DNA from: a bacterium
GTDB lineage: Bacteria; Planctomycetota; Planctomycetia; Pirellulales; UBA1268
Length of the DNA: 64,000 bases
Direction: 5' to 3'
Assembly (NCBI GenBank): GCA_029978085.1
Contig: JAPOJV010000001.1
Location: 2,110 to 66,109 of the forward strand
Shown here: positions 1 through 64,000 of the stretch, one piece after another
Numbering within the stretch: position 1 is the stretch's first letter
How the letters are laid out: each line of letters starts with the position of its first letter
Program-made: the position numbers and the translations under genes
Notes under the pieces: generated by a model
Told to the model about the DNA's origin: nothing
Seen by the model: only the letters and a program-made list of their open reading frames with translations
Databases searched by the model: none

Positions 1-416
1 ACGCTTGTTTTGACGCGGTGGAACGTCTTGGCTTCCACAGCATTCGCGATCGGGGCGCTGAGAAGCTCGAGGAACCAGTCGGCGCCGGCCCGAGGCCCAG
101 GCGGCTCGAGACGGATCAACGGCAGCTTGTCGTCAGGCGTGTGCTCGTCTCCCGGTGCAGACCATTCACCCTTCTTGCGGGGCTGCCACGTTGCCTTCAG
201 CAAACGTTCGGTCACCTGCCCTGCGGTTACCACAGCTTTCGCATGTGGCGAAAACATGCAATCGACATCCTTCGTGCGGATGCTTCGCTGGCCATCGTCC
301 GAGAAGAAGTGGTACCCCGCAGCGAGGCTCCCGATGATGATGACGTTCTGCCGGCAATCGCCTGGGAGGGCGGCGGATATCCGGGCCATCACGGCGTCGG
401 GCGTAAGCGGTGTCAT
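1..416 (-). CDS. Nucleotidyltransferase-fold protein, N-terminal part only (gene runs off the left edge)
   Basis: Absent from the ORF track because there is no stop codon in the window. My translation of the minus strand from ATG 416-414 reads MTPLTPDAVMARISAALPGDCRQNVIIIGSLAAGYHFFSDDGQRSIRTKDVDCMFSPHAK... The G-S...D-x-D spacing is typical of pol-beta-type nucleotidyltransferases. There is an ATGA start/stop overlap with the upstream gene (stop 415-413). Confidence 0.6.
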   Translation of the reverse strand, partial: MTPLTPDAVMARISAALPGDCRQNVIIIGSLAAGYHFFSDDGQRSIRTKDVDCMFSPHAKAVVTAGQVTERLLKATWQPRKKGEWSAPGDEHTPDDKLPLIRLEPPGPRAGADWFLELLSAPIANAVEAKTFHRVKTS

Positions 417-1507
417 GCGACAGGCCTGCCTTGCTCTCCGATCCGCTGCATGTGGTCGGCCATCTCCGATGCCTCGCGGATGAAGCCCATCTCGACGAGG
501 TCCGCCAAGCACTCGAGTTCACCGGCCCACTGACCTTGTCTTCGGGATCCCACGGCTGGGATGGCCGGCGGGTCGCGAGTGACATGCACAGCGAGCGCGA
601 CCCGCTGCTCCGCCTTCGTCTTGGGGCGCAACCCAGCATCGATCAGTTCGACAATCTGCGCTGGATCTCCATCGATGGACAGGTCGAGTCGCGGCGCAGC
701 CGTGATGTCTAAATCCGGAAAGTGCCTTGATGCGCCCAAAACACCGCCGATGCGGATCGTTCGTGGAAGCTTGCCCGCCCCTTGGAGTCGGACAAGACGT
801 TTGGACATGCGTTCGGCTGAGGTGTGGCCGGTCGGGTCGGTGAACAAGTGGACCTTGCGCAACCGGGCATGGTCACGTGCCAATTCCATCCATTCCCCAC
901 TGGTGAGCTGTCGCATCCGAACACCACGCTCACCACGGTCTTCCAGCCAGCCCTTGTCGCTGAGCTCCTTGAGCACCGACGCCACGGTTGGGTAACTCAC
1001 GCCGCATGTTTCCTGCAGGCGCTTGACCGTCACGGGCGGCTGGTTCCGCAGGCGAAGCTGCGCCAACGTGGCGACGACAATCTGCCGCGGCGGCAATTGC
1101 GGCGAGTGACCGCGCAGGCGTTCGGTCGCCACCAGTTCGTCGAGCCACGCGTGGAATTCATCGGGCACGTCATGGAGCGGCCCGCTGAATGCAGCCACAT
1201 TGCGGCTCCGATCGCCCTTGTCCAGCAGGCAATGGATTCGACTGGCGAGTTCGGGGCGGAGTACGCCTTGAACCCGCTGCAGTTCTTCCTCCAACCGGCC
1301 CGGAGACAGACGCGAGCCGACGAGCACGCACACAGCCCTGCAGCCCACCTGTTCGCCATGCAGAAGGGTGGCGAGTGCTACAAGCGCACCCCGCACGTCC
1401 CGCATGCTGTTGGTCCGCGTGACCTCCACCAGAATCGGACCGGTAGGGCCTTCCCACCTGCCGTCTGCTCGGTAACGGCCTTCGGTGTTGACGTCGCGAC
1501 TCTTCAT
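413..1507 (-). CDS. Hypothetical protein with a central winged-helix/HTH-like segment
   Basis: 364-aa ORF. The segment VTVKRLQETCGVSYPTVASVLKELSDKGWLE looks like a wHTH. The C-terminal IRIGGVLGASRHFPDLDI resembles a degenerate NTase patch. Translationally coupled to the downstream NTase gene. Confidence 0.55.
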   Translation of the reverse strand: MKSRDVNTEGRYRADGRWEGPTGPILVEVTRTNSMRDVRGALVALATLLHGEQVGCRAVCVLVGSRLSPGRLEEELQRVQGVLRPELASRIHCLLDKGDRSRNVAAFSGPLHDVPDEFHAWLDELVATERLRGHSPQLPPRQIVVATLAQLRLRNQPPVTVKRLQETCGVSYPTVASVLKELSDKGWLEDRGERGVRMRQLTSGEWMELARDHARLRKVHLFTDPTGHTSAERMSKRLVRLQGAGKLPRTIRIGGVLGASRHFPDLDITAAPRLDLSIDGDPAQIVELIDAGLRPKTKAEQRVALAVHVTRDPPAIPAVGSRRQGQWAGELECLADLVEMGFIREASEMADHMQRIGEQGRPVA

Positions 1508-1696
1508 TCACTTGCAACATTAACACGCAAGTTGCGACTAAGCAATCAGCCGGAGACTCGGACCGACGGCAGATCGCGACGAAAACCCTCCGGCGGGCCG
1601 TGCGGCGGTTTTGTCCCCGCCCGAACCGCGGCCGGAATGGTCCACCTCGTCGGCCGCGGGTCGGGTCTGTATAACTTTGACGGTTGAATCGGTAAG

Positions 1697-1726
1697 AGCC
1701 GGCGGGCCAGAGCCCCCGGCTTTTTT
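1697..1726 (+). terminator. Intrinsic-terminator-like hairpin plus T6 tract in the region upstream of nuoA
   Basis: AGCCGGCGGGC-caga-GCCCCCGGCT forms about 10 GC-rich base pairs with one bulge, followed by TTTTTT (1721-1726). No plus-strand gene lies upstream of it. Confidence 0.45.
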
Positions 1727-1735
1727 AGGCCGCTA

Positions 1736-1757
1736 CTTCGTGACAGATTTCACGAAG
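1736..1757. promoter_or_regulatory. Perfect palindrome CTTCGTGA-N6-TCACGAAG (Crp/Fnr-type GTGA-N6-TCAC core), 84 nt upstream of the nuoA ATG
   Basis: 8-bp perfect arms read directly from the sequence. The core spacing matches the TGTGA-N6-TCACA class of sites. Confidence 0.3.
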
Positions 1758-1840
1758 TGGCTTCCTACGGCCGATTTTCCCACTTCCGGGGTTCGGCCAG
1801 GCCTCGGCCGGAGCCCGCTGACCACATTTCGAGCCCCGCC

Positions 1841-2236
1841 ATGGACGCCATCCTCCCGGTCCTGCTGTTCGTCGCGATCGCGGCCGCCGTTTCCGTGGGC
1901 CTGGTGGTTTTCGCGCAGCTCGTCGGCCCCAAGCGGTCGGGGGCCGTGAAAGAGATGCCGTACGAGAGCGGCATGGATCCGATCCACGACACGCGGCGGC
2001 GATTCGACGTCCGCTTCCACCTCGTGGCAATCACGTTCCTGGTGTTCGACGTCGAACTCCTGTTCCTCTATCCATGGGCAGTCGCCAGCCGATCGCAGGC
2101 CGGCGTCGATGCGGCAGTGGCCGGCGGCCTGGTCTCGTCCCGTGGGCTCGTGTTCGCCGGTGCGATGCTGTTCATCGCATTGGTGATCGTGGGCTTTGCT
2201 TATGACTGGCGCAAGGGGGTGTTCCGATGGCGGTAA
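1841..2236 (+). CDS. nuoA: NADH-quinone oxidoreductase subunit A
   Basis: ORF 1757..2236 trimmed to ATG 1841 (MDAILPVLLF...). ND3/NuoA motifs PYESGMDP and FDVELLFLYPW. First gene of the nuo cluster. Confidence 0.9.
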   Translation: MDAILPVLLFVAIAAAVSVGLVVFAQLVGPKRSGAVKEMPYESGMDPIHDTRRRFDVRFHLVAITFLVFDVELLFLYPWAVASRSQAGVDAAVAGGLVSSRGLVFAGAMLFIALVIVGFAYDWRKGVFRWR

Positions 2237-2856
2237 ACGATTCGCCGAAGCTCGAACTGCCCGAGAACGTGTTCGTCAGCAAGCTCGACGAGCTGGCCAG
2301 CTGGTGCCGGAAAAACAGTCTCTGGCCGATGCCCTTTGCCACGGCCTGCTGCGGCATCGAGCTGATGGCCACGGGTGCGAGCAAGCACGATCTCGCCCGA
2401 TTCGGCGCCGAGGTGTTCCGGTTCAGCCCGCGGCAGTGCGATCTCATGATCGTGGCCGGCCGCGTGGTGATGAAGATGCTGCCGGTGCTCCAGCGGATCT
2501 GGCAGCAGATGCACGAGCCCAAGTGGTGCATCTCCATGGGCGCCTGTGCGAGCACCGGCGGCGTGTTCGACACGTACGCCGTCGTGCAGGGCATCGATCG
2601 CTTCATCCCGGTTGACATGTACGTGCCCGGCTGCCCGCCGCGGCCCGAGCAGCTCATCCAGGCGATCATCGACCTGCAGGACAAGATTCAGCGCGAGGGC
2701 ACGATCACCGGTCGCGAGTTCGACACGGCCGGCCGGCAGGCCCGCAAGCGGGCCCTGGTGGAGATCACGTCGCCGCTCTCGATCGATGCCTCCCGCAACC
2801 CCGTTCTCCAGCGCGAGCTCGCCGCGGCCGCCGAGGCGATCGGCCCCCGCACCTGA
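2227..2856 (+). CDS. nuoB: NADH-quinone oxidoreductase subunit B
   Basis: Cluster N2 cysteine motifs: ATACCGIELMA, CISMGACASTGG and GCPPRPE. Confidence 0.95.
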   Translation: MAVNDSPKLELPENVFVSKLDELASWCRKNSLWPMPFATACCGIELMATGASKHDLARFGAEVFRFSPRQCDLMIVAGRVVMKMLPVLQRIWQQMHEPKWCISMGACASTGGVFDTYAVVQGIDRFIPVDMYVPGCPPRPEQLIQAIIDLQDKIQREGTITGREFDTAGRQARKRALVEITSPLSIDASRNPVLQRELAAAAEAIGPRT

Positions 2857-2901
2857 TCAACGTTCCAGCGTTCACCCCCTCGATCCCGCACCCACCCCTT
2901 C

Positions 2902-3411
2902 ATGCCGCACACGCCCCCTGCCGTTGACGACGTGGTCGCCGCGCTCGCCGAGCGTTTCGGGCCCGTGGATCCGTCGGTCTATCGCGGTCAGACCCGCGTG
3001 GTGCTCCCGGCTGCCGCGGCCTTCGACGCCCTCCGGCTGTTGAAGGACCGCGGCTTCGACCTGCTCGTCGACGTCACGTGCGTCGACTACCTGGAGTACA
3101 AGGGCGCGAAGCACCGCTACGGGCTCGTCTATCTCCTCGCGAACACGGCCACCAATCAGCGGCTCACCGTCCGCGTGTTCGTCGACGACCCCGAGCCCAC
3201 GGTGCCGAGCGTCGTATCGCTCTGGGAGGGCGCGAACTGGCTGGAGCGTGAAGTCTGGGATCTCTTCGGCATCCGCTTCGAGGGCCACCCCGACCTCCGC
3301 CGGCTCGTGATGCCCGAGGAGTTCACCGCCCACCCGCTGCGGAAGGACTACCCGCTCCAGGGCCGCGGCGAACGCCACAACTTCCCCGTCATCACCCGGG
3401 ACCACAGCTAG
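2902..3411 (+). CDS. nuoC: NADH-quinone oxidoreductase subunit C
   Basis: 30-kDa subunit signature WEGANWLEREVWDLFGIRFEGHPDLRR. Confidence 0.93.
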   Translation: MPHTPPAVDDVVAALAERFGPVDPSVYRGQTRVVLPAAAAFDALRLLKDRGFDLLVDVTCVDYLEYKGAKHRYGLVYLLANTATNQRLTVRVFVDDPEPTVPSVVSLWEGANWLEREVWDLFGIRFEGHPDLRRLVMPEEFTAHPLRKDYPLQGRGERHNFPVITRDHS

Positions 3412-3414
3412 CCC

Positions 3415-4653
3415 ATGTCGATCGCCCCCGCCGAATTCGACGTCACGAGCCGCGGCCCCGAGGCGGGCGCGCGGAGCGAGGACTATCTCTGGACGCTCAA
3501 CTTCGGACCGCAGCATCCCGCCACCCACACGACGCTCCGGCTCGTACTCAAGCTCGAGGGGGAGCGGGTGGTCGATGCGATGCCGGAGATGGGCTACCTC
3601 CACTCGGGCTTCGAGAAGATCGGCGAGCACCTCACGTTCAACCAATACGTGACGGTGACCGATCGGATGAACTACATCTCGCCGATCGCCAACAACGTGG
3701 CCTGGCACCATGCCGTCGAGGCCCTGCTCGGCATCGAGCTCACGCCGCGGTGCCGCTATATCCGCACGATCGTCGCCGAGTTGGCCCGGATCAGTGACCA
3801 CCTGCTCTCGAACGGCGCGGTGGGGCTCGACACGGGGGCGTTCACGTTCTTCCTCTACGCCTTCTACCAGCGTGAGGTGATCTACGACATCTTCGAGACG
3901 CTGTGCGGGGCCCGGTTCACCAACTCCTACACCCGCGTCGGCGGCGTGTCGCAGGACTTCACGCCGCTGGTGATCGAGAAGATCCGGGCGTTCATCAAGA
4001 CCTTTCCGAAGACGCTCGACGACATGGAGCGGCTGCTCACGCGGAACCGCATCTTCGTCGATCGCACGAAGGGCGTGGGCGTGCTCACGAAGGAAGAAGC
4101 GATCAATCGCAGCGCCACGGGCCCCGTGGCCCGGGCCAGTGGCGTGACCCGCGACCTCCGCAAGGACGAGCCCTATCTCGCCTACGCCGACCTCGACTTC
4201 AAGGTGGCCTGCGCGAGCGCCGGTGATTGCTACGCCCGCTATCTCGTGCGGATGCAGGAGATGCGGGAGAGCCTGAAGATCGTCGCCCAGGCCCTGGAAA
4301 ATCTGCCGAGCGGCCCGGTGAACGTGGGCATCGACCAGCGGACGGCCCTGCCGACCAAGAAGCAGGTCTATTCGACGATCGAGGGCACGATCTCCCACTT
4401 CGAGCTGTCGATGGCCAATCGCGGCTTCGACGTGCCGTTCGAGGAGTCGTACGCCGCGATCGAGGCGCCCAACGGCGAACTTGGCTTCTACATCGTGGGG
4501 GACGGCGACGACACGGCCTACCGGGCCCGCTGCCGCCCGCCGAGCGTGCTGCACTTCGCCCTGTTTCCGTTCCTGATCCGCGGCCACACGCTTTCCGACG
4601 TGGTGGCCGTGCTCGGCAGCCTCAACATCATCGCCGCGGAGCTCGACCGATGA
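3415..4653 (+). CDS. nuoD: NADH-quinone oxidoreductase subunit D
   Basis: 49-kDa subunit: LNFGPQHPATHTTLRLVL, C-terminal LGSLNIIAAELDR. Confidence 0.95.
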   Translation: MSIAPAEFDVTSRGPEAGARSEDYLWTLNFGPQHPATHTTLRLVLKLEGERVVDAMPEMGYLHSGFEKIGEHLTFNQYVTVTDRMNYISPIANNVAWHHAVEALLGIELTPRCRYIRTIVAELARISDHLLSNGAVGLDTGAFTFFLYAFYQREVIYDIFETLCGARFTNSYTRVGGVSQDFTPLVIEKIRAFIKTFPKTLDDMERLLTRNRIFVDRTKGVGVLTKEEAINRSATGPVARASGVTRDLRKDEPYLAYADLDFKVACASAGDCYARYLVRMQEMRESLKIVAQALENLPSGPVNVGIDQRTALPTKKQVYSTIEGTISHFELSMANRGFDVPFEESYAAIEAPNGELGFYIVGDGDDTAYRARCRPPSVLHFALFPFLIRGHTLSDVVAVLGSLNIIAAELDR

Positions 4654-5147
4654 TCGCCCCCAAGCGCGTGCTCACCGACGAGATGGTGGCCAAGATCGAG
4701 GCGCTCGCGCCGCGGTACCCGAACCGCCGCGCCCTCACACTGCCCGCCCTCCACATCGTGAACGCCGAACTCCGGCACGTGCCGCTCGAGGCGGTGGTCG
4801 AGATCGCCCAGGTGCTGGGGCTCGCGCCGGCCGAGGTGCAGGACACACTCACCTTCTATCAGTTCTTCCATCAGGAAAAGCCCCACGGCACAGTGCGTGC
4901 CTTCGTCTGCCGCTCGGTCTCCTGCGCACTCCGCGGTGGCGATCACCTGCTCGAGCATCTCTGCAAGAAAAACGGCGTCGAGCCGTACGGCACGACACCA
5001 GACGGCAGCCTGACGATCGAGCCGGCGGAGTGCCTGGGAGCCTGCGACTTTGCCCCCTGCATCCTCGCCAACGACGACCTCCTCAAGAACATGACGCCCG
5101 AGGCCGCCGAGGCCGAGCTCAAGAAGCCCCGTGCGAGGGCCACCTGA
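4650..5147 (+). CDS. nuoE: NADH-quinone oxidoreductase subunit E
   Basis: ORF 4227..5147 trimmed to ATG 4650 (ATGA overlap with the nuoD stop). 2Fe-2S cysteines CRSVSC...ECLGACDFAPC. Confidence 0.92.
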   Translation: MIAPKRVLTDEMVAKIEALAPRYPNRRALTLPALHIVNAELRHVPLEAVVEIAQVLGLAPAEVQDTLTFYQFFHQEKPHGTVRAFVCRSVSCALRGGDHLLEHLCKKNGVEPYGTTPDGSLTIEPAECLGACDFAPCILANDDLLKNMTPEAAEAELKKPRARAT

Positions 5148-5148
5148 C

Positions 5149-6504
5149 ATGACTCCGTTCAAGCCCGTCCTGCTCGAAGCCGTCGGCGTGCCCGATGGCC
5201 ACTCCATCGCGAGCTACAAGAGCCGCGGCGGCTACGCCCCGCTGGAGAAGGTGCTCGCGGAGAAGCAGCCGGTCGACGTGGTCGAGATGGTGAAGTCGTC
5301 GGGCCTCCGTGGCCGCGGCGGCGCCGGCTTCTCGACCGGCCTCAAGTGGACGTTCCTGCCGAAGGACCATCCCGGGCCGATCTATCTCTGCGTCAACGCC
5401 GACGAGAGCGAGCCGGGCACATTCAACAACCGGATCCTGATGGAGGACGACCCGCATCAGGTGATCGAGGGAATCATCCTCTCCTCGTATGCCACGCGGG
5501 CCTCCACGGCCTACATCTACCTGCGGTACGAGTATCCGCAGAGCTGGCATCGTCTCCAGGCCGCCATCGACGAGGCGTATGCCGCCGGCTACCTCGGGAA
5601 GAACATCCGGGGCACGACCTTCTCGCTCGACATCTACCTGCATCGCGGCGCGGCCGCCTACATCTGCGGCGAGGAGACGGGGCTGATCGAGAGCCTCGAG
5701 GGCAAGCGGGCCTGGCCGCGGATCAAGCCGCCGTTTCCGGCGATTGAGGGGCTGTTCCGTAAGCCGACGGTCGTCAACAACATCGAGACGATGGCCTGCG
5801 TGGCCCAGATCGCCCGCCGCGGCGTCGACTGGTTCAAGTCGATCGGCGTGCCGGCCGACCCTGCCAATCCCCGCGACCCCGGCTCCTACGGCCCGAAGCT
5901 CTACTGCCTCTCGGGCCACGTGGAGAAGCCGGGCTGCTACGAGGCGCCGCTCGGCATCACCGCGCGGCAGCTGATCGACCAGTTCGGTGGCGGCGTCTGG
6001 AAGGGTCGCAAGGCGAAGGCCGTGATCCCCGGCGGCATCTCGATGGGCCTGATGACGGAGAGTGAGCTCGACACGCCGCTCGACTTCGCCGGCCCGGGCA
6101 AGGTGGGCTGTCTCGGCCTCGGCACCGCGGCCGTCGTCGTGATCGACGACGAGACCAGCATCGTCGACTTCCTCCACAACTCCTGCCGGTTCTTCGCCCA
6201 CGAGTCGTGCGGCCAGTGCACGCCCTGCCGCGAGGGCACGAGCTGGAGCCTGCGGATGCTCGAACGGATCAAGGCCGGCCAAGGCCGCCTCCGGGATCTC
6301 GACCTCTTGCTCGAGATCGGCACCACGATGGGCATGATGCCGGGCAGCACGATCTGTGGTCTGGCCGACGGCGCCGCCTGGCCGATCAAGAACGCGATCA
6401 AGAAGTTCCGCGGCGAGTTCGAAGACTACATCAAGCGGACCAATCCCTCGGGCTGGATGGTCACCGACCCCGTGCCCGCCCTGCAGATCGTCGGAGCCCA
6501 CTGA
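5149..6504 (+). CDS. nuoF: NADH-quinone oxidoreductase subunit F
   Basis: ATG 5149 (MTPFKPVLLE). GLRGRGGAGFSTGLKW FMN/NADH site and the ESCGQCTPCREG 4Fe-4S motif. Confidence 0.95.
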   Translation: MTPFKPVLLEAVGVPDGHSIASYKSRGGYAPLEKVLAEKQPVDVVEMVKSSGLRGRGGAGFSTGLKWTFLPKDHPGPIYLCVNADESEPGTFNNRILMEDDPHQVIEGIILSSYATRASTAYIYLRYEYPQSWHRLQAAIDEAYAAGYLGKNIRGTTFSLDIYLHRGAAAYICGEETGLIESLEGKRAWPRIKPPFPAIEGLFRKPTVVNNIETMACVAQIARRGVDWFKSIGVPADPANPRDPGSYGPKLYCLSGHVEKPGCYEAPLGITARQLIDQFGGGVWKGRKAKAVIPGGISMGLMTESELDTPLDFAGPGKVGCLGLGTAAVVVIDDETSIVDFLHNSCRFFAHESCGQCTPCREGTSWSLRMLERIKAGQGRLRDLDLLLEIGTTMGMMPGSTICGLADGAAWPIKNAIKKFRGEFEDYIKRTNPSGWMVTDPVPALQIVGAH

Positions 6505-6505
6505 T

Positions 6506-6587
6506 GAAAAAGGTGCCAGCCACCATTTTCGCGAAAGCCTCCGCCACGCTGAGCCGCCCCATGAAAATGGTGGCTGGCACCTTTTTC
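6506..6587. repeat. Inverted repeat, copy 1: 25-bp perfect arms, 32-bp spacer, filling the nuoF-nuoG gap
   Basis: GAAAAAGGTGCCAGCCACCATTTTC (6506-6530) pairs with GAAAATGGTGGCTGGCACCTTTTTC (6563-6587). The same 16-nt core occurs at 23922 and 54720. Confidence 0.9.
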
Positions 6588-6601
6588 GTCGGAGTTCGTT
6601 C

Positions 6602-8239
6602 ATGCCCGTAGTCATCGTCGATGGACAAGAGATCGAGATCGGAGCCGACGAGCGGCTCAACTGCATCGAGGCTGCGCGGCGGGCGGGCAAGGAGATTCCG
6701 CACTACTGCTGGCATCCGGGCCTCTCCGTCGTGGCCAGCTGCAGGATGTGCCTGATCGAGACGGGCCAGCGCGATGCCGCCACCGGCAAGGTCACGATGG
6801 TGCCGAAGCTCGTGCCCGGCTGCCAGACGCCGGTCAAGGACGGCACGGTGATCGTCACCGAGAGCCAGCTCGTGAAGGACAGCCGCGCCCGGGTCGAAGA
6901 GGCGCTCCTCATCGATCATCCGATCGACTGTCCGATCTGCGACAAGGCGGGCGAGTGCCTGCTCCAGGACTACCACTTCGAGCACGGCCAGGCCGAGCGG
7001 CGGGCCGATCTCCATCCATTCACGAGCCGCAAGCGGGACGTCGGCCCCACGGTCACGCTGTTCGTCGATCGCTGCATCATGTGCACCCGGTGCGTGCGGT
7101 TCACCCGCGAGGTGTCAGGCACGTCGGAGTTGATGGTCACGTCCCGTGGCGCAAAGGAAGAAATCGACGTCTTCCCCGGGTTCCCGCTCGACAACAAGCT
7201 CGCCGGCAACGTGGTCGATCTCTGCCCGGTCGGTGCGCTCGGCGACAAGGACTTCCTCTATCAGCAGCGGGTCTGGTTCCTGAAGCGGGAGGCGAACGTC
7301 TGCGGCGGCTGCTCGGCAGGCTGCTCGATCCACACCGAACACAACCAAGACACGGTCTACCGGCTCAAGCCCCGCGAGAACCCGCACGTCAACACCTGGT
7401 GGATGTGCGACGACGGCCGCTACGGCTGGCACCACCTCCACGATCAGTCGCGGGTGCTCGCCGCCGGCCGGCGGCGCGATCTCCGTGGCAACGGCCACGG
7501 CACGCCGGGCGATGCCTTCGAGACGATCGAGTGGGCCGACGTCGTGACGCGGCTCCGCGATGACCTCAAGGCCGCGGGCCGTCTCGCAGTGGCCGTCTCG
7601 CCGATGCTCACGGTCGAAGAGGCCTGGATGCTCTGTGCGATCGCCCGCTCGATCGATCCGGAAGCGTTCCTGTCCCTCGGCCACGTGCCCGTGGTCGGGG
7701 CCGATGAAACCTTCCCCGGCGGCTTCACGATCCGCGCCGAGAAGTGCCCCAACCGCAAGGGTGTCGAGGAAGTGCTCGCCCTCTACGGCGCCGGTGGCCG
7801 CTCGTGGGATGACCTCGTGGCCCATGTCGCCGCCGGCAAGGCCGACGCCGCCTGGGTGACCGGCGGCTATCCGACGCCCTGGATCGACGACGCGACCGCT
7901 GCATCCTTCGCCGATCTCACGTGCCTCGTGGTGCAGGACCTCTTCGAGTCGCCGCTCATGAAGCTCGCCACCTGGCGGCTGCCGGCAGCGGGCTTCGCGG
8001 AGCGGGCCGGCACCTGGGTGAACGTGGCCCACCATGCCCAGAGCTTCGGCCAGGCGATCAAGCCGCCGGCCGGCGTCTGGCCCGAAGGGCGGCTGTTCTG
8101 GAACATGCTCGGCCGCCGCGGCCTCTATGACCCCGTCGGCGTGCGGCAGCAGATCGCCGGGTCGGCCGCCCCCTTCGCCGCGCTCGCCGGCGACGTGCCG
8201 GCCACCGGTGTGGACCTTCGCGTGAGGCAGCTCGCATGA
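6602..8239 (+). CDS. nuoG: NADH-quinone oxidoreductase subunit G (short form, 545 aa)
   Basis: ORF 6356..8239 trimmed to ATG 6602 (MPVVIVDGQEIEI), with GGAG 10 nt upstream. Fe-S motifs CRMCLIE, HPIDCPICDKAGECLLQD and CIMCTRCVRF. Confidence 0.92.
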   Translation: MPVVIVDGQEIEIGADERLNCIEAARRAGKEIPHYCWHPGLSVVASCRMCLIETGQRDAATGKVTMVPKLVPGCQTPVKDGTVIVTESQLVKDSRARVEEALLIDHPIDCPICDKAGECLLQDYHFEHGQAERRADLHPFTSRKRDVGPTVTLFVDRCIMCTRCVRFTREVSGTSELMVTSRGAKEEIDVFPGFPLDNKLAGNVVDLCPVGALGDKDFLYQQRVWFLKREANVCGGCSAGCSIHTEHNQDTVYRLKPRENPHVNTWWMCDDGRYGWHHLHDQSRVLAAGRRRDLRGNGHGTPGDAFETIEWADVVTRLRDDLKAAGRLAVAVSPMLTVEEAWMLCAIARSIDPEAFLSLGHVPVVGADETFPGGFTIRAEKCPNRKGVEEVLALYGAGGRSWDDLVAHVAAGKADAAWVTGGYPTPWIDDATAASFADLTCLVVQDLFESPLMKLATWRLPAAGFAERAGTWVNVAHHAQSFGQAIKPPAGVWPEGRLFWNMLGRRGLYDPVGVRQQIAGSAAPFAALAGDVPATGVDLRVRQLA

Positions 8240-9492
8240 CCGACTACTTGCCTTCGCTCCCCACGATCGTCGCGCTGGTGAAGATCGGCCTGCTCATCGG
8301 CGGCCTGATGACGGCGGCCGCCTACCTCGTGCTCGTCGAACGCTGGATGGCCGCCTGGGTGCAGGATCGCAAGGGCCCCAACCGCGTCGGCATTCCGCTC
8401 ACGAAGGTGCGGCTCTTCGGTCTCGGCCAGCCGCTCGCCGACGGCTTGAAGATCATCCTCAAGGAAGACTTCACGCCCAAGCACGTCGACAAGGTGCTCT
8501 ACACGGCGGCGCCGCTCGTGATCCTGGCCGCGTCGCTGGCGATCTTCGCCGCCATCCCGTTCGGCAGTTCGTTGCCACCGATCCCCGCCCTCGGCCTCGC
8601 CGGCGAGGAGCCGTTGCTCGTGGCGCCCGGCCTCGACGTCGGCGTGCTCTGGGTGTTCGCCCTTTCCAGTATCGCGGTCTACGGCGTGCTCCTCGGCGGC
8701 TGGGCGAGCAACAACAAGTACGGCTTCCTCGGTGGCCTGCGGAGCAGCGCGCAGCTCGTGGCCTACGAGATCCCGCTCGGCCTCGGCCTCTTGGGCGTCG
8801 TGCTCGCGGCCGGCTCGCTCAAGCTCGACACGATCATGAACGCCCAGGCATCGACCGGTGTTTGGTATGCGTTCGCCCAGCCGCTCGGCTTCATCGTGTT
8901 TCTCGTGGCCGCCTTCGCCGAGGCGGCGCGGCTGCCCTTCGATCTCCCGGAGGCCGAGCAGGAGCTCGTCGGCGGCTATCACACCGAGTATTCGGGCATC
9001 AAGCTCCTGCTCTTCCTCGTGGCCGAGTTCCTCCACATGGTCACGGCGGCCTTCCTGATCGTGATCATGTTCCTGGGCGGCTGGCACCTCTGGGGTGTCA
9101 CGGGCTCCGGCCCGGTCGAAACGTGGACGGTGGCCCTGCTCCGGTTCGCCGTTCTCTCCGCCAAGATTCTCGGCGTGATCCTGTTCTTCATGCTCGTCCG
9201 CTGGAGCTGGCCGCGGTTTCGGTTCGACCAGCTCATGAACCTCGCCTGGAAGGTGATGCTGCCGCTGGGGCTCGTGAACCTCGTCACGGTGGCGGCCATC
9301 GAGGAATTTCGGCCGCAACTGGTGGCGGCGGTAGGCGAGGGGGCGGCGAAGACGGCCGCGATCGCCATCCCGTGGGTGGTCTTCTTCGTGGGCTGGATCG
9401 CGGCCGGCATGCTCACGCCTTCGGGCACCGACAACACACCGATCCGCACCCACGGCCCGCTCGACATCGAACACGAACTGGTGGAGGTCTGA
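8236..9492 (+). CDS. nuoH: NADH-quinone oxidoreductase subunit H
   Basis: Polytopic ND1-like protein with the motif EAEQELVGGYHTEYSG. ATGA overlap with nuoG. Confidence 0.93.
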   Translation: MTDYLPSLPTIVALVKIGLLIGGLMTAAAYLVLVERWMAAWVQDRKGPNRVGIPLTKVRLFGLGQPLADGLKIILKEDFTPKHVDKVLYTAAPLVILAASLAIFAAIPFGSSLPPIPALGLAGEEPLLVAPGLDVGVLWVFALSSIAVYGVLLGGWASNNKYGFLGGLRSSAQLVAYEIPLGLGLLGVVLAAGSLKLDTIMNAQASTGVWYAFAQPLGFIVFLVAAFAEAARLPFDLPEAEQELVGGYHTEYSGIKLLLFLVAEFLHMVTAAFLIVIMFLGGWHLWGVTGSGPVETWTVALLRFAVLSAKILGVILFFMLVRWSWPRFRFDQLMNLAWKVMLPLGLVNLVTVAAIEEFRPQLVAAVGEGAAKTAAIAIPWVVFFVGWIAAGMLTPSGTDNTPIRTHGPLDIEHELVEV

Positions 9493-9493
9493 C

Positions 9494-10027
9494 ATGAAGC
9501 CCACCGATCCCGCGATCACCTGGCTGGAAGAGAAGCCGCTCGGCCTCGCCGAACGGCTCTACCTGCCCCTCTTCGTCGGCGGCCTGGCGACGACCGCCCG
9601 GCATCTCGTGAGCCCCAAGGTCACGGTGAGCTTCCCCGAGCAGCGGCCGACGGTGGGCAACCCGCTCATCTACCGCGGCGTGCATCGGCTCAATCGCGAC
9701 GAGGAGGGCCGCGTGAAGTGCGTGGCCTGCTTCCTTTGCGCCACCGCCTGCCCCGCCCACTGCATCGACATCGTGGCCACCGAGAGCCCCTGGCCCGACC
9801 GTGAGAAGTATCCCGAGAGCTTCCAGATCGACGAACTGCGGTGCATCTTCTGCGGCATGTGCGAGGAGGCCTGCCCGGTCGATGCGATCGAGCTCACGAG
9901 CCTCTTGGACCTCACGGGCAAGAGCCGCGAAGAGATGATCTTCGATAAGGAGAAGCTCTTGAGCGTGTACGACATGACGAAGGATGCGGAGCCCATGAAG
10001 TCGGCGTCGCTCGGAGGCACGCTGTGA
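9494..10027 (+). CDS. nuoI: NADH-quinone oxidoreductase subunit I
   Basis: Two 4Fe-4S ferredoxin motifs, CVACFLCATACP and CIFCGMCEEACP. Confidence 0.93.
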   Translation: MKPTDPAITWLEEKPLGLAERLYLPLFVGGLATTARHLVSPKVTVSFPEQRPTVGNPLIYRGVHRLNRDEEGRVKCVACFLCATACPAHCIDIVATESPWPDREKYPESFQIDELRCIFCGMCEEACPVDAIELTSLLDLTGKSREEMIFDKEKLLSVYDMTKDAEPMKSASLGGTL

Positions 10028-10842
10028 TCGCCGTCGCGCTTCCTTCGCCGGGCGTCCTGCTCGCCGGCGCCGTCACCGCCGCCGCCGTGAGTCTCTGGCT
10101 GCTCCTGCCGCGCGGCCGCGACAGTCGCCCTGCCCGCTGGCTCGGCGGTCTGCTCGGTGCCGCCGCGCTCGCCGGCTTCGTGCTCACCGGCCGCCGCCTC
10201 GGCGGGCTCGGCGAGGAGGCCGTGTTCCTGATCGTGTCGCTCGTGGCCGTGATCTCGGGCGCGGCCACGATCGTGTCACGGTCGCCGGTCTACTCGGCCA
10301 TCTGGTTCGCCCTCGCCCTCGCCGGCGTGTCGGGCGTGCTGCTCGTGCTCGGCGCCCAGTTTCTCGGGGTGGCCACGATCGTGGTCTATGCCGGGGCGAT
10401 CCTCGTGATGTTCCTGTTCGTGCTCATGCTCGCCCAACCGGCCGGCCTCGCCCCCTACGACCGCGTCTCCAACGAGCCGCTGCTCTCGGCGATCGCCGGC
10501 GCCACGCTGCTCGGCCTGCTCACGCTCTCGATCGGCCGGCTCTCGGCCGACCCGTCGTGCTGCCAGATGCCGTCGAAGGCCGCCGCGATGGCCGCCGGCA
10601 CGGCGGGAACGAGCGTCGACGCGGCGCATGCAGGGGATGCGATCGATGCCGCAATCGCGACCGATCCGCTCGCGGCCGATCAGGTGGCCCGGCTCGGCGG
10701 CGAACTCTTCGGCCGGCACCTGCTCGCGGTGGAGGCTGCCGGCGTGCTCCTGCTCGTGGCGCTCGTCGGCTCGATCGCCGTGGTGAGCCGCCATGGCGAC
10801 CCGTCGGGCGAACTGGCCCCGGCCCGGAGGGCCGCATCATGA
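10024..10842 (+). CDS. nuoJ: NADH-quinone oxidoreductase subunit J (long, 272 aa)
   Basis: GTG start overlapping the nuoI stop. Hydrophobic ND6-like sequence (VVYAGAILVMFLFVLML) in the expected operon position. Confidence 0.85.
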   Translation: MIAVALPSPGVLLAGAVTAAAVSLWLLLPRGRDSRPARWLGGLLGAAALAGFVLTGRRLGGLGEEAVFLIVSLVAVISGAATIVSRSPVYSAIWFALALAGVSGVLLVLGAQFLGVATIVVYAGAILVMFLFVLMLAQPAGLAPYDRVSNEPLLSAIAGATLLGLLTLSIGRLSADPSCCQMPSKAAAMAAGTAGTSVDAAHAGDAIDAAIATDPLAADQVARLGGELFGRHLLAVEAAGVLLLVALVGSIAVVSRHGDPSGELAPARRAAS

Positions 10843-11282
10843 ACCAACTGGCACTCCTGCAAAACGCGCTCGTCGTCGGCGCGATCCTGTTCTCGCTCGG
10901 CCTCGTGGGCATCCTCACGCGGCGAAACCTGATCGTGATGTTCCTCTCCGCGGAGCTGATGCTGCAGGGCATCTCCGTGAGCCTCGTGGCCTGGAGCCGC
11001 TACCACGGCGACTTCGGCGGGCAGGTACTCGTGATCTTCGTGCTCACCGTGGCGGCCTGCGAGGCGGCGGTGGCCCTCGTGTTCGTGCTCCAGGCCTTTG
11101 CCCGTACGGGGCGGCTCGACTCGGCAGCCTGGCAGTCACTCCGCGAATCCAATCTGCCGCGACGGGTCGATCACGAGCTACCGGCCATCGACACCGTGCC
11201 CCCCTCGTTCCCGCGGCTCACGCCCGCCGGTGTGCTGCCTGCCGCCGACGAAAACGACCTGCTCCAGCGCGAGCACGTCTGA
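10839..11282 (+). CDS. nuoK: NADH-quinone oxidoreductase subunit K with a 47-aa hydrophilic C-terminal tail
   Basis: ORF 10557..11282 trimmed to ATG 10839 (ATGA overlap with nuoJ). ND4L core MNQLALLQNALVVGAILFSLGLVGILTRRNLIVMFLSAELMLQG. Confidence 0.88.
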   Translation: MNQLALLQNALVVGAILFSLGLVGILTRRNLIVMFLSAELMLQGISVSLVAWSRYHGDFGGQVLVIFVLTVAACEAAVALVFVLQAFARTGRLDSAAWQSLRESNLPRRVDHELPAIDTVPPSFPRLTPAGVLPAADENDLLQREHV

Positions 11283-11304
11283 CCGCACCGCTCCACCGAT
11301 CACC

Positions 11305-13551
11305 ATGCAAGCCATGTCGCCCGCCACGCTCCTCGTTCTCGTGCCGCTGCTGCCCCTCGTGGGCGCGATCCTCACGGTCGCACTCGGCAGGCGGCTCGGC
11401 TCCCGCGGTCACCTGCCGGCGATCGCCGGCATCGCCGCCGCGGCCGTCGTCGCCGTGTCGCTCCTGCTTGGGCTCGGCCGGGAAGTGGGCATCGGCGACG
11501 CCGCCCACGCGCCGACCGCGCGGCCGGTCGAGATGATCACCACGCTCTGGGAATGGGCCGGCGTCGATGCCGCCTACTCGCCCCCCGCGGGCAGCCCCGC
11601 CGCGGCCGACACCGCCCGGGCCGATGGCGCGACGGACCTGCGGAGCTTTTCGATTCCGGTCGCCCTCCGGCTCGACCCGCTCACGTCCACGCTCCTGACG
11701 ATCATCACCTGCGTCGGCCTGCTCGTGGCGATCTATTCGATCGGCTACATGCACGACGACCCGGGCTATCCGCGGTTCTTCGCGCTGCTCGCGATGTTCG
11801 TGTTCTCGATGTCGATGCTTGTGGCCGCGAGCAACTTCCTGCTCGTCTACGTGTTCTGGGAGGCGGTGGGGGCGTGCAGCTACCTGCTGATCGGCTTTTG
11901 GTTCACGAAGCCCGAGGCGGCGCGGGCGGCGAAGAAGGCCTTTCTCGTCAATCGCGTGGGCGACTTCGGCCTGGCCGTCGCCACGTTCCTGCTCTGGATG
12001 ACCTACGGCACGCTCAACTTCCACGACACGCTCTCCGCCGACGGCACGATCCTGCCGGGCATTCTCGGCCAGAGCCGGATCGCCGACGCGGCCGGCTACG
12101 TCGGCGGCGCTGTCGGCACCGCGATCTGTCTCTTGCTCCTGCTCGCCGCCTGCGGCAAGAGCGCCCAGCTGCCGCTCCACGTCTGGCTGCCCGACGCGAT
12201 GGAAGGCCCCACGCCCGCCAGCGCCCTGATCCACGCCGCCACGATGGTCACGGCCGGCATCTACCTCGTGGCCCGCTGTGCGCCGCTGTTCGTGGTCTGT
12301 CCCGACGCCCTCACGATGGTGTCGATCGTGGGCACCACGACGGCTCTCGTCGCCGCCTTGATCGGTACCGTGCAAAACGATCTCAAGCGGGTGCTCGCCT
12401 ATTCGACGATCAGCCAACTCGGCTACATGTTCGCGAGTCTCGGCACGGGCACGATGCTCGGGTTCACGGCTGCGATCTTCCACCTCGTGACCCACGCCTT
12501 CTTCAAGGCCCTGCTCTTCCTCGGCGCGGGCTCCGTGATGCATTCGATGGGGGGCGTGATCGACATGCGGCGGTTCGGCGGCCTGCGGCGGCTGATGCCG
12601 ATCACGGCGGCCACGTTCCTGATCGGGTCGCTCGCGCTTGCCGGCGTGGCTCCCTTTGCCGGCTTCTTCAGCAAGGACGAGATCCTTGCCGCCCTCCACT
12701 CCAAGGGCTGGCCGGATGCCCACGGCGAACATCACGACACCGCCCCCGCCAGCGGCCATGCCGCTGTGCGGCTTCCCGCGGCGGACAGCGGCCCCAACAC
12801 GGCCCCCGCCTCCACGATGCACTTCGTCTCGATGAAGACCGCGGCAGCCGCCGACGCCCCCGTCCTCGATCGGCCCCGCACCTGGCAGACGCTCTTCTGG
12901 ATGTCGCTCATCACGGCCGGCCTCACCGCCTTCTACACGTTCCGCGCCGTGTTCATGACGTTCACCGGCCCGCTCCGCGTGCCCGACGAGGCCGGTCACC
13001 ACGCCCACGAATCACCCCCCGTGATGACGATCCCGCTCGTGATCCTCGCGGTCGCCTCCGCGGTGAGCGGCTGGTGGCTCTTCGCCACACACTCGCTCTC
13101 CACGTTCCTCGCCGCCACGCCGTCGCTCACGGCGCCGGCGGTCACGGCCACCGCCACGCCCCCCGCCTTCCACTTCGACCTCGCCCTGCAGGGCACGCTC
13201 GCCGCGGCGCTCGGCATCGCGATCGCCGCAGTCGGCCACCTCGGCCGCCGCAGCGACGGGCCCCAGATCGAGCGGTTCCTCGGCCCGATCGGCACGCTGT
13301 TCGCCAACCGGTTCTTCATCGATCAGCTCTACAAGGCTCTGATCGTGAAGCCGCTGGAAGGCGTGGCCCTGGTCGCCGCCGCGTTCGACCGCTACGTGAT
13401 CGACGGCCTCGTCGATGGCGTCGCCCGCATCCCGCTCGCCCTCGGCGCCTGGGCGCGGCACCTCCAGTCGGGCCTCGTCCAGCGGTACGCCCTCGTGGGC
13501 GTGCTGGGCACGCTCCTGATCATGCTCGCCCTCGCCGCGCGGCTGCGATGA
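11305..13551 (+). CDS. nuoL: NADH-quinone oxidoreductase subunit L (748 aa, with a low-complexity insertion)
   Basis: ORF 11098..13551 trimmed to ATG 11305. ND5 motifs WEAVGACSYLLIGFWF and QLPLHVWLPDAMEGPTPASALIHAATMVTAG. Confidence 0.92.
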   Translation: MQAMSPATLLVLVPLLPLVGAILTVALGRRLGSRGHLPAIAGIAAAAVVAVSLLLGLGREVGIGDAAHAPTARPVEMITTLWEWAGVDAAYSPPAGSPAAADTARADGATDLRSFSIPVALRLDPLTSTLLTIITCVGLLVAIYSIGYMHDDPGYPRFFALLAMFVFSMSMLVAASNFLLVYVFWEAVGACSYLLIGFWFTKPEAARAAKKAFLVNRVGDFGLAVATFLLWMTYGTLNFHDTLSADGTILPGILGQSRIADAAGYVGGAVGTAICLLLLLAACGKSAQLPLHVWLPDAMEGPTPASALIHAATMVTAGIYLVARCAPLFVVCPDALTMVSIVGTTTALVAALIGTVQNDLKRVLAYSTISQLGYMFASLGTGTMLGFTAAIFHLVTHAFFKALLFLGAGSVMHSMGGVIDMRRFGGLRRLMPITAATFLIGSLALAGVAPFAGFFSKDEILAALHSKGWPDAHGEHHDTAPASGHAAVRLPAADSGPNTAPASTMHFVSMKTAAAADAPVLDRPRTWQTLFWMSLITAGLTAFYTFRAVFMTFTGPLRVPDEAGHHAHESPPVMTIPLVILAVASAVSGWWLFATHSLSTFLAATPSLTAPAVTATATPPAFHFDLALQGTLAAALGIAIAAVGHLGRRSDGPQIERFLGPIGTLFANRFFIDQLYKALIVKPLEGVALVAAAFDRYVIDGLVDGVARIPLALGAWARHLQSGLVQRYALVGVLGTLLIMLALAARLR

Positions 13552-13591
13552 GCCACACGCCCGGCATTCCTCCCCGAACACCATCCGTCGC

Positions 13592-15268
13592 ATGAACGCA
13601 CTGAGTCCTTCGACCCACCTGCTCCTCGTCATCGCCGCGCCGCTCATCGGCGCGATCGTGGCCTGGCTGTTCCGGTCGTGGGGTCTTGCCGCCGTCCGGC
13701 AGAGCGCGGCCAACACGGCGATCGTCACGCTCGTGCTGGCGGGCTGGCTCGTCGTGCGATTCCTGTCCGATCCCGCCGCCATGGCCGGCGAGCCCTACGG
13801 TCTCGTCGAGTTTCCGTGGCTCGTCGGTGGGATCTTCGACGTGAAGCTGTCGCTCGGCCTCGACGGCCTCTCGATCTGGATGTTCGCGCTCTCCGCCCTG
13901 CTCTCGATCACGGCCGTATTCGTCAGCTGGGATGCGATCCGCGATCGCCCGGCCGGCTTCTACGTCCTGCTCCTCGTGCTCGAGGCGGCGATGCTGGGCG
14001 TGTTCGCGGCCCGCGACGTGATCCTCTTCTATGTGTTCTTCGAGTTCACGCTCGTGCCGCTCTTCTTCCTGATCGGCATCTGGGGGCATGACGAGCGGCG
14101 GAAGGCGGCCGTGAAGTTCTTCATCTACACGCTGGCCGGCAGCGTGCTCACGTTTCTGGGTCTGCTCGCGATCATCCTCTGGAACGCCTCCCACACCGGC
14201 ACCGTCACGTTCGACATCGCGGCCCTCACGGCGGCGATGAAGGCCCATCCGATGCCGATGGATGCGGGCGGCGGCTGGCTGCAGTTGATCGTGTTTCTCG
14301 CGCTGCTGGCAGGCTTCGCGGTGAAGGTGCCGATCGTGCCCCTCCACACCTGGCTGCCGCTGGCCCACGTGGAGGCGCCGACGGGCGGCTCGGTCGACCT
14401 CGCCGGCGTGCTGCTCAAGATCGGCATCTACGGCTTCCTCAGGTTCTCGCTGCCGATGCTCCCCGAGGCCTCCGCCCTGGCGGCCCCCTGGCTGTTCGGG
14501 CTCGGCGTGGTGGGCATCATCTACGGGGCCCTCGTGGCCCTCGTGCAGACCGACCTCAAGCGGCTCATCGCCTACTCGTCGGTGAGCCACATGGGCTACA
14601 TCGTGATGGGGCTCTTCGCCCTCACGCCGGTGGCCACGGAAGGCGCGAACCTTCAGCTCATCAATCACGGCCTGTCGTCTGCCGGGCTCTTCGCGCTCGT
14701 GGGCATGATCTACGAGCGGTTCCACACACGGAACATCGCCAGCCTCGGCGGCATCGCCAGCCGAGCCCCGTGGCTGACCGTGTTCTTCATGCTGTTCACG
14801 TTCTCGAGCATCGGCCTGCCGGGTCTCAACGGGTTCGTGGGCGAGTTCATGATCCTCGCCGGCTCGTTCCAGCGGGCCTGGTCGGGCGTCGCCCCCAGCT
14901 TCTCGTTCGCCTATCTGCTGATGGCCGTCACGGCCGTCGTCGGCGTCGTGCTCGGTGCCTGGTACATGCTGTGGGCCGTGGAGCGGGCGTTCTTCGGGCC
15001 CTCCCGCGAGCCCCCCCGCAGCGGCCACGACGGCCACGACGGCCACGGACACGCCGACCGCTGCGACTTGAAGTGGCATGAACTCGTCGCCCTTGCACCG
15101 CTCGCCGTCTTCGTGCTCTGGATCGGCCTCACGCCGGCCACGTTCCTTCGCCCCGCGGCCCCCGCCATCCGCGCCGCCACGCAGGCCTCGGCCGACGCCT
15201 TCGCCGCCCGGATGCGGGACGCCACGCCCACCGCCCAGCCCATCGCCCGGACCGCCCAGCTGCCATGA
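13592..15268 (+). CDS. nuoM: NADH-quinone oxidoreductase subunit M
   Basis: ND4 motif LHTWLPLAHVEAPTGGSVDLAGVLLKIG. Confidence 0.93.
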   Translation: MNALSPSTHLLLVIAAPLIGAIVAWLFRSWGLAAVRQSAANTAIVTLVLAGWLVVRFLSDPAAMAGEPYGLVEFPWLVGGIFDVKLSLGLDGLSIWMFALSALLSITAVFVSWDAIRDRPAGFYVLLLVLEAAMLGVFAARDVILFYVFFEFTLVPLFFLIGIWGHDERRKAAVKFFIYTLAGSVLTFLGLLAIILWNASHTGTVTFDIAALTAAMKAHPMPMDAGGGWLQLIVFLALLAGFAVKVPIVPLHTWLPLAHVEAPTGGSVDLAGVLLKIGIYGFLRFSLPMLPEASALAAPWLFGLGVVGIIYGALVALVQTDLKRLIAYSSVSHMGYIVMGLFALTPVATEGANLQLINHGLSSAGLFALVGMIYERFHTRNIASLGGIASRAPWLTVFFMLFTFSSIGLPGLNGFVGEFMILAGSFQRAWSGVAPSFSFAYLLMAVTAVVGVVLGAWYMLWAVERAFFGPSREPPRSGHDGHDGHGHADRCDLKWHELVALAPLAVFVLWIGLTPATFLRPAAPAIRAATQASADAFAARMRDATPTAQPIARTAQLP

Positions 15269-17010
15269 TTCCACTCGCTGCCCTCACGACGCTCCCGACG
15301 TCACTCGAATCGTTCTCGCTCGTCGCGCCCGAGATCGCGCTCGTCGTCGCGGCCCTCGTCGCCTTCTTGGGCGGCGCCTTCCTCGGACTCCGCAGCGGCT
15401 GGGTCATCGCCCTCCTCGGGATCGCCGCCGCCTGGGCCTTGGCCGGCGGCCAGCCGGCCGACGCCGCCACGATCACCTCCGGTGGCGTGCGGGTCGATGG
15501 GTTCTCGACGTTCATCCGCTGGCTCGTGCTCGGCCTCGGGGCGCTGCTCGCACTCGTGCAATCGGGTGACCTCTTTGCGACGGCCGTGAGCCGCGGCCCG
15601 GGTATCCGCCGCGGCGGCACCTGTGAGGAGGCCGGCACGTTCCTGCTCCTGCTCGCCGGCCTCTCGCTGGTGGGCGTGGCGGGCGACCTCGTGCTGCTCT
15701 TCGTAGGCCTCGAACTCGTGTCGATCCCCACCTACATCCTCCTCGCACTCAAGCGAATCGACGCCCACGGCCAAGAGGCGAGCCTGAAGTATTTCTTCCT
15801 CTCGCTCGTGTCGTCGTCCCTGTTCCTCTACGCGGCCGTCTGCCTGTACGGGATCGGTGGCTCCACCGATCTGCAGTCGATCGCAGCACGGCTGCAGTCG
15901 ACCGACGCGAAGATCGCTGGCATGGCCACGGTCCTGCTGCCGGCCGCCCTTGGCATGGCGATGGTCGGCGCCGCGTTCCGGCTCGCCGCCGTGCCGATGC
16001 ACTTCTACGCCCCCGACGTCTACGAGGGCACGAGCCCCGGCAACGCCGCCCTGCTCTCCACGCTGCCGAAGGTGGCGGGCGTCGTGGTCCTGGCCCGGCT
16101 GCTCGGCCTGGCGATCGCCCCCGATACCACCGCCGCGGCCCAGGTGGGCCCTGCGGCGCAGGCCAGCCTCGACCTGCTCTGGAAGCTGGCCGTCGTGATT
16201 GCTGCGGTCACGATGACGGTCGGCAACGTGATGGCCCTCTGGCAGCGGAACCTCCGCCGCCTGCTCGGCTGCTCGTCGATCGCCCATGCGGGCTATCTGC
16301 TCGTGGGCGTGGCCGTCGCCGCAGCTGCCGGAGCCACGCAGGCCGGCCAGCCGCTCGGCGACACCACCGCGCTCGACACCGGCTGGACGATGGTGCTCGG
16401 CGGCATGACGTCGTCCCTCTTCTATCTGGCCACCTACGCACTCGCCACGATCGGGATCTTCGGGGCGGTCGCCTACCTGGGCCATCGCTGGCCCGAGTGG
16501 ACGGCCGGCAGCGGCCCGCGGCCTCCGCGCGAGGAGATCGCCACGGTCGATGATCTCGACGGCCTCGCCTCCACGAATCCGGTGGCTGCCTTTGCCATCG
16601 CCGCCTTCCTCCTCTCGCTCGCCGGCATTCCGCCGCTGCCCGGCTTCTGGGGCAAGCTCTCGCTGGCCGCCTCGGCGCTGCAGGTGGACTGGAACGCCGC
16701 CATCTCGCTCGACAGCCGCCGCGGCTGGTTCGTGGGCCTGGCCGTGGTGCTCGTGCTCAATGCCGCGATCGCCGCCGCCTACTACCTGCGAATCATCTCG
16801 GCGATGTACTTCAAGACGACGAAGCGGGGCGTGCAGGCCGACGGCGGCATCGCGGCCGGCCTGGCCATGCTCGCCTGTCTCGTGCTCGTGGCCGCGGTGA
16901 CCGTGCAGCCGCGACGGCTGTTCATGGCCGCCTCGCGGGCTGGCGACGCCGTGTCGGGCACGCTGCCCGTGGCCGTGGCCGACGCCCGGCCTACGATTCC
17001 GGGCCGTTGA
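15265..17010 (+). CDS. nuoN: NADH-quinone oxidoreductase subunit N (581 aa)
   Basis: ND2-like antiporter subunit with FYAPDVYEGTSPGNAALLSTLPK. ATGA overlap with nuoM. Confidence 0.9.
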   Translation: MIPLAALTTLPTSLESFSLVAPEIALVVAALVAFLGGAFLGLRSGWVIALLGIAAAWALAGGQPADAATITSGGVRVDGFSTFIRWLVLGLGALLALVQSGDLFATAVSRGPGIRRGGTCEEAGTFLLLLAGLSLVGVAGDLVLLFVGLELVSIPTYILLALKRIDAHGQEASLKYFFLSLVSSSLFLYAAVCLYGIGGSTDLQSIAARLQSTDAKIAGMATVLLPAALGMAMVGAAFRLAAVPMHFYAPDVYEGTSPGNAALLSTLPKVAGVVVLARLLGLAIAPDTTAAAQVGPAAQASLDLLWKLAVVIAAVTMTVGNVMALWQRNLRRLLGCSSIAHAGYLLVGVAVAAAAGATQAGQPLGDTTALDTGWTMVLGGMTSSLFYLATYALATIGIFGAVAYLGHRWPEWTAGSGPRPPREEIATVDDLDGLASTNPVAAFAIAAFLLSLAGIPPLPGFWGKLSLAASALQVDWNAAISLDSRRGWFVGLAVVLVLNAAIAAAYYLRIISAMYFKTTKRGVQADGGIAAGLAMLACLVLVAAVTVQPRRLFMAASRAGDAVSGTLPVAVADARPTIPGR

Positions 17011-17047
17011 GCCTGCGGTTCCCACGCGGTCCAGAGAGCCCCGATCC

Positions 17048-18133
17048 ATGCCGATCCCCGACCAGTCCGCCGTCACGTCCGTCCTCGCCTCCGTGGCCGA
17101 TCCCGAGTCGGGCCGGCCGCTCTCGGAGATGGGGCAGGTGCAGAACATCTCGGCCTCGGCCGACGCGATCGCCGTGACCGTCGGCCTCACGACCCACTCC
17201 GCGATCCTCTGGAAGCCGACGGCGGCCCGGATCGAAGAGCTCCTGCGGACGCGGTTTCCCGAGGTCAAGAACGTCACGGTCACGGTCGTGCCCCACGACC
17301 GTCCCCCCACGAAGCTCGGCCAGATCGGGCTCGAGGCCAAGAGCGTGATCGCCGTCGGCAGCGGCAAGGGGGGCGTGGGCAAGAGCACGATCGCGGCCAG
17401 CATCGCGCTCGGCCTGGCACGGGCGGGCAGCCGCGTGGGCCTGCTTGACGCCGACGTCTACGGCCCCAGCGTCCCTCACCTGCTCGGTCTCTCAGGCCGA
17501 CCGCAGGTAGACAACGGCAAGATCCTGCCGATGCTCGCCGCCTGCGGCCCGCACTCGATGCCGGTGATGTCGATGGGCTTCCTCGTGCCGCCGGGCGAGG
17601 CGGTCGTGTGGCGGGGCCCGATGCTGCACGGCGCGATCACGCAGATGCTCCGCGACACGCTGTGGGGCCCGCTCGACTATCTGATCATCGACATGCCACC
17701 GGGCACGGGCGACATCGCGCTGACGCTCTCGCAGGTGCTGCCGCTCACCGGCGCCGTCGTCGTCTGCACGCCGCAGGACGTGGCCCTGCTCGACGCCACG
17801 AAGGCGATCGCGATGTTCAAAAAGGTCAACATCCCGCTGTTGGGCATGGTGGAGAACATGAGCTTCTTCGTCTGCCCCGACACCCAGAAGCGATACGACA
17901 TCTTCGGCACCGGCGGCGCGGCCCGCACAGCCAAGGACCTCGACATCCCGTTCCTCGGCGAGGTGCCGATCCAGATCCCGATCCGCGAGCATGGCGATGC
18001 CGGCAAGACGGCCGCCAACTACGACGACCCGGCAAGCCGCCCCTATCTCGAGGCGATCTGCTCACGCCTCGTCGGCGGCATCGCCGCCGCAGCCGCCGCC
18101 CGTCCGCCACTCCCCTCGCTGCCCGTGCTGTAA
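17048..18133 (+). CDS. apbC: Mrp/ApbC/NBP35-family Fe-S cluster carrier ATPase
   Basis: N-terminal DUF59-like segment, then the deviant Walker A GSGKGGVGKSTIAA and MSFFVCPDTQKRYDIFG. Lies 37 nt downstream of nuoN on the same strand. Confidence 0.88.
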   Translation: MPIPDQSAVTSVLASVADPESGRPLSEMGQVQNISASADAIAVTVGLTTHSAILWKPTAARIEELLRTRFPEVKNVTVTVVPHDRPPTKLGQIGLEAKSVIAVGSGKGGVGKSTIAASIALGLARAGSRVGLLDADVYGPSVPHLLGLSGRPQVDNGKILPMLAACGPHSMPVMSMGFLVPPGEAVVWRGPMLHGAITQMLRDTLWGPLDYLIIDMPPGTGDIALTLSQVLPLTGAVVVCTPQDVALLDATKAIAMFKKVNIPLLGMVENMSFFVCPDTQKRYDIFGTGGAARTAKDLDIPFLGEVPIQIPIREHGDAGKTAANYDDPASRPYLEAICSRLVGGIAAAAAARPPLPSLPVL

Positions 18134-18250
18134 GAAGCAAACTCGCGCGCGTCGGGGTTGCCCGTGCCCTCGAGCGGACGTTCGCTTCCGCCCTCCGGGC
18201 TTCAGCTCACTGCGTGTCCGCTGCGCTTCGGCATACGTCCGGCGTTTCCT

Positions 18251-19057
18251 TCAGTAGAGCCACAGCCGCAGGCCGTCGCGTGATCGCCAGGCGGGCTGGG
18301 GCGTGTGGAGCATGAACCGGGCGAGGGATCGCGTTTCCGCGGCGCGGGAGCCGATCGCGGCCCATTCCCGCACCGATGCCCGTGCCAGCCGCGCGGCCGT
18401 GGGCCAGTTCCAGGCGTCGGCCACCTCGCGCCACAGCCGGTCGATGCACCGCCGCCGCACGTGGATCGCGTCGAGACCGTACCAGTCACCGCGCTGCTCG
18501 ATGAACGTGCCGTCGACCGCGGCGGCAATAGCCCGCAGCTCGTCGTCGAGCCACTCCGCCGCCTCCTTGAGCATGGGCAGCGGCAGCTGGCAGCCCGGCA
18601 CGAACGCAGTCCGCAGCGCCCGGTATCGGATAGCCCCCACGGAGGCGATGCTCGCCAGCGGCAGCCCGGTGATCGCGATGGTGACGCCGCGGTCGGCGAG
18701 CCGCTGCACGGCCTCACGAACGGCCCCGGCCACCTGCGCCACGCCGAGGCCGTAGAGCAGCTCGTTGCCGACGTCGGTTACGACGGCGACTGGTCGGGCG
18801 TTTGCTTCGGATGCGTTCTTGGCAAGTGATTGCCACAGGCCGCAGGCGAGAATCGACGGCAGCCGCCGCATCCACACGCGGCTGTTCACGCCGTAGGCCC
18901 GGCCGTGGCCGGCGGCGACGAAGAGATCCGCCGGGGACGCGGCCCGCGACCGCACCGTTGCGACGAGCCGCGATAGCCCGCGCGACACGTTGCTGGCCCC
19001 GAGCACGATCACCGTCTGCCGGTCGCCCTCCACGGCAGTCAGTTCCACCGCTGCCAC
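18251..19057 (-). CDS. SGNH/GDSL-like hydrolase family protein (start uncertain)
   Basis: ORF 18251..19147. I prefer the GTG at 19057 (or 19048) to limit overlap with the upstream gene, which ends at 19039. Blocks VIVLGASN, VTDVGNELLYG and LDAIHV resemble SGNH blocks I, III and V. Confidence 0.45.
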   Translation of the reverse strand: MAAVELTAVEGDRQTVIVLGASNVSRGLSRLVATVRSRAASPADLFVAAGHGRAYGVNSRVWMRRLPSILACGLWQSLAKNASEANARPVAVVTDVGNELLYGLGVAQVAGAVREAVQRLADRGVTIAITGLPLASIASVGAIRYRALRTAFVPGCQLPLPMLKEAAEWLDDELRAIAAAVDGTFIEQRGDWYGLDAIHVRRRCIDRLWREVADAWNWPTAARLARASVREWAAIGSRAAETRSLARFMLHTPQPAWRSRDGLRLWLY

Positions 19058-19815
19058 GGCGTGCCCGCCGAGAGGCTCTGGAAGCACGAGGCGGCGAGCA
19101 TCGCGAACATGATGCCGAGGAACGGCTCGCCATGCGTGTAGCCCCACCAGGCCACGGCGCCGCCGGCCACCACGCCGATGATGCCCGCGATCCGGTGGGC
19201 GTCGGACACGCCGGCCGCGAGCAGTCCCTCGCGCACGATCTGCCCACCGTCGAGCGGCGGCACCGGCACGAGATTGATGAGTGGCCAGAACACGTTCACG
19301 TAGAGCAGGAAGTCGGCGAGCGCGTAGGTGAATGGCGACGCAAACTCACGCCCCTCGTAGAGGCCGAGCGGCCTGCCGATCGCCTCCAGTGGAAAGGGCG
19401 CCATGGTGCCCGTGGCCTTGAGTCCGGCCACGATCGCCGCCGCGAAGGCAAACTGCGCGAGCGGCCCGGCTGCCGAAACGACGAGCCGCTGGAATGGCCG
19501 CAGGTATCCGCGTCGTCCCCAGGTCTCGGGCACAGCGAGGCCGCCGAAGTGATAGAGCACGACGTGGGCCGACTGGCCGAAGAACCGGTAGGCGAGGGCG
19601 TGGCCGAACTCATGCACGAGGAGCGACACGAACACGGCCCCCACCCAGAGCACGAGAAACTGGATCAACGCCCGCTGGTCACCCCGGGAATACGCCTGGC
19701 AGACGTTCCAGCCGATGAGTGCCGCTGCCAGCCAGAACCAGGCCGACACCCGCACGCGGACGCCCGCGAGCGAGAAGGAGAGGTCGGCGGCGGTGTCCTG
19801 CGGCTCGGCGAGCAT
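19039..19815 (-). CDS. Site-2 protease (peptidase M50) family membrane metalloprotease
   Basis: ORF 19039..19971 trimmed to ATG 19815 (MLAEPQD...), which avoids overlap with vapC. HEFGHAL zinc motif and NLVPVPPLDGG second motif; multiple TM segments. Confidence 0.8.
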   Translation of the reverse strand: MLAEPQDTAADLSFSLAGVRVRVSAWFWLAAALIGWNVCQAYSRGDQRALIQFLVLWVGAVFVSLLVHEFGHALAYRFFGQSAHVVLYHFGGLAVPETWGRRGYLRPFQRLVVSAAGPLAQFAFAAAIVAGLKATGTMAPFPLEAIGRPLGLYEGREFASPFTYALADFLLYVNVFWPLINLVPVPPLDGGQIVREGLLAAGVSDAHRIAGIIGVVAGGAVAWWGYTHGEPFLGIMFAMLAASCFQSLSAGTPWQRWN

Positions 19816-19904
19816 CGCCACAGTATGCCGTATTTTCGTCCACGGCTGTCGCGAACACCGCAACCCGGCCCGGAGTCGGCGGCTGCCGGCTGAAGGCCGC
19901 TCGT

Positions 19905-20300
19905 TCAGCGAAGCAGTGACATGCCGGCGTACTTCGCCGCCCCCGCGTCGAAGGTCACGGTTTCGGTGCATCCCATCGAAGAGGCGATCCGCTCGATGAG
20001 GCAGTCTGCAAAATCGGCTTTCCCATCGTCGAAGACCCGCACGGCACGGAGCACCTGATCGGCACGGTCCACCACGATCTGCTTTGCCCTCAGCAACGCC
20101 TCGAGAGCCTGCTTGACGTCATGGCCGGCGAGGCCATAGCAGGACGTCAAGACCCAGTACAGTTCGACCACCGAAACCACCGTGACAAAACCCGGACGCT
20201 CCGCATCCAGTGACTCGATCAATCGGGTGGCCTTCGGCGACTGCCTCGGGTCATCCTGCATGATGTAGCGCACCAGCACGTTGGTGTCGAGACAAATCAT
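19905..20300 (-). CDS. vapC: PIN-domain toxin VapC
   Basis: MICLDTNVLVRY... PIN N-terminus with acidic residues. 4-nt overlap with the upstream antitoxin gene. Confidence 0.88.
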   Translation of the reverse strand: MICLDTNVLVRYIMQDDPRQSPKATRLIESLDAERPGFVTVVSVVELYWVLTSCYGLAGHDVKQALEALLRAKQIVVDRADQVLRAVRVFDDGKADFADCLIERIASSMGCTETVTFDAGAAKYAGMSLLR

Positions 20301-20539
20301 CGCGCCGACGCCCCGCGCCGCGCAATGGCTGCATTCATCTCCTCGATCGATACCTTTTTGGCGGCCTTTCCGAACATGCCCTTGAGTTCGGTGACGCTGC
20401 GATTGGCCGCTACGAATTCATAGCGGCCCGGCGCGATCTGGATGAATTCCACTCGATCGCCGGCATCAACCTTGAGGTCATGCCGGACCTCCGCCGGGAT
20501 GGTGATCTGGCCTTTGCTGGTGAGCGTTGCAGTCGACAT
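20297..20539 (-). CDS. vapB: AbrB/SpoVT-family antitoxin VapB
   Basis: The LTSKGQITIPAEVRHDLKVDAGDRVEF swapped-hairpin motif, 80 aa. Confidence 0.85.
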   Translation of the reverse strand: MSTATLTSKGQITIPAEVRHDLKVDAGDRVEFIQIAPGRYEFVAANRSVTELKGMFGKAAKKVSIEEMNAAIARRGASAR

Positions 20540-20665
20540 GTCCGGCTCCGCTGTTCCTTACCCGATTGTAAGGCAAGCGATGTGCCGCTGCAATGAACCC
20601 GGCACCCGACCGGTCGCAGTCTGGGCAAGCGGGCAGGCCCCAGGGCTGCGTGATATCATGAAGCC

Positions 20666-21292
20666 ATGACCAACAGTATCCCCCCGAACGGCGTGAGCTC
20701 CCAAGATCGGGGGCCGGCGGCGAGCCGCTCACGAGCCTCCGGGAAGTTCGTGCTTCGCCTCGACCCGCACCTGCACGGCCTCCTGCGAGAGGATGCCCAT
20801 GCGGCGGGCGTATCGCTCAACGACTGGTGCGGACGCACGCTGACCGCCCCGGGGGCGGGAGGGCTCGATGCCGCCTCGACCGCTGTGCTGCCACTCCGCA
20901 CGCGGCTCGGCAGCGATCTGGAGGGAGTGATCATCTACGGATCGTTCGCGCGGGGCGAACTCGCTGCCGGGTCCGACGTCGATCTGCTCGTGGTGCTCGC
21001 GGCCGGCGTACCGATCACTCGCTCCCTCTACCGGGAGTGGGAGGGAGTGGTGCCCTCGTGGAATGGCCGCGAGGTCGATCTGCATTTCGTGCATCTGCCG
21101 GCTCCCGCCGACAGAGTCTCCGGGAGCTGGGCGGAGGCTGCCGTGTGCGGCATCGTGCTCTATGACCGCGACCTCGCCGTGTCGCGGCGACTCATCGCGA
21201 TCAGGGAGCGGATCGCCGCGGGCGAACTGACGCGGAAGATGGCGCAAGGCCAGCCCTACTGGATTCACGAGGATCGCGATGCGCAGCCCTGA
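20666..21292 (+). CDS. Fusion of a HicB/RHH-like DNA-binding segment with a minimal nucleotidyltransferase (MNT) domain
   Basis: N-terminal FVLRLDPHLHGLLREDAHAAGVSLNDWC (Arc/HicB-like), followed by IYGSFARGELAAGSDVDLLVV (GS-x9-DxD). Confidence 0.75.
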   Translation: MTNSIPPNGVSSQDRGPAASRSRASGKFVLRLDPHLHGLLREDAHAAGVSLNDWCGRTLTAPGAGGLDAASTAVLPLRTRLGSDLEGVIIYGSFARGELAAGSDVDLLVVLAAGVPITRSLYREWEGVVPSWNGREVDLHFVHLPAPADRVSGSWAEAAVCGIVLYDRDLAVSRRLIAIRERIAAGELTRKMAQGQPYWIHEDRDAQP

Positions 21293-21695
21293 ACTGGGAG
21301 CCGACTACATTCGCCGCGCGAAGGCCCGGCTGGCCGCGGTGGACGCGCTCTTTGCCGCACAGAGCTGGGCCGATGTCGTGCGCGAGTCGCAGGAAGTGGT
21401 CGAGCTGGCGCTCAAGGGTTTGTTGCGAATCGCTGGCATCGAGCCGCCGCGGATTCACGACGTATCGGAGGTGCTCGTGGCCGAGAAGTCGCGGCTCCCG
21501 CAGGCTGTGCAGCAGCATGTGGAAGCGCTCGCCGCCGGATCCCGCACGCTCCGCCGCGATCGCGAGCTGGCCTTTTACGGCGCCGAGGACCTGACGCCGT
21601 CCGGTTTCTACACACGGGACGACGCCGCCGCCGCCCGTGAGATCGCCCGCACGACGGTGGCAGCGGCGGAGCCTCATGTGCCGACCGTGCCCTGA
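21279..21695 (+). CDS. HEPN domain protein (cognate partner of the upstream MNT)
   Basis: 138 aa. GIEPPRIHDVSEVL and RRDRELAFYG are typical HEPN features. 14-nt overlap with the MNT gene. Confidence 0.75.
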   Translation: MRSPELGADYIRRAKARLAAVDALFAAQSWADVVRESQEVVELALKGLLRIAGIEPPRIHDVSEVLVAEKSRLPQAVQQHVEALAAGSRTLRRDRELAFYGAEDLTPSGFYTRDDAAAAREIARTTVAAAEPHVPTVP

Positions 21696-21701
21696 GCGGC
21701 C

Positions 21702-21994
21702 GTGCTGAACGCGGGTGACGGTTCGCTGCGGTGGGCGATCAATCAGGCCAACGCCAATTCCGGGGCCGATGAGATCGCGTTCGCCGTGCCCGGCGAAATC
21801 TCGCTCTCCTCCGCGCTTCCGGCCATCACCGACACAGTCACGATCAACGGCTCCACCGTGCCCGGCTTCACCGGCCCACCCGCGGTCACCGTCAACTTCC
21901 GCGGCCAGACCGGCCTGCGGTTCGCCCCCGACAGCGGCGGCTCCTCCCTCACGAGCCTGTCGCTCGTGCGGGCCACGTGGGCCGGCGTGACGCG
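21702..21994 (+). pseudogene. Fragment resembling the N-proximal region of a large beta-helix/adhesin-type protein
   Basis: GDGSLRWAINQANANSGADEIAFAVPGEISLSSALPAITDTVTINGSTVPGF... has no signal peptide and starts 7 nt after the HEPN stop. The rest of ORF 21702..22370 is antisense to lpxB. Confidence 0.4.
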
Positions 21995-23233
21995 TCATGC
22001 CGCGTCGCGGCCGGCCGTTGCTCGGCCTGCCAGCGTCGGCACGGCGTCACCCGCTGCGATCGCGAGCACGGCTGCGGCGGCGCGGTCCGCGGAGCCGCCG
22101 TGGGCCACTTCCTCGGCCAGTTCGTCGAGTCGGGCGACGATCGCCCGGCGTGACGCCGGCTCGGTGAGCCACTCCACGAGATGCCCGGCCGCACGATCGG
22201 CCGGATCGGCCACGGCCAGATACTCGGGGTACACCGCATCGGGGTCGGCCGGAGGCACGCCGACCGGCGGCCGCACGACGCCCTGCACCCGCTCGATCGG
22301 CTCGGCGGCCGCGAGCAGGTTCACGAGCGTGATGAACTTCACCCGCCGATACCAGCTCTGCACGACATAGGCGAGACCGCTGACCCGATAGACGATCACG
22401 GTCGGCACTCGGGCCGCGAGCAGCTCGAGCGAGACCGACCCGCTCACCGCGAGGGCAACGGCCGCCTGGCTGATGAGCTCGCGGGTGCGTCCGACCTCGA
22501 CGTCGATCTCCACCGGCTGCCGTTCGGCCGCGAGTGTGGCCCTGATCATGCGGGCATACCGCTCGTTGAGCGCTCCCACGACGAATCGTGCACCCGGCAC
22601 CCGCGCCTGCACCATGACCGCCGACCGGATCATCGACGCGAAATTGCCTTCGATCTCCTGGCTCCGTGAGCCGGGCAGGAGCAGCACGAGCGGCCGCGCC
22701 GTATCGACGCGGTCACCGCGGCGCGGCCCGCAGTCGAGCTCGTCGAAGAACGGATGCCCCACGAGCGTGCTCCGCATCCCCTGGGCCAGGAACCAGTCGT
22801 GCTCGAACGGCAGCGCCGAGAGCACGTGGTCGACGAGCCGCCGCATCTTGCCGATCCGCCAACTGGCCCAGGCCCAAATCTGCGGCGGGCAGTAGAAGAC
22901 GACCGGGATACCGTGCCGCTTCGCCCGCCAGGCGAGCCACCAGTGGAAGCCGGGAAAGTCGACGAGTACGACGACGTCGGGGCGGGCGTCGAGAAAGCTC
23001 CGCTCGGCCCGCCGCGCGAGGTCCACGAACCGGTGGATGTTGAGGATCACACGGAGGAACCACATCACGGCCAGCCGGGTGAGGTCCGCCACGAGCCGGC
23101 AGCCGGCAGCCTCCATGCACGGCCCCCCCAGCCCGACGCACTCGACATCGGGCCGCCGCGCGCGGAGCGACTCCACGAGCAGCGCCGCATGGTGGTCGCC
23201 CGAAGGCTCGCCGGCCGAGAGAAACACGCGCAT
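21995..23233 (-). CDS. lpxB: Lipid-A-disaccharide synthase
   Basis: MRVFLSAGEPSGDHHAALLVESL... N-terminus, GT19 family length (412 aa). Confidence 0.9.
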   Translation of the reverse strand: MRVFLSAGEPSGDHHAALLVESLRARRPDVECVGLGGPCMEAAGCRLVADLTRLAVMWFLRVILNIHRFVDLARRAERSFLDARPDVVVLVDFPGFHWWLAWRAKRHGIPVVFYCPPQIWAWASWRIGKMRRLVDHVLSALPFEHDWFLAQGMRSTLVGHPFFDELDCGPRRGDRVDTARPLVLLLPGSRSQEIEGNFASMIRSAVMVQARVPGARFVVGALNERYARMIRATLAAERQPVEIDVEVGRTRELISQAAVALAVSGSVSLELLAARVPTVIVYRVSGLAYVVQSWYRRVKFITLVNLLAAAEPIERVQGVVRPPVGVPPADPDAVYPEYLAVADPADRAAGHLVEWLTEPASRRAIVARLDELAEEVAHGGSADRAAAAVLAIAAGDAVPTLAGRATAGRDAA

Positions 23234-23234
23234 G

Positions 23235-23270
23235 AAAAAACTCCGCGGGGCCCGTCGGCCCCAGCGGAGT
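23235..23270 (-). terminator. Strong hairpin plus U-tract ending 1 nt before the lpxB ATG
   Basis: On the minus strand, ACTCCGCTGGGGCC-gacg-GGCCCCGCGGAGT (13 bp, one bulge) is followed by TTTTTC and then ATG. The 3' arm contains the only GGAG upstream of lpxB. Confidence 0.55.
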
Positions 23271-23459
23271 ATTTCAAGTCTCGGCGCCCGACCCTAGGCC
23301 AATTCAGCCGGGCGGAAGCCGCATATCCGGCGTGAACGATGCCCGTGAAGCCCGTGGCGCGAGCCGAGGGTATGCGGTCCGTTTCTCGTAAAGCCTCGCG
23401 GATTCCCTTAGCTCGCGCTTCGGGCTTCCAAGCAACCGGCTGACCATCGCCGACGACTG

Positions 23460-23903
23460 CTACTTTGCGGCCGGCTCGAAGCCCTTCTCGATGCTGCCGA
23501 AGACGAGCGTGACCTTCTCGTCATCCGACGCCTTCTCGACCTTGCCCTTGCAGTTGTTGCAGCAGAAGCCGACCTCGGCGTCGCCGATGGCGAGCTCCGT
23601 GCCGGCCTTCACCGGTCCGCCGCTGAACGGGCAGCCCTTCTGCTTGAGCTGGCCGGTGGCCACGAGCTGCTGGTGGGCCTTGGCCGCGAACGGCGCCGAG
23701 TCCTTCTCGAACTTGCCCGAGCAGTTGCCGCAGCAGAAGTAGACCTTGCCACCGGCGAAGTCGGCGGCCTTCTCGGGATTGCACTTGGCACCGGAGACCG
23801 GGCACTTCGCGTCCTTCGGCTCTTTCACGGCCGACATGGCGACCGACGAGCACACGACGGCGACGACCAACGCGACGAAAGGCAGGGCGTGACGATTCTT
23901 CAT
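23460..23903 (-). CDS. Secreted protein with two YHS/TRASH-like cysteine motifs (putative metal binding)
   Basis: ORF 23460..24218 trimmed to ATG 23903 (MKNRHALPFVALVVAVVCSSVAMS signal). Repeats CPVSG...GGKVYFCCGNCSGKF and CPFSG...EVGFCCNNCKGKV. AGGAG lies 9 nt upstream. Confidence 0.6.
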   Translation of the reverse strand: MKNRHALPFVALVVAVVCSSVAMSAVKEPKDAKCPVSGAKCNPEKAADFAGGKVYFCCGNCSGKFEKDSAPFAAKAHQQLVATGQLKQKGCPFSGGPVKAGTELAIGDAEVGFCCNNCKGKVEKASDDEKVTLVFGSIEKGFEPAAK

Positions 23904-23921
23904 GACTTGCGACTCCTGTGT

Positions 23922-24003
23922 GAAAAAGGTGCCAGCCACCTTTTGTCTGGAACGGGTCCGTGTCACCTGCGGCGACAGGCAAAAGGTGGCTGGCACCTTT
24001 TTC
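23922..24003. repeat. Inverted repeat, copy 2: 24-bp perfect arms, 34-bp spacer
   Basis: GAAAAAGGTGCCAGCCACCTTTTG (23922-23945) pairs with CAAAAGGTGGCTGGCACCTTTTTC (23980-24003). It lies between the MFS gene stop and the YHS-like gene start. Confidence 0.9.
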
Positions 24004-24091
24004 ACGGCCTGGACCTTCGTTAACGACACGATCATAGGCCCGCGGCGGCCGACGTCGCAATCGGCGAATCGGCCACGATTCCGGCCGGTCG

Positions 24092-25366
24092 TCACCGCCG
24101 CCGGGGCTCGGGGAGCCCCGTGGCCACAGCGGCCCCGGTCGCGATCACCGCCGCCCCGGCCAGGAAGACCGGCCGAAAGCCGACCGCATCGACCATCCAG
24201 CCGACGAGGGGCGAGCATACGAACGGGGCCGCGAGAGCCGCCCCGACGATGCTGACGTAGCGGGCGTGATCGCGAGGCCGGGGCGCGAGTTCGAGCGCAT
24301 AGTTCGTGAAGATCTGGAGTGAGATCGGATTGAGCCCGAGCATCAGGTAGACGATCCAGAACCAGTCAGCCGCGAGTGCGTGGGGGGCGAGCGACAGGCC
24401 AATGACCACCAGCGGCACGAGCGATGAGAGGGCCACGAGCCAGATGAGCACGATACGAGTGCCGCGGCGGTCGGCAGACGGCCCGGCGACGAGGCTCACG
24501 CATCCCGTCGACACGTTTTGAACGACGACCCACGTGAGCAGGCTCATAAGCGGCGTGCCGAGCCGGTCGCGGGCGAATGCCTGATAATGAGGGAACAGCA
24601 TGATCACGCCGGAGAAGCAGGCGGCGACGACCGCCAGCCGCACGAGCGCCCGATCCGCCATGAGCGTGTACCGCCATTCGGCGACGGCCTGTCTGAAGCG
24701 GGCCGCGACTCCCGACTCCCGCACAGCCGTGGCCTGCGTGAGCGGCGCGTCGGGCGGCTCATCGAGAAACGCCGGCACGATCGCCGCCAGGGCGAAGAAG
24801 GCGGCGGTCACTGCGAAGATCTTCGTGAAGCCGTCGGGCTCGGCGAGCCAGGGTCGCAGGAACAGGATCGCGGCGAGGATGGCGAGCAGGCTGCCCAGGG
24901 CGGCATTCACGACGAGCGACCGGCCGCGATGCCCCGGAGCGATGAGCTTGCCCTGCAGGGCGGCGGCGACGAGCTGCGAGAGACCGTTGCAGCCCGAGAA
25001 CGTCGCGTAGAGCACGAGGAACACCGCGGCGAGCAGAGCCGGCTGGGACCGCAGCGGTGTCCAGGCGCAGGCGAGGAGGGCGAAGCAGGCAGCCTTGGCG
25101 ACCGCCGCAGCCACGAGCAGCCACTTCTTGATTGGCCGACGGCCGACGGCCCCTGCGACAAACAGCGGTGGCAGGCTCTGGCCGCCACGGTTGAGCACGG
25201 GCAGGAGGCCGCGGAGCGTGCCCGAATCGACCACGGCGTCGAGCACGGCCGGCATGATGATCGTCTCGGTCTTGAAGATCCAGCCGACGCGGACGATCAC
25301 ATGGTAGAGCTCGAGACAGAGCGTGTTGCGCACCTCTCGCGGGCCGCGTGCGCTGGGCTCGCTCAT
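24092..25366 (-). CDS. MFS transporter
   Basis: 424 aa with about 12 hydrophobic segments and the typical MFS two-halves organisation. Confidence 0.75.
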   Translation of the reverse strand: MSEPSARGPREVRNTLCLELYHVIVRVGWIFKTETIIMPAVLDAVVDSGTLRGLLPVLNRGGQSLPPLFVAGAVGRRPIKKWLLVAAAVAKAACFALLACAWTPLRSQPALLAAVFLVLYATFSGCNGLSQLVAAALQGKLIAPGHRGRSLVVNAALGSLLAILAAILFLRPWLAEPDGFTKIFAVTAAFFALAAIVPAFLDEPPDAPLTQATAVRESGVAARFRQAVAEWRYTLMADRALVRLAVVAACFSGVIMLFPHYQAFARDRLGTPLMSLLTWVVVQNVSTGCVSLVAGPSADRRGTRIVLIWLVALSSLVPLVVIGLSLAPHALAADWFWIVYLMLGLNPISLQIFTNYALELAPRPRDHARYVSIVGAALAAPFVCSPLVGWMVDAVGFRPVFLAGAAVIATGAAVATGLPEPRRR

Positions 25367-25523
25367 GGGGTGGGCCGTTCGTCACAGAGCAGCAGCTCCA
25401 GGGAGCTACGGCGTTCGGCCGCCGTACGCGGAGAGGGCTGCCGCTCGAGTGCGGCGGCATCGGCCACGCGGAATGTGAGTTCGACTTCGTACACTGACAC
25501 GGTCACACGAGGATTGGCGGACG

Positions 25524-26165
25524 ATGATAGCAACCATGCGCGGAGAGACGTGGCGGCGGCTCATGCTCGTCCTCGCGGCAATAGCGATCAGCATCGTGGG
25601 CTGTGAGTCTCCTGGTCGTGGCCATCCGGCCGTCGGCCGCGGCGTCGGGTCGCTCCCCGTCGTGTCGCTCGGTGATCCCCGGGCGACCGCGCCGACGCTC
25701 ACCGGCAAGGTGACGCTCCTCAACTTCTGGGGCACCTGGTGTCCGCCCTGCCGCCGCGAGCTGCCCGGCCTCGTCCGGCTGGCCACCCAACTGGCCGACG
25801 AGCCGCGGTTTCAACTCGTGGCCGTGTCGTGCGGCACGGATGATCTCGACGAACTCGCCGCCACGACCGCCGCCTATCTCGTCGAGCACAATCTGCCGCT
25901 GCGGCCTTGGGGCTTCGCCGATCCGCCGGCCCGCAGCCTCTTTGCCTCGGCGTACGGCCTCGAAGCCTTCCCGACGACGTTTCTCATCGGCCCCGATTCC
26001 CGCGTGCGGCAGGTCTGGGTGGGCTATCGGAGCCGAGACGAGGCCGACATCGCCCAGGCCGTCCTGCGACTGTTGAAGGAACAGCCGCCTCCAGTCGGAG
26101 GAGCACCAGCCGCTACGTCGACTGATCCGCTGCCGACCGATCCAGCTCCGCCAGCCGCTCGATGA
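25524..26165 (+). CDS. TlpA-like thiol-disulfide oxidoreductase (redoxin), probable lipoprotein
   Basis: WGTWCPPCRRELP active site. Signal peptide ending SIVGC. Confidence 0.85.
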   Translation: MIATMRGETWRRLMLVLAAIAISIVGCESPGRGHPAVGRGVGSLPVVSLGDPRATAPTLTGKVTLLNFWGTWCPPCRRELPGLVRLATQLADEPRFQLVAVSCGTDDLDELAATTAAYLVEHNLPLRPWGFADPPARSLFASAYGLEAFPTTFLIGPDSRVRQVWVGYRSRDEADIAQAVLRLLKEQPPPVGGAPAATSTDPLPTDPAPPAAR

Positions 26166-27216
26166 AGGCAGCGGCCTCGGCCGCCGGATCCGCGGCCGCC
26201 GTGATCGCCGACGCCACCGCCACGCGGCGGATGCCGAGCGCGGCGAGCGATTCGAGCCGCTCGCGGGTTACGCCCCCGATCGCGAAGGCCGGCAGCGCGA
26301 TCTCCGTGGCCACCCGCGCGAGAAACTCCCGTGGCGCGAACTCGCCGAACGATTTCGTATGCGACGGGAAGCAGGGGCCGATGCCGAGGTAGTCGGCCCC
26401 CTCGTTCACCGCGGCCCGGGCCTCGGCATAGTCGTGGGCCGTGCGGCCGAGCAGCCGATCGGGGCCGATCACCCGCCGCACGAGCGGCGTCGCGAGGTCG
26501 TCGGCCCCCGTATGCACGCCATCCGCGTTGATCGCCGCCGCCACGTCGGCGCGGTCGTTCACGATCACGACCGCCGGCCGCTCGCGGTCACGTCGACGCG
26601 CGATCGCCACGGCCGCTGCGGCCCGGGCTGCCAGCGCCGGGACGGCCAGCGACTTGTCGCGAATCTGTAGCATCCGCACTCCCGCTTCGAGCAGCGATTC
26701 CACGAGCCTTTCAAACGCGGCCTGGTCGCCACGGCCGTCGACGAGCACGCAGAGCCTGACGCCTGCCAGCCGATCCCGCGATCGCACGGCCGCCGCCGCC
26801 GCCCGCTCGAGCGCATAGAGGCGATACCGAATCCGCTCGAACGCCGCCGCCGCCTCGGGCACGACCACGGCCACGCATTCCTCGAGGCTGCGCACGGCCT
26901 GCGTGCCGCGGGCGGCATTCGCGGCGACGAGATCGGCGACCGACGCCCGCGGCAGTGCCGCCGGCTTCGCCATGCCCGCGCCGACGTCGCCGCTCACGTC
27001 ACGCAGCGCGATCCGCGACTCGAGCCCCCGGTGCGCGAGGGCCGCGGCCAGTTCGTGCCGCAGCTGTTTGGCGAGGCTCGTGAGCGCGACGTCATCGAGC
27101 ACGAACCGGGCCACGTCTTCGAGCACGCGGATCGCCTCGGCCGCCCGGTTGGCCGAAGCATCGATCGCCCGCCACACGCCAGCCGCGCCTCCCTGCCCGT
27201 CTTCACTGGTCTGCAT
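26113..27216 (-). CDS. thiE: Thiamine-phosphate synthase with an N-terminal extension of about 150 aa
   Basis: C-terminal TIM barrel: MLQIRDKS, VIVNDRADVAAAINADGVHTGADD, GADYLGIGPCFPSHTK and FAIGGV. Confidence 0.82.
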   Translation of the reverse strand: MQTSEDGQGGAAGVWRAIDASANRAAEAIRVLEDVARFVLDDVALTSLAKQLRHELAAALAHRGLESRIALRDVSGDVGAGMAKPAALPRASVADLVAANAARGTQAVRSLEECVAVVVPEAAAAFERIRYRLYALERAAAAAVRSRDRLAGVRLCVLVDGRGDQAAFERLVESLLEAGVRMLQIRDKSLAVPALAARAAAAVAIARRRDRERPAVVIVNDRADVAAAINADGVHTGADDLATPLVRRVIGPDRLLGRTAHDYAEARAAVNEGADYLGIGPCFPSHTKSFGEFAPREFLARVATEIALPAFAIGGVTRERLESLAALGIRRVAVASAITAAADPAAEAAAFIERLAELDRSAADQST

Positions 27217-27461
27217 GATTTTCCTACCTGCCTTTTCTCGTGGCCCGAGTTGGAGCGGCTCGAGAGAGATTCACCGGCTCAGGGGCGGTACAAGTCTCGT
27301 CGCGGGACCTCGAGGACTCGGTCCAAATGCACCTCGTGCTTGCACCGACCCCCTCGCCTACCTTTTCTGACCTGCCACTATAAAGCCTGAAGAGATACGG
27401 GTTTGTGAAACGCGGTTCGGTTCCTAGACTCTGCCGCCCATCCGTCCCGTGAGCCGACGCT

Positions 27462-28067
27462 ATGCGTGCCGCCCGCTACCTCACCCTGCTCTGGCCGGGC
27501 CTGCCCTGGCTCTGGCTGCGGGGGAGTCTGCCCGGGCTCGTCGTCGCCGTCGGGTTCGCCCTCACGCTCGACGTCGCCGTGCTCACCACCTGGATCTGGT
27601 CGGACCTGATCGAACTGCCGGCGCGGCTCGCGGTGTGGGTGGCGACGGCGGTGATCTGGGGGCTCGCCACCGCCTCGGCGCTGTCGGCCTTTCCGCCGCC
27701 GCTCGCTGCGGGACGCGATGCCGAGTCGGACACGCTCTACGTGAAGGCCCGCAACGCCTATCTCGCCCACGACTGGCTCACCGCCGAAGCGACGCTGCGG
27801 ACGCTCCTCCAGCGGGATTCGACCGACGGCGAGGCCCAGCTGCTGCTCGGCACGCTGCTGCGTCGCGTGGGCCGGTTCGACGAGGCCCGGGCGGCACTCG
27901 ACCAGCTGTCCCATGCCGACTCCGGACGACTCTGGCAGTCCGCGATCGTCCGCGAACTGGCCCGCATCGACGCCGACAGCCGTGCGTCCGGCGACACGCC
28001 CGGGCCGGCGATTCTCTCCCTGCAGCCGCCGGCCGACGACGCCGGCCGCCACACAGCTGCCGCCTGA
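27462..28067 (+). CDS. Membrane-anchored TPR-repeat protein
   Basis: Three N-terminal hydrophobic segments followed by TPR-like helices (YVKARNAYLAHDWLTAEATLRTLLQRDSTDGEAQLLLGTLLRRVGRFDEA). Confidence 0.6.
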   Translation: MRAARYLTLLWPGLPWLWLRGSLPGLVVAVGFALTLDVAVLTTWIWSDLIELPARLAVWVATAVIWGLATASALSAFPPPLAAGRDAESDTLYVKARNAYLAHDWLTAEATLRTLLQRDSTDGEAQLLLGTLLRRVGRFDEARAALDQLSHADSGRLWQSAIVRELARIDADSRASGDTPGPAILSLQPPADDAGRHTAAA

Positions 28068-28378
28068 CCTGATCCTCGCGGCTGTCCGTCACCGGTTCGG
28101 GCTGGTCGCGAGGCCACGGAATCCGGGGTTTTCGCCGCGCTGCGACGTCCGCCACAGACATTCCGGCCGTGCCCCCCTAGAATTCGCTGTCCCGTCTGCG
28201 AGGGCCTGCCCCAAACCGGAGTCGGAAGCGAACGATTTCCGTTGAGTTGGCGTAGGGTTTGCAGAGGAGAGGGAAGAGAGGCGGGGGCTGCCGAAATGGC
28301 CCCCGCCGCGACTCCGCAGAGAGACAGCCCGAACGAACAGGCAGAACGGACCGACAGCCGGGAAGGAAATCAGAGCCC

Positions 28379-30922
28379 ATGTACGAGCGTTTCACCGACC
28401 GCGCCCGCAAGGTGATGCAGCTGGCCAATCAGGAGGCCCAGCGGTTCAACCATGAATACATCGGCACCGAGCATGTGCTGCTCGGGCTGATCAAAGAGGG
28501 CAGCGGCGTCGCCGCCAACGTGCTCAAGAACCTCGACATCGACCTGCGGAAGATCCGCATGGAGGTGGAGAAGCTCGTGCAGAGCGGCCCCGACATGGTG
28601 ACGATGGGCAAGCTCCCGCAGACGCCCCGGGCCAAGAAGGTGATCGAGTATTCGATGGAGGAGGCCCGCAACCTCAACCACAATTACGTCGGCACCGAGC
28701 ACATCCTCCTCGGCCTGCTCCGCGAGCAGGAAGGGGTGGCGGCCCAGGTGCTGATGAACCTCGGCCTCAAGCTCGAGGACGTCCGCGAGGAGGTGCTCAA
28801 CCTGCTCGGCCACGGCATGGAGGGCGAGGGCAGCGAGCGGGCCGGGATGGGCGGCCGGCAGCCAGCCGGTGCCGGCGGCGGTGGCGGCGAGGGCAGCCCG
28901 AAGAGCGGCAAGAGCAAGACCCCGGCGCTCGACAGCTTCGGCCGCGACCTCACGGAACTGGCCCGCCAGGGCAAGCTCGACCCCGTGATCGGCCGCGAGA
29001 AGGAGATCGAGCGGGCCGTGCAGATTCTCTGCCGCCGCACGAAGAACAACCCCGTGCTCCTCGGTGAGGCGGGCGTGGGCAAGACGGCGATCGTAGAGGG
29101 CTTCGCCCAGCGGGTGGTCGACGGCAACGTGCCCGAAATCCTCGCCGACCGGCGGATCGTGGTGCTCGACCTGGCGATGATGGTCGCCGGCACAAAGTAC
29201 CGCGGCCAGTTCGAGGAGCGGATCAAGGCGGTGATGAACGAGGTTCGCCGCGCGAAGAACACGATCCTGTTCATCGACGAGCTGCACACGCTCGTGGGCG
29301 CCGGCGGCGCGGAAGGGGCGATCGACGCCTCCAACGTGCTCAAGCCGGCCCTCGCCCGCGGTGAGATCCAGTGCATCGGTGCCACCACGCTCGATGAATA
29401 CCGCAAGTACATCGAGAAGGACTCGGCGCTCGACCGCAGGTTCCAGATCATCATGGTGGAGCCAGCCACGAAGGACGAGGCGGTGGAGATCCTCAAGGGG
29501 CTTCGCGACCGCTACGAGAGCCACCACCGCGTGAGCATCTCCGACGCCGCCCTCGAGGCCGCGGTCGATCTCTCCAGCCGTTACATCACCGGCCGCTGCC
29601 TCCCCGACAAGGCGATCGACGTGATCGACGAGGCGGGCGCCCGCGTGCGGCTCAAGGCGATGACGAAGCCGCCAGATCTGAAGGAGATCGACGAGGAAGT
29701 CGAGCGGCTCAACAAGGAGAAGGAAGAGGCGGTCGCCAACCAGGATTTCGAGAAGGCGGCGGCGCTCCGCGACCAGGCCGACAAGCTCAAGAAGAAGAAG
29801 CAGGCCATGACCCGCGACTGGCGCGACAAGTCGCGCGAGACCGACGGCGTGGTCGACGAGGAGGTCGTGGCCGAGGTCGTCTCCAAGATGACGGGCATCC
29901 CGCTCACGCGGATGTCCACCGAAGACCAGGCCCGGCTCATGGGCATGGAAGGGGAACTGCACAAGAAGGTCATCGGCCAGGATGCCGCGATCAAGAGCGT
30001 GTCGAAGGCGGTTCGTCGCAGCCGCTCCGGGCTCAAGGATCCGAAGCGACCGATCGGCTCGTTCGTGTTCGCCGGCCCGACGGGCGTGGGCAAGACCTTG
30101 CTCGCGAAGGCGCTTGCCCAGTTCATGTTCGGCGACGCCGACGCGCTCATTCAGATCGACATGAGCGAATACATGGAGAAGCACAACGTCAGCCGGCTCA
30201 TCGGTGCGCCGCCGGGCTACGTGGGCTTCGAGGAAGGTGGGCAGCTGACGGAGAAAATCCGCCGCCGCCCCTACGCCGTGGTATTGCTGGACGAGATCGA
30301 GAAGGCTCATCCCGACGTCTTCAACATGCTGCTCCAGGTGATGGAGGAGGGACGGCTCACCGACTCGTTCGGTCGCAACGTCGATTTCCGCAACACGATC
30401 ATCATCATGACGACGAACGCGGGCGCCGAGGCGATCAAGAACGAGGCCGCCTTCGGCTTCCAGAAGCCAGACGACGATGCCAGCTACGAGGGCATGAAGG
30501 GCCGCGTAAACGAGCGGATCGAGAAGGTCTTCCGTCCGGAGTTCCTCAACCGGCTCGACGACGTGATCGTGTTCCACCACCTCACCGTCGATGACCTCAA
30601 GCAGGTGATCGACATCGAACTGGCGAAGGTGCGCGAGCGGCTCGGCGAGCGCGGTCTGAAGCTCGAACTCACCGACGAAGCGAAGAAGTTCCTCATCAAG
30701 AAGGGCTCCGACACCGACTTCGGTGCCCGCCCGCTGCGTCGGGCCCTCGAGAACTTCATCGAGGATCCCGTGAGCGAGGAACTCCTCAAGGGCGAGTTCG
30801 AGGGCAAGGACACGATTCAGGTCGACTGCATCGAGGTTGCCGGCAAGAAGCAGCTCTCGTTCAAGGGCCTGGTGACGGCCGAACCGGTCGCCGCCGGCCC
30901 GGCAGAAGGCTCGGCCTCCTGA
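28379..30922 (+). CDS. clpC: ATP-dependent Clp protease ATP-binding subunit ClpC
   Basis: ORF 28259..30922 trimmed to ATG 28379. Clp-N repeats ([33 protein letters not shown]), Walker A motifs [13 protein letters not shown] and [15 protein letters not shown], and a UVR-like middle domain. Confidence 0.93.
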
Positions 30923-30930
30923 CGGGCTAG

Positions 30931-31087
30931 GGTAGCCCGGTCACGGTAGCCCGGTCACGGTAGCCCGGTCACGGTAGCCCGGTCACGCCGTGACCGGAAA
31001 GCCTGTCACGGCGTGACAGGACCACACCGGAAAGTCTGTCACGGCGTGATAAACCCACTTGAGCCCGTCACGGAGTGACGGGCCTAC
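30931..31087. repeat. REP-like cluster 1: four tandem 14-mers GGTAGCCCGGTCAC followed by four palindromes
   Basis: Tandem units at 30931, 30945, 30959 and 30973. Palindromes: CCGGTCACGCCGTGACCGG (30979-30997), CTGTCACGGCGTGACAG (31003-31019), a degenerate copy (31036-31050), and GCCCGTCACGGAGTGACGGGC (31063-31083) followed by CTAC. Confidence 0.9.
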
Positions 31088-31210
31088 GACCGGGCAATCC
31101 GGGCAACCCCTACCGATTCCTCCGGAGGTGCCGCAGGAATCGGCCCCGAGCGTCGATCCTCCCTCCGGGCGGTGTCTCTACCGCCATTCCTCGAGGCGGA
31201 GGGAAACCGG

Positions 31211-32083
31211 ATGGCGATGCACGCGGGCGGACTGGGGATCCACGTGGCGGAACTGCCTGCAGCGGCCCGGCCGCGGCCGGCGCTGTTTCGGGCGCTCGGG
31301 AAGCACGAGCCCCCGCGCACGATCCGGATGCAGGGGGAGTCGTTTCACCGGCAGGAAACCCTCAAGCACGATTCCTGGGCCGCATCCGCCGTCTACGCCT
31401 CCGCGACGCGCAAGGCGATCTGCAAGTTCAACCGCCGCCAGCCGATCCTCGTGATCCCGATGGCCTGGCTGGGCCGGTTGCTCGCCCGACGTGAAGAGCG
31501 GTTCATGGAACGGCTCGCGGGCATCGACGGCATCCCGGTGTCGCTCGGCGCGGTGGAGGTGGAGGGTCGCCGGCTCACCAATGCGGTGGCCCACGAGTGG
31601 ATCGAGGGGCATGCGCTCGCGGAAGAAGAGCGGGTAAACGACCAGTTCTTCCCGCGTCTTGCCGCGCTTTTGGCGGAGGCCCATCGCCGCGGCGTGGCCC
31701 ACGTCGATCTCCACAAGCGTGAGAACATCCTCGTCGACGACGACGGACGGCCGCACCTGATCGACTTCCAGATCTCGTTCGCCCTGCCGCGGTCGAACCG
31801 GCTCGTGGCCGGCCTCTGCGGCGGCCTGCTTCGGCTCCTGCAGCGGTGCGACGACTACCACCTGCTCAAGCACCGGCTGCGGCATCGCCCCGACCAGATC
31901 TCGGCCACCGCCGCCGACCTCGAGCAACTCCGGCCCTGGTGGATCCGGGCCCACCGCTGCGTGGCGGTGCCCTTCCGCAGGGTTCGTCGTGGGCTGCTCA
32001 CGATGCTCAGAATCCGGTCGCGGGGCGGTCACGCCCACACCGAGGCCTTCCCCGAGATCGCCCACCGCCGCGTCGCGGCCTGA
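31211..32083 (+). CDS. Protein-kinase-like fold protein (Kdo/WaaP/RIO-type)
   Basis: ORF 31172..32083; start chosen at ATG 31211. GVAHVDLHKRENILVDDDGRPHLIDFQ resembles the catalytic loop and DFx of the lipopolysaccharide-kinase family. Confidence 0.55.
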   Translation: MAMHAGGLGIHVAELPAAARPRPALFRALGKHEPPRTIRMQGESFHRQETLKHDSWAASAVYASATRKAICKFNRRQPILVIPMAWLGRLLARREERFMERLAGIDGIPVSLGAVEVEGRRLTNAVAHEWIEGHALAEEERVNDQFFPRLAALLAEAHRRGVAHVDLHKRENILVDDDGRPHLIDFQISFALPRSNRLVAGLCGGLLRLLQRCDDYHLLKHRLRHRPDQISATAADLEQLRPWWIRAHRCVAVPFRRVRRGLLTMLRIRSRGGHAHTEAFPEIAHRRVAA

Positions 32084-32127
32084 CCGCGCCATTCTGCTAC
32101 GGCCGATCTGGACTCGGGCTGCCTGCC

Positions 32128-32252
32128 GTAGGCCCGTTGCTCCGCAACGGGCAAGCAAGTGGCCCGGTCACGCCGTGACCGGAGAAACAGCCCGTCACGG
32201 AGTGACGGGCCTCCGACCGGCATGCCTGTCACGGCGTGACAGGACCACCTAC
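32128..32252. repeat. REP-like cluster 2: four palindromes with GTAG/GTGG heads
   Basis: GTAG followed by GCCCGTTGCTCCGCAACGGGC (32132-32152). GTGG followed by CCGGTCACGCCGTGACCGG (32164-32182). GCCCGTCACGGAGTGACGGGC (32190-32210). CCTGTCACGGCGTGACAGG (32225-32243) followed by CTAC (32249-32252). Confidence 0.9.
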
Positions 32253-32320
32253 CACGCAGCTTGCCTAGATTGCCGCCGTAGCACAGAGACGTTGTAGTCG
32301 GCTCAAGCTGCCCGACCGGC

Positions 32321-33253
32321 ATGGCCGATACGACCGGCAGGGTGTGGTGCGCCTCCACTGCGCACGCCCTCTCGGACACGCTCGCCATGGCCAGTTCACC
32401 CGCCACCGCCGCCCCGCAGTCCGCCGTCAACGGCTGGCTCGCCGGGATGGTCGCCAACCTCGGCAGCTTCGCGATGTCGAGCGTGGCCGGCATCGGCGAC
32501 GTGGCGATCTTCACGCTCCAGACGTTCGGCTGGATGTTCGCCAGGCGGCAGCGGCGCGACGTGCTCCTCCCGAGCTTCTACCAGATCGGCGTGATGTCGC
32601 TGCCGGTGGTCGCGCTCACGGGGCTCTTTATCGGCATGGTGCTCGCCGTGCAGAGCTACGCCCAGTTCAAGGCGCTCGGCCTCGAGACCCGGCTCGGCTC
32701 CGTGATCAACCTCTCGCTCGTCCGCGAGCTCGGCCCGGTACTCGCGGCCACGATGCTCGCCGGCCGCGTCGGCAGCGCGATGGCCGCCGAGCTGGGCACG
32801 ATGCGGGTGACCGAGCAGATCGATGCGCTCGAGAGCATGGGGGCCAACCCCATCTATTACCTGGTCGTGCCCCGGTTCCTCGGCTGCCTCGTGCTCATCC
32901 CGTCGCTCACGGTGATGGCCGACTTCATGGGTGTGCTCGGCGGCTATCTCTACTCGCATGTGCTGCTCGGGATCGACTACCACCACTATTGGGAAAACTC
33001 CCGGGCCTACGTCGATGCCTTCGACTTCCTGATGGGCATCTTCAAGAGCTTTTTCTTCGGCGCGGCGATCGCCCTGGTGAGCTGCCACCACGGCTTTCAC
33101 TGCACGCCCGGCGCCGAGGGCGTGGGACGGGCTGCTACCAATGCCTTCGTCCACTCGTTCGTCCTGATTCTCGTGCTCGATCTGTTCCTCGGGATCGGGC
33201 TCAACAATTTCCACGACTTCTTCCGGCCCGAAGGTCCCCGCAAGCTGCTCTGA
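32321..33253 (+). CDS. mlaE: MlaE-like ABC transporter permease (start uncertain)
   Basis: [45 protein letters not shown] is the MlaE/YrbE signature. Possible internal starts at 32387 or later. Confidence 0.85.
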
Positions 33254-33271
33254 CCCGCGAGCCACCATCCC

Positions 33272-34198
33272 ATGCCCGCTACCGCTCCCGCCACCTCCCG
33301 AGCCAATGCCGAGTCCGACCCGCCGGTCCTGCGGGTCGATGGGCTCGGCGTGCGGTTCGGCAGCCAGCAGGTACTCCGCGACATCTCGCTCGACCTGGAT
33401 GCCGGGCAGACGCTCGTTGTGCTCGGGGAGAGCGGCTGCGGCAAGACGGTGCTGCTCAAGACGATGATCGGTCTCGTGCGGCCGACCGCGGGCGATGTCG
33501 CCTTCGAGGGGCGATCGCTGTCGCGAATGAACGACCGCCAACTCGCCCACCTGCGCACGAAATACGGCTTCGTGTTCCAGGGGGCTGCCCTCTTCGACAG
33601 CTACACGATCGCCGACAACATCGCCTTTCCGCTCCGCGAGCACACGCGGCTCTCCGAGCACGAGATCGCAGAGATCGTGGGCACGCTGGTCGACGAGGTG
33701 GGGCTACCGCGCACGGTGCTGTTGAAAAAGCCGGTGCAGCTCTCGGGGGGCATGCGGAAGCGGGCGGGCCTCGCCCGGGCGCTGGCCCTCGATCCCCAAC
33801 TCGTCCTCTACGACGAACCGACCACCGGCCTCGACCCGATCATGACCGATGTGATCAACGAGCTGATCCTCCGGGTGCGAGAGCGGCCGCGGGTGACGAG
33901 CGTGGTTGTCACGCACGACATGTCGACGGCCCGCAAGGTGGCCGACCGGATCATCATGCTCTACCCGCTCTTTCGACTGCGGCCCGACGAGCCGCAGATC
34001 GTGTTCGACGGCACGCCTGCGGACCTCGACCGCAGCCGCGACCCACGGGTTCGCCAGTTCATCGAGGGGCGGGCCGGGAACCGGCTGACCGAGTTGCTCG
34101 AGGAGCAGGGTCTGACCGAACGTGGCCGGCCCACTGCCACTGATGGTGGAGCGGTCACCGACGACGAGACGACTGACGACGAGGAGGAGACGACGTGA
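33272..34198 (+). CDS. mlaF: MlaF-like ABC transporter ATP-binding protein with an acidic C-terminal tail
   Basis: Walker A GESGCGKT, signature LSGGMRKRAGLARAL, Walker B LVLYDEPTTGLD. Confidence 0.88.
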   Translation: MPATAPATSRANAESDPPVLRVDGLGVRFGSQQVLRDISLDLDAGQTLVVLGESGCGKTVLLKTMIGLVRPTAGDVAFEGRSLSRMNDRQLAHLRTKYGFVFQGAALFDSYTIADNIAFPLREHTRLSEHEIAEIVGTLVDEVGLPRTVLLKKPVQLSGGMRKRAGLARALALDPQLVLYDEPTTGLDPIMTDVINELILRVRERPRVTSVVVTHDMSTARKVADRIIMLYPLFRLRPDEPQIVFDGTPADLDRSRDPRVRQFIEGRAGNRLTELLEEQGLTERGRPTATDGGAVTDDETTDDEEETT

Positions 34199-35262
34199 AC
34201 GACCGCATGATGCAGTTTCGCGTGGGTGTGGTGGTACTGGCGACAGCCATCATCGCCGGCATCCTGATCGTGCTCTTCGGCGACCTGCCGTCGCTCGTAC
34301 AGGCGACCTATCCGCTCAAGATGAGCTTCGCCGACGCCCGCGGCGTGTCGAACGGCACGCCTGTGCGGAAGAACGGCATCCTCGTCGGCCGGGTGGCCGA
34401 CGTGGAGCTCGACGAAAGAGGGGGCGTGAGCGTCGTGGCCGACATCGACTCCTACGTGCCGATCTACAAGGACGAGCAGCCACGGATCGCCACGACGCTG
34501 CTCGGTGACGCCGAGATCCAGCTCGTTCCGGGCCGGGTCGTGCCGCCACGGCAACGGATCGCTCCAGAGGAGGTGCTCGTGGGGGCCGTCTCCCGCGATC
34601 CCTTCGAGGTCTTCGCCACGCTGGAGCCGAAGCTCGGCTCGGCCCTCGAATCGCTCACGCAGGCGAGCGAGTCGGTGACAAAGCTCTCGGCCAACCTCGA
34701 CCGGCTCCTGCTCGGCGAAGACGACACGTTCGCCAAGATGGTGGCGAAGACGGAGAAGGCCCTCGACGCCTTCAGCCTGGCGATGGACAACATCAACGAC
34801 GTGATGGGCGACGCCAACGCCCGAGCGAAACTGAAGGAGACGCTCAACGGCCTGCCGGAGGTGATGAATGACCTCCGCACCACCGTGCAGGGCATCGGCA
34901 CGACGGTGGACACGGCCGATCGCAACCTGCGGAACCTCGAGGGGCTCACCCGCCCGCTCGGCGAGCGGGGCGAGGGGATGGTGGCCCAGGTCGACAAGAC
35001 GATCGGCCGGCTCGATGAGGTGCTCCAGCAGGCCGTCTTCTTCACCAGGGCACTCAACGAGTCGGAAGGCACGCTCGGCAAGCTCGTCCGCGACCCGAAG
35101 GTCTACGACGACCTCGCCCAGGCAGCCGCCAACGTCAACAACCTCACGAAGGAACTCCGGCCGATCGTGGACGACGTTCGCGTGTTCACCGACAAGATCG
35201 CCCGCCATCCCGAGCAGCTCGGCGTCCGCGGCGCGCTCGACCGCCGCCCCGGGCTGAAGTAG
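34195..35262 (+). CDS. mlaD: MlaD-like MCE-domain substrate-binding protein
   Basis: N-terminal TM segment and MCE core (GVSNGTPVRKNGILVGRVADVEL), long helical C-terminus. 4-nt overlap with mlaF. Confidence 0.8.
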   Translation: MNDRMMQFRVGVVVLATAIIAGILIVLFGDLPSLVQATYPLKMSFADARGVSNGTPVRKNGILVGRVADVELDERGGVSVVADIDSYVPIYKDEQPRIATTLLGDAEIQLVPGRVVPPRQRIAPEEVLVGAVSRDPFEVFATLEPKLGSALESLTQASESVTKLSANLDRLLLGEDDTFAKMVAKTEKALDAFSLAMDNINDVMGDANARAKLKETLNGLPEVMNDLRTTVQGIGTTVDTADRNLRNLEGLTRPLGERGEGMVAQVDKTIGRLDEVLQQAVFFTRALNESEGTLGKLVRDPKVYDDLAQAAANVNNLTKELRPIVDDVRVFTDKIARHPEQLGVRGALDRRPGLK

Positions 35263-35305
35263 GCCCGTCAAGCCACGCAAACCGGTCACGGCGTGGCCGG
35301 GCTAC
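35259..35305. repeat. REP-like cluster 3 (degenerate forward unit plus inverted unit)
   Basis: The GTAG at 35259-35262 contains the mlaD TAG stop. CCGGTCACGGCGTGGCCGG (35282-35300, one mismatch) is followed by CTAC (35302-35305). Confidence 0.75.
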
Positions 35306-35309
35306 CCGT

Positions 35310-37976
35310 CTACGCGAGTCGGCGGGCGACCACCTTGGCGGCCATCTCGTCGAGCGTCGTTTCCCGCAGCCGGCGACCGTACTTCTCCGTGAGCCAGGGC
35401 AACGCCTCCTCGGCGACGTCGGCCTGCACAAGCACGAGGTCACCTGGCCGGGCGGCCTCGAGCACGAGTTGCACCGACGAGGCCCAGGTGCCACCGGCCT
35501 CGGCAGCCGTGGCCCGCGGGGCGGTCGCGGCGCTGACGCCCTGCCCGATGAGCCGCGTGATGTCGCCCGGCTGACGGCCACGGATGTAAGAATCCTCATA
35601 GACGACCACACGGTCGAACTCCGCGCCGAGCAGGCGGCCCTGTTCGAGCATGTCGTCATCGCGGCGATCGCCCGCTGCGGAGTAGACCGCGATCCGGCGG
35701 CCATGCGGCAGCCCACGGATCACGCGGCAGACCTGCTCGAGCGAGGGCACGTTGTGGCCGTAGTCGACCACGATCGATACACCCTCGAGGTCGAGCAGGT
35801 TGAACCGTCCCGGTGAACCGTCGGCATTGTTCGCAAACGTTTCCAGGCCGATCCGCACGAGTTCAAGCGGCACACCGAGCCGCCACGCGGCGGCGGCGCT
35901 GGCCAACGCGTTCTCCACCTGAAAGGGCACCAGGCCCTTATGCACCAGCGGCACCTTGTCGAGTTGCGCGAGTCGCGTTTCACGAGGGCCGTCGCAGAGC
36001 ACAATCCAGCCCTCGCGAATGGTGGCCGCGAGGCCGCCTGCGGCGAGATGCTCGACGACGAGCGGGTTGGCCGGATCGATGGCAAAGTAAACCACCTCAC
36101 CCTTGCACCATTTCTTCATGTCGACGACGAGCGGGTCGGCGGCGTTGAGGACGGCGGCGCCGCCGGGCCGCACGGCCGCGACGATCGCCCCCTTCACCCA
36201 GGCCAGCTTCTCCGGCGTGTCGATCTCGCCGATGCCGAGATGATCCCCCTTGCCGATGTTGGTGACTACCGCCACGTCGCAGCGGTCGAAGCCACAGCCC
36301 TCGCGGAGGATGCCGCCTCGTGCGGTCTCGAGCACCGCCGTCGTCACCGTCGGGTTGGCAAGCACGCGGCGGGCGCTCTGCGGACCGCTACAGTCGCCGG
36401 CGTCGATCTGGCGGCCGCCGATCCATACGCCCTCGGTGCAGGTCGTGCCCACGGTCGCGCCCCCGGTGGCCGAGATGTGCGACAGCAGTCGCACCACGGT
36501 CGTCTTGCCGTTCGTGCCCGTGACCGCGGCGGTGGGAATCCGCCCGGTCTCCCCCTCGGGAAACATCGCGTCGATGATCGCACGGCCCACCTCGCGAGGC
36601 GTGCCCACGGTGGGCTGGAGGTGCATCCGCAGGCCGGGGGCCGCGTTGACCTCGATTACCGCCCCCCGCTGCGACTCGAGCGTCTGCGCGATGTCGGTGG
36701 TCACGATGTCGATGCCGGCCACGTCGAGGCCGACGATCCGCGCCGCCTCGACGGCCCGCGCGGCCACCTCCGGATGCACGGCATCGGTCACGTCTTCCGC
36801 CGTGCCGCCGGTGCTCAGGTTCGCGTTCTGCCGCAGGAACACCACTCGTTCGGCGGCCGGCACGCTCTCCGGCGTGAGACCCTGCTCGGCGAGCACGGCC
36901 AGAGCCACCTCATCGATCGGAATCGGCGAGAGCACGTCGGCATGGTCACCACACCGCCGCGGATCCTCGTTCACGGCGTCCACGAGTTGACGCACCGTGC
37001 TTGCGCCGTTGCCCACGACCGCCGGGCGATACCGCCGCGCCGCGGCCACCATCTTGCCGCCCACGACGAGCAGCCGGTGGTCGTCACCGGCCACGAACCG
37101 CTCGACCACGACCGATGAATCCTCGTCGCGGGCGATCTGCCAGGCCTTCTCGACCTCGGCCTGGCCAGAGAGATTGACCGACACGCCGCGACCCTGATTG
37201 CCATACCGCGGCTTCACGACGACGGGCGTGCCGATCTCCGCCGCCACCCGCCAGGCATCGGCCGCATCGTTCACCGGCCGCCCCTCGGGCACCGGAATGC
37301 CCGACTCGGCGAGCAGCGCCCGCGTCAGCTCCTTGTCCTGCGCGATCGATTCGCCGATCGCCCCGGTCGCGTCGGTCTCGCTCGCCATGATCCGCCGCTG
37401 CTTCGCGCCGTGGCCAAGCCGCACGAGCGAGCCCTCGTTGAGCCGCCGCACGGGGATGCCGCGGGCCACCGCCGCCTCGACGATCGACCGCGTGCTGGGG
37501 CCGAGTTGCACGTCGAGCAGGATCTGCCGCAGCCGCTTCACTTCGGCGGTCACGTCGAACGGGGTATCGTCGATCGCGGCCATCAGCAGCCGATGCGCCG
37601 TGTGGAAGCACTCGATCGCGAATGACTCTTCCTTATATTCGATCACGACCTTGTAGACGCCGCGGGTGTTGGCCTCACGGGCCCGGCCGTAGCCCACCGG
37701 CGTGCCGGCGAGGGTCTGCAGTTCGAGCGTGACATGCTCGAGCACGTGGCCCATCCACGTGCCGGTGCGGAGCCGCTCGAAGAAGCCCCCCCGCTCTCCG
37801 ATCGAGCAGCGGTGCTCGATCATCGTGGGCAGCCACGCCATGATGCGGTCGTTGAATCCGGGCAGGGTGTGCGACGGAAAATCCTCGAGGTGGCCGAGAT
37901 CGACCCAGGCCTCGAGGCAGGGGAAGGAAGCCCACTGGTTCGGACCGCGCAAAGCCTTGAGCGACAGAATCTCCAT
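35310..37976 (-). CDS. cphA: Cyanophycin synthetase
   Basis: ORF 35310..38090 trimmed to ATG 37976 (MEILSLKALRGPNQWASFPCLEAWVDLG...). N-terminal CphA domain, ATP-grasp, and a Mur-ligase-like half with VTGTNGKTT. 888 aa. Confidence 0.92.
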   Translation of the reverse strand: MEILSLKALRGPNQWASFPCLEAWVDLGHLEDFPSHTLPGFNDRIMAWLPTMIEHRCSIGERGGFFERLRTGTWMGHVLEHVTLELQTLAGTPVGYGRAREANTRGVYKVVIEYKEESFAIECFHTAHRLLMAAIDDTPFDVTAEVKRLRQILLDVQLGPSTRSIVEAAVARGIPVRRLNEGSLVRLGHGAKQRRIMASETDATGAIGESIAQDKELTRALLAESGIPVPEGRPVNDAADAWRVAAEIGTPVVVKPRYGNQGRGVSVNLSGQAEVEKAWQIARDEDSSVVVERFVAGDDHRLLVVGGKMVAAARRYRPAVVGNGASTVRQLVDAVNEDPRRCGDHADVLSPIPIDEVALAVLAEQGLTPESVPAAERVVFLRQNANLSTGGTAEDVTDAVHPEVAARAVEAARIVGLDVAGIDIVTTDIAQTLESQRGAVIEVNAAPGLRMHLQPTVGTPREVGRAIIDAMFPEGETGRIPTAAVTGTNGKTTVVRLLSHISATGGATVGTTCTEGVWIGGRQIDAGDCSGPQSARRVLANPTVTTAVLETARGGILREGCGFDRCDVAVVTNIGKGDHLGIGEIDTPEKLAWVKGAIVAAVRPGGAAVLNAADPLVVDMKKWCKGEVVYFAIDPANPLVVEHLAAGGLAATIREGWIVLCDGPRETRLAQLDKVPLVHKGLVPFQVENALASAAAAWRLGVPLELVRIGLETFANNADGSPGRFNLLDLEGVSIVVDYGHNVPSLEQVCRVIRGLPHGRRIAVYSAAGDRRDDDMLEQGRLLGAEFDRVVVYEDSYIRGRQPGDITRLIGQGVSAATAPRATAAEAGGTWASSVQLVLEAARPGDLVLVQADVAEEALPWLTEKYGRRLRETTLDEMAAKVVARRLA

Positions 37977-38855
37977 GGAAAGATTTGAGTGCCTATTCGA
38001 TCCCATGCAGACGCGTGCAGGGGTCGGGAAGTGTGCGCCTCCACCAGCCACCGGACATTCCGGTAGATGTGCCTGGAAAGGAGGTCGCACGGATGACAGC
38101 TTGGCTGCGGCGGCGCGTCGCCGGCGCAGTCCTGTCTGCCAGCGCAGACAGCCGTGCTGACCCGACGGGGGGGAGCGTCAGGGCGGCGGCTGACAGTCTG
38201 GAGCCGCGGGGGGGAGTCCTGTGGCGACGCAATGGTTCGCCAGCAGGTTCGAGCACAACGTGGGGGAGAGATTCCCGTCGAGCAATCGACCGGCCAAAGT
38301 GGCCATGGGGAGAAAGGATTCCTACACCGCAGGACCGGATTGCATCGCCGCACGCCACACGGACGCGCGTTCGCTTGCGATGCCCGTTTCTCGCGGCACC
38401 ATGAATCGAACCACGCCACTGGGTCCACTGATCACGCGTGTGCGTGCTCGGCTTCGCAGCGGCTGACGAAAAGTTTACGCTTCCGTGCAGCGAAAGCGAA
38501 ACATTTTTCGCCGCATTTGAGCAGGTGCATTCTGCGTGCCAGTGCGTTGCCGATTCCGCTCCGTGATCGGAAAGGCGTGCAGGAGCGGGTGCAGCGCGGG
38601 ACAGCCGGGCCAAAATCATTGAAGAATTGACAACGAGCCGAACCGGACGGTCACGGTGGGGCGGAAGGCGGGAATTTTTTTCAAGTCAGTCAGCGCGGCG
38701 CAGAAGTCGAGCCGGCGGAGCGAGGACCGTTCAAACCAAGTTAATCTAGGTATCTTCGGAAAGCCACGCACCTTTCTGTGCCCCGCGGCCTCACCCCCCT
38801 TCCAATCGGGCTTTGCGGTCGATTGGCCCCATTTTTGCGAGAAAAAACGGAATTC

Positions 38856-41168
38856 ATGGCAGCCACAGCCCTGTCCGCAGACTCAGCCCCCGGGGACGCG
38901 CCCCGCAGGACCGCCGGTCTGCCGTGGGGCGACCTGGTTCGGCTCCAGCCGGGCGAACAGGTTGTGGCCGTCTGCCGGTTCGACCTCGATGGCCAGATGC
39001 GATTCACCGACGGCTGGATCGCCCTCACCGATCGTCGGCTCGTTGCCGATGCCCCCGCCTCCGCCGATGCGGCCACCCTCGAGACCCCCGGTCCACGATC
39101 GTGGCCCCTTGGCGATGGCACGCGGATCGATGTCTATCTCCGGTCCGCAGTGGGCCGGATCGAGCTCTCCGAACGGGGCCGAGTGATCGCCCGCTGGCTG
39201 TTCACGCCCGCCAAGGCGAAGGGCGTGCACGCGCTGGAGGACGCCTTCGATGCTCGGTCCGAGGCTCGTGGCGGCCCGACCGCCCCATCGGCAGCACCGC
39301 CGGCTGCTACCGACGAGGCCGGCGAATCCACCGCGATCGCGCCGGCCCGCGGCCGTGGCGACGATGACGGCCCCCTGCCGAGCAGCGGCCTCGCATCATG
39401 GCGGGCACTCGCGCGGCTGCTCGGCTTCGCCAAGCCGCACTGGCGCATGGCCGTGCTCGGTATCGCGCTTTCTCTGGCCAGCACGTCGGCCGCGCTCGTG
39501 CCTCCGTATCTCACGATGCCGCTGGTCGACAAGGTGCTGATCCCGAGGCAGGCGGGGGAGCAGGTGCCATTCTCGGCAGTGTGGTGGTATCTCGGCGGCC
39601 TCACGGCTGCGGCCCTCATCGCGTGGCTCCTCGCCTGGGCCCAGACGTGGACGCTCGCCTGGGTGAGCGAGCGGATCGCCGCCGGACTCCGCGTGCGGAC
39701 CTACGCCCATATCCAGCGGCTGTCACTCGATTTCTTCCAGGGCCGCCGCACCGGCGACCTCATCTCCCGCGTGGGCAGCGATACCGACCGCATCAATATC
39801 TTCCTGTCGGTGAACCTGATCGAGTTCGCCTCGAACGTGATGCTGATGGTGCTCACGGTGGGCGTGCTGATCTGGCTCAATCCCCGGCTGGCCCTGCTCA
39901 CGCTCGTGCCCTTCCCGTTCGTCGTCTGGCTCGTCTACGCCGTCCGCGAGCGGCTGCGCCGCGGTTTCGGCCGGGCGAGCGTGGCCTGGGGCGACATGAC
40001 GAGTGTGTTGGCCGACACGATCCCCGGGATCCGCGTGGTCAAGGCGTTCGCCCAGGAGTCACGCGAGATCGACCGTTTCGTCGCCGCCAACGACCGCGTG
40101 CTGGATGCCAACGACCGCGTCAACGTGGTCTGGTCGTTCTGCGGCCCGCTCGTGACGCTTTTCAACGAGCTTGGCCTCCTGTGTGTGTGGGCCGCGGGCG
40201 CCTGGCTCGTGTTCGGCGGCGGCGTGACGGTGGGTGGCCTCACGGCGTTCCTCGCCTACATCGCCCGGTTCTACGGCCGCGTCGAGTCGATGATCCGCAT
40301 GGTGCCCGCGACCCAGCGGGCTGCGGCCGGTGCGCAGCGGATCTTCGAGATCCTCGACTGCACGCCGTCCGTCGCGGAGGCCGCGCACCCCGTGAAGCCC
40401 GGCCGTGGCGACGGCCGGATCCAGGGACGGATCGAAATTTCCGGCGTGCACTTTCGCTACGGCGCACGGGAGGTGCTCCACGGCATCGACCTCGTGATCG
40501 AGCCGGGCGAGATGATCGGCCTCGTCGGCACGAGCGGTTCCGGCAAGTCGACGCTCGCCAACCTGGTCTGCCGCTTTTATGACCCGTCGAGCGGCTCGAT
40601 CAAGGTGGACGGCGTCGACCTCCGCGACCTGTCGATCGCCGACTACCGCCACAACCTCGGCTGCGTGCTCCAGGAGCCCTTCCTCTTCTTCGGCACGATC
40701 GCGGAGAACATCGCCTACGGCCGGCCCGACGCGCCGCGAGACAAGATCGTGGAGGCCGCCCGGGCCGCCGGCGCCCACGACTTCATCCTCGCGCAGCCGC
40801 TGGCCTATGACTCCCGCGTCGGCGAGCGCGGCGGATCGCTCTCCGGGGGTGAGCGTCAGCGGCTCTCGATCGCCCGCGCCCTGCTCGTCGACCCGCGGAT
40901 CCTGATTCTCGACGAGGCCACGTCGAGCGTCGACGCCGAGACCGAGGCGATCATCCAGGCCGCGATCGACCGACTGGTGACGGGCCGCACCACGATCGCG
41001 ATCGCCCATCGACTGTCGACGCTCCGCCGGGCCAATCGGCTCGTGGTGCTCGATGCCGGCCGCATCATCGAGATGGGTACGCACGACGAACTGCTCGCCC
41101 TCGACGGAGCCTATGCCCGGCTTTATCGGGCGCAGATGGAAGAGAGCGAGGCGGCGGCCGGCGTCTGA
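38856..41168 (+). CDS. ABC exporter (fused permease/ATPase) with a soluble N-terminal extension of about 190 aa
   Basis: ORF 38778..41168 trimmed to ATG 38856. Six-TM exporter domain, Walker A GTSGSGKST, signature LSGGERQRLSIARAL, Walker B ILILDEATS. Confidence 0.88.
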   Translation: MAATALSADSAPGDAPRRTAGLPWGDLVRLQPGEQVVAVCRFDLDGQMRFTDGWIALTDRRLVADAPASADAATLETPGPRSWPLGDGTRIDVYLRSAVGRIELSERGRVIARWLFTPAKAKGVHALEDAFDARSEARGGPTAPSAAPPAATDEAGESTAIAPARGRGDDDGPLPSSGLASWRALARLLGFAKPHWRMAVLGIALSLASTSAALVPPYLTMPLVDKVLIPRQAGEQVPFSAVWWYLGGLTAAALIAWLLAWAQTWTLAWVSERIAAGLRVRTYAHIQRLSLDFFQGRRTGDLISRVGSDTDRINIFLSVNLIEFASNVMLMVLTVGVLIWLNPRLALLTLVPFPFVVWLVYAVRERLRRGFGRASVAWGDMTSVLADTIPGIRVVKAFAQESREIDRFVAANDRVLDANDRVNVVWSFCGPLVTLFNELGLLCVWAAGAWLVFGGGVTVGGLTAFLAYIARFYGRVESMIRMVPATQRAAAGAQRIFEILDCTPSVAEAAHPVKPGRGDGRIQGRIEISGVHFRYGAREVLHGIDLVIEPGEMIGLVGTSGSGKSTLANLVCRFYDPSSGSIKVDGVDLRDLSIADYRHNLGCVLQEPFLFFGTIAENIAYGRPDAPRDKIVEAARAAGAHDFILAQPLAYDSRVGERGGSLSGGERQRLSIARALLVDPRILILDEATSSVDAETEAIIQAAIDRLVTGRTTIAIAHRLSTLRRANRLVVLDAGRIIEMGTHDELLALDGAYARLYRAQMEESEAAAGV

Positions 41169-41200
41169 CGTCACACCACCGTTCCCCTGCCCGACACACC

Positions 41201-41722
41201 ATGCACCACGCGACTTCCGACATGACGTCCAATGACATGACGCCCCAGACCGGCTCCTCCCCCGCAGGCTGGCGGCTGGAGCGGCATGCCCACGGCCGGC
41301 TCGACTTCGTCGATGCCCAGGGCCGGCGGCATGCCAACGTGGACGTGCTCCGCGCCTTTCCCGTAAGCGACCCCGCCGGTCCGGCTGCGATCGTTGCCGC
41401 CGAAGGCGGTGAGTTGGCGTGGGTCGAATCACTCTCCGGCATCGCCGCCCCGCTTCGCACCATCCTCGAAACGGAGCTTGCCCAGCGGGAGTTTCTCCCG
41501 CGGATCGAACAGATCGAGGCGGTGTCCGATGGAGAGCCTGCCGAGTGGACCGTGGTCACCGACCGCGGCCCGCATCGGTTCAAGGTGGCCCACGCCGACG
41601 ACTTCGTCGCGCAGCCCGACGGCAGCGCATTCGTGACCGACAGCTACGGTATGCGATACGCGATCCCGAGCATCGCCGCCCTCGACCCCCGCAGCCGCCG
41701 CCTGCTCGAGCGCAAGGGGTAG
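41201..41722 (+). CDS. DUF1854-like protein (family reported as cyanophycin-metabolism-associated)
   Basis: The pattern GRLDFVDAQGRRH...VLRAFPVSDP...ELAWVESL...ELAQREFLPRIEQIEAV...WTVVTDRGPHRF...YGMRYAIPSIAALDPRSRRLLER matches my recollection of DUF1854. The gene immediately follows the ABC exporter. Confidence 0.65.
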   Translation: MHHATSDMTSNDMTPQTGSSPAGWRLERHAHGRLDFVDAQGRRHANVDVLRAFPVSDPAGPAAIVAAEGGELAWVESLSGIAAPLRTILETELAQREFLPRIEQIEAVSDGEPAEWTVVTDRGPHRFKVAHADDFVAQPDGSAFVTDSYGMRYAIPSIAALDPRSRRLLERKG

Positions 41723-41763
41723 GCCCGTCACGGAGTGACCGGAACAAGTCACTGCGTGACTTG
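41719..41763. repeat. REP-like cluster 4
   Basis: The GTAG at 41719-41722 contains the TAG stop of the upstream gene. CCCGTCACGGAGTGACCGG (one mismatch) and the perfect CAAGTCACTGCGTGACTTG (41745-41763). Confidence 0.8.
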
Positions 41764-41923
41764 CCCACGGGCCCTTCCCCGACCCCGTAAGATGGACGGG
41801 TTACGCCGTTCATGAGGGACGGGGGCCTGTTTTTCGCGAAAAAACGTGGTTTTTTTCTCAACCTTTCGGTTGAAGCCTGCGTACATCGGATTAGTCTCGA
41901 AGGGTCTTTTCAGGAGCCAACTC

Positions 41924-43630
41924 ATGACCCCGTTCGGCCGCCGTTCGAACGCCTCTCGCCGCCTGCTGTCGCTGGCGTGCACCGCCCTCGTCGTCGCACC
42001 GCAGGCTCCCGCCATGCGGACCGCGCGGGCCCAGTGCTGTGGTGACGCCGTCGTCGCCCCCGCTCCGGTCGCCACGCAGACCTACCGCCTCGACTACCAG
42101 ACCGTCTACGACGAGCAGCAGGTCACCGCCTACCGCATCTCGCAGGAGACCGTCTACGACTCGAAAACCTACACCGTGCAGAAGCCGGTCTGGGAGACGC
42201 AGACGCAGGAGCGTCGTTACACCGTGCAGCGTCCCGTGTGGGAAACGCAGACCCGCGAGGAGCGGACCACGGTGATGAAGCCCGTGTACGAGACGCAGAT
42301 CCAGGATCGCAGCTACGACGTCACCCGTGACGTAATCGAGACGGCGACCCGCGAGGAGCAGTACACGGTGATGAAGCCTGTGTACGAGACCGTGATGCAG
42401 CAGCAGGTCTCAACCGTCCGCAAGCCGATCTACGAGACGAGTGAGCGGGAGCAGGCCTACACCGTCACCGAGCCGGTCACCCAGATGCGGACCGCCTACT
42501 CCGTCGGCAGCCAGGCCGTTGACACCGTCACGCCCGTCGTCACGCCGGGCACGACGTCGCTCGGCTGGGTGCCCGCCAGCTACGCCATCGACCCCTCCAC
42601 GGGTCTCGCCGTCATGCAGCGGGGCGGCTGGGTGTGGCAGATGAATCCCGGCGCGGTCGTCAACCAGGTGAACCGCGTCTACCAGCCCACCTACACGCCG
42701 GTGCAGGTGCCTGAGACGACCTACGTCAACCGCGTGGTGACGCAGAAGGTGCCGGTGCAGACGGTCCGCTACGTCGATGAGCAGGTCGTCCAGCAGGTGC
42801 CCGTGCAGACCATGAAGATGGTTGCCGAGACGGCGACCCGTCAGGTGCCCGTGCAGACCGTCCGCAAGGTGGTCGAGCGGGTCGAGAACAAGGTGCCGGT
42901 CACCGTCTGCCGGATGGTGCCCGAGGAACAGGTCCGCCAGGTGCAGATGCAGGTGATGAAGTACGTCACCGAGGAAAAGGTCGAGCCGGTGCAGGTGCAG
43001 GTGATGAAGTACGTCACCGAGGAGCGGACGATGCAGGTGCCGCGGGTCGTCGAGAAGCGGACGCCCTACACCTACACAGTGCGGATGCCGCGGACGGTGG
43101 TCACGAAGGTGCCGCTCGACCCGTGTGGCAATCCGATTCCGGCTGCGGCGATGACCGCCGCTCCGGCTGCAGCCTCGCGTCCGACGTCGGCCCCTGCTCC
43201 GGCGATCTCTACCACCGACTCTGGCCCCCTGAAGACGTTCAGCGACCGGCCGGCCGACGCGCCGAAGAAAGTCGAAGAGGGCTGGGGCGCGTCGAATCTC
43301 AACCATGTTGACCCTGCCACGAGCTCCGCGGGCACGGTGCGGGCCGAGAAGCCGGTCGTCGATTCGGCTCAGGCTCCGAGCAGCGAGCAGTCGCTGAAGA
43401 AGATCGAGACGATTCCGGCGCCGGCCGCGAAGGAGCCGGGAGCGGCCCCGCAGACGCCGAGTCAGTCGGCGCCGAAGGCAGCCCCGCAGCCGGCGGTCGA
43501 GCAGTCGCCGACGGTCGCCCCGCCGGGTCCGGCTGTGTATCCGCCGCCGCCGGCCTCCGATCCCCGCGACGTGCCGGCTGCCGAGACCTCGGGCCGCAGC
43601 CTCACCGGCCGCCACGGCCACACGACGTGA
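41924..43630 (+). CDS. Secreted YTV-repeat protein with a Pro/Ala-rich C-terminus
   Basis: ORF 41846..43630 trimmed to ATG 41924 (signal peptide MTPFGRRSNASRRLLSLACTALVVAPQAPA). Tandem repeats of about 18 aa, YTV(Q/M)KPV(W/Y)ETQ..E(R/E)...; a 27-bp perfect direct repeat at 42949 and 42997. Confidence 0.75.
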   Translation: MTPFGRRSNASRRLLSLACTALVVAPQAPAMRTARAQCCGDAVVAPAPVATQTYRLDYQTVYDEQQVTAYRISQETVYDSKTYTVQKPVWETQTQERRYTVQRPVWETQTREERTTVMKPVYETQIQDRSYDVTRDVIETATREEQYTVMKPVYETVMQQQVSTVRKPIYETSEREQAYTVTEPVTQMRTAYSVGSQAVDTVTPVVTPGTTSLGWVPASYAIDPSTGLAVMQRGGWVWQMNPGAVVNQVNRVYQPTYTPVQVPETTYVNRVVTQKVPVQTVRYVDEQVVQQVPVQTMKMVAETATRQVPVQTVRKVVERVENKVPVTVCRMVPEEQVRQVQMQVMKYVTEEKVEPVQVQVMKYVTEERTMQVPRVVEKRTPYTYTVRMPRTVVTKVPLDPCGNPIPAAAMTAAPAAASRPTSAPAPAISTTDSGPLKTFSDRPADAPKKVEEGWGASNLNHVDPATSSAGTVRAEKPVVDSAQAPSSEQSLKKIETIPAPAAKEPGAAPQTPSQSAPKAAPQPAVEQSPTVAPPGPAVYPPPPASDPRDVPAAETSGRSLTGRHGHTT

Positions 43631-43642
43631 TTGCCGCGTGGG

Positions 43643-43704
43643 CAAGTCACGCCGTGACTTGTTTTCCGGTCACGGCGTGACCGGGCTACCGTGACCGGGC
43701 CTAC
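43643..43704. repeat. REP-like cluster 5 (inverted orientation)
   Basis: CAAGTCACGCCGTGACTTG (43643-43661) and CCGGTCACGGCGTGACCGG (43666-43684), followed by GCTACC-GTGACCGGGC-CTAC. That last segment is 1.7 copies of the 14-mer in reverse orientation. Confidence 0.85.
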
Positions 43705-43757
43705 GGGCACCCGCTGCTACACTACCGCTTCGTCACCCACCTCTCGCGGAGTGTCCC

Positions 43758-44636
43758 ATGCGCCTGCTCAGCTCCCTGCTCGCAATCGCCATCCTGTCCG
43801 CCGCCACCAACGCGACAGCCGCCGAGAAACTCAAGGCGCTGATCGTGGACGGCCAAAACAACCACGGCAACTGGCCCCAGACCACCCAGATGATGAAGCG
43901 GTATCTCGAAGACACCGGCCGCTTCACCGTGGACGTCGTCACGCATGCACCGAAGGGTGAAGACCCGTCGTTCAAGCCCGCCTTCGCCGACTACGCCGTG
44001 GTCGTGAGCAACTTCGGTCACGGGGCCGCGGCCTGGCCCGCCGAGACGCGGACCGCCTTCGAGGATTACGTGCGCAGTGGGGGCGGGTTCGTCGCCGTCC
44101 ATGCGGCCGACAACTCGTTCCCCGATTGGGCGGCCTACAACGAGATGATCGGACTCGGCGGATGGGGCGGACGCAACGAGAAGAGCGGGCCGTACGTCTA
44201 CTACTCCGACGACGGGAAGCTCGTCCGCGACACGTCGCCGGGGGCTGGCGGCAGCCACGGTCCGCAGGCACCGTTCGCGATCATCGTCCGTGACGCGGCC
44301 CATCCCATCACGAAGGGCATGCCGGCCACGTGGCTGCACGCCAAGGACGAACTCTACGACAGCCTCCGCGGTCCGGCGACCAACATGGAGGTGCTCGCGA
44401 CGGCCTACTCGCCCAAGACCAAACGGCACGAGCCGATGATGCTTTCGATCGCGCACGGCAAGGGACGCGTCTTCCACACACCGATGGGCCACGCCAACGA
44501 GTCGCAGGAGTGCGTGGGCTTCATCACGACATTCGTGCGGGGCGCCGAGTGGGCGGCCACGGGCGCGGTCGAGCAGCCGGTGCCCGCCGACTTCCCGACG
44601 GCCGACGCCGAACGGAGCCGGCCGTTCGCGAAGTGA
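43758..44636 (+). CDS. ThuA-domain protein (secreted)
   Basis: Signal peptide followed by KALIVDGQNNHGNWPQTTQMMKRYLEDTGRFTV, and HTPMGH near the C-terminus, typical of the ThuA family. Confidence 0.75.
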   Translation: MRLLSSLLAIAILSAATNATAAEKLKALIVDGQNNHGNWPQTTQMMKRYLEDTGRFTVDVVTHAPKGEDPSFKPAFADYAVVVSNFGHGAAAWPAETRTAFEDYVRSGGGFVAVHAADNSFPDWAAYNEMIGLGGWGGRNEKSGPYVYYSDDGKLVRDTSPGAGGSHGPQAPFAIIVRDAAHPITKGMPATWLHAKDELYDSLRGPATNMEVLATAYSPKTKRHEPMMLSIAHGKGRVFHTPMGHANESQECVGFITTFVRGAEWAATGAVEQPVPADFPTADAERSRPFAK

Positions 44637-45496
44637 GCCATCCGCTGCACGACGGCAGCCTGGTGATCGGCGTCGATTTCACGTCGGCGCCATCCCGACG
44701 CAAGCCGCTTACCGTCGCCGTCGGCCGCTGGCGAGCCGGTAGGCCGCGGCCGGCCTACGACCTCGACGAGATCAGAGCCTTCACGAGCCTCGATGAGTTC
44801 GCTGGGCTGCTCGCCGCGCCGGGCCGCTGGGTGGGGGGCTTCGACCTCCCCTTCAGCCAGCCACGCAGCCTGATCGAGCACGAGGGCTGGCCCACCGACT
44901 GGCCGGAGTTCGTGCGGTTCTATTGCGACCAGCCCCGCGACGCGCTCCGCGACGTGTTTCGCCGCTGGTGTGACGGCCGGCCCGCGGGCGACAAGTTCGC
45001 CTGGCGGGCAACCGACACGCCCGCCGGCTCGAGCCCGGCGATGCGCTGGGCCAATCCTCCCGTTGCCTGGATGATGCACGCCGGCATCGGCCGGATGCTC
45101 GCCGCCGGCCTCGCGTTCCCGGCCCACCGCCACGCGCCGCGCGGCAGCGGCAGGATCGCCCTCGAAGCCTATCCGGGATTCACCGCCCGCAGGGTCTGCC
45201 GGACGTCCTACAAAAGCGATACGGCGGCCAAGCAGACGCCCGACCGCCGCGCCAACCGTCGCGCGATCCTCGCCGCACTCGAACGCGGCGCGGCCAGCCT
45301 CGACATCGCACTCACAATCTCGCCAACGTGGCGGCGCCGGCTCATCGCCGACGGCAGCGGTGACCTGCTGGACGCCGTCATCTGCGCCCTCCAAGCCGCC
45401 CACGCCGCCGCCCTGCCACGCTACGGCCTCCCCCGCCACCTCGATCCACTCGAAGGCTGGATTGCCAGCGTGCCCACTTACATTTCGATCTCGTAG
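44633..45496 (+). CDS. DUF429-family (RNase H-like fold) protein
   Basis: GTG 44633 overlaps the ThuA stop (GTGA). VIGVDFTSAP N-terminus, EAYPGF, and a C-terminal DLLDAVICALQA pattern. Confidence 0.6.
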   Translation: MSHPLHDGSLVIGVDFTSAPSRRKPLTVAVGRWRAGRPRPAYDLDEIRAFTSLDEFAGLLAAPGRWVGGFDLPFSQPRSLIEHEGWPTDWPEFVRFYCDQPRDALRDVFRRWCDGRPAGDKFAWRATDTPAGSSPAMRWANPPVAWMMHAGIGRMLAAGLAFPAHRHAPRGSGRIALEAYPGFTARRVCRTSYKSDTAAKQTPDRRANRRAILAALERGAASLDIALTISPTWRRRLIADGSGDLLDAVICALQAAHAAALPRYGLPRHLDPLEGWIASVPTYISIS

Positions 45497-46866
45497 CCCT
45501 TGCGATACGGGCGGGCGAGCATCGCGTTGGCCTGGTCGTCGCCGATGACCTGCTCGGTAACGGCGTCCCACTTCAGCGACCTGCCGAGGCGGCCGCTGAT
45601 GCCGGCCAGGTGACAGACGTTGAGCATCTTCATATGGGAATGCACATCGGAGATGGGCATTTCGCCGCTGCGGACGCACTGCAGGAAGTTGGCCCAGTGG
45701 GCCTTCCGCTCATTCCCCTCCATGGGCATATGGCGGTAGACCTTCGCGACGGCGTCGGCCGGCAGCGGGTCATCCTTCAGGGCGTCCACAGGTGCTCCCG
45801 TGAGCTTACCGCGGTTGACGAAGATCGTGCCCTTGTCGCCTTCGATGAGCACGCCGTTGTCGGTGTCGTGTCGAATGACCAACTGCGTGTCGCCCGGGAA
45901 ATCGACCGTGAAGTGAAACTCCGTCGCGGTGTTGTAGCGGTCGCGCTCCACCGGCATGCCGTCCTTGAACTCGACGGGGTGCGTGGCCGTGCCGCCGATC
46001 GACGTCGGGCCCGCCGTCTGGCCATTGAGGGCAAGGGCCCACATCGCGATGTCGACGTGGTGCGCCCCCCAGTCGGTGAGCTTGCCGCCCGAATACTCGT
46101 ACCACCAGCGGAACTCGTAGTGACCGTTCGTGTTGGCCGGTGGCCGCTTCTCCTTGCCGTCCTTGTCCACGACGGCCGGGCCCTGAAAGAACCGATACTC
46201 CACCGCCGGTGCCGGTCCGAGCCAGCGATCCCAGTTGAGTTCCTTCGCCGGCTCGGCGACCGGGATCGCCGGGGAAGACGGGGCGTTGCCGATCGCGGTC
46301 TGCACCCGCTTGATCCGGCCGAGCCGCCCCTCGGCCACGAGGGCCATCGCGGTCACGAACAGCGGAAACGTGCTCCGCTGCTGGGTTCCCACCTGCACGA
46401 TCCGGCCCGTCTCCCGCTGCACCTTGCGAATGAGTTTGCCTTCGTCGATCGTGAGTGTGAGCGGCTTTTCGCAGTAGACGTCCTTGCCTGCCCGTAGCGC
46501 CTCGACCAGCGGTTTTGTGTGCCAGTGGTCGGGCGTGGCGATGTGGAGGACATCGACGTCCTTTCGCTCCAGAATGCGGCGGTAGTCGTCGTAGACCTGT
46601 GCCTTGCCGCCGGCGAGCTTCTCGTTGGCGGAGGCCGCCCGACCGGAATCAGCGTCGGCGATCGCGACGACGTCGATCCACTGGGCCGCCGACCGGAGAT
46701 TGCCGACGCCCATCCCGCCCGCGCCGATCAGGCCGATCGTGAACCGGTCGTTTTTCGACTTCGTCTCGTCGGCGAGCGTCCGCGGCGTCGAATGGAAATA
46801 GGGCACGCCGGCGGCGGCCGCGAGCGTGGCACACGACGAAAGAAAACCACGACGGGTGTTGTTCAT
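45478..46866 (-). CDS. Gfo/Idh/MocA-family oxidoreductase with a twin-arginine signal
   Basis: ORF 45478..47343 trimmed to ATG 46866 (MNNTRRGFLSSCATLAAAAG). Rossmann IGLIGAGGMGVGN and VYCEKPL. Confidence 0.88.
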   Translation of the reverse strand: MNNTRRGFLSSCATLAAAAGVPYFHSTPRTLADETKSKNDRFTIGLIGAGGMGVGNLRSAAQWIDVVAIADADSGRAASANEKLAGGKAQVYDDYRRILERKDVDVLHIATPDHWHTKPLVEALRAGKDVYCEKPLTLTIDEGKLIRKVQRETGRIVQVGTQQRSTFPLFVTAMALVAEGRLGRIKRVQTAIGNAPSSPAIPVAEPAKELNWDRWLGPAPAVEYRFFQGPAVVDKDGKEKRPPANTNGHYEFRWWYEYSGGKLTDWGAHHVDIAMWALALNGQTAGPTSIGGTATHPVEFKDGMPVERDRYNTATEFHFTVDFPGDTQLVIRHDTDNGVLIEGDKGTIFVNRGKLTGAPVDALKDDPLPADAVAKVYRHMPMEGNERKAHWANFLQCVRSGEMPISDVHSHMKMLNVCHLAGISGRLGRSLKWDAVTEQVIGDDQANAMLARPYRKGYEIEM

Positions 46867-47005
46867 GACGCAGGCTCCAGAGAACGGATGCGGAGAGACC
46901 GATTGCTCGCGTGAGAATACCCGCGTGGGGCCGCGAACCCAACGGTTCGTTGGACGTGCCCTTGGCCCTGGGATAGATTCTGCGATCGCTGAGAGGAATT
47001 GCCCA

Positions 47006-47971
47006 ATGCCCGAGACGGTCACGGACGACCAGATTCTGCCTGCGCACGGCGTCCGCCGGCTGTACACGGCAGCCATGATGGCCGAGGTGCTCGATGTCTC
47101 GCCCGCAGCCGTGCGGCACTGGGTGCGGGAGCGGCTCTTGGAGCCGATGCGGCGGTCGGGCTCGCTCGAATGGTTCGACTTCAGCCAGCTCGTGGTGGGC
47201 CGGAATCTCGCCCGCCTGCTCCGCGGTGGCCTGTCACTGCGGGAGATCGACGACAAGCTGGCCGATCTGGTGGCCGGCGGAGGCCCTGCGGCGGCCCAGG
47301 CCACGGACCGGATCGTGGCCGATGGCCGGCGGCTCAGCCTCAAAAGTGGTGACCGGCTGCTGAGCGCCGGGGGGCAGCTGCAATTGCCGTTCTACACGTC
47401 GTCACTCGTCGCGGCCGCCGAGCCGATCGACACCGTGCCCGCGGTGCGGCTCATCGACATGGCCGCCGCCCGTGCCGCCGCGACGTCGCCTCAATGCACT
47501 GCCGAGCGGGATGCCGCCGCGGAGGCCACCGAGATCCTCGACCTCGCCGATGATCTCGAGGCAGCCGGTGAATTCGCCGAGGCGGCCGAGGCGTTGCGAG
47601 CGGTGCTCCAGGCCCAGGGGCCGTCGGCGGCGGTCATGTTCACGCTCGCCGAGTTGCTCTACCGGGCTGGCGATCTTACGGCGTCCCGGGAGCGGTACTA
47701 CGCCACGATCGAGATCGACCCCGAGCACCTGCGGGCCCGGGCGAGCCTGGGGTGTGTCTTGGCGGAGCTCGGCGAGCACGAGCTGGCCCTCGCGGCGCTC
47801 GAGGGCGTGCTGCGGCAGGAGCCCGACTACGCCGATGCCCACTGGCACATCGCCGGCGTGCTCCACGAAATGGGCCGTGCGCGGGACGCGCGGCACCATC
47901 TCGCCACGTTCCTCACGCTCGCGCCCGAGAGTCCGTGGGCCACCCTCGCCCGACAGCGGCTCGAAGCGTAG
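47006..47971 (+). CDS. MerR-type HTH plus TPR-domain protein
   Basis: ORF 46826..47971 trimmed to ATG 47006. LYTAAMMAEVLDVSPAAVRHWVRERLL is the HTH; the C-terminal part has TPR repeats (AELLYRAGDLTASRERYYATIEIDPEH...). Confidence 0.7.
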   Translation: MPETVTDDQILPAHGVRRLYTAAMMAEVLDVSPAAVRHWVRERLLEPMRRSGSLEWFDFSQLVVGRNLARLLRGGLSLREIDDKLADLVAGGGPAAAQATDRIVADGRRLSLKSGDRLLSAGGQLQLPFYTSSLVAAAEPIDTVPAVRLIDMAAARAAATSPQCTAERDAAAEATEILDLADDLEAAGEFAEAAEALRAVLQAQGPSAAVMFTLAELLYRAGDLTASRERYYATIEIDPEHLRARASLGCVLAELGEHELALAALEGVLRQEPDYADAHWHIAGVLHEMGRARDARHHLATFLTLAPESPWATLARQRLEA

Positions 47972-48036
47972 GCAGCCCGGTCACAGTAGCCCGGTCACGC
48001 CGTGACCGGAAGTCTGTCACGGCGTGACAGACCCAC
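47968..48036. repeat. REP-like cluster 6
   Basis: The GTAG at 47968-47971 contains the TAG stop. Two 14-mer heads (GGCAGCCCGGTCAC, AGTAGCCCGGTCAC), then CCGGTCACGCCGTGACCGG (47991-48009) and CTGTCACGGCGTGACAG (48014-48030) followed by CCAC. Confidence 0.88.
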
Positions 48037-48043
48037 GTGGCGG

Positions 48044-48649
48044 TCAGTACGCGCCCCACGGTCCGCGGACGGCATTCACGCCGAACTGCACGGTGTCGCT
48101 CGGCTGGTTGGGCGTCGGCAGGAATCGTCCGCCGCCTCCGGCCACGGCGCCGGGTCCCGGATAGGGACGCCGAAACTGATGGTAGATCGGCGCCACCCGC
48201 GAGCTCGGCACGCCCCAGCCGTATTGCGTTTGGAACTCGGCCGTGGGGGGCACGACGAGCGCGATCGGCCGGCCTTCGGCGGGATCGTACCAGGCGCTGT
48301 GCGAGCTCTTGCCCTGGCTTCGCAGGAAGTAGCGCTTCTCGATCACGTCATGATGAAGCCAGTGGCCGTCGCAGAGGCCGTGGGCACAGCAGTGTCCGCA
48401 GCCGTGACCGCCACAGTGGCCGCAGCCGTGGTGATGGCCGCAGTGCCGCCCGCAGCCGTGATGCCCCACATGCCCGTGGTGCGGCCCGCACGCAGGACCG
48501 GCGCATCCGGGCACCGGGCCGTATCCGCCGGAGCCCGCCGGATAGGCCGGCCCTCCGGCGTGGCATAGGTGGCTCGTCGCCCAGCCAAGCGTCACCACGC
48601 ATGCGACGGCAGCCAGCTGCCGGCGCAGGTCACGAGTCAACTGCCGCAT
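48044..48649 (-). CDS. Secreted His/Cys/Gly-rich protein (putative metal binding)
   Basis: Signal-like N-terminus followed by HHGHVGHHGCGRHCGHHHGCGHCGGHGCGHCCAHGLCDGH. The C-terminal half is Pro/Tyr-rich. Confidence 0.6.
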   Translation of the reverse strand: MRQLTRDLRRQLAAVACVVTLGWATSHLCHAGGPAYPAGSGGYGPVPGCAGPACGPHHGHVGHHGCGRHCGHHHGCGHCGGHGCGHCCAHGLCDGHWLHHDVIEKRYFLRSQGKSSHSAWYDPAEGRPIALVVPPTAEFQTQYGWGVPSSRVAPIYHQFRRPYPGPGAVAGGGGRFLPTPNQPSDTVQFGVNAVRGPWGAY

Positions 48650-48665
48650 GTCGCGTCGCTCCTCC

Positions 48666-49010
48666 TCAATACCAGTAGGCGTGCACGTCGGTCCGCATGC
48701 CGGTCACGCCCGCAGGCCGGATGTACCGCCGCCGATGCTTGTAGAGAAACTCGTGCGGCATGAACGGGGGATACGTGTACCAGGTGTGCCCCACCCGCGG
48801 CGGCACCGGCCGTGGCGCCACGTAGAGCTGCGCCCCCATGCCGGGATAGCCACCGGCGGGCACCGGCGGCGTGTAGAAGTTGTAGAAGACGTCGGGCGTC
48901 GGGCCCTCGACGCCGCCATCGATCGGCAGCCCGCGACACTCCGCAGCCGCCATCCCGGCTGCGATGACCGTCACCACGAGCCCGCGCCGCATCCATGCGG
49001 ATCGAAGCAT
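48666..49010 (-). CDS. Small secreted Pro/Tyr-rich protein (start uncertain)
   Basis: ORF 48666..49034; hydrophobic N-terminus RRGLVVTVIAAGMAAAEC. Lies 16 nt upstream of the His/Cys-rich gene on the same strand. Confidence 0.45.
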   Translation of the reverse strand: MLRSAWMRRGLVVTVIAAGMAAAECRGLPIDGGVEGPTPDVFYNFYTPPVPAGGYPGMGAQLYVAPRPVPPRVGHTWYTYPPFMPHEFLYKHRRRYIRPAGVTGMRTDVHAYWY

Positions 49011-49301
49011 CTCCCACCTCCGTGTGGAACCCAAGCTCGGATGAGCCGGACAGGTGGAAGGCGTCCGTGCCTTTCACCGGCTCTTTTCTTTCGGCTTCGC
49101 GAGCCCCGGGCAGACAGTGCCCGCGGGCCGGCCGGGCGACCTCGACGCGACAGGCACACCTTCACGTTTCCGCGGGCCGCCCGCAGCGGAACACTGCCGC
49201 GGGCCCGGGCGGCAGACTCCCGCTGACCCGCAAAGCCCTCCCCTCTTGCCAAGCCCGCGGCAGCCGATCACAGTCTGGTGACCCGATCCTTCGTATCCGC
49301 C

Positions 49302-51461
49302 ATGGCCAAAACCAAGCAACGCCCGAGCAAAGCCGCGAAGACCGCCCCTGGTCAGCCCACGGAGCCGGAGGCAAACGGTCAGCCCGCGGCTGCGGCCAAG
49401 CAGCCCGCCAAGCGACGAGCCACCGCCCAGACGCTGGCCGCCGGGCAGCGCGATATTTCGGTGAGCGAGTTCTTCGCCAAGAACCGCCACCTGCTCGGCT
49501 TCGACTCGCCCCGCAAAGCCCTGCTCACGAGCGTGAAGGAGGCCGTGGACAACTCCCTCGACGCCTGCGAAGAGGCGGGCATCCTGCCGGAGATCTGGGT
49601 GCGGATCGAGCAGGTGGGTGAGAGCGGCTCCCGCTACCGCATGAGCGTGCAGGACAACGGCCCCGGCATCGTGGCCAAGCAGATCCCGCTCATCTTCGGC
49701 AAGCTCCTCTACGGCTCGAAGTTTCATCGGCTGCGGATGAGCCGCGGTCAGCAGGGCATCGGCATCTCGGCGGCCGGCATGTACGGCGTGCTCACCACCG
49801 GCAAGCCGGTGAAGATCATCTCCAAGATCGACGCCAAGCATGCCGCCCACTATTCCGAACTGCGGATCGACACGAAGACCAACCAGCCGGAGATCCTCAA
49901 CGGCAAGGGCGAGGGCGTCGACATCCCGTCCGGCAAGGGCGGCGTCGAGCTGATGAAGAAGCACTCGATCGAGTGGGTCGCCGAAAACGACAAGGGCGAC
50001 GCCATCGACCACGGCACCCGCGTGACGATCGAGATGGAGGCGAAGTTTCAGCGGGGCCGCGGCAGCGTCGAGGAATACCTCGAGCAGACGGCGATCTCGA
50101 ATCCCCACGCCCGCATCCATTTTCAGGGGCCCGATGGCCCCGAGCGAATCCTCGAACGCTCGACCGAGGACCTGCCGCCGGAGCCGAAGGAGATCAAGCC
50201 GCATCCCTACGGCGTCGAGCTCGGCCGGCTGGTGACCATGCTCCAGGAGCATCCCAAGCTCACCCTCGCCCAGTTCCTCACGCAGTCGTTCTCGCGGGTC
50301 TCTCACGGCACGGCCAAGAAGATCTGCGACACGGCGAAGCTCTCGACACGGGTGACCACCGGCAAGCTCGGCCGCGGCGAGGCCGATGCGCTCTTCAAGG
50401 CGATCCAAGAGACCAAAATCCCGCCGCCGGCCACCGATTGCGTGGTGCCGATCGGCGAACAGCGGCTGCTCGCTGGCCTGCGGCAGGTGGTGCCGGGCGA
50501 GTTCTTCACGGCGGCAACTCGGCCGCCGGCCGTCTACCGCGGCAATCCGTTCGTGATCGAGGCGGCGCTCGCCTATGGCGGCGGCGTGGCCGCCCAGAAA
50601 ATCAGCCGCGAGGCCCTCGGTGAACTGGCCGGCGAGAGCGACGCCCGCAGCCTGCGGCAGTTCCTCACCACGACGTTCAGCGGCCTCGGCGCCGAGGCGG
50701 CCGACAAGATTCTCGCCGAGGCCCAGCTGGCACCGCGGCAGTCGCCATCCAAGCTCAAGAAGCCGCAGCTCGACGCCTTGCACGGTGCGATGCAGCATGT
50801 GAGTGCCGACGATGGCCAGAGCATGAACGTGCTTCGCTACGCCAACCGCGTGCCGCTCCAGTTCCAGCCGGCGGCCTGTGCCGTCACGCAGACGATGACC
50901 TCGACCAACTGGCGGGCCTACGGGCTCTCGCAGTCGCGGGGCGGCCTGCCGAGCGGCCCGGTCACCGCGATGGTGCACGTGGCGAGCGTCTGGGTGCCGT
51001 TCACGAGCGAGTCGAAGGAGGCGATCGCCTCTTACCCGGAGATCCAGAAGGAGATCCGGCTCGCGCTCCAGGCGGTGGGCCGCAAGCTCGGCATGTACAT
51101 GCGGCGGCGGCTGCGGGTGGCCCAGGAGGGACAGCGGCGGAGCATCTTCCTCCGCTACCTCGGCGAGGTGGCCTCGGCGGTCTCGCAGATCAACGGCTCC
51201 GACCGGGCAGGCCTCTACGATCAGCTCCTCGCCGTGGCCAAGAAGAAAACGGCCGAGGCCGACGTGAAGCTCGACGACCGCGGCCGCCCGATCCAGGAAG
51301 AGGAAGACCTCGAGCTCGGCGACAACTGCATCATCGTCCCGCAGACGGTGCCGGGCTCAGGGACGACTGCCGGACCGCCGGAGGGTGAGGCAGACGAGAA
51401 GCCCACCCGCACACGCAAGCCAGCGGCGACGAAGCCGGCCAAGTCCCGCCGTCGGAAATAG
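49302..51461 (+). CDS. top6B: DNA topoisomerase VI subunit B
   Basis: ORF 49278..51461, ATG 49302. Bergerat-fold motifs EAVDNSLDACEE, VQDNGPGIV and SRGQQGIGISAAGMYG. H2TH-like KEIKPHPYGVELGRL and a transducer region (ANRVPLQFQ...VHVASVWVPFTSESKEAI). Basic C-terminal tail. Confidence 0.85.
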   Translation: MAKTKQRPSKAAKTAPGQPTEPEANGQPAAAAKQPAKRRATAQTLAAGQRDISVSEFFAKNRHLLGFDSPRKALLTSVKEAVDNSLDACEEAGILPEIWVRIEQVGESGSRYRMSVQDNGPGIVAKQIPLIFGKLLYGSKFHRLRMSRGQQGIGISAAGMYGVLTTGKPVKIISKIDAKHAAHYSELRIDTKTNQPEILNGKGEGVDIPSGKGGVELMKKHSIEWVAENDKGDAIDHGTRVTIEMEAKFQRGRGSVEEYLEQTAISNPHARIHFQGPDGPERILERSTEDLPPEPKEIKPHPYGVELGRLVTMLQEHPKLTLAQFLTQSFSRVSHGTAKKICDTAKLSTRVTTGKLGRGEADALFKAIQETKIPPPATDCVVPIGEQRLLAGLRQVVPGEFFTAATRPPAVYRGNPFVIEAALAYGGGVAAQKISREALGELAGESDARSLRQFLTTTFSGLGAEAADKILAEAQLAPRQSPSKLKKPQLDALHGAMQHVSADDGQSMNVLRYANRVPLQFQPAACAVTQTMTSTNWRAYGLSQSRGGLPSGPVTAMVHVASVWVPFTSESKEAIASYPEIQKEIRLALQAVGRKLGMYMRRRLRVAQEGQRRSIFLRYLGEVASAVSQINGSDRAGLYDQLLAVAKKKTAEADVKLDDRGRPIQEEEDLELGDNCIIVPQTVPGSGTTAGPPEGEADEKPTRTRKPAATKPAKSRRRK

Positions 51462-51476
51462 CCGGCGGCATGCGCC

Positions 51477-51616
51477 GTAGTCCACATGCTCCGCATGTGG
51501 CCCACGGCTCAAACACCACAGACCCGAACTACTCCCCTGCGGGCCCGCGAACCTCCGACTGAATAGCCGGCCTCCCGGCCTTCATACTCCAACCGCACGC
51601 GGAGTGTGCGGACTAC
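51477..51616. repeat. REP-like cluster 7: two inverted GTAG-headed hairpins about 92 bp apart (REPIN-like)
   Basis: GTAG-T-CCACATGCTCCGCATGTGG (51477-51500) and CCGCACGCGGAGTGTGCGG-A-CTAC (51593-51616). Different stems, the same CTCCG/CGGAG centre. Confidence 0.8.
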
Positions 51617-51741
51617 GGACGGCAACGCCACTCGGCCCGCCGCTATGACCGCGTGCACAGCGTGGCCTTCGCGATCAGCTTTCCGGCCAGCTCAACTCCC
51701 CTCTTGGCTTACGCCTCGGGCCTGGAGGAACGGCGATGCGT

Positions 51742-52650
51742 TCAGTTGGCGTCGTCGCCAACGGAGATTTTCGCCTCGGGCAGACGCTCCTGAAGCCGGC
51801 GGACCGACTCGGCATCGACGGCCGTGCGCTGCAACGAGAGCTCGCGCAGGGCGGCGAGGTCAGCCAGTTGGCTGATGCCCGCGGCTGATACGGCCGTCGA
51901 GCCGATCGAGAGCCAGCGGAGCCGACGCAGGCCGGCGAGCGTGGCCAGGCCCGCATCGGTGAGCCGCGTGTCGGCGAGATTCAGCCATTCGAGATCGCCG
52001 AGACCCGCGAGATGAGCGATGCCGTCATCACCGACCGGCACCCGCCACAGGTTGAGCCGACGCAGCGACCGGAGCTGACCAATCGGCTCGAGCGCCGCAT
52101 CATCGAGCTGCACCGACTCGCTGAGATCCAGATCCTGTAGGCCGTCGAGTGCGACCAAATGCGCAAGGCCGGCGCCGGTGACGGCGGCGCGGGCCAGCCG
52201 CAGCCGCCGCAGCTTCGGAAACTTTGCCACGATGGCGAGGTCGTCGTCCCGCACCAGCGTCTGGGCCAGCGTCAGTTCCTCGAGGTTCACGAGCGCCGCG
52301 ATCGCCGCCAGGCCGTCGCCGCCGACCCAGAGATGATCGAGCATGAGCACCCGCAGCTTCACAAGCGGCGCGAGCGAGCCGAGGCCGGCATCGTCCACGG
52401 TCGTGGCGCCCGACTTGCCGGAGAGCCGCAGCGCCACGAGGTCGGTGAGACCGGCGAGCGTGGCCAGGTCGGCATTCGTAACGGTGCAGGCCCGCAGATC
52501 GAGATCGACCACGGCTCCGGCTTCGTTCCGCTTGGCAACGCCCCCCGCCGCCACGAACCGGGCCACGGTGTCGGCCGGCTCCGCTGCCTGCGCGGCATGC
52601 GCAGGAAGGACGAGAATGACTGCCGCGAGCACTGCACCCAGCCGTTTCAT
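51742..52650 (-). CDS. Secreted leucine-rich-repeat protein
   Basis: ORF 51742..53154 trimmed to ATG 52650 (MKRLGAVLAAVILVLPAHAAQA). Repeats of about 24 aa, L..L.L....v.D.gLa.La.L. One-nt TGATG overlap with the upstream gene. Confidence 0.8.
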   Translation of the reverse strand: MKRLGAVLAAVILVLPAHAAQAAEPADTVARFVAAGGVAKRNEAGAVVDLDLRACTVTNADLATLAGLTDLVALRLSGKSGATTVDDAGLGSLAPLVKLRVLMLDHLWVGGDGLAAIAALVNLEELTLAQTLVRDDDLAIVAKFPKLRRLRLARAAVTGAGLAHLVALDGLQDLDLSESVQLDDAALEPIGQLRSLRRLNLWRVPVGDDGIAHLAGLGDLEWLNLADTRLTDAGLATLAGLRRLRWLSIGSTAVSAAGISQLADLAALRELSLQRTAVDAESVRRLQERLPEAKISVGDDAN

Positions 52651-54026
52651 CAGGCGACCTCCCAGCCCGGGCGATACTGCTTGCGGATGAACCGAGCAGC
52701 CTCCGGGCAGTTCCTGGCCGTGAGCGCCGCCGCATCCCACTCCAGCCGCTTGCCGACACGATAGGCCACCGAGCCGAGCAGCACAGCCTCCGACAATGGG
52801 CCGGAGTAGCCGAAGTGACAGGTCGTCGGCGTACCCTCGCGGCAGGCGGCGATCCATTCGGCGTAGTGGCCGATCGACTTCGGGATCGACTGCGGCGGTG
52901 GCGTGAATCCGGCGAACTTCTCCGCCGGAAAGAGCCGGTAGCCGCCGTAGTCGGCGAACAGCATCCCGTCGCGGCCAACGAACATCACGCCGTTGCCCGG
53001 CACCTTCTGCCCGGCCACCTCCTTCGGGATCCGGTTGCCGTCGTACCACGTGAGCGTCACCGGCGGCTGCTCGCCGCGGGCGGGGAACTCGTACCGCACG
53101 ACCAGGCCCACGGGGCAGGTCTCGGGATCGACCTCGGCCCCCTCGGCCGCACACGCCGTCGGGTATTTCAGGTCAAGCGCCCAGAAGGGCAGGTCCATAT
53201 AGTGGCAGCCCATGTCGCCGAGCGTGCCGTTGCCGAAATCCCAAAACCGCCGCCAGTTCGCCGGGTGATAGGCACCGGCCGCGAACGGCCGAACCGGCGC
53301 CGGGCCGAGCCAGAGATCCCAGTGCAGCGTCGCCGGCGGCTCCTGCCCGCCTTCGGGCCGCTTGCCGCCCCCCCACGACTTGCCGACCCACACATGCACC
53401 TCCTGCACCGGGCCGATCGCCCCGGCACGGATGATCTCCACGACGCGGCGGTAGTTGTCTTCCGCGTGAATCTGCGTGCCCATCTGCGTGACCACGCCCG
53501 CCTTGGCCGCCTCCTCCGCGACGAGCCGTGCCTCGGCCACCGTGTGGGCCAGCGGCTTCTCGCAGTAGACGTGCATCTTCTTGCGGATGGCCCGAATCGA
53601 GGCCGGGGCATGGTGGTGGTCGGCCGTGCTCACCACGACCGCATCGACCGTGCCCACCTCCTTCTCGATCAGCTCACGGTAGTCGACGTAGGTGCGGACG
53701 TCGGGGAACCGGGCCGGCCGCTCCTTCTCGACCTGCTGGTCGTCCTCCTTCACCGTGTATACCTGCGGCTTCGTCTGCCGAGCCATAAACGTGTCGTCGA
53801 CGTCACACATCGCCACGATTTTCGCGCCCGTCACGGCAGCCACTCCGCCGACGTTGTCGGCCGCGCGATTCGCCACGCCGATGCAGGCGATCTGTAGCAG
53901 GTCGTTGGCCCCCAGCGCCGGCCGGGCCGAAAGCCCGCTGAACACGCCCCCCGACAATCCGGCGAGGCCGGCCGAGAGCGTCTTGACCGCCGTACGGCGG
54001 GAAACCGTGACCCGTGATGCCATCAT
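52650..54026 (-). CDS. Gfo/Idh/MocA-family oxidoreductase with a Tat-like signal
   Basis: SRRTAVKTLSAGLAG signal, IACIGVANRAADN, VYCEKPLAH. Confidence 0.88.
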   Translation of the reverse strand: MMASRVTVSRRTAVKTLSAGLAGLSGGVFSGLSARPALGANDLLQIACIGVANRAADNVGGVAAVTGAKIVAMCDVDDTFMARQTKPQVYTVKEDDQQVEKERPARFPDVRTYVDYRELIEKEVGTVDAVVVSTADHHHAPASIRAIRKKMHVYCEKPLAHTVAEARLVAEEAAKAGVVTQMGTQIHAEDNYRRVVEIIRAGAIGPVQEVHVWVGKSWGGGKRPEGGQEPPATLHWDLWLGPAPVRPFAAGAYHPANWRRFWDFGNGTLGDMGCHYMDLPFWALDLKYPTACAAEGAEVDPETCPVGLVVRYEFPARGEQPPVTLTWYDGNRIPKEVAGQKVPGNGVMFVGRDGMLFADYGGYRLFPAEKFAGFTPPPQSIPKSIGHYAEWIAACREGTPTTCHFGYSGPLSEAVLLGSVAYRVGKRLEWDAAALTARNCPEAARFIRKQYRPGWEVA

Positions 54027-54080
54027 GAAACTCCTGGGAGGGAATGCTGTCGAGCAAGGAGGCTGCTGATTCGATGCCGA

Positions 54081-54782
54081 CTACAGCTCCTTGATGAACA
54101 CGTTGCGGACGTGCATCGGTGCGCCGTGGGTCTGAATCTGGATGGGGCCCGTGGCGGGCAGCGGCTTCCCCTTCTCGAAGAAGTTCGCCAGCGGCGCCGC
54201 ATCGACCACCACCTGCCCATTGAGTTCGACGGTCACCTGCTCGCCGACCATCCTGATCTGCGTCGTGTTCCACTCACCGACGGGTTTGTCGGCCTTCACG
54301 AGCGGCCATTTGCCGGGTGCATCGCCGGGGTTGTTCCACAGGCCACCGGAGCCTTTCTGGCAGCCGTGCTTGAAATCCCGTTCACACTGTGGATCCCAGA
54401 TCTGCACCTGCGGATTTCCGCGGAGGTAGATGCCGCTGTCAGCGCAAGGCTTCGGAAGCATCCACTCGACGAGCAGTTCGAAGTCACCGTAGTCGCGATC
54501 GGTCGTGAGAAACACGCCGTGGCCGTCGCTCACGATCACGCCGTCCTGCACCGTCCAGTGGGCAGCCAGATCGTCGTTCCATTGTTTCTGCCGAGTCTCG
54601 TGCTCCGCAGGCGTGCCTGCCGCCTCCGCCCGTGGATCCAGATGAGGCCGACCCCGCCAGCCGGCCAGGTCACGGCCGTTGAAGAGCGGCGTAAAGCCAG
54701 CCGGTGGCTCCGCCCCAACAAAGGTGCCAGCCACCAAATCCAGGCAAGCCAGCACAAACACAGCGCAGCGAAGTCTCGTCAT
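54081..54782 (-). CDS. DUF1080 (3-keto-disaccharide hydrolase family) secreted protein
   Basis: ORF 54081..54854 trimmed to ATG 54782 (MTRLRCAVFVLACLDLVAGTFVGA). FTPLFNGRDLAGWRG, WTVQDGVIVSDG and YGDFELLVEW. Confidence 0.85.
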   Translation of the reverse strand: MTRLRCAVFVLACLDLVAGTFVGAEPPAGFTPLFNGRDLAGWRGRPHLDPRAEAAGTPAEHETRQKQWNDDLAAHWTVQDGVIVSDGHGVFLTTDRDYGDFELLVEWMLPKPCADSGIYLRGNPQVQIWDPQCERDFKHGCQKGSGGLWNNPGDAPGKWPLVKADKPVGEWNTTQIRMVGEQVTVELNGQVVVDAAPLANFFEKGKPLPATGPIQIQTHGAPMHVRNVFIKEL

Positions 54783-54819
54783 CAACGCATCTTCTCCAGA
54801 TTTGGTGGCTGGCACCTTT
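54720..54819. repeat. Inverted repeat, copy 3: 21-bp perfect arms, 58-bp spacer, straddling the DUF1080 start codon
   Basis: AAAGGTGCCAGCCACCAAATC (54720-54740, inside the CDS, encoding DLVAGTF on the minus strand) pairs with GATTTGGTGGCTGGCACCTTT (54799-54819, beginning 1 nt after the upstream gene's stop). Confidence 0.9.
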
Positions 54820-55845
54820 TTAAACCGCGACGGGTGCGCCCCCTTGCGCCGCACTTTTGTCGGCGGCGAAGATCACGGCGAACGTGCGGGCGGCCTCGCG
54901 GAAGCTCGTGAGCGGCATCGGCTCGCCCCGGTCGAGGGCGTCGAAGAACGCCTGGAACTGGGCCTGATACGGGTGGTCGCTCACGTCGCCCGAGTCGAGC
55001 ATCTTCATCGAGAGCCGGCTCCAGTGCCCCTTATCGGCCTTGAGCTTCATCGAATGGAAGCGGTCGTCGAGCAGGCTCCCCTCGCTGCCGACCAGGTGCG
55101 TGTGGAAGTAGTAGGGCTGCAGGCAGTCGACGATCGCGGCCGTCTTGCCTACGGCGCCGTTCTTGAACCGCAGGATCGTGACGCTCGACGTGTCGTATTC
55201 GTACGGCGTGAAAAACTCGCTCGCCGACTTGGTGCTGATGCTCGACACGCTCTCCACCTCATCTCCCATGAGCATGAGCAGCGCATCGAGCGCGTGGCAG
55301 CCAGCCGTGAGCAGGGCGCTGCCCCCCTCCTTCTTGCCGGTGTTCCACCGGTATTGGCCATACCAGGGGCCGATCCCGTGGTAGTAGTCGACCTCGCCGT
55401 AGTGCAGCCGGCCGAGCAGCCCCTCGTCGAGCAGCGCCTTCGTCACCTGGAACTGGTTGGAGAACCGACACTCGAAGCAGACGCAGCCCTGCACGCCGTT
55501 GGCCTCGGCCGCCGCGAGGATGTCGCTGACTTCCTCCGGCGAGTTGGCCATCGGCTTCTCGAGGATCACGTGCTTCTTCGCCTTCGCCGCCGCGACAGCC
55601 TGCTCACGGTGCAGGCTCGGCAGGCCCGTGATGTCGACGACGTCGATCCCGGGATCGGCCAGCATGTCGTCGAGCCGCTGATACACACGGATCGGGCAGC
55701 CGTGCTTCGCGGAGAGCTCCGCCGCATCGAGCGGCCGCGACGAGCAGACGGCCACGACGCGGCCCTGCCGCGTGGCGTTGATGGCGGCCAGGTGGGCCGT
55801 CGCCGCCCAGCCGTAGCCCACGATGCCGACGTTCACGTTCTTCAT
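54820..55845 (-). CDS. Gfo/Idh/MocA-family oxidoreductase (no signal peptide)
   Basis: VGIVGYGWAATAH Rossmann motif, VILEKPMA. ATGA overlap with the upstream gene. Confidence 0.88.
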   Translation of the reverse strand: MKNVNVGIVGYGWAATAHLAAINATRQGRVVAVCSSRPLDAAELSAKHGCPIRVYQRLDDMLADPGIDVVDITGLPSLHREQAVAAAKAKKHVILEKPMANSPEEVSDILAAAEANGVQGCVCFECRFSNQFQVTKALLDEGLLGRLHYGEVDYYHGIGPWYGQYRWNTGKKEGGSALLTAGCHALDALLMLMGDEVESVSSISTKSASEFFTPYEYDTSSVTILRFKNGAVGKTAAIVDCLQPYYFHTHLVGSEGSLLDDRFHSMKLKADKGHWSRLSMKMLDSGDVSDHPYQAQFQAFFDALDRGEPMPLTSFREAARTFAVIFAADKSAAQGGAPVAV

Positions 55846-57839
55846 TTCCGGGGCTCCGTCTTGTGCAGTACGAATCCTTCGATCGCCTCGTATTCGGGCA
55901 GGCCAAGCTTATCGTAGAGCCGGGCCGTGTCGCGGTTACGATCCTCGGCCCGCTGCCAGAACTCCCGCGGGTCGCTGGGTCCCGGAAAGAGCGCCCGATC
56001 CTTCTGGCTCTCGTGCTTGAAGATCGCCATCCGCTTCCGCTCCACCTCGTCGGGCGAGAGCGGCACCGCCATCTCGATCTCGTGCGGCTCCCACTCCTGC
56101 CAGGCGCCCCGGTAGAGCCACAGCTCGCACTGCTTCGCCCAGTCCCGATCCTTCACCTGCTCGAGCGCCTGCGTGACGGCGGAGAGGCAGACGCGATGCG
56201 TGCCGTGCGGGTCGGAGAGGTCGCCGGCGGCATAGACCTGGTGTGGCTTCACCCGCTCGAGCAGATCGACCGTGATGGCGATGTCCCGCGGACCGATCGG
56301 CAGCTTGCGGACCTTGCCCGTCTCGTAGAACGGCAGGTCGAGGAAGGGGATGTGCTCCGGCTTCACGCCCGAGTAGCGGGCCCCGGCCCGGGCCTCGGTG
56401 CGGCGGATCAGCCCTTTGACGAGCTGCAGTTCAGGCAGATCGACGGCACCGGCGGGCTTCGTCTTCAAGAACGTGCGGACCTTGTCCGCCACCTCCTCCG
56501 CCTTTGCCCCGACGCCGAACGCCCGGCAGAACTCCTCCACGAAGTCCACGTGGCGGTCGGCCGACTCGTCCCACACGGCGATGTTGCCGCTCGTCTGGTA
56601 GGCCACGTGCACCTCGTGCCCCTGCTCGCAGAGCCGGATGAACGTCCCGCCCATGCTGATCACATCGTCGTCGGGATGCGGGCTGAACACGATGACCCGC
56701 TTCGGAAACTCGGTCGCCTTACGAGCCTCGGCTGCCTGGTCGAGCCCGCGAATCCGCCGCGGTGCGCCCGGCTTGCCGGCCGGCCAGCCGGTGATCGTGT
56801 CCTGCATCGCCCGAAATACCTCGATGTTGATGTCGTAGGCCCGGCCGCGATTGGACAGCAGGTCCTGCAGGCCATGCTCGTTGTAATCCTCGTCGGTGAG
56901 CTTGAGGATCGGTTTTCCGAGCGTGATCGCCAGCCAGATCACGGCCTTCCGCGTGAGCGACTCGGTCCACTCGAGCCCCATCGTGTCGAGCGGCCCCACC
57001 AGCCACGGCGACTCGAACCGCGTGAGCCGCGCGGCGGCGGCCCGGTCGAGCACGAACCTCGCGTCGGCATGCTGCTGGAGCGCACTGGCCGACACATGGC
57101 TGCATGGCGGCTCCTCGACGGCTTTCCGCACGATCGGCGCCTTGTGCTCACCGAACGCCAGGAGCACCACCCGCCGCGCGTCGAGGATCGATCCCACGCC
57201 CATCGTGATCGCCTGCCGCGGCACGTTCCACTCGCCGAAGAAGTCGCTGGCGGCGTCGGACCGCGTCACGCTGTCGAGCGTGATGAGTCGCGTGCGGCTG
57301 TCGAGCGGGCTGCCCGGCTCGTTGAAGCCGATGTGGCCCGTGCGGCCGATGCCGAGCACCTGGAGATCGATCCCGCCCGCCTCGCGGATCTGCTCCTCAT
57401 ACCGGCCGCAGGCGCGGGCCACGTCGCCGCGGGCCAGCGTGCCGTCGGGGATGTGGATCGCCGCAGCCGGAATGTCGATGTGGTCGAAGAGGTGCTCCCG
57501 CATGAACCGGTGGTAGCTCTGGAGCGCGTCGGGCTGCATCGGCCAGTATTCGTCGAGATTGAACGTGACGACCGTCTTGAACGACACGCCCTCCTCGCGG
57601 TGGAGGCGGATCAGCTCGTCGTAGACGCCCACGGGCGTGCTCCCCGTGGCGAGGCCGAGCACGGTCTTGAGGCCGGCCCGAGCCCGCTCCGTGACGAGAT
57701 CGGCGATCTCCCGCGCCACAGACCGGCTGGCGTCGCCCGGCTGGTCGTAGACGGTGACGGGGATCCGTTCGACCGTGTGCACATGCGGAAGCGGTCCGCG
57801 GTAGATCGGTGGCGTGGCGGTGCTGGAGGCGACGTTCAT
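55842..57839 (-). CDS. nagB: Glucosamine-6-phosphate deaminase (NagB-like) fused to a LmbE/PIG-L-family deacetylase domain
   Basis: N-terminal half: GLATGSTPVGVYDELIRL, FNLDEYWPM, GIGRTGHIGFNEPGS. C-terminal half: VIVFSPHPDDDVISMGGT. Confidence 0.85.
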   Translation of the reverse strand: MNVASSTATPPIYRGPLPHVHTVERIPVTVYDQPGDASRSVAREIADLVTERARAGLKTVLGLATGSTPVGVYDELIRLHREEGVSFKTVVTFNLDEYWPMQPDALQSYHRFMREHLFDHIDIPAAAIHIPDGTLARGDVARACGRYEEQIREAGGIDLQVLGIGRTGHIGFNEPGSPLDSRTRLITLDSVTRSDAASDFFGEWNVPRQAITMGVGSILDARRVVLLAFGEHKAPIVRKAVEEPPCSHVSASALQQHADARFVLDRAAAARLTRFESPWLVGPLDTMGLEWTESLTRKAVIWLAITLGKPILKLTDEDYNEHGLQDLLSNRGRAYDINIEVFRAMQDTITGWPAGKPGAPRRIRGLDQAAEARKATEFPKRVIVFSPHPDDDVISMGGTFIRLCEQGHEVHVAYQTSGNIAVWDESADRHVDFVEEFCRAFGVGAKAEEVADKVRTFLKTKPAGAVDLPELQLVKGLIRRTEARAGARYSGVKPEHIPFLDLPFYETGKVRKLPIGPRDIAITVDLLERVKPHQVYAAGDLSDPHGTHRVCLSAVTQALEQVKDRDWAKQCELWLYRGAWQEWEPHEIEMAVPLSPDEVERKRMAIFKHESQKDRALFPGPSDPREFWQRAEDRNRDTARLYDKLGLPEYEAIEGFVLHKTEPRK

Positions 57840-57887
57840 CAGATACTCCTCTGGTCATGATCCTGAAGGGAACGATAGAGCCGGCGG

Positions 57888-59219
57888 CTACACGAGCTTT
57901 GTCCGGCCGGGAATGGCGTGCGCCGGGGCAGGCAAGGCACCGTCCCAGGCGAGATCCTTGGGAAAGAGGTCGAGCTGCGACTCCTTGGTCACGAAATCCC
58001 ACGTGACCCGCTGGCCGGAGTAGGCCGCAAGCCGGCCCATCACCGCGACGAGCGAGCTGTCGGCGGTCTGCTTCAGCTCGACGATCGGCGTGCCGGCGCG
58101 GATCGAGTCGACGAGATCCTTGTGCTCCTGCTGATAGGCGGCGCCGATGTTGCCGCCCGTCTGCCAGACCACCTTCCCGTCGCGGTCGAGAATCTTCGAG
58201 CCCGCGTTCATGGCGCCGATGTGGCAGGTGCCCTGGGAGCCATACACGACGGTGCTGTTGTCGGCCGCTGACCCCGGAATCTGTCGGCACAGAAACGACA
58301 CGGTGCGATTCCCCGGATACTCATAGTCGATGCTCATCGAGTCCCACATCTCGCTGTCGGCAGGCCGCGTGAACCGGCCGCCGGAGCCGTAGGCCGAGAG
58401 CGGATTATCGCCCATCAGCCAATTGATGGTGTCGATATTGTGGACGGCCTGCTCGCAGATCTGGTCACCGCTCAGCCAGATGAAGTGCATCCAATTGTTG
58501 AGCTGATACTGGGCGTCGCTCATGTCGGGCTGACGGCCTCGATACCAGATGCCGCTCGAGCAATACCGGGTCGTCGCGTGGATCACGTCGCCGATCTCCC
58601 CCTTGCGAATCCGCTCGATGGCCTCGATGTAGCTCGGCTGGCGGCGATACTGCGTACCTGTGACGATGGCGGTGTGTTGGGCCGCCGCCTTGTCGTGGGC
58701 CTCGAGGCAGATGCGGTAGCCCGCCGGATCGACGCACGCCGGCTTTTCGGCGAAGACGTGCTTCCCCGCCTCCACGGCCTCCAAGAGATACCGCGGCCGG
58801 AAGCCGGGCGACGTGGTGAGCAGCACGATGTCGACGGCCGGATCGTCGAGGATTTGTTTGTAGCCGTCGAGGCCGCCGTACATCTTCGCGTCGTCGATCG
58901 CCACCTTGTCGCCGTGGGACGCGAGGCTCTTCCGCAGGGCCGCGCACTTGGCCGGAGAGAGGTCGGCCGCCGCGACGATCTTCACGCCCTGGTTGATCGA
59001 CAGCGAGTCGTTGACGGCGCCGCTGCCCCGGCCGCCGCAGCCCACGATGCCGAGTCGCAGCTCGCGAACCTCCTCCGCGGCAGCGACCGACGAGTGCACC
59101 ATCAGGCCGGAGGCGAGCGACGCAGCCGCGCCCGCCCCGAGAAAGCCACGGCGGCTCGAGGTCTGATCCATGCCTGATGCCTGGCCCATGATCATCGTCT
59201 CCGAAGGTGAATCGTTCAT
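57888..59219 (-). CDS. Gfo/Idh/MocA-family oxidoreductase with a twin-arginine signal
   Basis: ORF 57888..59387 trimmed to ATG 59219 (one-nt TGATG overlap with the upstream stop). SSRRGFLGAGAAA, LGIVGCGGRGSG, VFAEKPAC. Confidence 0.85.
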   Translation of the reverse strand: MNDSPSETMIMGQASGMDQTSSRRGFLGAGAAASLASGLMVHSSVAAAEEVRELRLGIVGCGGRGSGAVNDSLSINQGVKIVAAADLSPAKCAALRKSLASHGDKVAIDDAKMYGGLDGYKQILDDPAVDIVLLTTSPGFRPRYLLEAVEAGKHVFAEKPACVDPAGYRICLEAHDKAAAQHTAIVTGTQYRRQPSYIEAIERIRKGEIGDVIHATTRYCSSGIWYRGRQPDMSDAQYQLNNWMHFIWLSGDQICEQAVHNIDTINWLMGDNPLSAYGSGGRFTRPADSEMWDSMSIDYEYPGNRTVSFLCRQIPGSAADNSTVVYGSQGTCHIGAMNAGSKILDRDGKVVWQTGGNIGAAYQQEHKDLVDSIRAGTPIVELKQTADSSLVAVMGRLAAYSGQRVTWDFVTKESQLDLFPKDLAWDGALPAPAHAIPGRTKLV

Positions 59220-60154
59220 CAGCCGAGCAGGGCCGTCTTCATCTGATCCAGCACGGTTTTCAGCCGGGGCACGTCGCCTCCGCCCACCTCGGCGGAGACC
59301 CAGCCCTTGAAGCCGATGTCGGCGAGCGCGGCACGCACGGCCGCCCAGTCGATATCGCCGGCCGTGATATCGACGAAGCCCTTCCACTTGCCTTCGGCAT
59401 CGGCCTTGGCATTGGAATAGCCCTTGATGTCGAGCTTGACGATCCGCGGTCCGAGCTCACGAATCCAGGCGGCCACGTCGCCATAGCGGGCGTGGTTGCC
59501 GAGATCGAAGAAGGCGCCGACCCACGGGCTCTCAAAGCTGTCGATGTAGTCGGCGAACGGCGTGACCGACTGGGTCCGCGGCCCGTCGTCCTGGTAGAAG
59601 AGGCCGTTCCACACGTTCTCGAACAGGATTCGCTGGCCGAGCGTGGCCGCCAGCGGAATGGCCTTGCGAATCTCGTCGCGAGCCCGAGCCGGCCCCTCCG
59701 GCCCGTCGGTCGCCTTGCCGACGACGACGAGCACGCCGCTCCCGCCGGCCGCGTGCGACACGCGGATGCAGTGCATGAGGTTGGCAAGCCCCGCCGCCCG
59801 CACGGCGTCGTCGGGGCTCGTAAGCGTCTTGCCCCAGTGGGCGTGATTGATTGCGTTATGAATGAAGACGCCCGTGCTGGCAGCCGCCTCCCGCAATTGC
59901 TCCGGCGTTACAGACGCCGCGTCGTCGAAGTCGACGCCATCCATCCCGGCCTCACGGGCAGAGGCAAGCCGCTCGTCGAGGCTCCCGCCCTTGGTCATCG
60001 TGTACTTGCACGAGAACAGGAGCCCCTGCGGGGGCTCCGGGAGCGACACGGTGCCGGCGGGGGCTGTCTTCGTCACGGCATCATCTGCGTGAGCTGTGGT
60101 CGAGGCGACGGCAGCGGCGACCGATGCGAGCAATTCGCGACGCTTAAGGCGCAT
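59219..60154 (-). CDS. Xylose-isomerase-like TIM-barrel protein (sugar phosphate isomerase/epimerase family) with a signal peptide
   Basis: MRLKRRELLASVAAAVASTTAHA signal. GMDGVDFD, ILFENVWN and FDLGNH patterns are typical of the family. Confidence 0.75.
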   Translation of the reverse strand: MRLKRRELLASVAAAVASTTAHADDAVTKTAPAGTVSLPEPPQGLLFSCKYTMTKGGSLDERLASAREAGMDGVDFDDAASVTPEQLREAAASTGVFIHNAINHAHWGKTLTSPDDAVRAAGLANLMHCIRVSHAAGGSGVLVVVGKATDGPEGPARARDEIRKAIPLAATLGQRILFENVWNGLFYQDDGPRTQSVTPFADYIDSFESPWVGAFFDLGNHARYGDVAAWIRELGPRIVKLDIKGYSNAKADAEGKWKGFVDITAGDIDWAAVRAALADIGFKGWVSAEVGGGDVPRLKTVLDQMKTALLG

Positions 60155-60299
60155 GGGATCTCCAAAAAGCGGAAGCCGGCATCTTCGCCCCAGCGGATTC
60201 CAGCCGAAATACCCAAACGTCCAAAGTCATGCCTATTTGTACTTCACGGGGACTGATTGAGGCTGCCGGAAGATGGTATGAGAAGCGATTTTTTGTAAT

Positions 60300-61268
60300 A
60301 TGCACGGAGTTTCCCACGCGATCACACCGCGGCCCGCCCGGCATGCCATGCGTAAAAGTGCCAAGGAATACTACCGGTATCTCGCGGTGAACCCACGGGA
60401 CCACGCCTGGGGGCTGTGTGTCACGGGCGCCGGCTACCAGCCGGCTGCTCCGGGATCCGCGGGCGTACCCCGCCGGCGACACCCTCCGGGACACTTCTAC
60501 GCCTGGGATGCAGGCCGGGTGCTCAACGAGTATGCACTCGTCTACGTGACCCACGGCCAGGGCGAATTCGATTCCCAGGCCACGGGCCTGCGATCGCTCG
60601 AGGCCGGCGATGCCCTGATCCTGTTTCCGGGCGTATGGCACCGGTATCGGCCACTCCAGGATACGGGCTGGGGCAGCTACTGGATTCACTTCGAGGGGGA
60701 GACAGCCGATCGACTGCGAGCCACCAGCGCGATCCAGCCGCAGCAGGCCGTGCTCCGCGTCGGCCTCGATGAAACCATTCTCCAGGCCTTCACGACCGTG
60801 CTCGATGCCCTGCACGCCGAGTCGGCAGGCTTCGCCCAGATCGCCGCGGCCCGCACGATGGAGATCCTGGCTCGGATCGTCGGCGCGGCCGCGACCGAGC
60901 GGCCCGTCCCCCGGCTGCAGGCGATCGTCCGCCGGGCCCGGCTGATGCTAGAGGAGGATCCAGGCGGCCTGCCGCACGTCGAGGAGATGATCCGCACGTT
61001 CGACGTCAGCCGCACCCACTTCTTTCGCGTGTTCAAGGAACAGACGGGCCAGAGCCCCTATAAGTATCATCTCCAGCTCACGATCCGCCGCGCGGCCGAG
61101 ATGCTTCGCGACTCGCCGATGTCGGTGAAGCAGATCGCGGTGACGCTTGGCTTCCGCAACCCCTACCACTTTTCAAAGCTGTTCAAGCTGAAGACCGGCT
61201 CGTCGCCCCGCGACTACCGCCAGCACTGGCGGGCAATGTCGGCCCGCGAGGCCGTGACGGCCAGTTGA
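60300..61268 (+). CDS. AraC-family transcriptional regulator
   Basis: C-terminal HTH pair: HFFRVFKEQTGQSPYKYHLQLTIRRAAEML and IAVTLGFRNPYHFSKLFKLKTGSSPRDYR. Divergent from the minus-strand sugar operon. Confidence 0.88.
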   Translation: MHGVSHAITPRPARHAMRKSAKEYYRYLAVNPRDHAWGLCVTGAGYQPAAPGSAGVPRRRHPPGHFYAWDAGRVLNEYALVYVTHGQGEFDSQATGLRSLEAGDALILFPGVWHRYRPLQDTGWGSYWIHFEGETADRLRATSAIQPQQAVLRVGLDETILQAFTTVLDALHAESAGFAQIAAARTMEILARIVGAAATERPVPRLQAIVRRARLMLEEDPGGLPHVEEMIRTFDVSRTHFFRVFKEQTGQSPYKYHLQLTIRRAAEMLRDSPMSVKQIAVTLGFRNPYHFSKLFKLKTGSSPRDYRQHWRAMSAREAVTAS

Positions 61269-61318
61269 GCGACGCACGTTGACCTTTGTGATGCCCCCCG
61301 CCTTCCCGGAGCACTTTC

Positions 61319-61978
61319 ATGCACATCACTCCTGGCGCCCTCGCCGTCGGCCTCGTCATCATCTCCAGTTGCCTCGGCACGGCCCGAGCTGAGGACGCGT
61401 CACCAGCTCCCGCGGGATTCACGTCGCTCTTCACCGGCACCGATCTGACCGGCTGGGCCGGGGCGGTCGACAACTACGAGGTCCGCGACGGCGCGATCGT
61501 CTGCAAGCCCGGCCAGGGGGGCACGCTCCACACGAAAGAGTCATACGGCGACTTCATCGTGCGGTTCGAGTTCCTCCTGCCACCCGGCGGCAACAACGGC
61601 CTGGCGATCCGCTATCCGGGGAGCGGCGATCCGGCCTACACGGGGATGTGTGAGCTGCAGGTGCTCGACAGCGAGCATCCCAAGTATGCGAAGCTCGATC
61701 CCCGGCAGTATCACGGCTCCGCCTACGGCATGGCCGCCGCCCGCCGCGGCCACCTCCGGCCCACCGGCGAGTGGAACGAACAGCAGGTGACGGTGCAGGG
61801 CTCGCGGATCACGGTCGAGTTGAATGGCACGACGATCCTCGATGCCGACCTGAAAGACGTGACCGAGTTTCTCGACGGCAAAGCCCACCCCGGCAAGGAC
61901 TTGAAGGAGGGCTTCTTCGGGTTCGCCGGCCACGGCGACTCGGTCATGTTCCGCCGCATCGCGATCAAGCGACTGTAG
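61319..61978 (+). CDS. DUF1080 (3-keto-disaccharide hydrolase family) secreted protein
   Basis: Signal peptide, FTSLFTGTDLTGWAG, YEVRDGAIVC, YGDFIVRFEFLLPPGGNNGLAIR. Confidence 0.85.
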   Translation: MHITPGALAVGLVIISSCLGTARAEDASPAPAGFTSLFTGTDLTGWAGAVDNYEVRDGAIVCKPGQGGTLHTKESYGDFIVRFEFLLPPGGNNGLAIRYPGSGDPAYTGMCELQVLDSEHPKYAKLDPRQYHGSAYGMAAARRGHLRPTGEWNEQQVTVQGSRITVELNGTTILDADLKDVTEFLDGKAHPGKDLKEGFFGFAGHGDSVMFRRIAIKRL

Positions 61979-62003
61979 TTCCGAGGGCTGCGCATGACCG
62001 TTC

Positions 62004-62050
62004 GTAGGCCCGTTGCTCCGTGACGGGCTGCCCGTTGCGGAGCAACGGGC
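62004..62050. repeat. REP-like cluster 8
   Basis: GTAG (62004-62007) followed by GCCCGTTGCTCCGTGACGGGC, a hybrid of the two stem types, and then GCCCGTTGCGGAGCAACGGGC (62030-62050). Confidence 0.85.
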
Positions 62051-62173
62051 CTCCAGTGGGCTGGCGTTCAGCCCCGTGGCGTTCGCCAGACAGGATGGCG
62101 AATGTCTTCGATCTCGCGATCAAGCGGATCGAACGAGATGCAGGAGCCGACACGCCGACGTCCCGAGCGGCGG

Positions 62174-62590
62174 TCAGAGCAGCCGGGCAAGACAGGCTGC
62201 GAAGCGGTCGAAGTCCACGAGGTGGCTCTGCAGGTAATCGGCGACGAGAGCGTCGTCGATGTGCCAATACACGTGGACCAGCCGATTGCGGAATCGGGCC
62301 ATAGCCCGCAACGAGTCCTCCATGTCAGGCGGACAAATCCCTCGCTCGACGAGCACGGTGAAGGCATCGGCGCTGTCGCTCGGCGAGCGAAACCGCTCGG
62401 ACGCAATCACGTGGCAGGCCACATCGAGGCAACATTCGATCGCAACGACGAAGTGATACTTCGCGCTTGCCACTTTGTCGGGATCCGCCAGCAACTGAGC
62501 GGCGGGGATCGCAGCCAATCTCCGGAGTTCGCCGACATAGCCCGCCAGCAGCCCGAGCAGTGTGTCACACTTCGCCCGGTCCACCATCAT
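62174..62590 (-). CDS. hepT: HepT-type HEPN (DUF86) toxin
   Basis: RFRNRLVHVYW (R-x4-H HEPN motif), 138 aa. 4-nt overlap with the upstream mntA. Confidence 0.85.
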   Translation of the reverse strand: MMVDRAKCDTLLGLLAGYVGELRRLAAIPAAQLLADPDKVASAKYHFVVAIECCLDVACHVIASERFRSPSDSADAFTVLVERGICPPDMEDSLRAMARFRNRLVHVYWHIDDALVADYLQSHLVDFDRFAACLARLL

Positions 62591-63030
62591 CGGCTTGGCT
62601 CCCCGGCGGCGAGGCCAGCTGCTGCAAAGCTGGTGAGTCTTGCTTCATGAAAGCACTGGATGCGCGGCCGTTCATCGAACCACCGGACCATCAGCTCTCG
62701 CTCGAGCGTGACGCGGGCCGTTTCATCAGTGCAATGAAGTCGACACCCTCGTTCCAGCACCCGCGCCCGCCACTCGAGCGGCGCCTGGCCGAGATTCCGC
62801 AGGTCCACGTCCACGCCGAGCCGTCGCGAAAGGCGATCCGCCAGAATCATTTCCTCGGCCACCGGCAACGCCCCGGGGGTGGCGAGGTAATAACCGATGT
62901 CGAGATCACTGTCGGGAGTCGCGCCGCCCTCGATGCGACTTCCGTAGGCGTAGGACAGGAACACGGACGTGCCGCGAAACACGTGCTCGCATGCTTTGGA
63001 TGCTGTATCGATGATGGCGGCTTGATCCAT
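62587..63030 (-). CDS. mntA: MntA-type minimal nucleotidyltransferase antitoxin
   Basis: ORF 62587..63090 trimmed to ATG 63030 (MDQAAIIDTA...). YGSRIEGGATPDSDLDIGY (GS-x9-DxD). Confidence 0.82.
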   Translation of the reverse strand: MDQAAIIDTASKACEHVFRGTSVFLSYAYGSRIEGGATPDSDLDIGYYLATPGALPVAEEMILADRLSRRLGVDVDLRNLGQAPLEWRARVLERGCRLHCTDETARVTLERELMVRWFDERPRIQCFHEARLTSFAAAGLAAGEPSR

Positions 63031-63098
63031 ACGGCTGATTCTATATCCACTCGCCCGCCCCGCGCAAGACAGGCTGCGCGGGACGGGCAATCATGGAT

Positions 63099-63569
63099 TT
63101 ACTTCGCGGCCTTCAGTTCGGCCACCTCTGCCTCGAGCTTTGCGATCCGCTCCTCCATCTCCTTGAACTTCGCGCGGGCCTTCTCCATCCGTTCCTTCAT
63201 CTCGGGCGACATCTCACCCCACATCGGGCCCGGGCCGGGACCGAATCCAGGGCCGGAATGATGGCGATGGCCGTGCGGCGGACGGCCATGTCGCATGTCG
63301 CCATGCTCGCCGCGCGGATGGTCACCGTCGTGCGGGGGGCGACGATGCGGGGGCCGGTCATGCGGGGGCGGCCCGCCGTGCTCCATCCGCTCGACCACGC
63401 GGCCGAGCTTCTCCACGATCCGATCGAGCCGGTCGAGGGAGTCGCCGCCACCCGATCGATCGTATGCGGGAGCATCGTCGTCGGCCCGCACCACCCGCAG
63501 CCGATCCGCCGCCACGAGCAGGCCCACACCACAGCCGGCCACGGCCAGCCACTTCCAGAATGTATTCAT
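63099..63569 (-). CDS. Secreted His/Pro-rich protein with a C-terminal coiled coil
   Basis: Signal/TM segment MNTFWKWLAVAGCGVGLLVAA. HGGPPPHDRPPHRRPPHDGDHPRGEHGDMRHGRPPHGHRHH. C-terminal EMKERMEKARAKFKEMEERIAKLEAEVAELKAAK. Confidence 0.6.
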   Translation of the reverse strand: MNTFWKWLAVAGCGVGLLVAADRLRVVRADDDAPAYDRSGGGDSLDRLDRIVEKLGRVVERMEHGGPPPHDRPPHRRPPHDGDHPRGEHGDMRHGRPPHGHRHHSGPGFGPGPGPMWGEMSPEMKERMEKARAKFKEMEERIAKLEAEVAELKAAK

Positions 63570-63646
63570 CGGAGTTCTCCTCGAGAGTAGATAGAGAAGG
63601 GATTCAAGGCTCCTCGCCGGCCGGCCAGTATGCTGTGCCCACCATC

Positions 63647-64000
63647 ATGAACGGCCCGGCCCACCGAAAGTTTCGCGACCCCGCCCTCGCCGATTTCGGC
63701 GTGGATTCCGCGGGATGCGGCCGCCGGCTGGAGCGGCTGGGCGGCGTGCTGGTCAACCGCCCCCTGCCCCAGACCACGGCCCGCCGAGCCCTGTCTTCTC
63801 TCTGGCAGGATGCCGCCGCCGTCTTCACGGGCACCGGCACGGCCGGCGTCGGCGACGGCCGCTGGGAACTCGCCGGCGACATTCCCGAACCGTGGCTCGT
63901 GTCGCTGCCGGTGGGCACGGCGACGCTCAGGCTCGAGGTGAAGCCGGCCGCCTCCGGACAGATCGGCGTGTTTCTCGAACAGGCCGAGCAGTGGCAGTGG
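63647..64000 (+). CDS. Putative SAM-dependent methyltransferase, N-terminal part (runs off the right edge)
   Basis: Absent from the ORF track because there is no stop. My translation from ATG 63647 reads MNGPAHRKFRDPALADFGVDSAGCGRRLERLGGVLVNRP...LRLEVKPAASGQIGVFLEQAEQWQW. The final block resembles the h.tGlFpEQ..nW motif preceding the SAM-binding fold in RlmI/YwbD-like methyltransferases. Open to the window edge with GC3-rich codon usage. Confidence 0.4.
   Translation, partial: MNGPAHRKFRDPALADFGVDSAGCGRRLERLGGVLVNRPLPQTTARRALSSLWQDAAAVFTGTGTAGVGDGRWELAGDIPEPWLVSLPVGTATLRLEVKPAASGQIGVFLEQAEQWQW

Follow-up and report, generated by a model that had tools for sequence, protein, structure and literature searches.

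A REPIN-like palindromic repeat at the nuoF-nuoG junction of a planctomycete

Why does a tightly packed nuo operon contain a 97-nt gap that is filled almost entirely by a long inverted repeat? We analyzed a 64,000-nt stretch of planctomycete DNA (the window). Within it, nuoF ends with a TGA at 6502-6504 and the ATG of nuoG is at 6602-6604, which gives the 97-nt gap that the initial annotation reported. We recomputed the gaps at the eight junctions from nuoA to nuoI as -10, 45, 3, -4, 1, 97, -4, and 1 nt, and the F-G gap is indeed the outlier. (The initial annotation counted fourteen nuo junctions, but 14 genes have 13.) The repeat was described as having perfect arms of 25 nt and a 32-nt loop, and we obtained the same geometry: 6506-6530 (GAAAAAGGTGCCAGCCACCATTTTC) is fully complementary to 6563-6587. 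If 96% complementarity is accepted, then the arms reach 28 nt (6503-6530 and 6563-6590). The element ends 14 nt upstream of the ATG of nuoG, as previously stated, if the distance is taken from C6587, or 15 nt if it is taken from the run of five T's. The GGAG of nuoG (6591-6594) lies between the repeat and the ATG.

Among the possibilities that were raised for this repeat, insertion of a mobile inverted-repeat element into the operon turns out to be the right one: the repeat is REPIN-like, relatives encode a cognate transposase of the RAYT type, and the corresponding junctions of relatives are mostly empty TGATG overlaps. We think it very probable that this is a REPIN and that it is moved in trans by an HUH/Y1 tyrosine transposase, whose single-copy gene is flanked by the same ends. 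It is a dispensable insertion and probably not a dedicated regulator of nuo. The parts of the element, which we call copy 1, are:

6506..6587 (no strand): REPIN-like element copy 1, of subfamily "C" (from the sequence, the inverted repeat, RNA and DNA folds, the family, and orthologous copies)
6507..6530 (+ strand): 5' arm (from the logo of 230 arms and covariation of the inner stem)
6507-6511 (+ strand): A5 of the 5' arm (a sharp boundary in the arm logo)
6512-6524 (+ strand): invariant core GGTGCCAGCCACC, with a nested GGTG-N5-CACC mini-palindrome
6525-6530 (+ strand): copy-specific inner stem ATTTTC (from inner-stem covariation)
6531..6562 (no strand): spacer or loop of 32 nt, poorly conserved (53% pairwise identity among orthologous copies)
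6563..6586 (+ strand): 3' arm, comprising GAAAAT, GGTGGCTGGCACC, and T5 (from the sequence, the inverted repeat, and the arm logo)

In order, copy 1 reads G-A5, the 13-mer core, ATTTTC, the 32-nt loop, GAAAAT, core', and T5-C. As RNA it folds with -61.9 kcal/mol (z = -6.6 versus shuffled sequence), and as single-stranded DNA with -35.6 kcal/mol (z = -9.7); the stability of this hairpin is far above chance. Rfam had zero matches at the gathering threshold across the entire window, and permissive Rfam scans with copy 1 and with one type-A copy returned only sub-threshold hairpins of miRNA precursors. A scan for promoters and terminators found 0 sites in 5000-8000. We also considered a sigma-54 promoter, with the TGGCAC in the arm, and rejected it after inspecting the flanks by eye, as they lack TTGC at the -12 spacing.

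The initial annotation counted three copies of the repeat in the window, and this holds up: there are six exact matches to the 16-mer core, which form inverted pairs at three places (6506-6587, 23920-24005, and 54718-54821). With up to 3 mismatches, the 16-mer has 10 matches in the 64-kb window, versus 0.44 expected. The other two copies are:

23920..24005 (no strand): copy 2, of subfamily B minus one internal hairpin, with 30-nt arms that are 97% complementary
54718..54821 (no strand): copy 3; the TAA of the upstream GFO/IDH/MocA gene overlaps its A-run

The three copies have just their ends in common, and their loops are unrelated. Each stem is lengthened by complementary bases of its own (ATTTTC/GAAAAT, TTTTG/CAAAA, and AAATC/GATTT). 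On one side of copy 2, the stop codon of a gene for an MFS transporter (24095-25366, minus strand) ends at a distance of 89 nt; on the other side, a gene for a small secreted protein starts at 23903 (minus strand), 19 nt away. Within copy 3 lies the beginning of a minus-strand gene for a 3-keto-disaccharide hydrolase: its Shine-Dalgarno sequence, its ATG (54791), and most of its signal peptide. The far arm of copy 3 codes for ..LVAGTF.., and this arrangement recurs at two other loci (L021 and L051). A separate family of GTAG-tagged REPs is also present in the window.

Similar elements are widespread. We scanned one genome per species with the pattern GGTGCCAGCCACC-N40-70-GGTGGCTGGCACC and found at least 110 loci, nearly all of which are in metagenome-assembled genomes (MAGs) of Planctomycetota with 61-74% G+C. 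(A few of the loci are labelled as Ca. Kuenenia, Chitinophagaceae, or Acidobacteriota, and the base composition makes these labels doubtful.) Several MAGs have 5-6 loci each among the matches listed. The mobile-repeat reading survives this comparison, with abundant copies in related genomes beyond the three in the window. Among the matches listed, 118 paired elements sort into subfamilies. The dominant subfamily has the form AAAAA-core-AAATCTGGGCAA...TTGCCCAGATTT-core'-TTTTT, a second carries two internal GC hairpins, and a further one consists of short perfect palindromes. Subfamily C (ATTTTC...GAAAAT) was found at the nuoF-nuoG site only, among the matches listed. Overall, the subfamilies have conserved ends, and their interiors are variable or subfamily-specific.

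The ends are sharply defined. In a logo of 230 arms, the sequence is at background until position -7, there is a weak preference for G (0.45) at -6, and then A5 starts abruptly. The arm consensus, AAAAAGGTGCCAGCCACCAAATCTGGG, has neither a GTAG nor a CGTC tag. (The CGTC that follows copy 1 is part of a duplicated end of nuoF, which is described below.) Nested within the arm is a palindrome with a 4-bp GGTG/CACC stem and 5 nt between, which is weaker than in classical REPs; the variants GGTGACAGTCACC and GGTGGCAGCCACC lengthen the nested stem to 5 bp. The inner stem covaries: at variable positions, the pairing is 0.92, 0.97, 0.74, and 0.81, versus 0.64, 0.68, 0.50, and 0.59 for controls with shuffled partners, and among the changes, A·T is replaced by T·A and G·C by C·G. 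Solo arms are rare, and most matches that look like one come from the GGWHLW motif in the coding sequence of NuoH. On viral contigs, there were 15 single-arm matches and none had a partner, so we discarded them as chance matches.

Target-site duplications are not a regular feature of the family. No anchored direct repeat above control was found for 113 of 115 copies, and a test for short target-site duplications across copies was negative. Only L015 (18 nt) and L106 (26 nt) have one. A search of a library of papers for the core sequence found it in none, and the arm sequence is absent from Di Nocera et al. 2013 (PMC3733652) and its supplements. We class the element with the REPIN-type repeats, in a family that seems not to have been described before.

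Which enzyme might move these elements? One related locus (L088) has several copies of the element along with a 232-aa ORF (679-1374, minus strand) that contains the motifs NHWHMV (HUH) and YVERNP (Tyr). This ORF matches Pfam's Y1_Tnp (PF01797) with 46 bits (the cutoff is 23), and its best match in NCBIfam is "REP-associated tyrosine transposase" (NF047646), with 71.5 bits, which is just under the equivalog cutoff of 80. Its sole match in PDB is 4ER8, the TnpA-REP of E. coli (E = 6e-7); the TnpA proteins of IS608 and ISDra2 were not among its PDB matches even at E <= 1. The Y1_Tnp fold, the HUH and Tyr motifs, and the greater similarity to TnpA-REP than to the TnpA of IS200/IS608 suggest that the enzyme is of the RAYT type.

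The transposase gene is associated with the ends of the element. At all 6 of 6 independent loci (L088, L086, L210, L213, L214, and L215), the gene is bracketed by an arm upstream and an inverted arm downstream. In L210, for example, 35 nt separate AAAAGGTGCCAGCCACCAAATCTGGGTAATTTG from the gene, and ATTACCCAGATTTGGTGGCTGGCACCTTTT follows 10 nt after it. The arm varies with the lineage of the transposase (GGTGCCTGCCACC, GGTGGCAGCCACC, or GGTGCCTGGCACC). The homolog in L086, which is from a Tepidisphaeraceae MAG (class Phycisphaerae), is 47% identical to the transposase from L088; the 13-nt core is common to transposase lineages that are only 47% identical, across two classes. There are thousands of homologs in assemblies of Planctomycetota, nearly all of them on one or two contigs, and the homologs that we looked up had the same neighborhood in different samples. 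Because the same genomic neighborhood recurs across samples, the gene is single-copy. In the 64-kb window, tblastn found no RAYT gene.

We also examined the positions of the copies relative to genes. Among 80 contexts, 61 are co-directional, 11 are divergent, and 8 are convergent, and the family shows no preference for the ends of operons. (The host genomes are tightly packed: the median gap between convergent genes is 45 nt, and one quarter of these gaps are 3 nt or less.) Many copies are right next to a stop codon. Among 96 upstream stop codons, 42 lie at -4 to +6 nt from the edge of the element, 7 lie at exactly -30, by way of a TAA within the arm that yields ...KKVPATKSG*, another 7 lie deeper inside the element, and zero lie between -29 and -5; the remainder are out to several hundred nt. 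Downstream start codons are usually 0-30 nt beyond the edge. At least 20 copies enclose the start codon, and the far arm then codes for part of a signal peptide. The closeness to stop codons may reflect targeting of sites that resemble stop codons or a bias in which insertions survive. GTAG REPs are likewise found close to stop codons (Di Nocera et al. 2013, PMC3733652).

The history of the nuoF-nuoG site can be read from relatives. The initial annotation had proposed a comparison with their nuo operons, and in most of the close relatives, both the gap and the element are missing. For this comparison, we chose 80 metagenome loci by the similarity of NuoG (87-99% identity), ignoring the element, and about 72 of them were usable. 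In 45-50 of these ~72, the junction is empty (...atcgtcggagcccacTGATGccg): the TGA of nuoF overlaps the ATG of nuoG (as TGATG), and the GGAG of nuoG lies within nuoF. The element is present in 3-4 of the ~72 (the window, L144, L191, and L131), or 4-5% of the metagenome junctions. The remaining junctions have different spacers or contain hairpin inserts that are unrelated to the element, with lengths of 36, 113, 148-157, or 212 nt. Additional filled sites in L015, L010, and L057 come from the genome scan, where loci were selected by their cores, rather than from the NuoG sample. This makes seven known filled lineages (window/L111, L015, L144, L191, L131, L010, and L057). Since the interiors of the elements at these sites are homologous, all seven go back to a single insertion.

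At filled sites, 17-18 nt of the junction (CGTCGGAGCCCACTGATG) flank the element on both sides. In the window, the two copies of the junction are:

6489..6506 (+ strand): left copy of the duplicated junction, CGTCGGAGCCCACTGATG, which includes the last nuoF codons, the TGA (6502-6504), and the old overlapping ATG
6587..6604 (+ strand): right copy of the duplicated junction, CGTCGGAGTTCGTTCATG, 13/18 identical to the left copy

Translation of nuoF stops within the left copy, and nuoG takes its GGAG (6591-6594) and its ATG (6602-6604) from the right one. In L015, the right copy (CGTCGGAGCCCATTGATG) agrees at 17/18 positions, and duplications akin to the window's are also found in L131 and L144. 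By nucleotide identity, the nearest nuoG relatives of filled lineages have empty or different junctions: the window and L115 are 95.7% identical, L144 and L159 are 96.2% identical, and L191 and L171 are 97.3% identical. Since the filled lineages are scattered and their nearest relatives lack the element, the insertion is dispensable. This patchiness fits with repeated precise loss via the direct repeats or with allelic recombination.

Where the element is present, its arms are constrained. Among the orthologous copies (found without selecting for perfect cores), the arms are 90.7% identical, versus 53.1% for the loop and 64.9% for the four-fold sites of nuoG, and the hairpin is kept at -42 to -50 kcal/mol in the seven filled lineages. 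In L131, two changes are found in both arms alike (GGTGACAGTCACC / GGTGACTGTCACC). The ends of the element are thus held constant or altered in concert, which is expected if they are recognition sites for the transposase or if they are homogenized against other copies. Gene conversion among copies, instead of selection at the level of the host, could underlie the conservation of the arms.

Starting at the old ATG of the TGATG, an ORF spans the element:

6504..6611 (+ strand): 35-codon bridging ORF (MKKVPATIFAKASATLSRPMKMVAGTFFVGVRSCP*), called as a gene in GCA_041161525.1

In the window, the ATG of this ORF overlaps the TGA of nuoF, and its TAG starts 7 nt after the first base of nuoG's ATG. 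Gene callers annotate the ORF in two assemblies. In 5 of the 7 filled lineages, such an ORF is present, with 29-37 codons (the window, L015, L131, L144, and L191), while L010 and L057 lack its ATG. In L015, L131, and L144, it ends in a TGATG that overlaps the ATG of nuoG; in L191, its stop codon begins 9 nt upstream of that ATG. Three indels separate the lineages (+6, +18, and -3), and each is a multiple of three (this would occur by chance with a probability of about 0.04). The ends of the peptide (KKVPAT... and ...MVAGTFF) are translated arms. In L131, the changes in the arms convert VPAT to VTVT and VAGT to VTVT, and the DNA palindrome is kept. Because the ends are translated arms, and because the changes in L131 are radical for the protein, the constraint is on the DNA or RNA and not on the protein.

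We considered whether copies in general are read through by bridging ORFs and rejected this hypothesis: open frames are fewer in the sense than in the antisense direction (1.87 vs. 2.28, p = 0.002), and in L106, the equivalent ORF stops in the loop. Translation through the hairpin, as a relay of the former coupling of nuoF to nuoG, would be peculiar to the nuoF-nuoG site. The bridging-ORF idea draws on that one locus.

Several other explanations for the repeat deserve consideration. The initial annotation suggested a bidirectional terminator that separates nuoE-F from nuoG-N; more broadly, the repeat could be a dedicated intrinsic terminator or attenuator that uncouples the transcription of nuoA-F from that of nuoG-N. 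On either strand, A5 and a GC-rich stem are followed by T5, and the hairpin is very stable. Also, some REPs in E. coli cause partial termination. However, an intrinsic terminator should have a GC-rich stem of about 5-14 bp, a loop of 3-8 nt, and an unpaired U-tract directly afterwards, while this element has a stem of ~30 bp, a 32-nt loop, and a U-tract that is itself paired with A5; as mentioned above, nothing was called in 5000-8000. Across the family, convergent contexts are not enriched (8, versus 61 co-directional and 11 divergent), and many copies are 0-30 nt ahead of a start codon, contain the start, or are partly within ORFs. At the nuoF-nuoG site, a conserved ORF reads through the hairpin, and the relatives' operon is the same with or without the element (45-50 of ~72 have it with zero gap). 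The proposed split of the operon is not supported, and a dedicated terminator is quite unlikely. A true gene for a 35-aa protein, with the palindrome being incidental, might seem to be indicated by the gene calls in two assemblies and by an ORF in five lineages whose start and stop are coupled to nuoF and nuoG. But the ends of the peptide are merely translated arms, the joint changes to the arms of L131 are radical in the protein and preserve the palindrome in the DNA, and the middle, which is encoded by the loop, is 53% identical in DNA. Furthermore, the same arms occur elsewhere in all frames and at non-coding positions, and the ORF is wholly missing from most relatives. We consider the small-protein explanation to be extremely improbable.

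A host-selected RNA hairpin that tunes NuoE/F versus NuoG-N in cis, whether by processing, stability, or coupling, and whose mobile origin is incidental, would account for orthologous arms that are conserved well over the four-fold sites, for a fold of -42 to -50 kcal/mol that is kept in seven lineages, and for a bridging ORF that stays in frame. It would also agree with the known effects of REPs, which reportedly stabilize upstream mRNA and, if they are within 15 nt of a stop codon, are said to affect upstream translation. Yet the presence of the element is patchy even between nuoG alleles that are 96-97% identical, and unrelated inserts occupy the same junction in other relatives. The conserved part is exactly the part that is common to all genomic copies and to the flanks of the transposase gene, which is what transposase recognition or gene conversion would be expected to produce. 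A cis-regulatory role that maintains the element is unlikely. Finally, two inverted ends with a short interior might indicate a classical MITE, that is, a deletion derivative of a DDE-type IS with terminal inverted repeats, and the arm-gene-arm layout around the transposase does resemble an IS. But 113 of 115 copies lack a target-site duplication, the flanked gene encodes a Y1/HUH enzyme rather than a DDE enzyme, that gene is single-copy at a fixed position in the chromosome, and the interiors differ among subfamilies while the hairpin is kept. The chance that this is a DDE-type MITE is very slight.

Some observations do run against the REPIN reading. Transposition by HUH enzymes does not predict duplications of 17-26 nt in the flanks (as at nuoF-nuoG and L106). 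Also, the arms are without the classical GTAG/CGTC tag, the transposase's 71.5 bits for the NCBIfam model are just under 80, and there is no RAYT within the window.

How does this family compare to known systems? In published descriptions, the ends and the hairpin of a REPIN are conserved, its spacer is variable, its ends contain a REP palindrome, and REPINs flank a RAYT gene that is present once per genome (Bertels and Rainey 2011, PMC3116915; RAREFAN preprint, 10.1101/2022.05.22.493013; Bertels 2017, PMC5581495). The planctomycete family shares the conserved inverted ends, the variable spacer, the conserved hairpin, and, in a weaker form, a nested palindrome in each end, as well as many dispersed copies, no target duplication, and long vertical persistence. 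It also shares the single-copy Y1/HUH gene that is flanked by the same ends, and the ends co-vary with the lineage of the transposase. Unlike the REPIN-RAYT systems of Proteobacteria, this family is found in Planctomycetia and Phycisphaerae, its arms begin with A5 and lack the GTAG tag, its nested palindrome is tiny (GGTG-N5-CACC), its copies hug both stop and start codons, and there are long junction duplications at two sites. In TIRtrons, a RAYT-like gene (TIRYT) is flanked by inverted repeats without GTAG, and copies of these form genome-wide families of dimers; R. baltica is rich in TIRYT-type genes and repeats, and the repeats may supply stop codons or sit inside ORFs (Di Nocera et al. 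2013, PMC3733652). The planctomycete family likewise has a RAYT-like gene between inverted repeats that lack GTAG and whose copies make up families of dimers. Its arm sequence differs from those given in that paper and its supplements.

Mobile palindromes within operons or genes are also known from other bacteria. In E. coli, REP/BIME elements occur inside operons, such as at malE-malF. Like these, the nuoF-nuoG hairpin is transcribed within an operon and abuts the upstream stop codon (at 2 nt), and by analogy, it might plausibly stabilize mRNA or influence upstream translation. Unlike these, its stem is far longer (~30 bp) and the bridging ORF reads through it. The Rickettsia palindromic elements (RPE) and the Correia elements of Neisseria resemble this family in being palindromic mobile repeats that insert in or near genes and can be co-transcribed with them or read in frame. 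Unlike this family, Correia elements create TA duplications and are not known to have a RAYT, and to our knowledge, no transposase is known for RPE.

If the repeat is a REPIN, then it would be a non-autonomous element, with two inverted REP-like ends and a spacer that is free to vary, and it would fold as a long hairpin of single-stranded DNA. In the ancestor, nuoF and nuoG would have been translationally coupled by the overlapping TGATG, with the Shine-Dalgarno sequence of nuoG inside the end of nuoF. The element would have landed at the TGATG and would have survived only through the duplication of 17-18 nt of the junction: the left duplicate would keep the stop codon of nuoF, and the right duplicate would rebuild the GGAG and ATG of nuoG. 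The nuo transcript should now bear a hairpin of roughly 30 bp. Ribosomes that leave nuoF may translate the short ORF from the old ATG, melt the hairpin, and relay the coupling to nuoG. At most, we would expect a REP-like effect, either a barrier to 3' exonucleases that stabilizes nuoA-F or a mild damping of the initiation of nuoG. By analogy to REPs, side effects on RNA stability, on termination of nuoF, or on initiation of nuoG are plausible, and the net effect on the expression of complex I is probably small. The insertion at nuoF-nuoG would have been repeatedly lost or exchanged.

It is also conceivable, if unlikely, that the REPINs of these planctomycetes are more than passengers and that the copy at nuoF-nuoG modulates the stoichiometry of the N-module of complex I, via a hairpin that is melted by ribosomes. 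At coupled junctions, copies may persist only with a duplication of 17-26 nt, and at nuoF-nuoG, also with a translated bridging ORF. Across the family, copies supply stop codons (…KKVPATKSG*), Shine-Dalgarno sequences and start sites, and signal-peptide N-termini to adjacent genes. This reading would imply that long duplications arise during insertion, by a route that HUH/RAYT enzymes are not known to use.

Overall, a mobile insertion accounts for the odd gap in a tightly packed and essential operon. Reading the repeat as a REPIN guards against annotating a terminator or a small gene at this place, where the 35-aa ORF is already being predicted by gene callers. More broadly, this family is an example from Planctomycetota of a REPIN-RAYT system whose ends lack GTAG, in a field that has so far been almost wholly about Proteobacteria. 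The series of empty junctions, filled junctions, and junction duplications at nuoF-nuoG is a clean natural experiment on how a strong hairpin can be tolerated in a coupled junction.

The nuoF-nuoG junction is an insertion hot spot. Besides the element (the REPIN-like hairpin of the nuoF-nuoG gap), at least four other, unrelated inserts occur there among relatives, all directly upstream of nuoG:

36-nt insert: L168, L171, L174, L175, L179, L183
113-nt insert: L157, L177, L180, L182, L193
148-157-nt insert: L116, L129
212-nt insert, containing a long palindrome: L149

One of these unrelated inserts carries its own A5/T5 hairpin (GTGGAAAAAGCC..GGCCTTTTTCCAC) and a GC hairpin. A second case of the element with a long flank duplication is found at L106 2813-2930. 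The insertion site there is a stop/start junction of 4 nt, the duplication measures 26 nt (CGATGGAAGCCTGGTAAAGCGATGAA / CGATGGAAGCGTGGTGAAGCGATGAA), and the ORF from the duplicated ATG terminates in the loop.

Copies of the element have in part been co-opted by genes. Upstream, seven genes take their stop codon from a TAA in the arm (C-terminus ...KKVPATKSG*). Downstream, the start codons of at least 20 genes lie within the element, so that the far arm codes for part of a signal peptide of the Sec, lipoprotein or TAT type (..LVAGTFF.. or ..GGWHLF..). The gene-merged copies are:

window 54718-54821
L008, L024, L026, L041, L073, L099, L110 and others
L004, L016/L108, L023, L087, L101/L109, L014/L027/L043

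Some arms vary. The elements at L131 2410-2484 and L015 4822-4901 have identical substitutions on both arms (cores GGTGACAGTCACC and GGTGGCAGCCACC), and in both loci the substitutions lengthen each arm's own mini-palindrome by one base pair. Downstream of the Tepidisphaeraceae RAYT (the REP-associated tyrosine transposase), L086 5734-5780 holds a tandem duplication of the arm's terminal part (TGGCACCGTTTTTTACGA). A near-match, GGCGGCTGGCACCTCTGG within nuoH (window 9076-9091), has two mismatches to the arm core and recurs at the matching place in about 55 nuoH loci. It encodes the conserved NuoH motif FLGGWHLWG, and the resemblance is by chance. This motif inflates mismatch searches for the arm core.

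The element also turned up in MAGs with unexpected labels:

"Ca. Kuenenia": L001, L021, L036, L040, L045, L048 and others
"Chitinophagaceae": L026, L046, L067, L094
"Acidobacteriota": L103

Finding a planctomycete element on these contigs, which are 61-74% G+C, suggests that the public records are mislabelled or the MAGs mis-binned.

The window contains a second repeat family, unrelated to the nuoF-nuoG element: a 20-nt self-complementary REP, CCCGGTCACGCCGTGACCGG, with 13 matches (0.02 expected). Its sites are:

30974-31025
32159-32248
35281-35301
41724-41743
43665-43685
47990-48010

Doublets occur at two sites. (A palindrome at 62006-62052, with 23-nt arms AGGCCCGTTGCTCCGTGACGGGC / GCCCGTTGCGGAGCAACGGGCCT and a 1-nt centre, is related to neither family.) The tetranucleotide 5' of the REP is GTAG in 4 of 8 copies and GTGG in most others. 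This family has the appearance of a classical GTAG-tagged REP, which makes it probable that the window's genome hosts two REP systems.

Follow-up and report, generated by a model that had tools for sequence, protein, structure and literature searches.

The three short inverted repeats in the 64-kb stretch of DNA analyzed here (the window) belong to a large family of small hairpin-forming elements in freshwater Planctomycetes, and the elements of this family are probably mobile DNA. The best explanation, to which we assign a probability of about 85%, is that each copy is a hairpin-forming pair of REP-like sites, a non-autonomous element of REPIN or MITE type that derives from a RAYT unit. The short hairpins are read as derivatives of such a unit because, in related genomes, a Y1/HUH transposase lies between these arms and because variants of the core differ by transposase lineage.

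A sequence-only reading of the window had reported three inverted-repeat copies with a shared core and inner arm ends matched within each copy. All three were confirmed, each with an exact core of 13-16 nt in inverted orientation and self-matched inner arm ends. Copy 1 is a hairpin doublet (6507-6586) that follows the nuoF stop codon (6502-6504) and precedes the SD sequence and ATG of nuoG. It is built from an A-run (6507-6511), the core GGTGCCAGCCACC (6512-6524), the inner arm ATTTTC (6525-6530), a 32-nt spacer, the far inner arm GAAAAT (6563-6568), the core complement (6569-6581), and a T-run (6582-6586). Copy 2 (23923-24002) follows the same plan with an A-run (23923-23927), the core (23928-23940), TTTTG (23941-23945), CAAAA (23980-23984), the core complement (23985-23997), and a T-run (23998-24002). 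It occupies a 5′ leader or intercistronic gap between an MFS gene and a gene for a small secreted Cys-rich protein, both on the minus strand, with the MFS stop codon at 24092-24094 and the SD sequence and ATG of the Cys-rich gene at 23916-23913 and 23903. Copy 3 (54720-54821) is a doublet of the dominant subfamily and comprises AAA (54720-54722), the core (54723-54735), AAATC (54736-54740), a 58-nt spacer, GATTT (54799-54803), the core complement (54804-54816), and a T-run (54817-54821). Pfam supports the flanking genes nuoF, nuoG, MFS, Gfo/Idh/MocA, and DUF1080, and the gene beside copy 2 that had been called YHS-like has no Pfam match.

The window holds three copies in 64 kb. The 16-mer has six exact matches there and 10 matches with up to three mismatches, against 0.44 expected, and none of 100 shuffles reaches 10. 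The folding energies that the sequence-only reading had proposed to predict for the full elements are -45 to -62 kcal/mol, with z-scores of -6 to -10; the three copies themselves come out at -58 to -62 kcal/mol. Single arms fold as well. Each arm of copy 1 alone is a small hairpin (GAAAA.GGTG / CCAGC / CACC.TTTTC), and each arm of copy 2 is a perfect 8-bp hairpin (AAAAGGTG/CACCTTTT). Taken together with a solo arm at the L086 transposase, these lone arms give stems of 7-9 bp closed by a 5-nt loop, a DNA ΔG of -6.1 to -7.0 kcal/mol, and a z-score of about -3.8. The single arm of copy 3 pairs over 4 bp only (z -1.3). Rfam 15 returned nothing in the window at the gathering threshold, and permissive Rfam scans gave nothing beyond generic microRNA-precursor hairpins that scored far under it.

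Scanning reference genomes for the gapped core brought up at least 110 loci, spread over many Planctomycetota MAGs, several of which contribute 4-5 loci each among the matches listed. The loci form several subfamilies, and within a subfamily spacers are common to different loci. For example, the spacer of copy 2 corresponds to the 59-nt spacer of subfamily B with a deletion, and relatives in subfamily B are found at eight or more separate loci (L005, L044, L047, L083, L095, L016, L034, L098, L009). The unit runs from A4-6 through GGTGCCAGCCACC, the inner arm, a variable spacer, and the inner-arm complement to GGTGGCTGGCACC and T4-6, and the palindrome ends 5-6 nt outside the core. Half-site spacing ranges from 32 to 68 nt and beyond, and solo cores are rare outside doublets. 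Arm positions covary family-wide across the listed loci. Inner position +2 is Watson-Crick paired in 92% of copies (AT in 85, TA in 23) against a maximum of 71% in 500 shuffles, and L015 has a compensatory change within the core itself (GGTGGCAGCCACC / GGTGGCTGCCACC). Perfect conservation of the core is partly an ascertainment effect, since the loci were collected by exact core match, and cores can decay, as in L200. Spacers of copies within one genome are strongly diverged and several insertions are common to different species at about 80-85% nucleotide identity, so recent activity cannot be claimed. Between close relatives, an orthologous site may be filled in one genome and empty in another. 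An alignment of 77 dominant-family copies and all flanks revealed no GTAG or CGTC beside the arms, in agreement with the earlier view that these copies are distinct from the GTAG palindromes of the window, where the GTAG/GTGG-tagged set is separate. The core sequence was not found in any paper of the literature searched.

Related genomes link the family to a transposase. In them, a unit of about 0.83 kb has the family arms, inner arm AAATYTGGGYAAYTTG included, as its terminal inverted repeats and encodes a Y1/HUH transposase of 220-235 aa, probably of the REP-associated (RAYT) type. An arm-bracketed transposase was found in six independent contexts, four of which were reached through the protein alone. 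Two Y1_Tnp genes lie between family arms at L086 (4946-5632) and L088 (709-1374). Their products match Pfam Y1_Tnp at 61.5 bits against a cut-off of 23, and both carry NHWHL as HUH motif and LYQGRF as tyrosine motif. In NCBIfam they match one model only, NF047646 (REP-associated tyrosine transposase), with 65.5 and 70.1 bits, which is below the equivalog cut-off of 80. Protein searches brought up homologues with 73-81% identity (P0124, P0131, P0133, P0140), each bracketed by arms, in four different genomic contexts (L191-L195). Homologues at 57-63% identity (L196-L199) are bracketed by co-varying cores, namely GGTGCCTGGCACC, GGTGACAGTCACC, and GGTGGCAGCCACC. The sole PDB match of the transposase is 4ER8, E. 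coli TnpA-REP (E = 0.004). A tblastn search found no transposase gene in the 64-kb window, and we assume a cognate enzyme in the window's own organism. The MITE-like role raised by the sequence-only reading is supported as that of a transposase-unit derivative, with arms that serve as terminal inverted repeats in related genomes and with filled and empty sites. That reading had also named a core within the terminal repeat of a known IS beside an intact transposase as evidence against its proposal; the related genomes come close to this arrangement, but the window lacks a transposase and the 0.83-kb unit is not a catalogued IS.

The history of copy 1 can be followed at the nuoF-nuoG junction, which is filled in the window, L115, L015, L010, and L057 and empty in L111, L114, L116, and L117. 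The empty L111 and L114, the nearest relatives, nest among filled lineages. Empty relatives read ..GGAGC.CA.TGATGCC, with a TGATG overlap of the nuoF stop and nuoG start. In the window, this target is duplicated on the plus strand. The left copy TCGTCGGAGcccactgATG (6488-6506) contains the end of the nuoF coding sequence with its stop codon, together with what used to be the overlapping start of nuoG, and the right copy TCGTCGGAGttcgttcATG (6586-6604) holds the nuoG SD GGAG (6591-6594) and start codon (6602-6604). The flank duplication is also seen in L115 and L015. Insertion of copy 1 split the overlapping TGATG junction, and the 18-19 nt duplication kept the nuoF stop codon along with the SD and ATG of nuoG. 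A clear GGAG had been noted before each downstream ATG and is present in all three cases, although its origins differ between copies 1 and 3: the GGAG before nuoG is the native SD from the last codons of nuoF, duplicated with the target, and the GGAG before DUF1080 is borne by the element. At the nuoG-nuoH junction, L015 carries a copy and the window none. Empty sites, which the sequence-only reading had suggested looking for together with target duplications, were thus found, but a general duplication was not. The best flanking direct repeats are distributed as in shuffled pairs (mean 5.4 against 5.2) apart from the nuoF-nuoG locus and L106, two sites at which overlapping genes required duplication.

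All three copies had been described as lying between co-directional genes, which holds for copies 1 and 2 and is too simple for copy 3. There, the Gfo stop codon TAA (54822-54820) overlaps the T-run, the spacer contains the DUF1080 SD (GGAG 54797-54794) and start codon (ATG 54782 or TTG 54785, minus strand), and the far arm (54720-54740) is signal-peptide coding sequence (..CLDLVAGTFVGA|EPP). The order on the minus strand is Gfo TAA, 5′ arm, SD, start, signal-peptide codons, and 3′ arm, the last of which encodes LVAGTF. The DUF1080 gene (3-keto-disaccharide hydrolase family, PF06439; 54081-54782, minus strand) has a 100% identical database protein, P0001, that starts MMTRLRC. The GGAG is part of the inner-arm consensus of the element, AAATCTGGAGAAGATG, and the arm-encoded VAGTF is confined to the closest DUF1080 orthologues. 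Orthologous copies occur in L021 and L051, a decayed copy remains in L200, and in L201 the element is absent and the DUF1080 signal peptide is unrelated. Copy 3 now supplies the SD, the start codon, and the signal peptide of DUF1080.

The placement of a copy between co-directional genes and just 5′ of an SD-ATG does not hold as a family rule. Among the matches listed, the 91 copies with two called neighbors comprise 67 co-directional, 14 divergent, and 10 convergent cases, a split close to the background proportion of adjacent gene pairs, and at least 18 of 110 listed copies lie in frame within 5′ coding regions. The sequence-only reading had named a lack of both positional bias and arm complementarity beyond the core as evidence against its proposal; the complementarity is there, and the genomic context is near background. 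The in-frame copies concentrate at the charged/hydrophobic boundary of signal peptides. In every frame, one end of the element is translated as Lys-Lys/Arg/Gly and the other as ..Leu-Phe / Phe-Phe / Pro-Phe, the cores are free of stop codons in all frames, and the inner arm carries GGAGAAGATG; with these properties, copies can reside in frame in signal peptides. They can even contribute all of an SD, a start codon, and a signal peptide, as at the DUF1080 gene of the window. It is conceivable, although we consider it doubtful, that in Planctomycetes this REPIN family repeatedly supplies the 5′ ends of secreted-protein genes or regulates them through its hairpin. If so, the family would be more than a tolerated parasite.

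For the favored REPIN- or MITE-type reading, the most likely mechanism is proposed by analogy with E. coli TnpA-REP and IS200/IS605 TnpA. The small hairpin of each arm (GGTG, 5-nt loop, CACC, extended by A/T runs) would be recognized by the transposase in single-stranded DNA, and the enzyme would then cut and rejoin without a fixed target duplication. We infer both catalysis by the transposase and the single-stranded intermediate. The short elements are probably internal-deletion derivatives of the 0.83-kb unit, and copies would afterwards decay or be precisely lost. Any effect on the transcript, such as a hairpin and possible termination or processing, would be a by-product.

That last point is where an alternative must be weighed, namely that the copies are host-selected RNA elements (intercistronic attenuators, bidirectional intrinsic terminators, or mRNA 3′-end stabilizers) whose mobility is secondary. 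The GC-rich stem base between A5 and T5 and the very stable fold would suit such a role, as would an A-run that usually adjoins the upstream stop codon (median 7 nt from stop to core), an element that adjoins both stop codons in convergent pairs, a nuoF-nuoG copy kept in five genomes, and the terminator or stabilizer action reported for REPs of other bacteria (PMC3733652). We nevertheless consider it unlikely. Sense and antisense transcripts are equal in stability (mean ΔG -51.8 and -52.3 kcal/mol) and in G-U content (93 and 108 pairs), and the intercistronic attenuator of the sequence-only reading finds no support, as nothing points to selection at the RNA level. The spread of contexts matches background and includes the 14 divergent regions, which have no upstream cistron; the copies within 5′ coding sequence, the clean empty nuoF/nuoG overlap in L111 and L114, and the identity of the arms with the termini of a transposase unit also argue against it. 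No Rfam family matches. A consensus terminator scan calls none at copies 1 and 2, a result to be read with the knowledge that the scan misses such sites because their loops (26-58 nt) far exceed 3-8 nt; a U-run does follow a strong stem, and partial termination may occur.

The exactly conserved core beside diverging spacers, the variable half-site spacing, and the host-factor roles proposed for REPs in general (PMC3733652) could instead suggest a DNA site for a host protein other than a transposase, nucleoid-associated or topology-related as in E. coli BIMEs, with pairs engaged via cruciforms or a dimer. This is highly improbable, for a spacing of 32-68 nt and beyond is ill-suited to a simple dimer, variation in the core follows transposase lineage as it should for a cognate enzyme-site pair, solo cores are rare outside doublets, and no analysis produced a candidate host factor. 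The protein-binding role that had been suggested for the repeats survives only insofar as the transposase is the likely binder. Least probable of all is a classical MITE derived from a DDE-transposase IS and moved by cut-and-paste with a fixed target-site duplication. Terminal inverted repeats, small size, high copy number, and gene-proximal positions are what such an element would show, but the target-site duplication of fixed length is absent, flanking repeats are no better than in shuffled pairs except at two loci, the sole arm-bracketed coding units carry a Y1/HUH rather than a DDE enzyme, and compensatory arm changes fit recognition of structure better than recognition of a terminal-repeat sequence.

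Among known systems, the family most resembles the REPIN-RAYT pairs of Pseudomonas fluorescens SBW25 and E. coli (REP/TnpA-REP). REPINs have conserved arms, a variable spacer, and compensatory changes (PMC3116915), and here too, two conserved short inverted sites surround a variable spacer and the hairpin is kept by compensatory changes. A REP is an imperfect palindrome only about 20-40 nt long, and single arms of copies 1 and 2 likewise fold alone. Further likenesses are copies that are mostly extragenic and probably many per genome, a Y1/HUH transposase gene flanked by its own sites (here in related genomes), the lack of target duplication, and insertions that are long-lived and vertically shared. 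The arms here have A5/T5 runs and lack the GTAG or CGTC tag of the tagged REP super-families. The single arm of the dominant subfamily is a hairpin of only 4 bp, the host phylum is Planctomycetota, and the transposase falls short of the equivalog cut-off of the NCBIfam RAYT model, all of which set the family apart from REPIN-RAYT. Di Nocera et al. (2013) described RAYT-like genes flanked by untagged TIR repeat families and cited the planctomycete R. baltica for its many tyrosine transposase genes with repeats on their flanks (PMC3733652). Their TIRtrons/TIRYT are RAYT-like genes with long terminal inverted repeats unrelated to GTAG REPs, as here, and some of the TIRs are self-complementary or form moderately abundant dimer repeat families like this one (PMC3733652), which seems to exceed most of them in abundance and in its spread across species. 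Rickettsia palindromic elements (RPE) and intragenic REPs are 70-150 nt palindromes that sit in frame in genes and add 20-30 residues with the genes intact (PMC3733652). The in-frame copies here are read through in the same way, but they concentrate at one signal-peptide boundary, and this family has an identified transposase whereas RPEs do not. Correia/NEMIS and other bacterial MITEs are likewise small gene-adjacent TIR elements that form strong co-transcribed hairpins and can donate expression signals, yet their target duplication is fixed (TA or another) and their parents are of DDE type, and this family shares neither trait. Set against these systems, the family adds a further example to an already known kind of genomic parasite and is not a new regulatory signal.

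We consider it about 85% probable that the three inverted-repeat copies in the window belong to a REPIN-like palindromic element family of Planctomycetota that is associated with REP-associated tyrosine transposases (RAYTs). Direct reading of all three places bore out the copies and the layout described in the sequence-only reading. Copy 1 (6507-6586, nuoF-nuoG), copy 2 (23923-24002, between an MFS gene and a gene for a Cys-rich protein), and copy 3 (54720-54821, Gfo-DUF1080) each run in the order A-run, core GGTGCCAGCCACC, inner arm, spacer, inner-arm complement, GGTGGCTGGCACC, and T-run. The inner arms are copy-specific (ATTTTC, TTTTG, and AAATC), each with its exact complement in the partner arm, and the respective spacers are 32, 34, and 58 nt long. 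The 16-mer AAAGGTGCCAGCCACC occurs exactly six times in the window, and allowing up to three mismatches gives 10 matches versus 0.44 expected, a count that no shuffle equals. A repeat-finder ranking by length places the copies near the top of the inverted repeats in the window, and either strand folds as a single long hairpin, with energies from -45 to -62 kcal/mol and z-scores from -6 to -10. The single arms of copies 1 and 2 also form small hairpins by themselves, as does a solo arm beside the gene at the related-genome locus L086, which is a REP-like trait. Further or variant-core copies were not found within the window; near-matches to the core with one to three mismatches, at 9076-9091 in nuoH and 42889-42904 in another gene, are single, have no partner arm, and are probably chance. 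Pfam supports the neighboring nuoF, nuoG, MFS, Gfo/Idh/MocA, and DUF1080 genes; the gene beside copy 2 that had been called "YHS-like" encodes a small, secreted, Cys-rich protein that matches no Pfam family. Copy 3 is present but is not simply intergenic as had been described, because it overlaps both the Gfo stop and the DUF1080 5′ end. On the minus strand, the T-run shares bases with the Gfo stop codon TAA (54822-54820), and the DUF1080 Shine-Dalgarno (SD) sequence (54797-54794) and start codon (ATG at 54782, or TTG at 54785) lie within the "spacer". In conceptual translation, the second arm reads as DUF1080 signal-peptide coding sequence (MTRLRCAVFVLACLDLVAGTFVGA/EPP).

A scan of GTDB reference genomes for two exact cores 40-70 nt apart returned at least 110 loci from many Planctomycetota MAGs (labeled Pirellulales, Planctomycetaceae, or Planctomycetia), whose sample labels have mostly the appearance of a lake-MAG series; core-to-core distances outside this range were met only incidentally (32-33 and 37 nt in L029, L088, and L100). 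The extracted and aligned copies sort into three groups. The dominant subfamily, which includes copy 3, reads A5-core-AAATCTGGGCAA, a spacer usually of 47 nt, then TTRCCCAGATTT-core-T5. Subfamily B, of which copy 2 is a deletion variant, has a conserved 59-nt spacer with two inner hairpins at at least eight different loci, and the third group is specific to the nuoF-nuoG locus (copy 1, L015, L010, and L057). The subfamily-B spacer was noted at L005, L044, L045, L047, L083, L095, L016, L034, L085, L098, L102, L108, and L092. Both of its hairpins (GTCGCC-loop-GGCGAC and CCCCGGCC-loop-GGCCGGGG) are conserved with variable loops, L092 has other stem sequences with the pairing kept, and the whole element is predicted to fold as a three-way junction. 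The compensatory arm variation noticed in the window recurs across the family: arm positions covary far above shuffled controls in 117 distinct copies, although kinship between copies inflates these counts. At inner position +2, for instance, 92% of copies have a Watson-Crick pair, versus at most 71% in 500 shuffles (AT 85, TA 23). Within the core itself, on whose exact match the family loci were chosen, one copy carries a compensatory change (L015, GGTGGCAGCCACC / GGTGGCTGCCACC). The palindrome takes in the A/T runs, since pairing reaches 5-6 nt beyond the core before it stops. The core, in DNA or RNA spelling, was found in no paper of the searchable literature library, and Rfam gave nothing at the gathering threshold and microRNA-like noise only at permissive thresholds. 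Short tandem duplications of 10-30 nt, such as TGGCACCTTTTTC twice in a row, cross the junction of element end and flank at L093 (~6447-6475), L075 (~4975-5005), L104 (~7727-7750), L086 (5735-5775), L007 (~6010-6040), L053 (~270-300), L016 (~2830-2870), and L100 (2588-2625); these look like slippage at the hairpin base rather than target-site duplications.

The association with a transposase came from a search for unpaired arms, which located a gene between arms at two loci (L086, 4946-5632, and L088, 709-1374). Both gene products are Y1_Tnp proteins in which the HUH motif is NHWHL and the tyrosine motif is LYQGRF, and Pfam PF01797 matches at 61.5 bits (cutoff 23). In NCBIfam they match a single model, that for REP-associated tyrosine transposases, with scores of 65.5 and 70.1 bits that fall below its equivalog cutoff of 80, and the only PDB match is 4ER8, E. 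coli TnpA-REP. Since both loci had been found via the core, this ascertainment bias was countered by a protein-database search with the L088 protein, from which homologues were picked by the length of their contigs. At 73-81% identity, all four of the different genomic contexts retrieved show an ORF of about 700 nt bracketed by arms in the layout A4-6-GGTGCCAGCCACC-AAATYTGGGYAAYTTG, about 35 nt, ORF, 10-25 nt, CAGATTNCCCARATTT-GGTGGCTGGCACC-T4-6. Homologues at 57-63% identity are bracketed in unchanged architecture by variant cores (GGTGCCTGGCACC / GGTGCCAGGCACC; GGTGACAGTCACC / GGTGACTGTCACC; GGTGGCAGCCACC), in one case with a short doublet (two arms) of the same variant core nearby. The arms therefore terminate a transposase unit about 0.83 kb long, from which the short hairpins seem to derive by internal deletion; in the shortest forms (L029 and L088), the stretch AAATCTGGGTAATTTG-CAAATTACCCAGATTT between the cores is almost exactly both unit ends joined. 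A conserved TATACAT lies about 8-12 nt upstream of each transposase ATG within the unit (L191-L198) and could be either the -10 element of a promoter or a site of regulation.

Comparison of related genomes revealed both empty and filled orthologous sites. Gene order across the nuo operon is shared by the window, L015, L010, and L057; at the nuoG-nuoH junction the window has an overlapping GCATGAcc, L015 holds an element copy, and L010 has an unrelated spacer. With nuoF relatives sampled without bias from metagenomes, the nuoF-nuoG site is filled in L115, the window, L015, L010, and L057, is empty in L111, L114, L116, and L117 (a clean TGATG stop/start overlap), and holds a different hairpin in L112 and L113. 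This small hairpin, GTGGAAAAAGCCATCC(C/A)TGGCCTTTTTCCAC (L112 ~3860-3900, L113 ~1687-1727), could be an internal-deletion remnant of the element (AAAAAG..CCA...CTGG..CCTTTTT). A neighbor-joining nuoF tree has two of the empty loci, L111 and L114, nested among filled lineages, with the other two, L116 and L117, as the outgroup. The spacer is homologous among filled sites, so the most parsimonious history is a single old insertion that was later lost precisely on at least two occasions; repeated gain is a less parsimonious possibility. The filled sites carry a target duplication (in the window, TCGTCGGAGcccactgATG on the left and TCGTCGGAGttcgttcATG on the right) that keeps the nuoF end, re-creates the nuoG SD and start codon, and is a likely substrate for precise deletion. 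The duplication explains the "unusually clear GGAG" reported before nuoG, which is the native SD from within the last codons of nuoF. Elsewhere, flank repeats are at shuffled expectation except at L106 (~2795-2945), so there is no general target-site duplication. At L106, a 25-nt flank duplication (GATGGAAGCCTGGTAAAGCGATGAA / GATGGAAGCGTGGTGAAGCGATGAA) surrounds an element at the overlapping stop/start junction of a DUF1553-type/DUF1501-type pair, paralleling nuoF-nuoG; at both places the element splits overlapping genes. The Gfo-DUF1080 arrangement of the window recurs in L021 and L051, the left arm has decayed in L200, and L201 lacks the element, its intergenic spacer and signal peptide both being unrelated; the arm-encoded VAGTF is limited to the closest DUF1080 orthologues.

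These observations bear on the roles proposed from the window alone, namely a MITE-like element, an intercistronic attenuator, or a protein-binding site. A DDE-type MITE is rejected because the copies lack a fixed target-site duplication. The sequence-only reading also claimed that copies always lie between co-directional genes. Genes were called in all loci with a simple codon-usage caller that recovers the nuoA-N operon of the window, and the 91 copies with two called neighbors divide into 67 co-directional, 14 divergent, and 10 convergent versus 374, 89, and 99 for adjacent gene pairs in the same loci; the claim was therefore a small-sample impression. What is general is tight packing: the upstream stop codon usually adjoins the A-run, at a median of 7 nt from the core, a start codon frequently follows within about 25 nt, and the element is adjoined by both stop codons in convergent pairs and by both starts in divergent pairs. 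Among 65 co-directional copies, the mean fold is -51.8 kcal/mol for sense versus -52.3 for antisense, with 93 versus 108 G-U pairs, giving no sign of selection on the transcribed strand. A consensus terminator scan did not call the element sites. TGGCAC in the right arm recalls a sigma-54 promoter, but the required GC at -12 is unconserved in the flanks as read. Integron attC sites are likewise discarded by reading, given the core genes at the flanks (e.g., nuo), the occurrence of all gene orientations, and the lack of GTTRRRY core sites. As a by-product, the elements may affect how nuoG, the gene for the secreted Cys-rich protein, and DUF1080 are transcribed or translated.

Some copies sit inside coding sequence. 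We asked for an open downstream-gene frame through the element, an in-frame start no more than 18 nt upstream of the A-run, and a hydrophobic stretch, lipobox, or similar directly after the T-run. Among the matches listed, all three coincide in 18 of 110 gene-proximal copies and in 1 of 110 for each of two control frames. In-frame copies (L004, L017, L023, L036, L040, L056, L063, L067, L078, L080, L082, L084, L087, L096, L097, L101, L107, L108, and L109) lie in at least nine unrelated genes, preceded by the start codon or charged n-region of a signal peptide and followed by its hydrophobic core, lipobox, or Tat motif, as in MKK-[element]-LFLCVAVAATAVA/QEP (L067) and MKHKK-[element]-LLLAVAGC (L017). 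One gene carries the element in frame in five species (L036, L056, L063, L078, and L097) with spacers differing by 18 nt, and several DUF1501-type genes have a twin-arginine motif downstream of the element and their only available starts upstream of or inside it. The cores are stop-free in all six frames, and the element's sequence would specify K-K, K-R, or K-G at one end and LF, FF, or PF at the opposite end, which would fit tolerance at the n-/h-region boundary of a cleaved signal peptide if these copies are translated. Excision or bypass instead of translation is not supported, because every identified signal-peptide copy is stop-free in the downstream frame, a partly circular test in that an open frame was among the selection criteria, and because orthologue spacers of 47 and 65 nt differ by a multiple of three. 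At such copies, gene callers will put starts in the wrong place, and annotation that ignores the element will get the start codons and signal peptides of many secreted planctomycete proteins wrong. There are precedents for REPs and RPEs in frame within genes (PMC3733652); the concentration in signal peptides is the one apparently undescribed feature.

Reading these three conspicuous hairpins, one in the middle of a respiratory complex I operon, as selfish transposase-linked DNA and not regulatory code guards against over-interpretation as attenuators or SD-linked signals. The filled and empty sites at nuoF-nuoG and Gfo-DUF1080 offer clean natural comparisons for hairpin effects on operon expression. 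The window also holds a second family of GTAG/GTGG-tagged palindromes (30960-31040, 32150-32260, and 62005-62052), arranged as dimers or clusters (e.g., GTAGCCCGGTCACGCCGTGACCGG with inverted partner ..CCTGTCACGGCGTGACAGGACCAC), which are members of the tagged REP super-families. The hairpin family is separate from this one and falls outside those super-families because its arms lack the GTAG/CGTC tag. No transposase gene was found within the window, and no RAYT gene for either family.

REPIN/RAYT-type systems have been studied mainly in Gammaproteobacteria, and the untagged, A/T-run-bounded family extends them to uncultured freshwater Planctomycetota. Its anatomy agrees with the published definition of REPINs as two conserved inverted sites around a less conserved spacer whose length and pairing are important, with frequent compensatory changes and a RAYT nearby (PMC3116915). 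The "TIRtron" families of Di Nocera et al. are a further match: in these, untagged inverted repeats flank RAYT-like genes and form dimeric repeat families, and Rhodopirellula baltica is cited as rich in RAYT-like genes with such repeats (PMC3733652).

Follow-up and report, generated by a model that had tools for sequence, protein, structure and literature searches.

GTAG-tagged palindromic repeats of REP type downstream of genes in a freshwater planctomycete

The REPINs of Pseudomonas fluorescens, reportedly described by Bertels and Rainey in 2011, are said to consist of two inverted REPs (repetitive extragenic palindromes) that are separated by a short spacer and form one long hairpin. In the REPs of E. 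coli the stem is imperfect, with a bulge, and the loops are longer than those described below. E. coli BIMEs are REP clusters in alternating orientation (PMC2817692). REPs tagged with GTAG were reported together with RAYTs (REP-associated tyrosine transposases) in Planctomycetes (Rhodopirellula baltica) and Verrucomicrobia by Di Nocera, De Gregorio and Rocco in 2013 (PMC3733652). The superfamily includes the R. baltica families GTAG-20/21 and families of Opitutus terrae, and the survey noted both a bias toward positions downstream of ORFs and the use of the TAG within the tag as a stop codon (PMC3733652). For the group 3 REPs studied by Corneloup et al. in 2021 the sequence of the loop matters, a reversed loop being inactive in vitro, and GTAG is the cleavage guide, with the GTGG variant still used at a shifted cleavage site (PMC8266576).

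Here we analyze a 64,000-nt stretch (the window) of a metagenome-assembled genome (MAG) of a freshwater planctomycete (Planctomycetota), in which the interval from 30.9 to 62.1 kb contains about 20 units and 5 half-units, grouped in 8 intergenic clusters. These clusters are probably REPs of the GTAG superfamily, arranged mostly as head-to-head pairs like REPINs/BIMEs, for which we infer mobilization by a RAYT combined with local slippage or recombination. A first-pass annotation had suggested that the family was undescribed for such genomes; GTAG REPs and RAYTs have been on record in Planctomycetes since 2013 (PMC3733652), and that report, together with the overlap of the tag with TAG stop codons, makes this a new family of a known kind. 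The exact GTCAC core gave no match in the literature searched, where the sequence of the family seems not to have been described previously, the kind itself being already known in the phylum.

Design of the repeat unit

A unit is built from GT(A/G)G, 1 spacer base, a perfect 8-9 bp stem interrupted by a 3-nt loop, TCC or GCC when read relative to the tag, and a C:G pair that closes the loop; the outer 3 bp of the stem are free to vary. The GTCAC-N1-3-GTGAC palindromes from which the family had been proposed are real, with 13 matches in the window against 0.27 expected from shuffles, all of them beyond 30.9 kb, and the tagged form GTRG-N4-GTCAC-N3-GTGAC (≤1 mismatch) has 14 matches in the window against 0.02 expected by chance. 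The loop, first described as variable in length, is always 3 nt and 'N1' counts the closing C:G pair as loop. The untagged match at 42320, within the YTV gene, was rejected as a member. Identical copies of CCGGTCACGCCGTGACCGG at 30979, 32164 and 47991 and of CTGTCACGGCGTGACAG at 31003, 32226 and 48014 were recovered as annotated, as was the variation of the outer stem bases with a matching change in the opposite arm (CCGG, CCTG, CCCG, CAAG).

The GTCAC core had been taken to underlie every unit. It is found in most of them, but not in clusters 7 (51477) and 8 (62004) or in one unit of cluster 2, and these non-GTCAC units have the related stems CCACATGC, CCGCACAC and CCCGTTGC with the tag, spacing and TCC loop of the family. 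Inner stems GTTGC, CATGC, CACAC and CTCGC likewise occur with tag, spacing and loop unchanged, and a third tag, GGAG, is seen at 32190-32214 and 62030-62054. Read from the tag, 105 of 110 tagged GTCAC units among the matches listed have a TCC or GCC loop, as do 158 of 217 tagged hairpins of any stem or loop, the reverse complements GGA and GGC accounting for 20 of these 217; this bias shows that the units have an orientation and are more than simple palindromes. Among 55 distinct units compared from the matches listed, each of the 8 stem positions varies in both arms, a variation that reflects diversity and is not independent proof of structure because these units had been picked for pairing. 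Direct reading of the window clusters reveals no T-run after the stem of any unit, and the units are therefore not canonical terminators.

Every cluster in the window includes at least one head-to-head pair. Among the matches listed, 38 pairs are head-to-head, none is tail-to-tail and 20 are tandem, with spacers mostly of 4-6 nt. The pairs fold into one long hairpin (-24 to -46 kcal/mol), the exception being 47986-48036, for which the minimum-energy fold comprises two separate hairpins.

The eight clusters

All eight clusters are located where the first-pass annotation had placed them. Tandem half-units also occur inside clusters, and cluster 1 starts with three 14-nt copies of GTAGCCCGGTCACG, each a tag plus left arm (30932-30973, + strand), beginning 10 nt past the TGA stop of clpC; the copy number is 3 in the window, 7 in L001 and 1 in L002, both ∼99% identical strains. 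There follows a head-to-head pair made up of the full unit GTAG-C-CCGGTCAC-GCC-GTGACCGG (30974-30997, +) and the inverted unit GTGG-T-CCTGTCAC-GCC-GTGACAGG (31002-31025, -), which folds as a single hairpin (-32.1 kcal/mol, z -5.7). The decayed inverted unit CTGTCACGGCGTGAtAaaCCCAC (31035-31058, -) is absent from L001 and L002, where a GTAGGCCCGTTGCTCCGCAACGGGC unit takes its place, and an inverted unit GTAG-GCCCGTCAC-TCC-GTGACGGGC is found at 31063-31087 (-). Cluster 2 comprises a unit whose inner stem differs, GTAG-GCCCGTTGC-TCC-GCAACGGGC (32128-32152, +), the unit GTGG-C-CCGGTCAC-GCC-GTGACCGG (32159-32182, +), and two inverted units, one with the GGAG tag, GGAG-GCCCGTCAC-TCC-GTGACGGGC (32190-32214, -), and the other GTGG-T-CCTGTCAC-GCC-GTGACAGG (32225-32248, -).

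Cluster 3 (35259-35305; fold of -23.9 kcal/mol) separates the convergent mlaD and cyanophycin synthetase genes. It consists of a decayed + unit, which supplies the stop codon of mlaD through its TAG (35260-35262), and an inverted unit with 1 stem mismatch (35282-35305, -); in the relative L125 the site is empty, the genes overlapping with the sequence AAGTAG, and in L124 it is occupied by another GTAG family. Cluster 4 (41719-41768) is a head-to-head pair of a + unit with the exceptional loop GGA (41719-41742), whose TAG (41720-41722) stops the DUF1854 reading frame, and the inverted unit GTGG-G-CAAGTCAC-GCA-GTGACTTG (41745-41768, -). The orthologous site has no family unit in L125, a single one in L124 and at least 6 in L130. 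Cluster 5 (43638-43704), 3′ of the YTV gene, contains a + unit starting GTGG-G-CAAGTCAC (43638-43661), an inverted unit starting GTAG-C-CCGGTCAC (43666-43689, -) and an extra half-unit of right arm plus tag (43690-43704), and among near-identical strains its 33-nt + unit with spacer is present in 1, 2 or 3 copies.

Cluster 6 (47968-48036), between the convergent MerR-TPR and His/Cys-rich genes, opens with a half-unit (47968-47985) whose TAG (47969-47971) is a stop codon, followed by a + unit (47986-48009) and an inverted unit (48012-48036, -). Strains L131 and L132 have one extra half-unit and one extra inverted unit here, and in L124 and L127 the site is empty and the genes overlap. Cluster 7 (51477-51616) is a head-to-head pair with a 92-nt spacer, GTAG-T-CCACATGC-TCC-GCATGTGG (51477-51500, +) and GTAG-T-CCGCACAC-TCC-GCGTGCGG (51593-51616, -), that folds end to end (-53.5 kcal/mol); an 83% identical copy lies at a non-syntenic place in L049. 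Cluster 8 (62004-62054) is a head-to-head pair with the CCCGTTGC stem, formed by a + unit with 2 mismatches (62004-62028) and an inverted GGAG-tagged unit (62030-62054, -), and amounts to one 22-bp hairpin (-45.9 kcal/mol, z -9.2).

Distribution, turnover and origin

The family is widespread in Planctomycetota, extending beyond the window. The core GTCAC-(T/G)CC-GTGAC occurs in dozens of MAGs of the phylum labeled as several orders, the search having returned at least 99 stretches, with ∼85 among the matches listed coming from many Planctomycetota MAGs. Consistent with the first-pass annotation, all eight window clusters lie 3′ of stop codons (+ strand), 5 in co-directional and 3 in convergent gaps; they occupy 8 of the 24 gaps with a 3′ end and none of the 7 divergent ones. 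Elsewhere, among the matches listed, 35 clusters are co-directional, 25 convergent and 3 divergent (binomial p = 2e-5 for divergent-gap depletion among these 63 classified clusters). The family occupies the short stretch just past stop codons and avoids divergent, promoter-containing gaps. Its turnover is quick, both between strains and among related species: in close strains, 14-nt half-units or 32-33-nt unit-plus-spacer modules have been gained or lost in tandem, and equivalent sites in related species carry none, one, two or at least 6 units, or other GTAG families. Metagenome contigs of the lineage of the window (L137-L139) end within the repeats.

In the mechanism that we propose the units would be non-autonomous and would serve, as single-strand DNA, as substrates for a RAYT/TnpA-REP-type Y1 HUH transposase whose gene would reside elsewhere in the genome. 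By analogy with group 3 REPtrons in vitro, recognition by this enzyme would involve the hairpin and its loop, with the tetranucleotide guiding cleavage. Local arrays would then grow and shrink via slippage or recombination, and if mRNA 3′ ends are affected at all, this would be a secondary use or a by-product. No Y1 transposase (RAYT-like gene) was found in the window, in agreement with the first-pass annotation, and a RAYT flanked by the GTCAC family was found neither there nor in 99 REP loci among the matches listed (∼0.72 Mb) nor in 25 loci of relatives (0.27 Mb, redundant). A targeted pattern for a GTCAC-family REPtron, in a form that recovers all three rba11751-type REPtron loci, had 0 matches in the JGI metagenome collection, and a relaxed one had only 4 there, all unrelated. 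Two planctomycete RAYT clades are each tightly flanked (0-20 nt) by their own, different tagged hairpin family; neither was found beside a GTCAC-type unit in the loci examined, and a search of the window for the repeats of both clades found none.

Could the family do without a dedicated transposase, its spread and persistence depending solely on replication slippage, on duplication driven by hairpins and on recombination among its copies? CGTC-type REPs, for which this was proposed, are reported to lack one (PMC3733652), and it is therefore conceivable that a REP family lacks a RAYT of its own. The absence of a flanking RAYT from all sequence examined and from the targeted scans is in keeping with such a scheme, as is the polymorphism between strains, which is entirely tandem copy-number change in steps of 14 nt or 32-33 nt, no insertion at a new site being seen among the near-identical strains compared. 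We nevertheless consider this unlikely. New loci cannot arise by slippage, but the family is present at many unrelated loci in many genomes, and an orthologous site that is occupied in one species may be empty in another; moreover, MAGs labeled as different orders conserve the tag, the 1-nt length of the spacer and the orientation of the loop, as recognition by a protein predicts, and both other tagged families in the phylum have a RAYT.

It is more doubtful still that the hairpins are kept for a host RNA role, as terminators or as exonuclease barriers at 3′ ends that stabilize upstream mRNA in a GC-rich genome with few canonical terminators. REPs of E. coli do stabilize the mRNA upstream of them, a transcript 3′ end is expected at 8 of 8 window clusters and at 60 of the 63 classified elsewhere among the matches listed, the folds are very stable, and terminator-like sites are not enriched between 30.5 and 50.4 kb (11 vs 6.9 ± 2.7), none being found at these gene ends. 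However, the lack of a T-run after the units does not fit, and at the equivalent gene ends of relatives the unit is missing, reduced to one decayed copy or replaced by another repeat family, or the two genes overlap instead, which implies that no single site needs the hairpin. Free variation of copy number between strains, and a DNA-level tag and loop orientation with no obvious RNA use, point the same way. Least of all would we expect the palindromes to be immobile binding sites of a host DNA-binding protein such as a nucleoid or topology factor. E. coli BIMEs bind IHF and gyrase, and conservation of the GTCAC/GTGAC inner stem extends over many genomes, but units with GTTGC, CATGC, CACAC or CTCGC inner stems retain tag, spacing and loop, which fits recognition of a folded single strand and not of a duplex operator; an asymmetric tag and loop are unexpected for a dimeric duplex binder, and site content changes fast.

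Relation to described REP systems

The 5′ GT(A/G)G tag, short perfect palindrome, inverted pairs and gene-downstream position bear out the original assignment to a REP-type family. Like the window family, the GTAG superfamily has an unpaired GTAG (also GTRG/GTGG) at one end, 6-9 bp stems with short loops and complementary stem variants within each family, an arrangement in clusters and head-to-head pairs, a location in co-directional and convergent gaps between ORFs, a tag whose TAG serves as stop codon, and several families per genome (PMC3733652). The stem-loop differs from those of the R. baltica REPs, whose peptides encoded within genes, as judged by back-translation, appear not to match a GTCAC-TCC-GTGAC unit, and the window family is common to many MAGs across the phylum and not to a single species.

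The REPs of the Stenotrophomonas maltophilia (SMAG/REPSm) and Marinomonas group 3 REPtrons combine, as in the window, GTAG with an 8-bp perfect palindrome and a 3-nt loop in ∼23 nt (PMC8266576), and the inactivity of their reversed loops matches the fixed loop orientation seen here. They flank a known RAYT that cleaves them in vitro (PMC8266576), whereas no cognate enzyme was found for the window family; host phylum and stem sequence differ as well. Closer in phylum are the two planctomycete REPtrons, one with an HYH-type RAYT (NF047646) and units TTGGAGT-GCGGYGAC-TY-GTCRCCGC, the other with an rba11751-type RAYT and units GTAG-C-NGAANTC-GCCA-GANTTCN. Both share with the window family a 4-5-nt tag, a 7-8 bp stem and a short conserved loop and place their units within 0-20 nt of the ends of the gene, the tags oriented toward it, and both differ from the window family in stem and loop sequence.

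The common form of the repeat in the window, an inverted pair folding as one long hairpin, is REPIN-like. In contrast to the P. fluorescens REPINs, no flanking RAYT was found for the family, and a pair usually joins two unlike stem variants as a heterodimer, often with a GTAG tag on one half and GTGG on the other. With E. coli BIMEs the clusters share an alternating-orientation, multi-unit layout and tandem unit-plus-spacer modules that vary between strains, while in comparison with E. coli REPs the stems are perfect and the loops 3 nt.

Hairpin units and their place at gene ends

Direct reading of the window bears out the eight palindrome clusters described in the first-pass annotation, at 30931, 32128, 35259, 41719, 43643, 47968, 51477 and 62004, together with its remark that none is seen in the first 30 kb. 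The core GTCAC-N1-3-GTGAC is matched 13 times, always beyond 30.9 kb, where 0.27 matches are expected, and the tagged pattern GTRG-N4-GTCAC-N3-GTGAC, allowing at most one mismatch, is matched 14 times against 0.02 expected by chance in shuffles of the window, counts that rule out chance palindromes. In 11 of these 14 matches, GTCAC is preceded at a distance of 4 nt by GTAG or GTGG. A match at 42320 was rejected as a family member because it lies inside the YTV gene and carries no tag.

Each unit, 24-25 nt in length, consists of GT(A/G)G, one further base, a perfect stem of 8-10 bp and a 3-nt loop, the family formula being GT(A/G)G-N-NNNGTCAC-KCC followed by the return arm; in a few units the tag is GGAG. 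Nearly all stems of at least 9 bp recovered by a perfect-hairpin scan of the window belong to this family. The inner stem is GTCAC in most units, GTTGC in those at 32128, 62004 and 62030, and CATGC and CACAC in those at 51477 and 51593. The tag, the spacing and a centre that reads C-TCC-G or C-GCC-G are common to all types. At least one pair of units with outward-pointing tags is present in every cluster, usually with a gap of 4-7 nt between the two; in the pair at 51477-51616 the units are 92 nt apart. Seven of the eight segments fold into a single long hairpin at -24 to -46 kcal/mol (-53.5 kcal/mol for the long pair), and for the pair at 47986-48036 the energy minimum is two separate hairpins. 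There are also tandem half-units of 14 nt, made up of the tag and the left arm, with three copies at 30932-30973 and others at 47968 and 43690. The long pair recurs, 92-nt spacer included, as an 83% identical copy at a non-syntenic place in another MAG (L049, 7518-7666), so that this 140-nt unit behaves as one dispersed element.

The reading of these units as REPs, likewise put forward in the annotation, is right. They are strongly folding palindromic stem-loops in the short (20-40 bp) size range of the class, an unpaired GTAG-like tetranucleotide is found at one end of the palindrome, they are extragenic and downstream of ORFs in all eight clusters, and their inverted pairs, with a short and regular spacer, form the one long hairpin of a REPIN or BIME. 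We also considered a CRISPR array and rejected it, since the units alternate in orientation, the spacers are only 4-7 nt long and, in the tandem arrays, the spacer is repeated too.

The genes preceding the clusters are clpC, a kinase-like gene, mlaD, a DUF1854 gene, the YTV gene, a MerR-TPR gene and those for topoisomerase VI-B and a 3-keto-disaccharide hydrolase. As the annotation had it, all eight clusters follow stop codons between co-directional or convergent genes. Five of the gaps are co-directional and three convergent, and no cluster is found in the seven divergent gaps. Units occupy none of the 11 co-directional or convergent gaps of the first 30.9 kb and 8 of 13 in the remainder of the window. 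Of the gaps without units, six fall within one tightly packed run of plus-strand genes, 2.2-18.1 kb, a stretch unlikely to contain transcript ends. The TAG within the tag doubles as the stop codon of the preceding gene in three clusters (35260, 41720 and 47969), and TAG stops are used at 6 of 11 cluster-adjacent gene ends versus 5 of 36 other genes (Fisher p = 0.011). At two cleanly comparable sites, relatives without a repeat keep a (G)TAG stop at the same place (AAGTAG, TCGTAG); either units settle beside such stops or units have been lost leaving the tag behind.

Several further elements were noted in the same stretch. Known RNA families and tRNAs were sought and none was found in the window, including at 27.2, 41.8 (YTV leader) and 51.5 kb. 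At 6503-6587 and 23920-24003 lies a second palindromic element, untagged, with two inverted 23-nt arms, GAAAAAGGTGCCAGCCACC(T/A)TTT and AAAAGGTGGCTGGCACCTTTTTC, each of which is a hairpin AAAAGGTG-CCAGC-CACCTTTT; both copies have a distance of 57 nt between the arm starts, with a variable spacer of about 35 nt in between. The first copy falls in the gap that follows the gene ending at 6504, the second lies near 24.0 kb, and in the other fetched loci the element was found only at the same site in a near-identical strain (L001). Upstream of the ThiD2-ThiE gene, at 27274-27370 (minus strand, GGTAGGCGAGGGGGTCGGTGCAAGC...ACCGCCCCTGAGCC), is an intergenic sequence about 97 nt long. It has 88-94% identical copies in three other MAG loci (L040 3995-4091, L049 3654-3734, L083 6298-6392), with unrelated neighbors in the two loci checked (FlgI/HEAT-like, GFO_IDH_MocA), and folds no better than shuffles (z -0.9). 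A thiamine riboswitch was rejected for it because the copies precede unrelated genes and there is no Rfam match at E<=1. The leader of the YTV gene at 41770-41925, containing CCCGTAAGATGGACGGG and then GAAAAAACGYGGTTTTTTTCTCAACCTTTCGGTTGAAGCCTGCGTACATC, is conserved in related species even with differing repeats before it; it has no Rfam match and could be a promoter plus 5' leader. The gene convergent on the cluster at 47968 (48044-48649, minus strand) has no Pfam match; a repetitive stretch at 48360-48461 would encode His/Cys/Gly-rich repeats, and the product may be a metal-binding protein.

Spread and turnover of the family

Scanning species-representative genomes with CCSGTCACGSMGTGACSGG, a pattern that leaves both tag and loop orientation free, returned at least 99 stretches, about 85 of them from many Planctomycetota MAGs and the remainder single untagged matches from other phyla. 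Carrier labels among the matches listed include Pirellulales, Planctomyces, Schlesneria, Gemmata, Gemmataceae and 'SH-PL62', and several carrier MAGs have many separate loci among those matches; the window has about 20 units in 33 kb. The common form is GTAG-N-CCGGTCAC-TCC-GTGACCGG, then 5-8 nt and an inverted copy with a CTAC end. Tags in these loci are GTAG (78) or GTGG (32), and relative to the tag the loop reads TCC in 92, GCC in 13 and GGA in 3 of the 110 tagged units. Among 217 tagged 8-bp hairpins of any stem and loop in the same loci, 158 have TCC or GCC and 20 the reverse complements. The regularity of tag and loop orientation, though the pattern left both free, indicates that the units are oriented elements. 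Variation is seen at each of the eight stem positions, on either side, across 55 distinct units which, having been chosen for pairing, document stem diversity and are not independent proof of structure. Pairs are head-to-head in 38 cases and tail-to-tail in none, with spacers mostly of 4-6 nt. Clusters elsewhere lie in 35 co-directional, 25 convergent and 3 divergent gaps (depletion p = 2e-5), as scored with a crude ORF-based gene caller that called four of the five scorable GTCAC-core clusters of the window correctly; 12 fall 'inside genes', mostly untagged matches from other phyla that we ascribe to chance. A comparison of the repeats with a plasmid collection gave no match.

In the related MAG JBJTAA01 (L003, L005, L007, L016, L039) the same CCGGTCAC-KCC-GTGACCGG hairpin has a CAGGAGT tag replacing GTAG. 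Its partner there is a CCCGGTTCC-GGM-GGAACCGGG unit, and the tandem arrays that the two form have a period of 61-87 nt and up to six copies. This CAGGAGT tag is similar to the GGAGT tag carried by the repeats around HYH-type RAYTs, considered below. Loci of 61-67-nt period from this assembly were examined as CRISPR-like arrays and rejected, because the 'spacers' repeat too and the arrays are thus tandem REP modules.

Contigs nearly identical to the window occur in several other metagenome assemblies, and strains about 99% identical to it differ only in the arrays. After clpC there are one, three or seven half-units depending on the strain, with one unit exchanged; after the YTV gene a 33-nt unit-plus-spacer is present in one, two or three copies; after the MerR-TPR gene some strains have one additional half-unit and one additional unit. 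Related species, picked by ThuA or ClpC proteins of at least 90% identity, show larger differences. Behind the DUF1854 gene, units of the window's family number two in the window and none, one (decayed) and at least six in the relatives L125, L124 and L130, respectively, and L125 has there (7720-7850) three tandem CACAGGTT-GGAA-AACCTGTG-CTAC units of another GTAG family. Some relatives have nothing at the mlaD/cphA and MerR-TPR sites, where their convergent genes overlap. At two sites (1490-1620 and 17560-17660) L124 carries a different GTAG pair, its units about 60 nt apart and built on CCGCAGAGT (CCGCRGAGT) and GTGCAGACT stems. No GTAG units were seen in the orthologous gaps read in L116, and two of its orthologous gaps (4890-5050 and 14020-14130) hold an unrelated MITE-type inverted repeat, CTCTCCCTCTGGGAGAGG...TGAGGGTGC. 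Several short contigs of the lineage begin inside the repeats, as expected of multi-copy sequence.

Search for a partner transposase

The annotation's statement that the window contains no RAYT-like gene was upheld by a motif search and by phmmer, neither of which found a Y1 transposase there. With motif expressions and phmmer queries consisting of 13-17 RAYT/TIRYT sequences (Additional file 5 of PMC3733652), no Y1 transposase flanked by the window's family was found in the window, in 99 of the repeat loci or in 25 loci of relatives; matches were limited to one HYH-type gene in the repeat locus L018 and to loci fetched through RAYT proteins. The gene between the first two clusters (31172-32083) was considered as a hidden transposase and yields only a weak kinase-like match, the tags that face it being automatic between two head-to-head clusters.

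The L018 gene (6900-7330) passes the NCBIfam model for REP-associated tyrosine transposases (NF047646; 88 bits, cut-off 80) and belongs to a large and highly conserved RAYT clade with an H-Y-H motif, comprising 4254 proteins at E<=1e-5, with 62-93% identity among the 120 best matches and named matches from Planctomycetota, Verrucomicrobiae and Acidobacteriota. In this clade (L018, L102-L105, L109-L111) the gene always lies between TTGGAGT-GCGGYGAC-TY-GTCRCCGC units, which often form tandem modules of 140-190 nt. We rejected the clade as the partner since at seven loci, representing six distinct places, some of 65-69% G+C, the flanking repeats are never GTCAC units. A second clade, spread through the phylum, is that of the RAYT rba11751 from R. 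baltica; it has 863 proteins, at about 60% identity for those taxa that are named in the matches. Its genes are bracketed within 0-20 nt by GTAG-C-NGAANTC-GCCA-GANTTCN units; at one such locus the stop codon of the gene is the TAG of the tag. This clade was rejected because the flanking GTAG units have a GCCA loop. The clade of the Opitutus RAYT ote_2468 is small, with only 26 proteins and named matches from Opitutaceae.

A profile search of a representative set of 1.84 billion gave 150 best matches that are all from the HYH clade, other clades not being reached. A DNA pattern was also used, combining a unit of the window's family, a stop codon and a Y-x3-N-P-x3-G-L motif, spaced as in both RAYT clades. 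When CTAC alone replaced the unit, all three rba-type loci were recovered and 0.8 Mb gave no other match. The version containing the GTCAC unit had no match in the JGI metagenome collection, where a relaxed version found only four unrelated TIRYT-type transposases beside other palindromes. In summary, REP-RAYT systems are common in Planctomycetota, each with its own repeat. Mobilization of the window's family by a RAYT is a reasonable inference, no cognate gene having been found in the loci and scans covered.

Origin of the family and relation to known REP systems

A role at RNA 3' ends might be the main reason for the existence of the repeats, which do lie behind stop codons. Against this, units are freely gained and lost at orthologous gene ends. 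Intrinsic termination in particular finds no counterpart in the sequence, with no T-run after any unit in the eight clusters and none of 11 terminator-like sites in 30.5-50.4 kb coinciding with a unit. A MITE derived from a DDE-type insertion sequence was rejected, as filled and empty orthologous sites show no duplicated flanks and each element is one hairpin tagged on one side only. A further reading would make GTCAC-(T/G)CC-GTGAC an ancient, phylum-wide REP/REPIN lineage, served by a third Y1 clade not located beside the repeats or by a process without a dedicated transposase (in either case by neither clade seen here), with the tag tied to TAG stops. Within it, the excess of TAG next to clusters and the (G)TAG stops of repeat-less relatives would mean that repeats settle on, or are retained at, GTAG stops. 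Taken as a whole we consider this reading improbable.

Should its apparent nature be confirmed, the family provides a well-delimited REP/REPIN case outside Proteobacteria. A stem-loop core would then be constant across MAGs labeled as several Planctomycetota orders while the outer stem and the tag (GTAG, GTGG, GGAG) drift, variation that would be useful for learning what a RAYT reads. In practical terms the repeats are a nuisance, with contigs of the lineage breaking at them, and the tandem half-unit arrays are a marker, varying between strains like VNTRs. No new kind of system is opened.

The suggestion that such repeats are undescribed for this kind of genome fails for the kind as such and holds only for this family. 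Di Nocera et al. (2013) defined a GTAG-tagged REP superfamily of 24 families across phyla, R. baltica and Opitutus terrae included. In their account there are GTRG/GTGG tag variants and 6-9 bp stems that vary in a complementary manner, the units occur as head-to-head pairs and in clusters and favor co-directional and convergent gaps, some tags provide TAG stops, and REPtrons are repeat-specific (PMC3733652). By back-translation the R. baltica families look different from that of the window, whose core was not matched in the literature searched; both the sequence family and its phylum-wide spread with an unchanged core seem to be new. In the group 3 systems of Corneloup et al. (2021), the REP combines GTAG with a perfect 8-bp palindrome and a 3-nt loop, the loop bases are specifically read (the assayed substrates included one with a reversed loop), and the cleavage site is selected under guidance of the tetranucleotide, GTGG still being usable (PMC8266576). 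In sequence, the units of the window agree with this design point by point.
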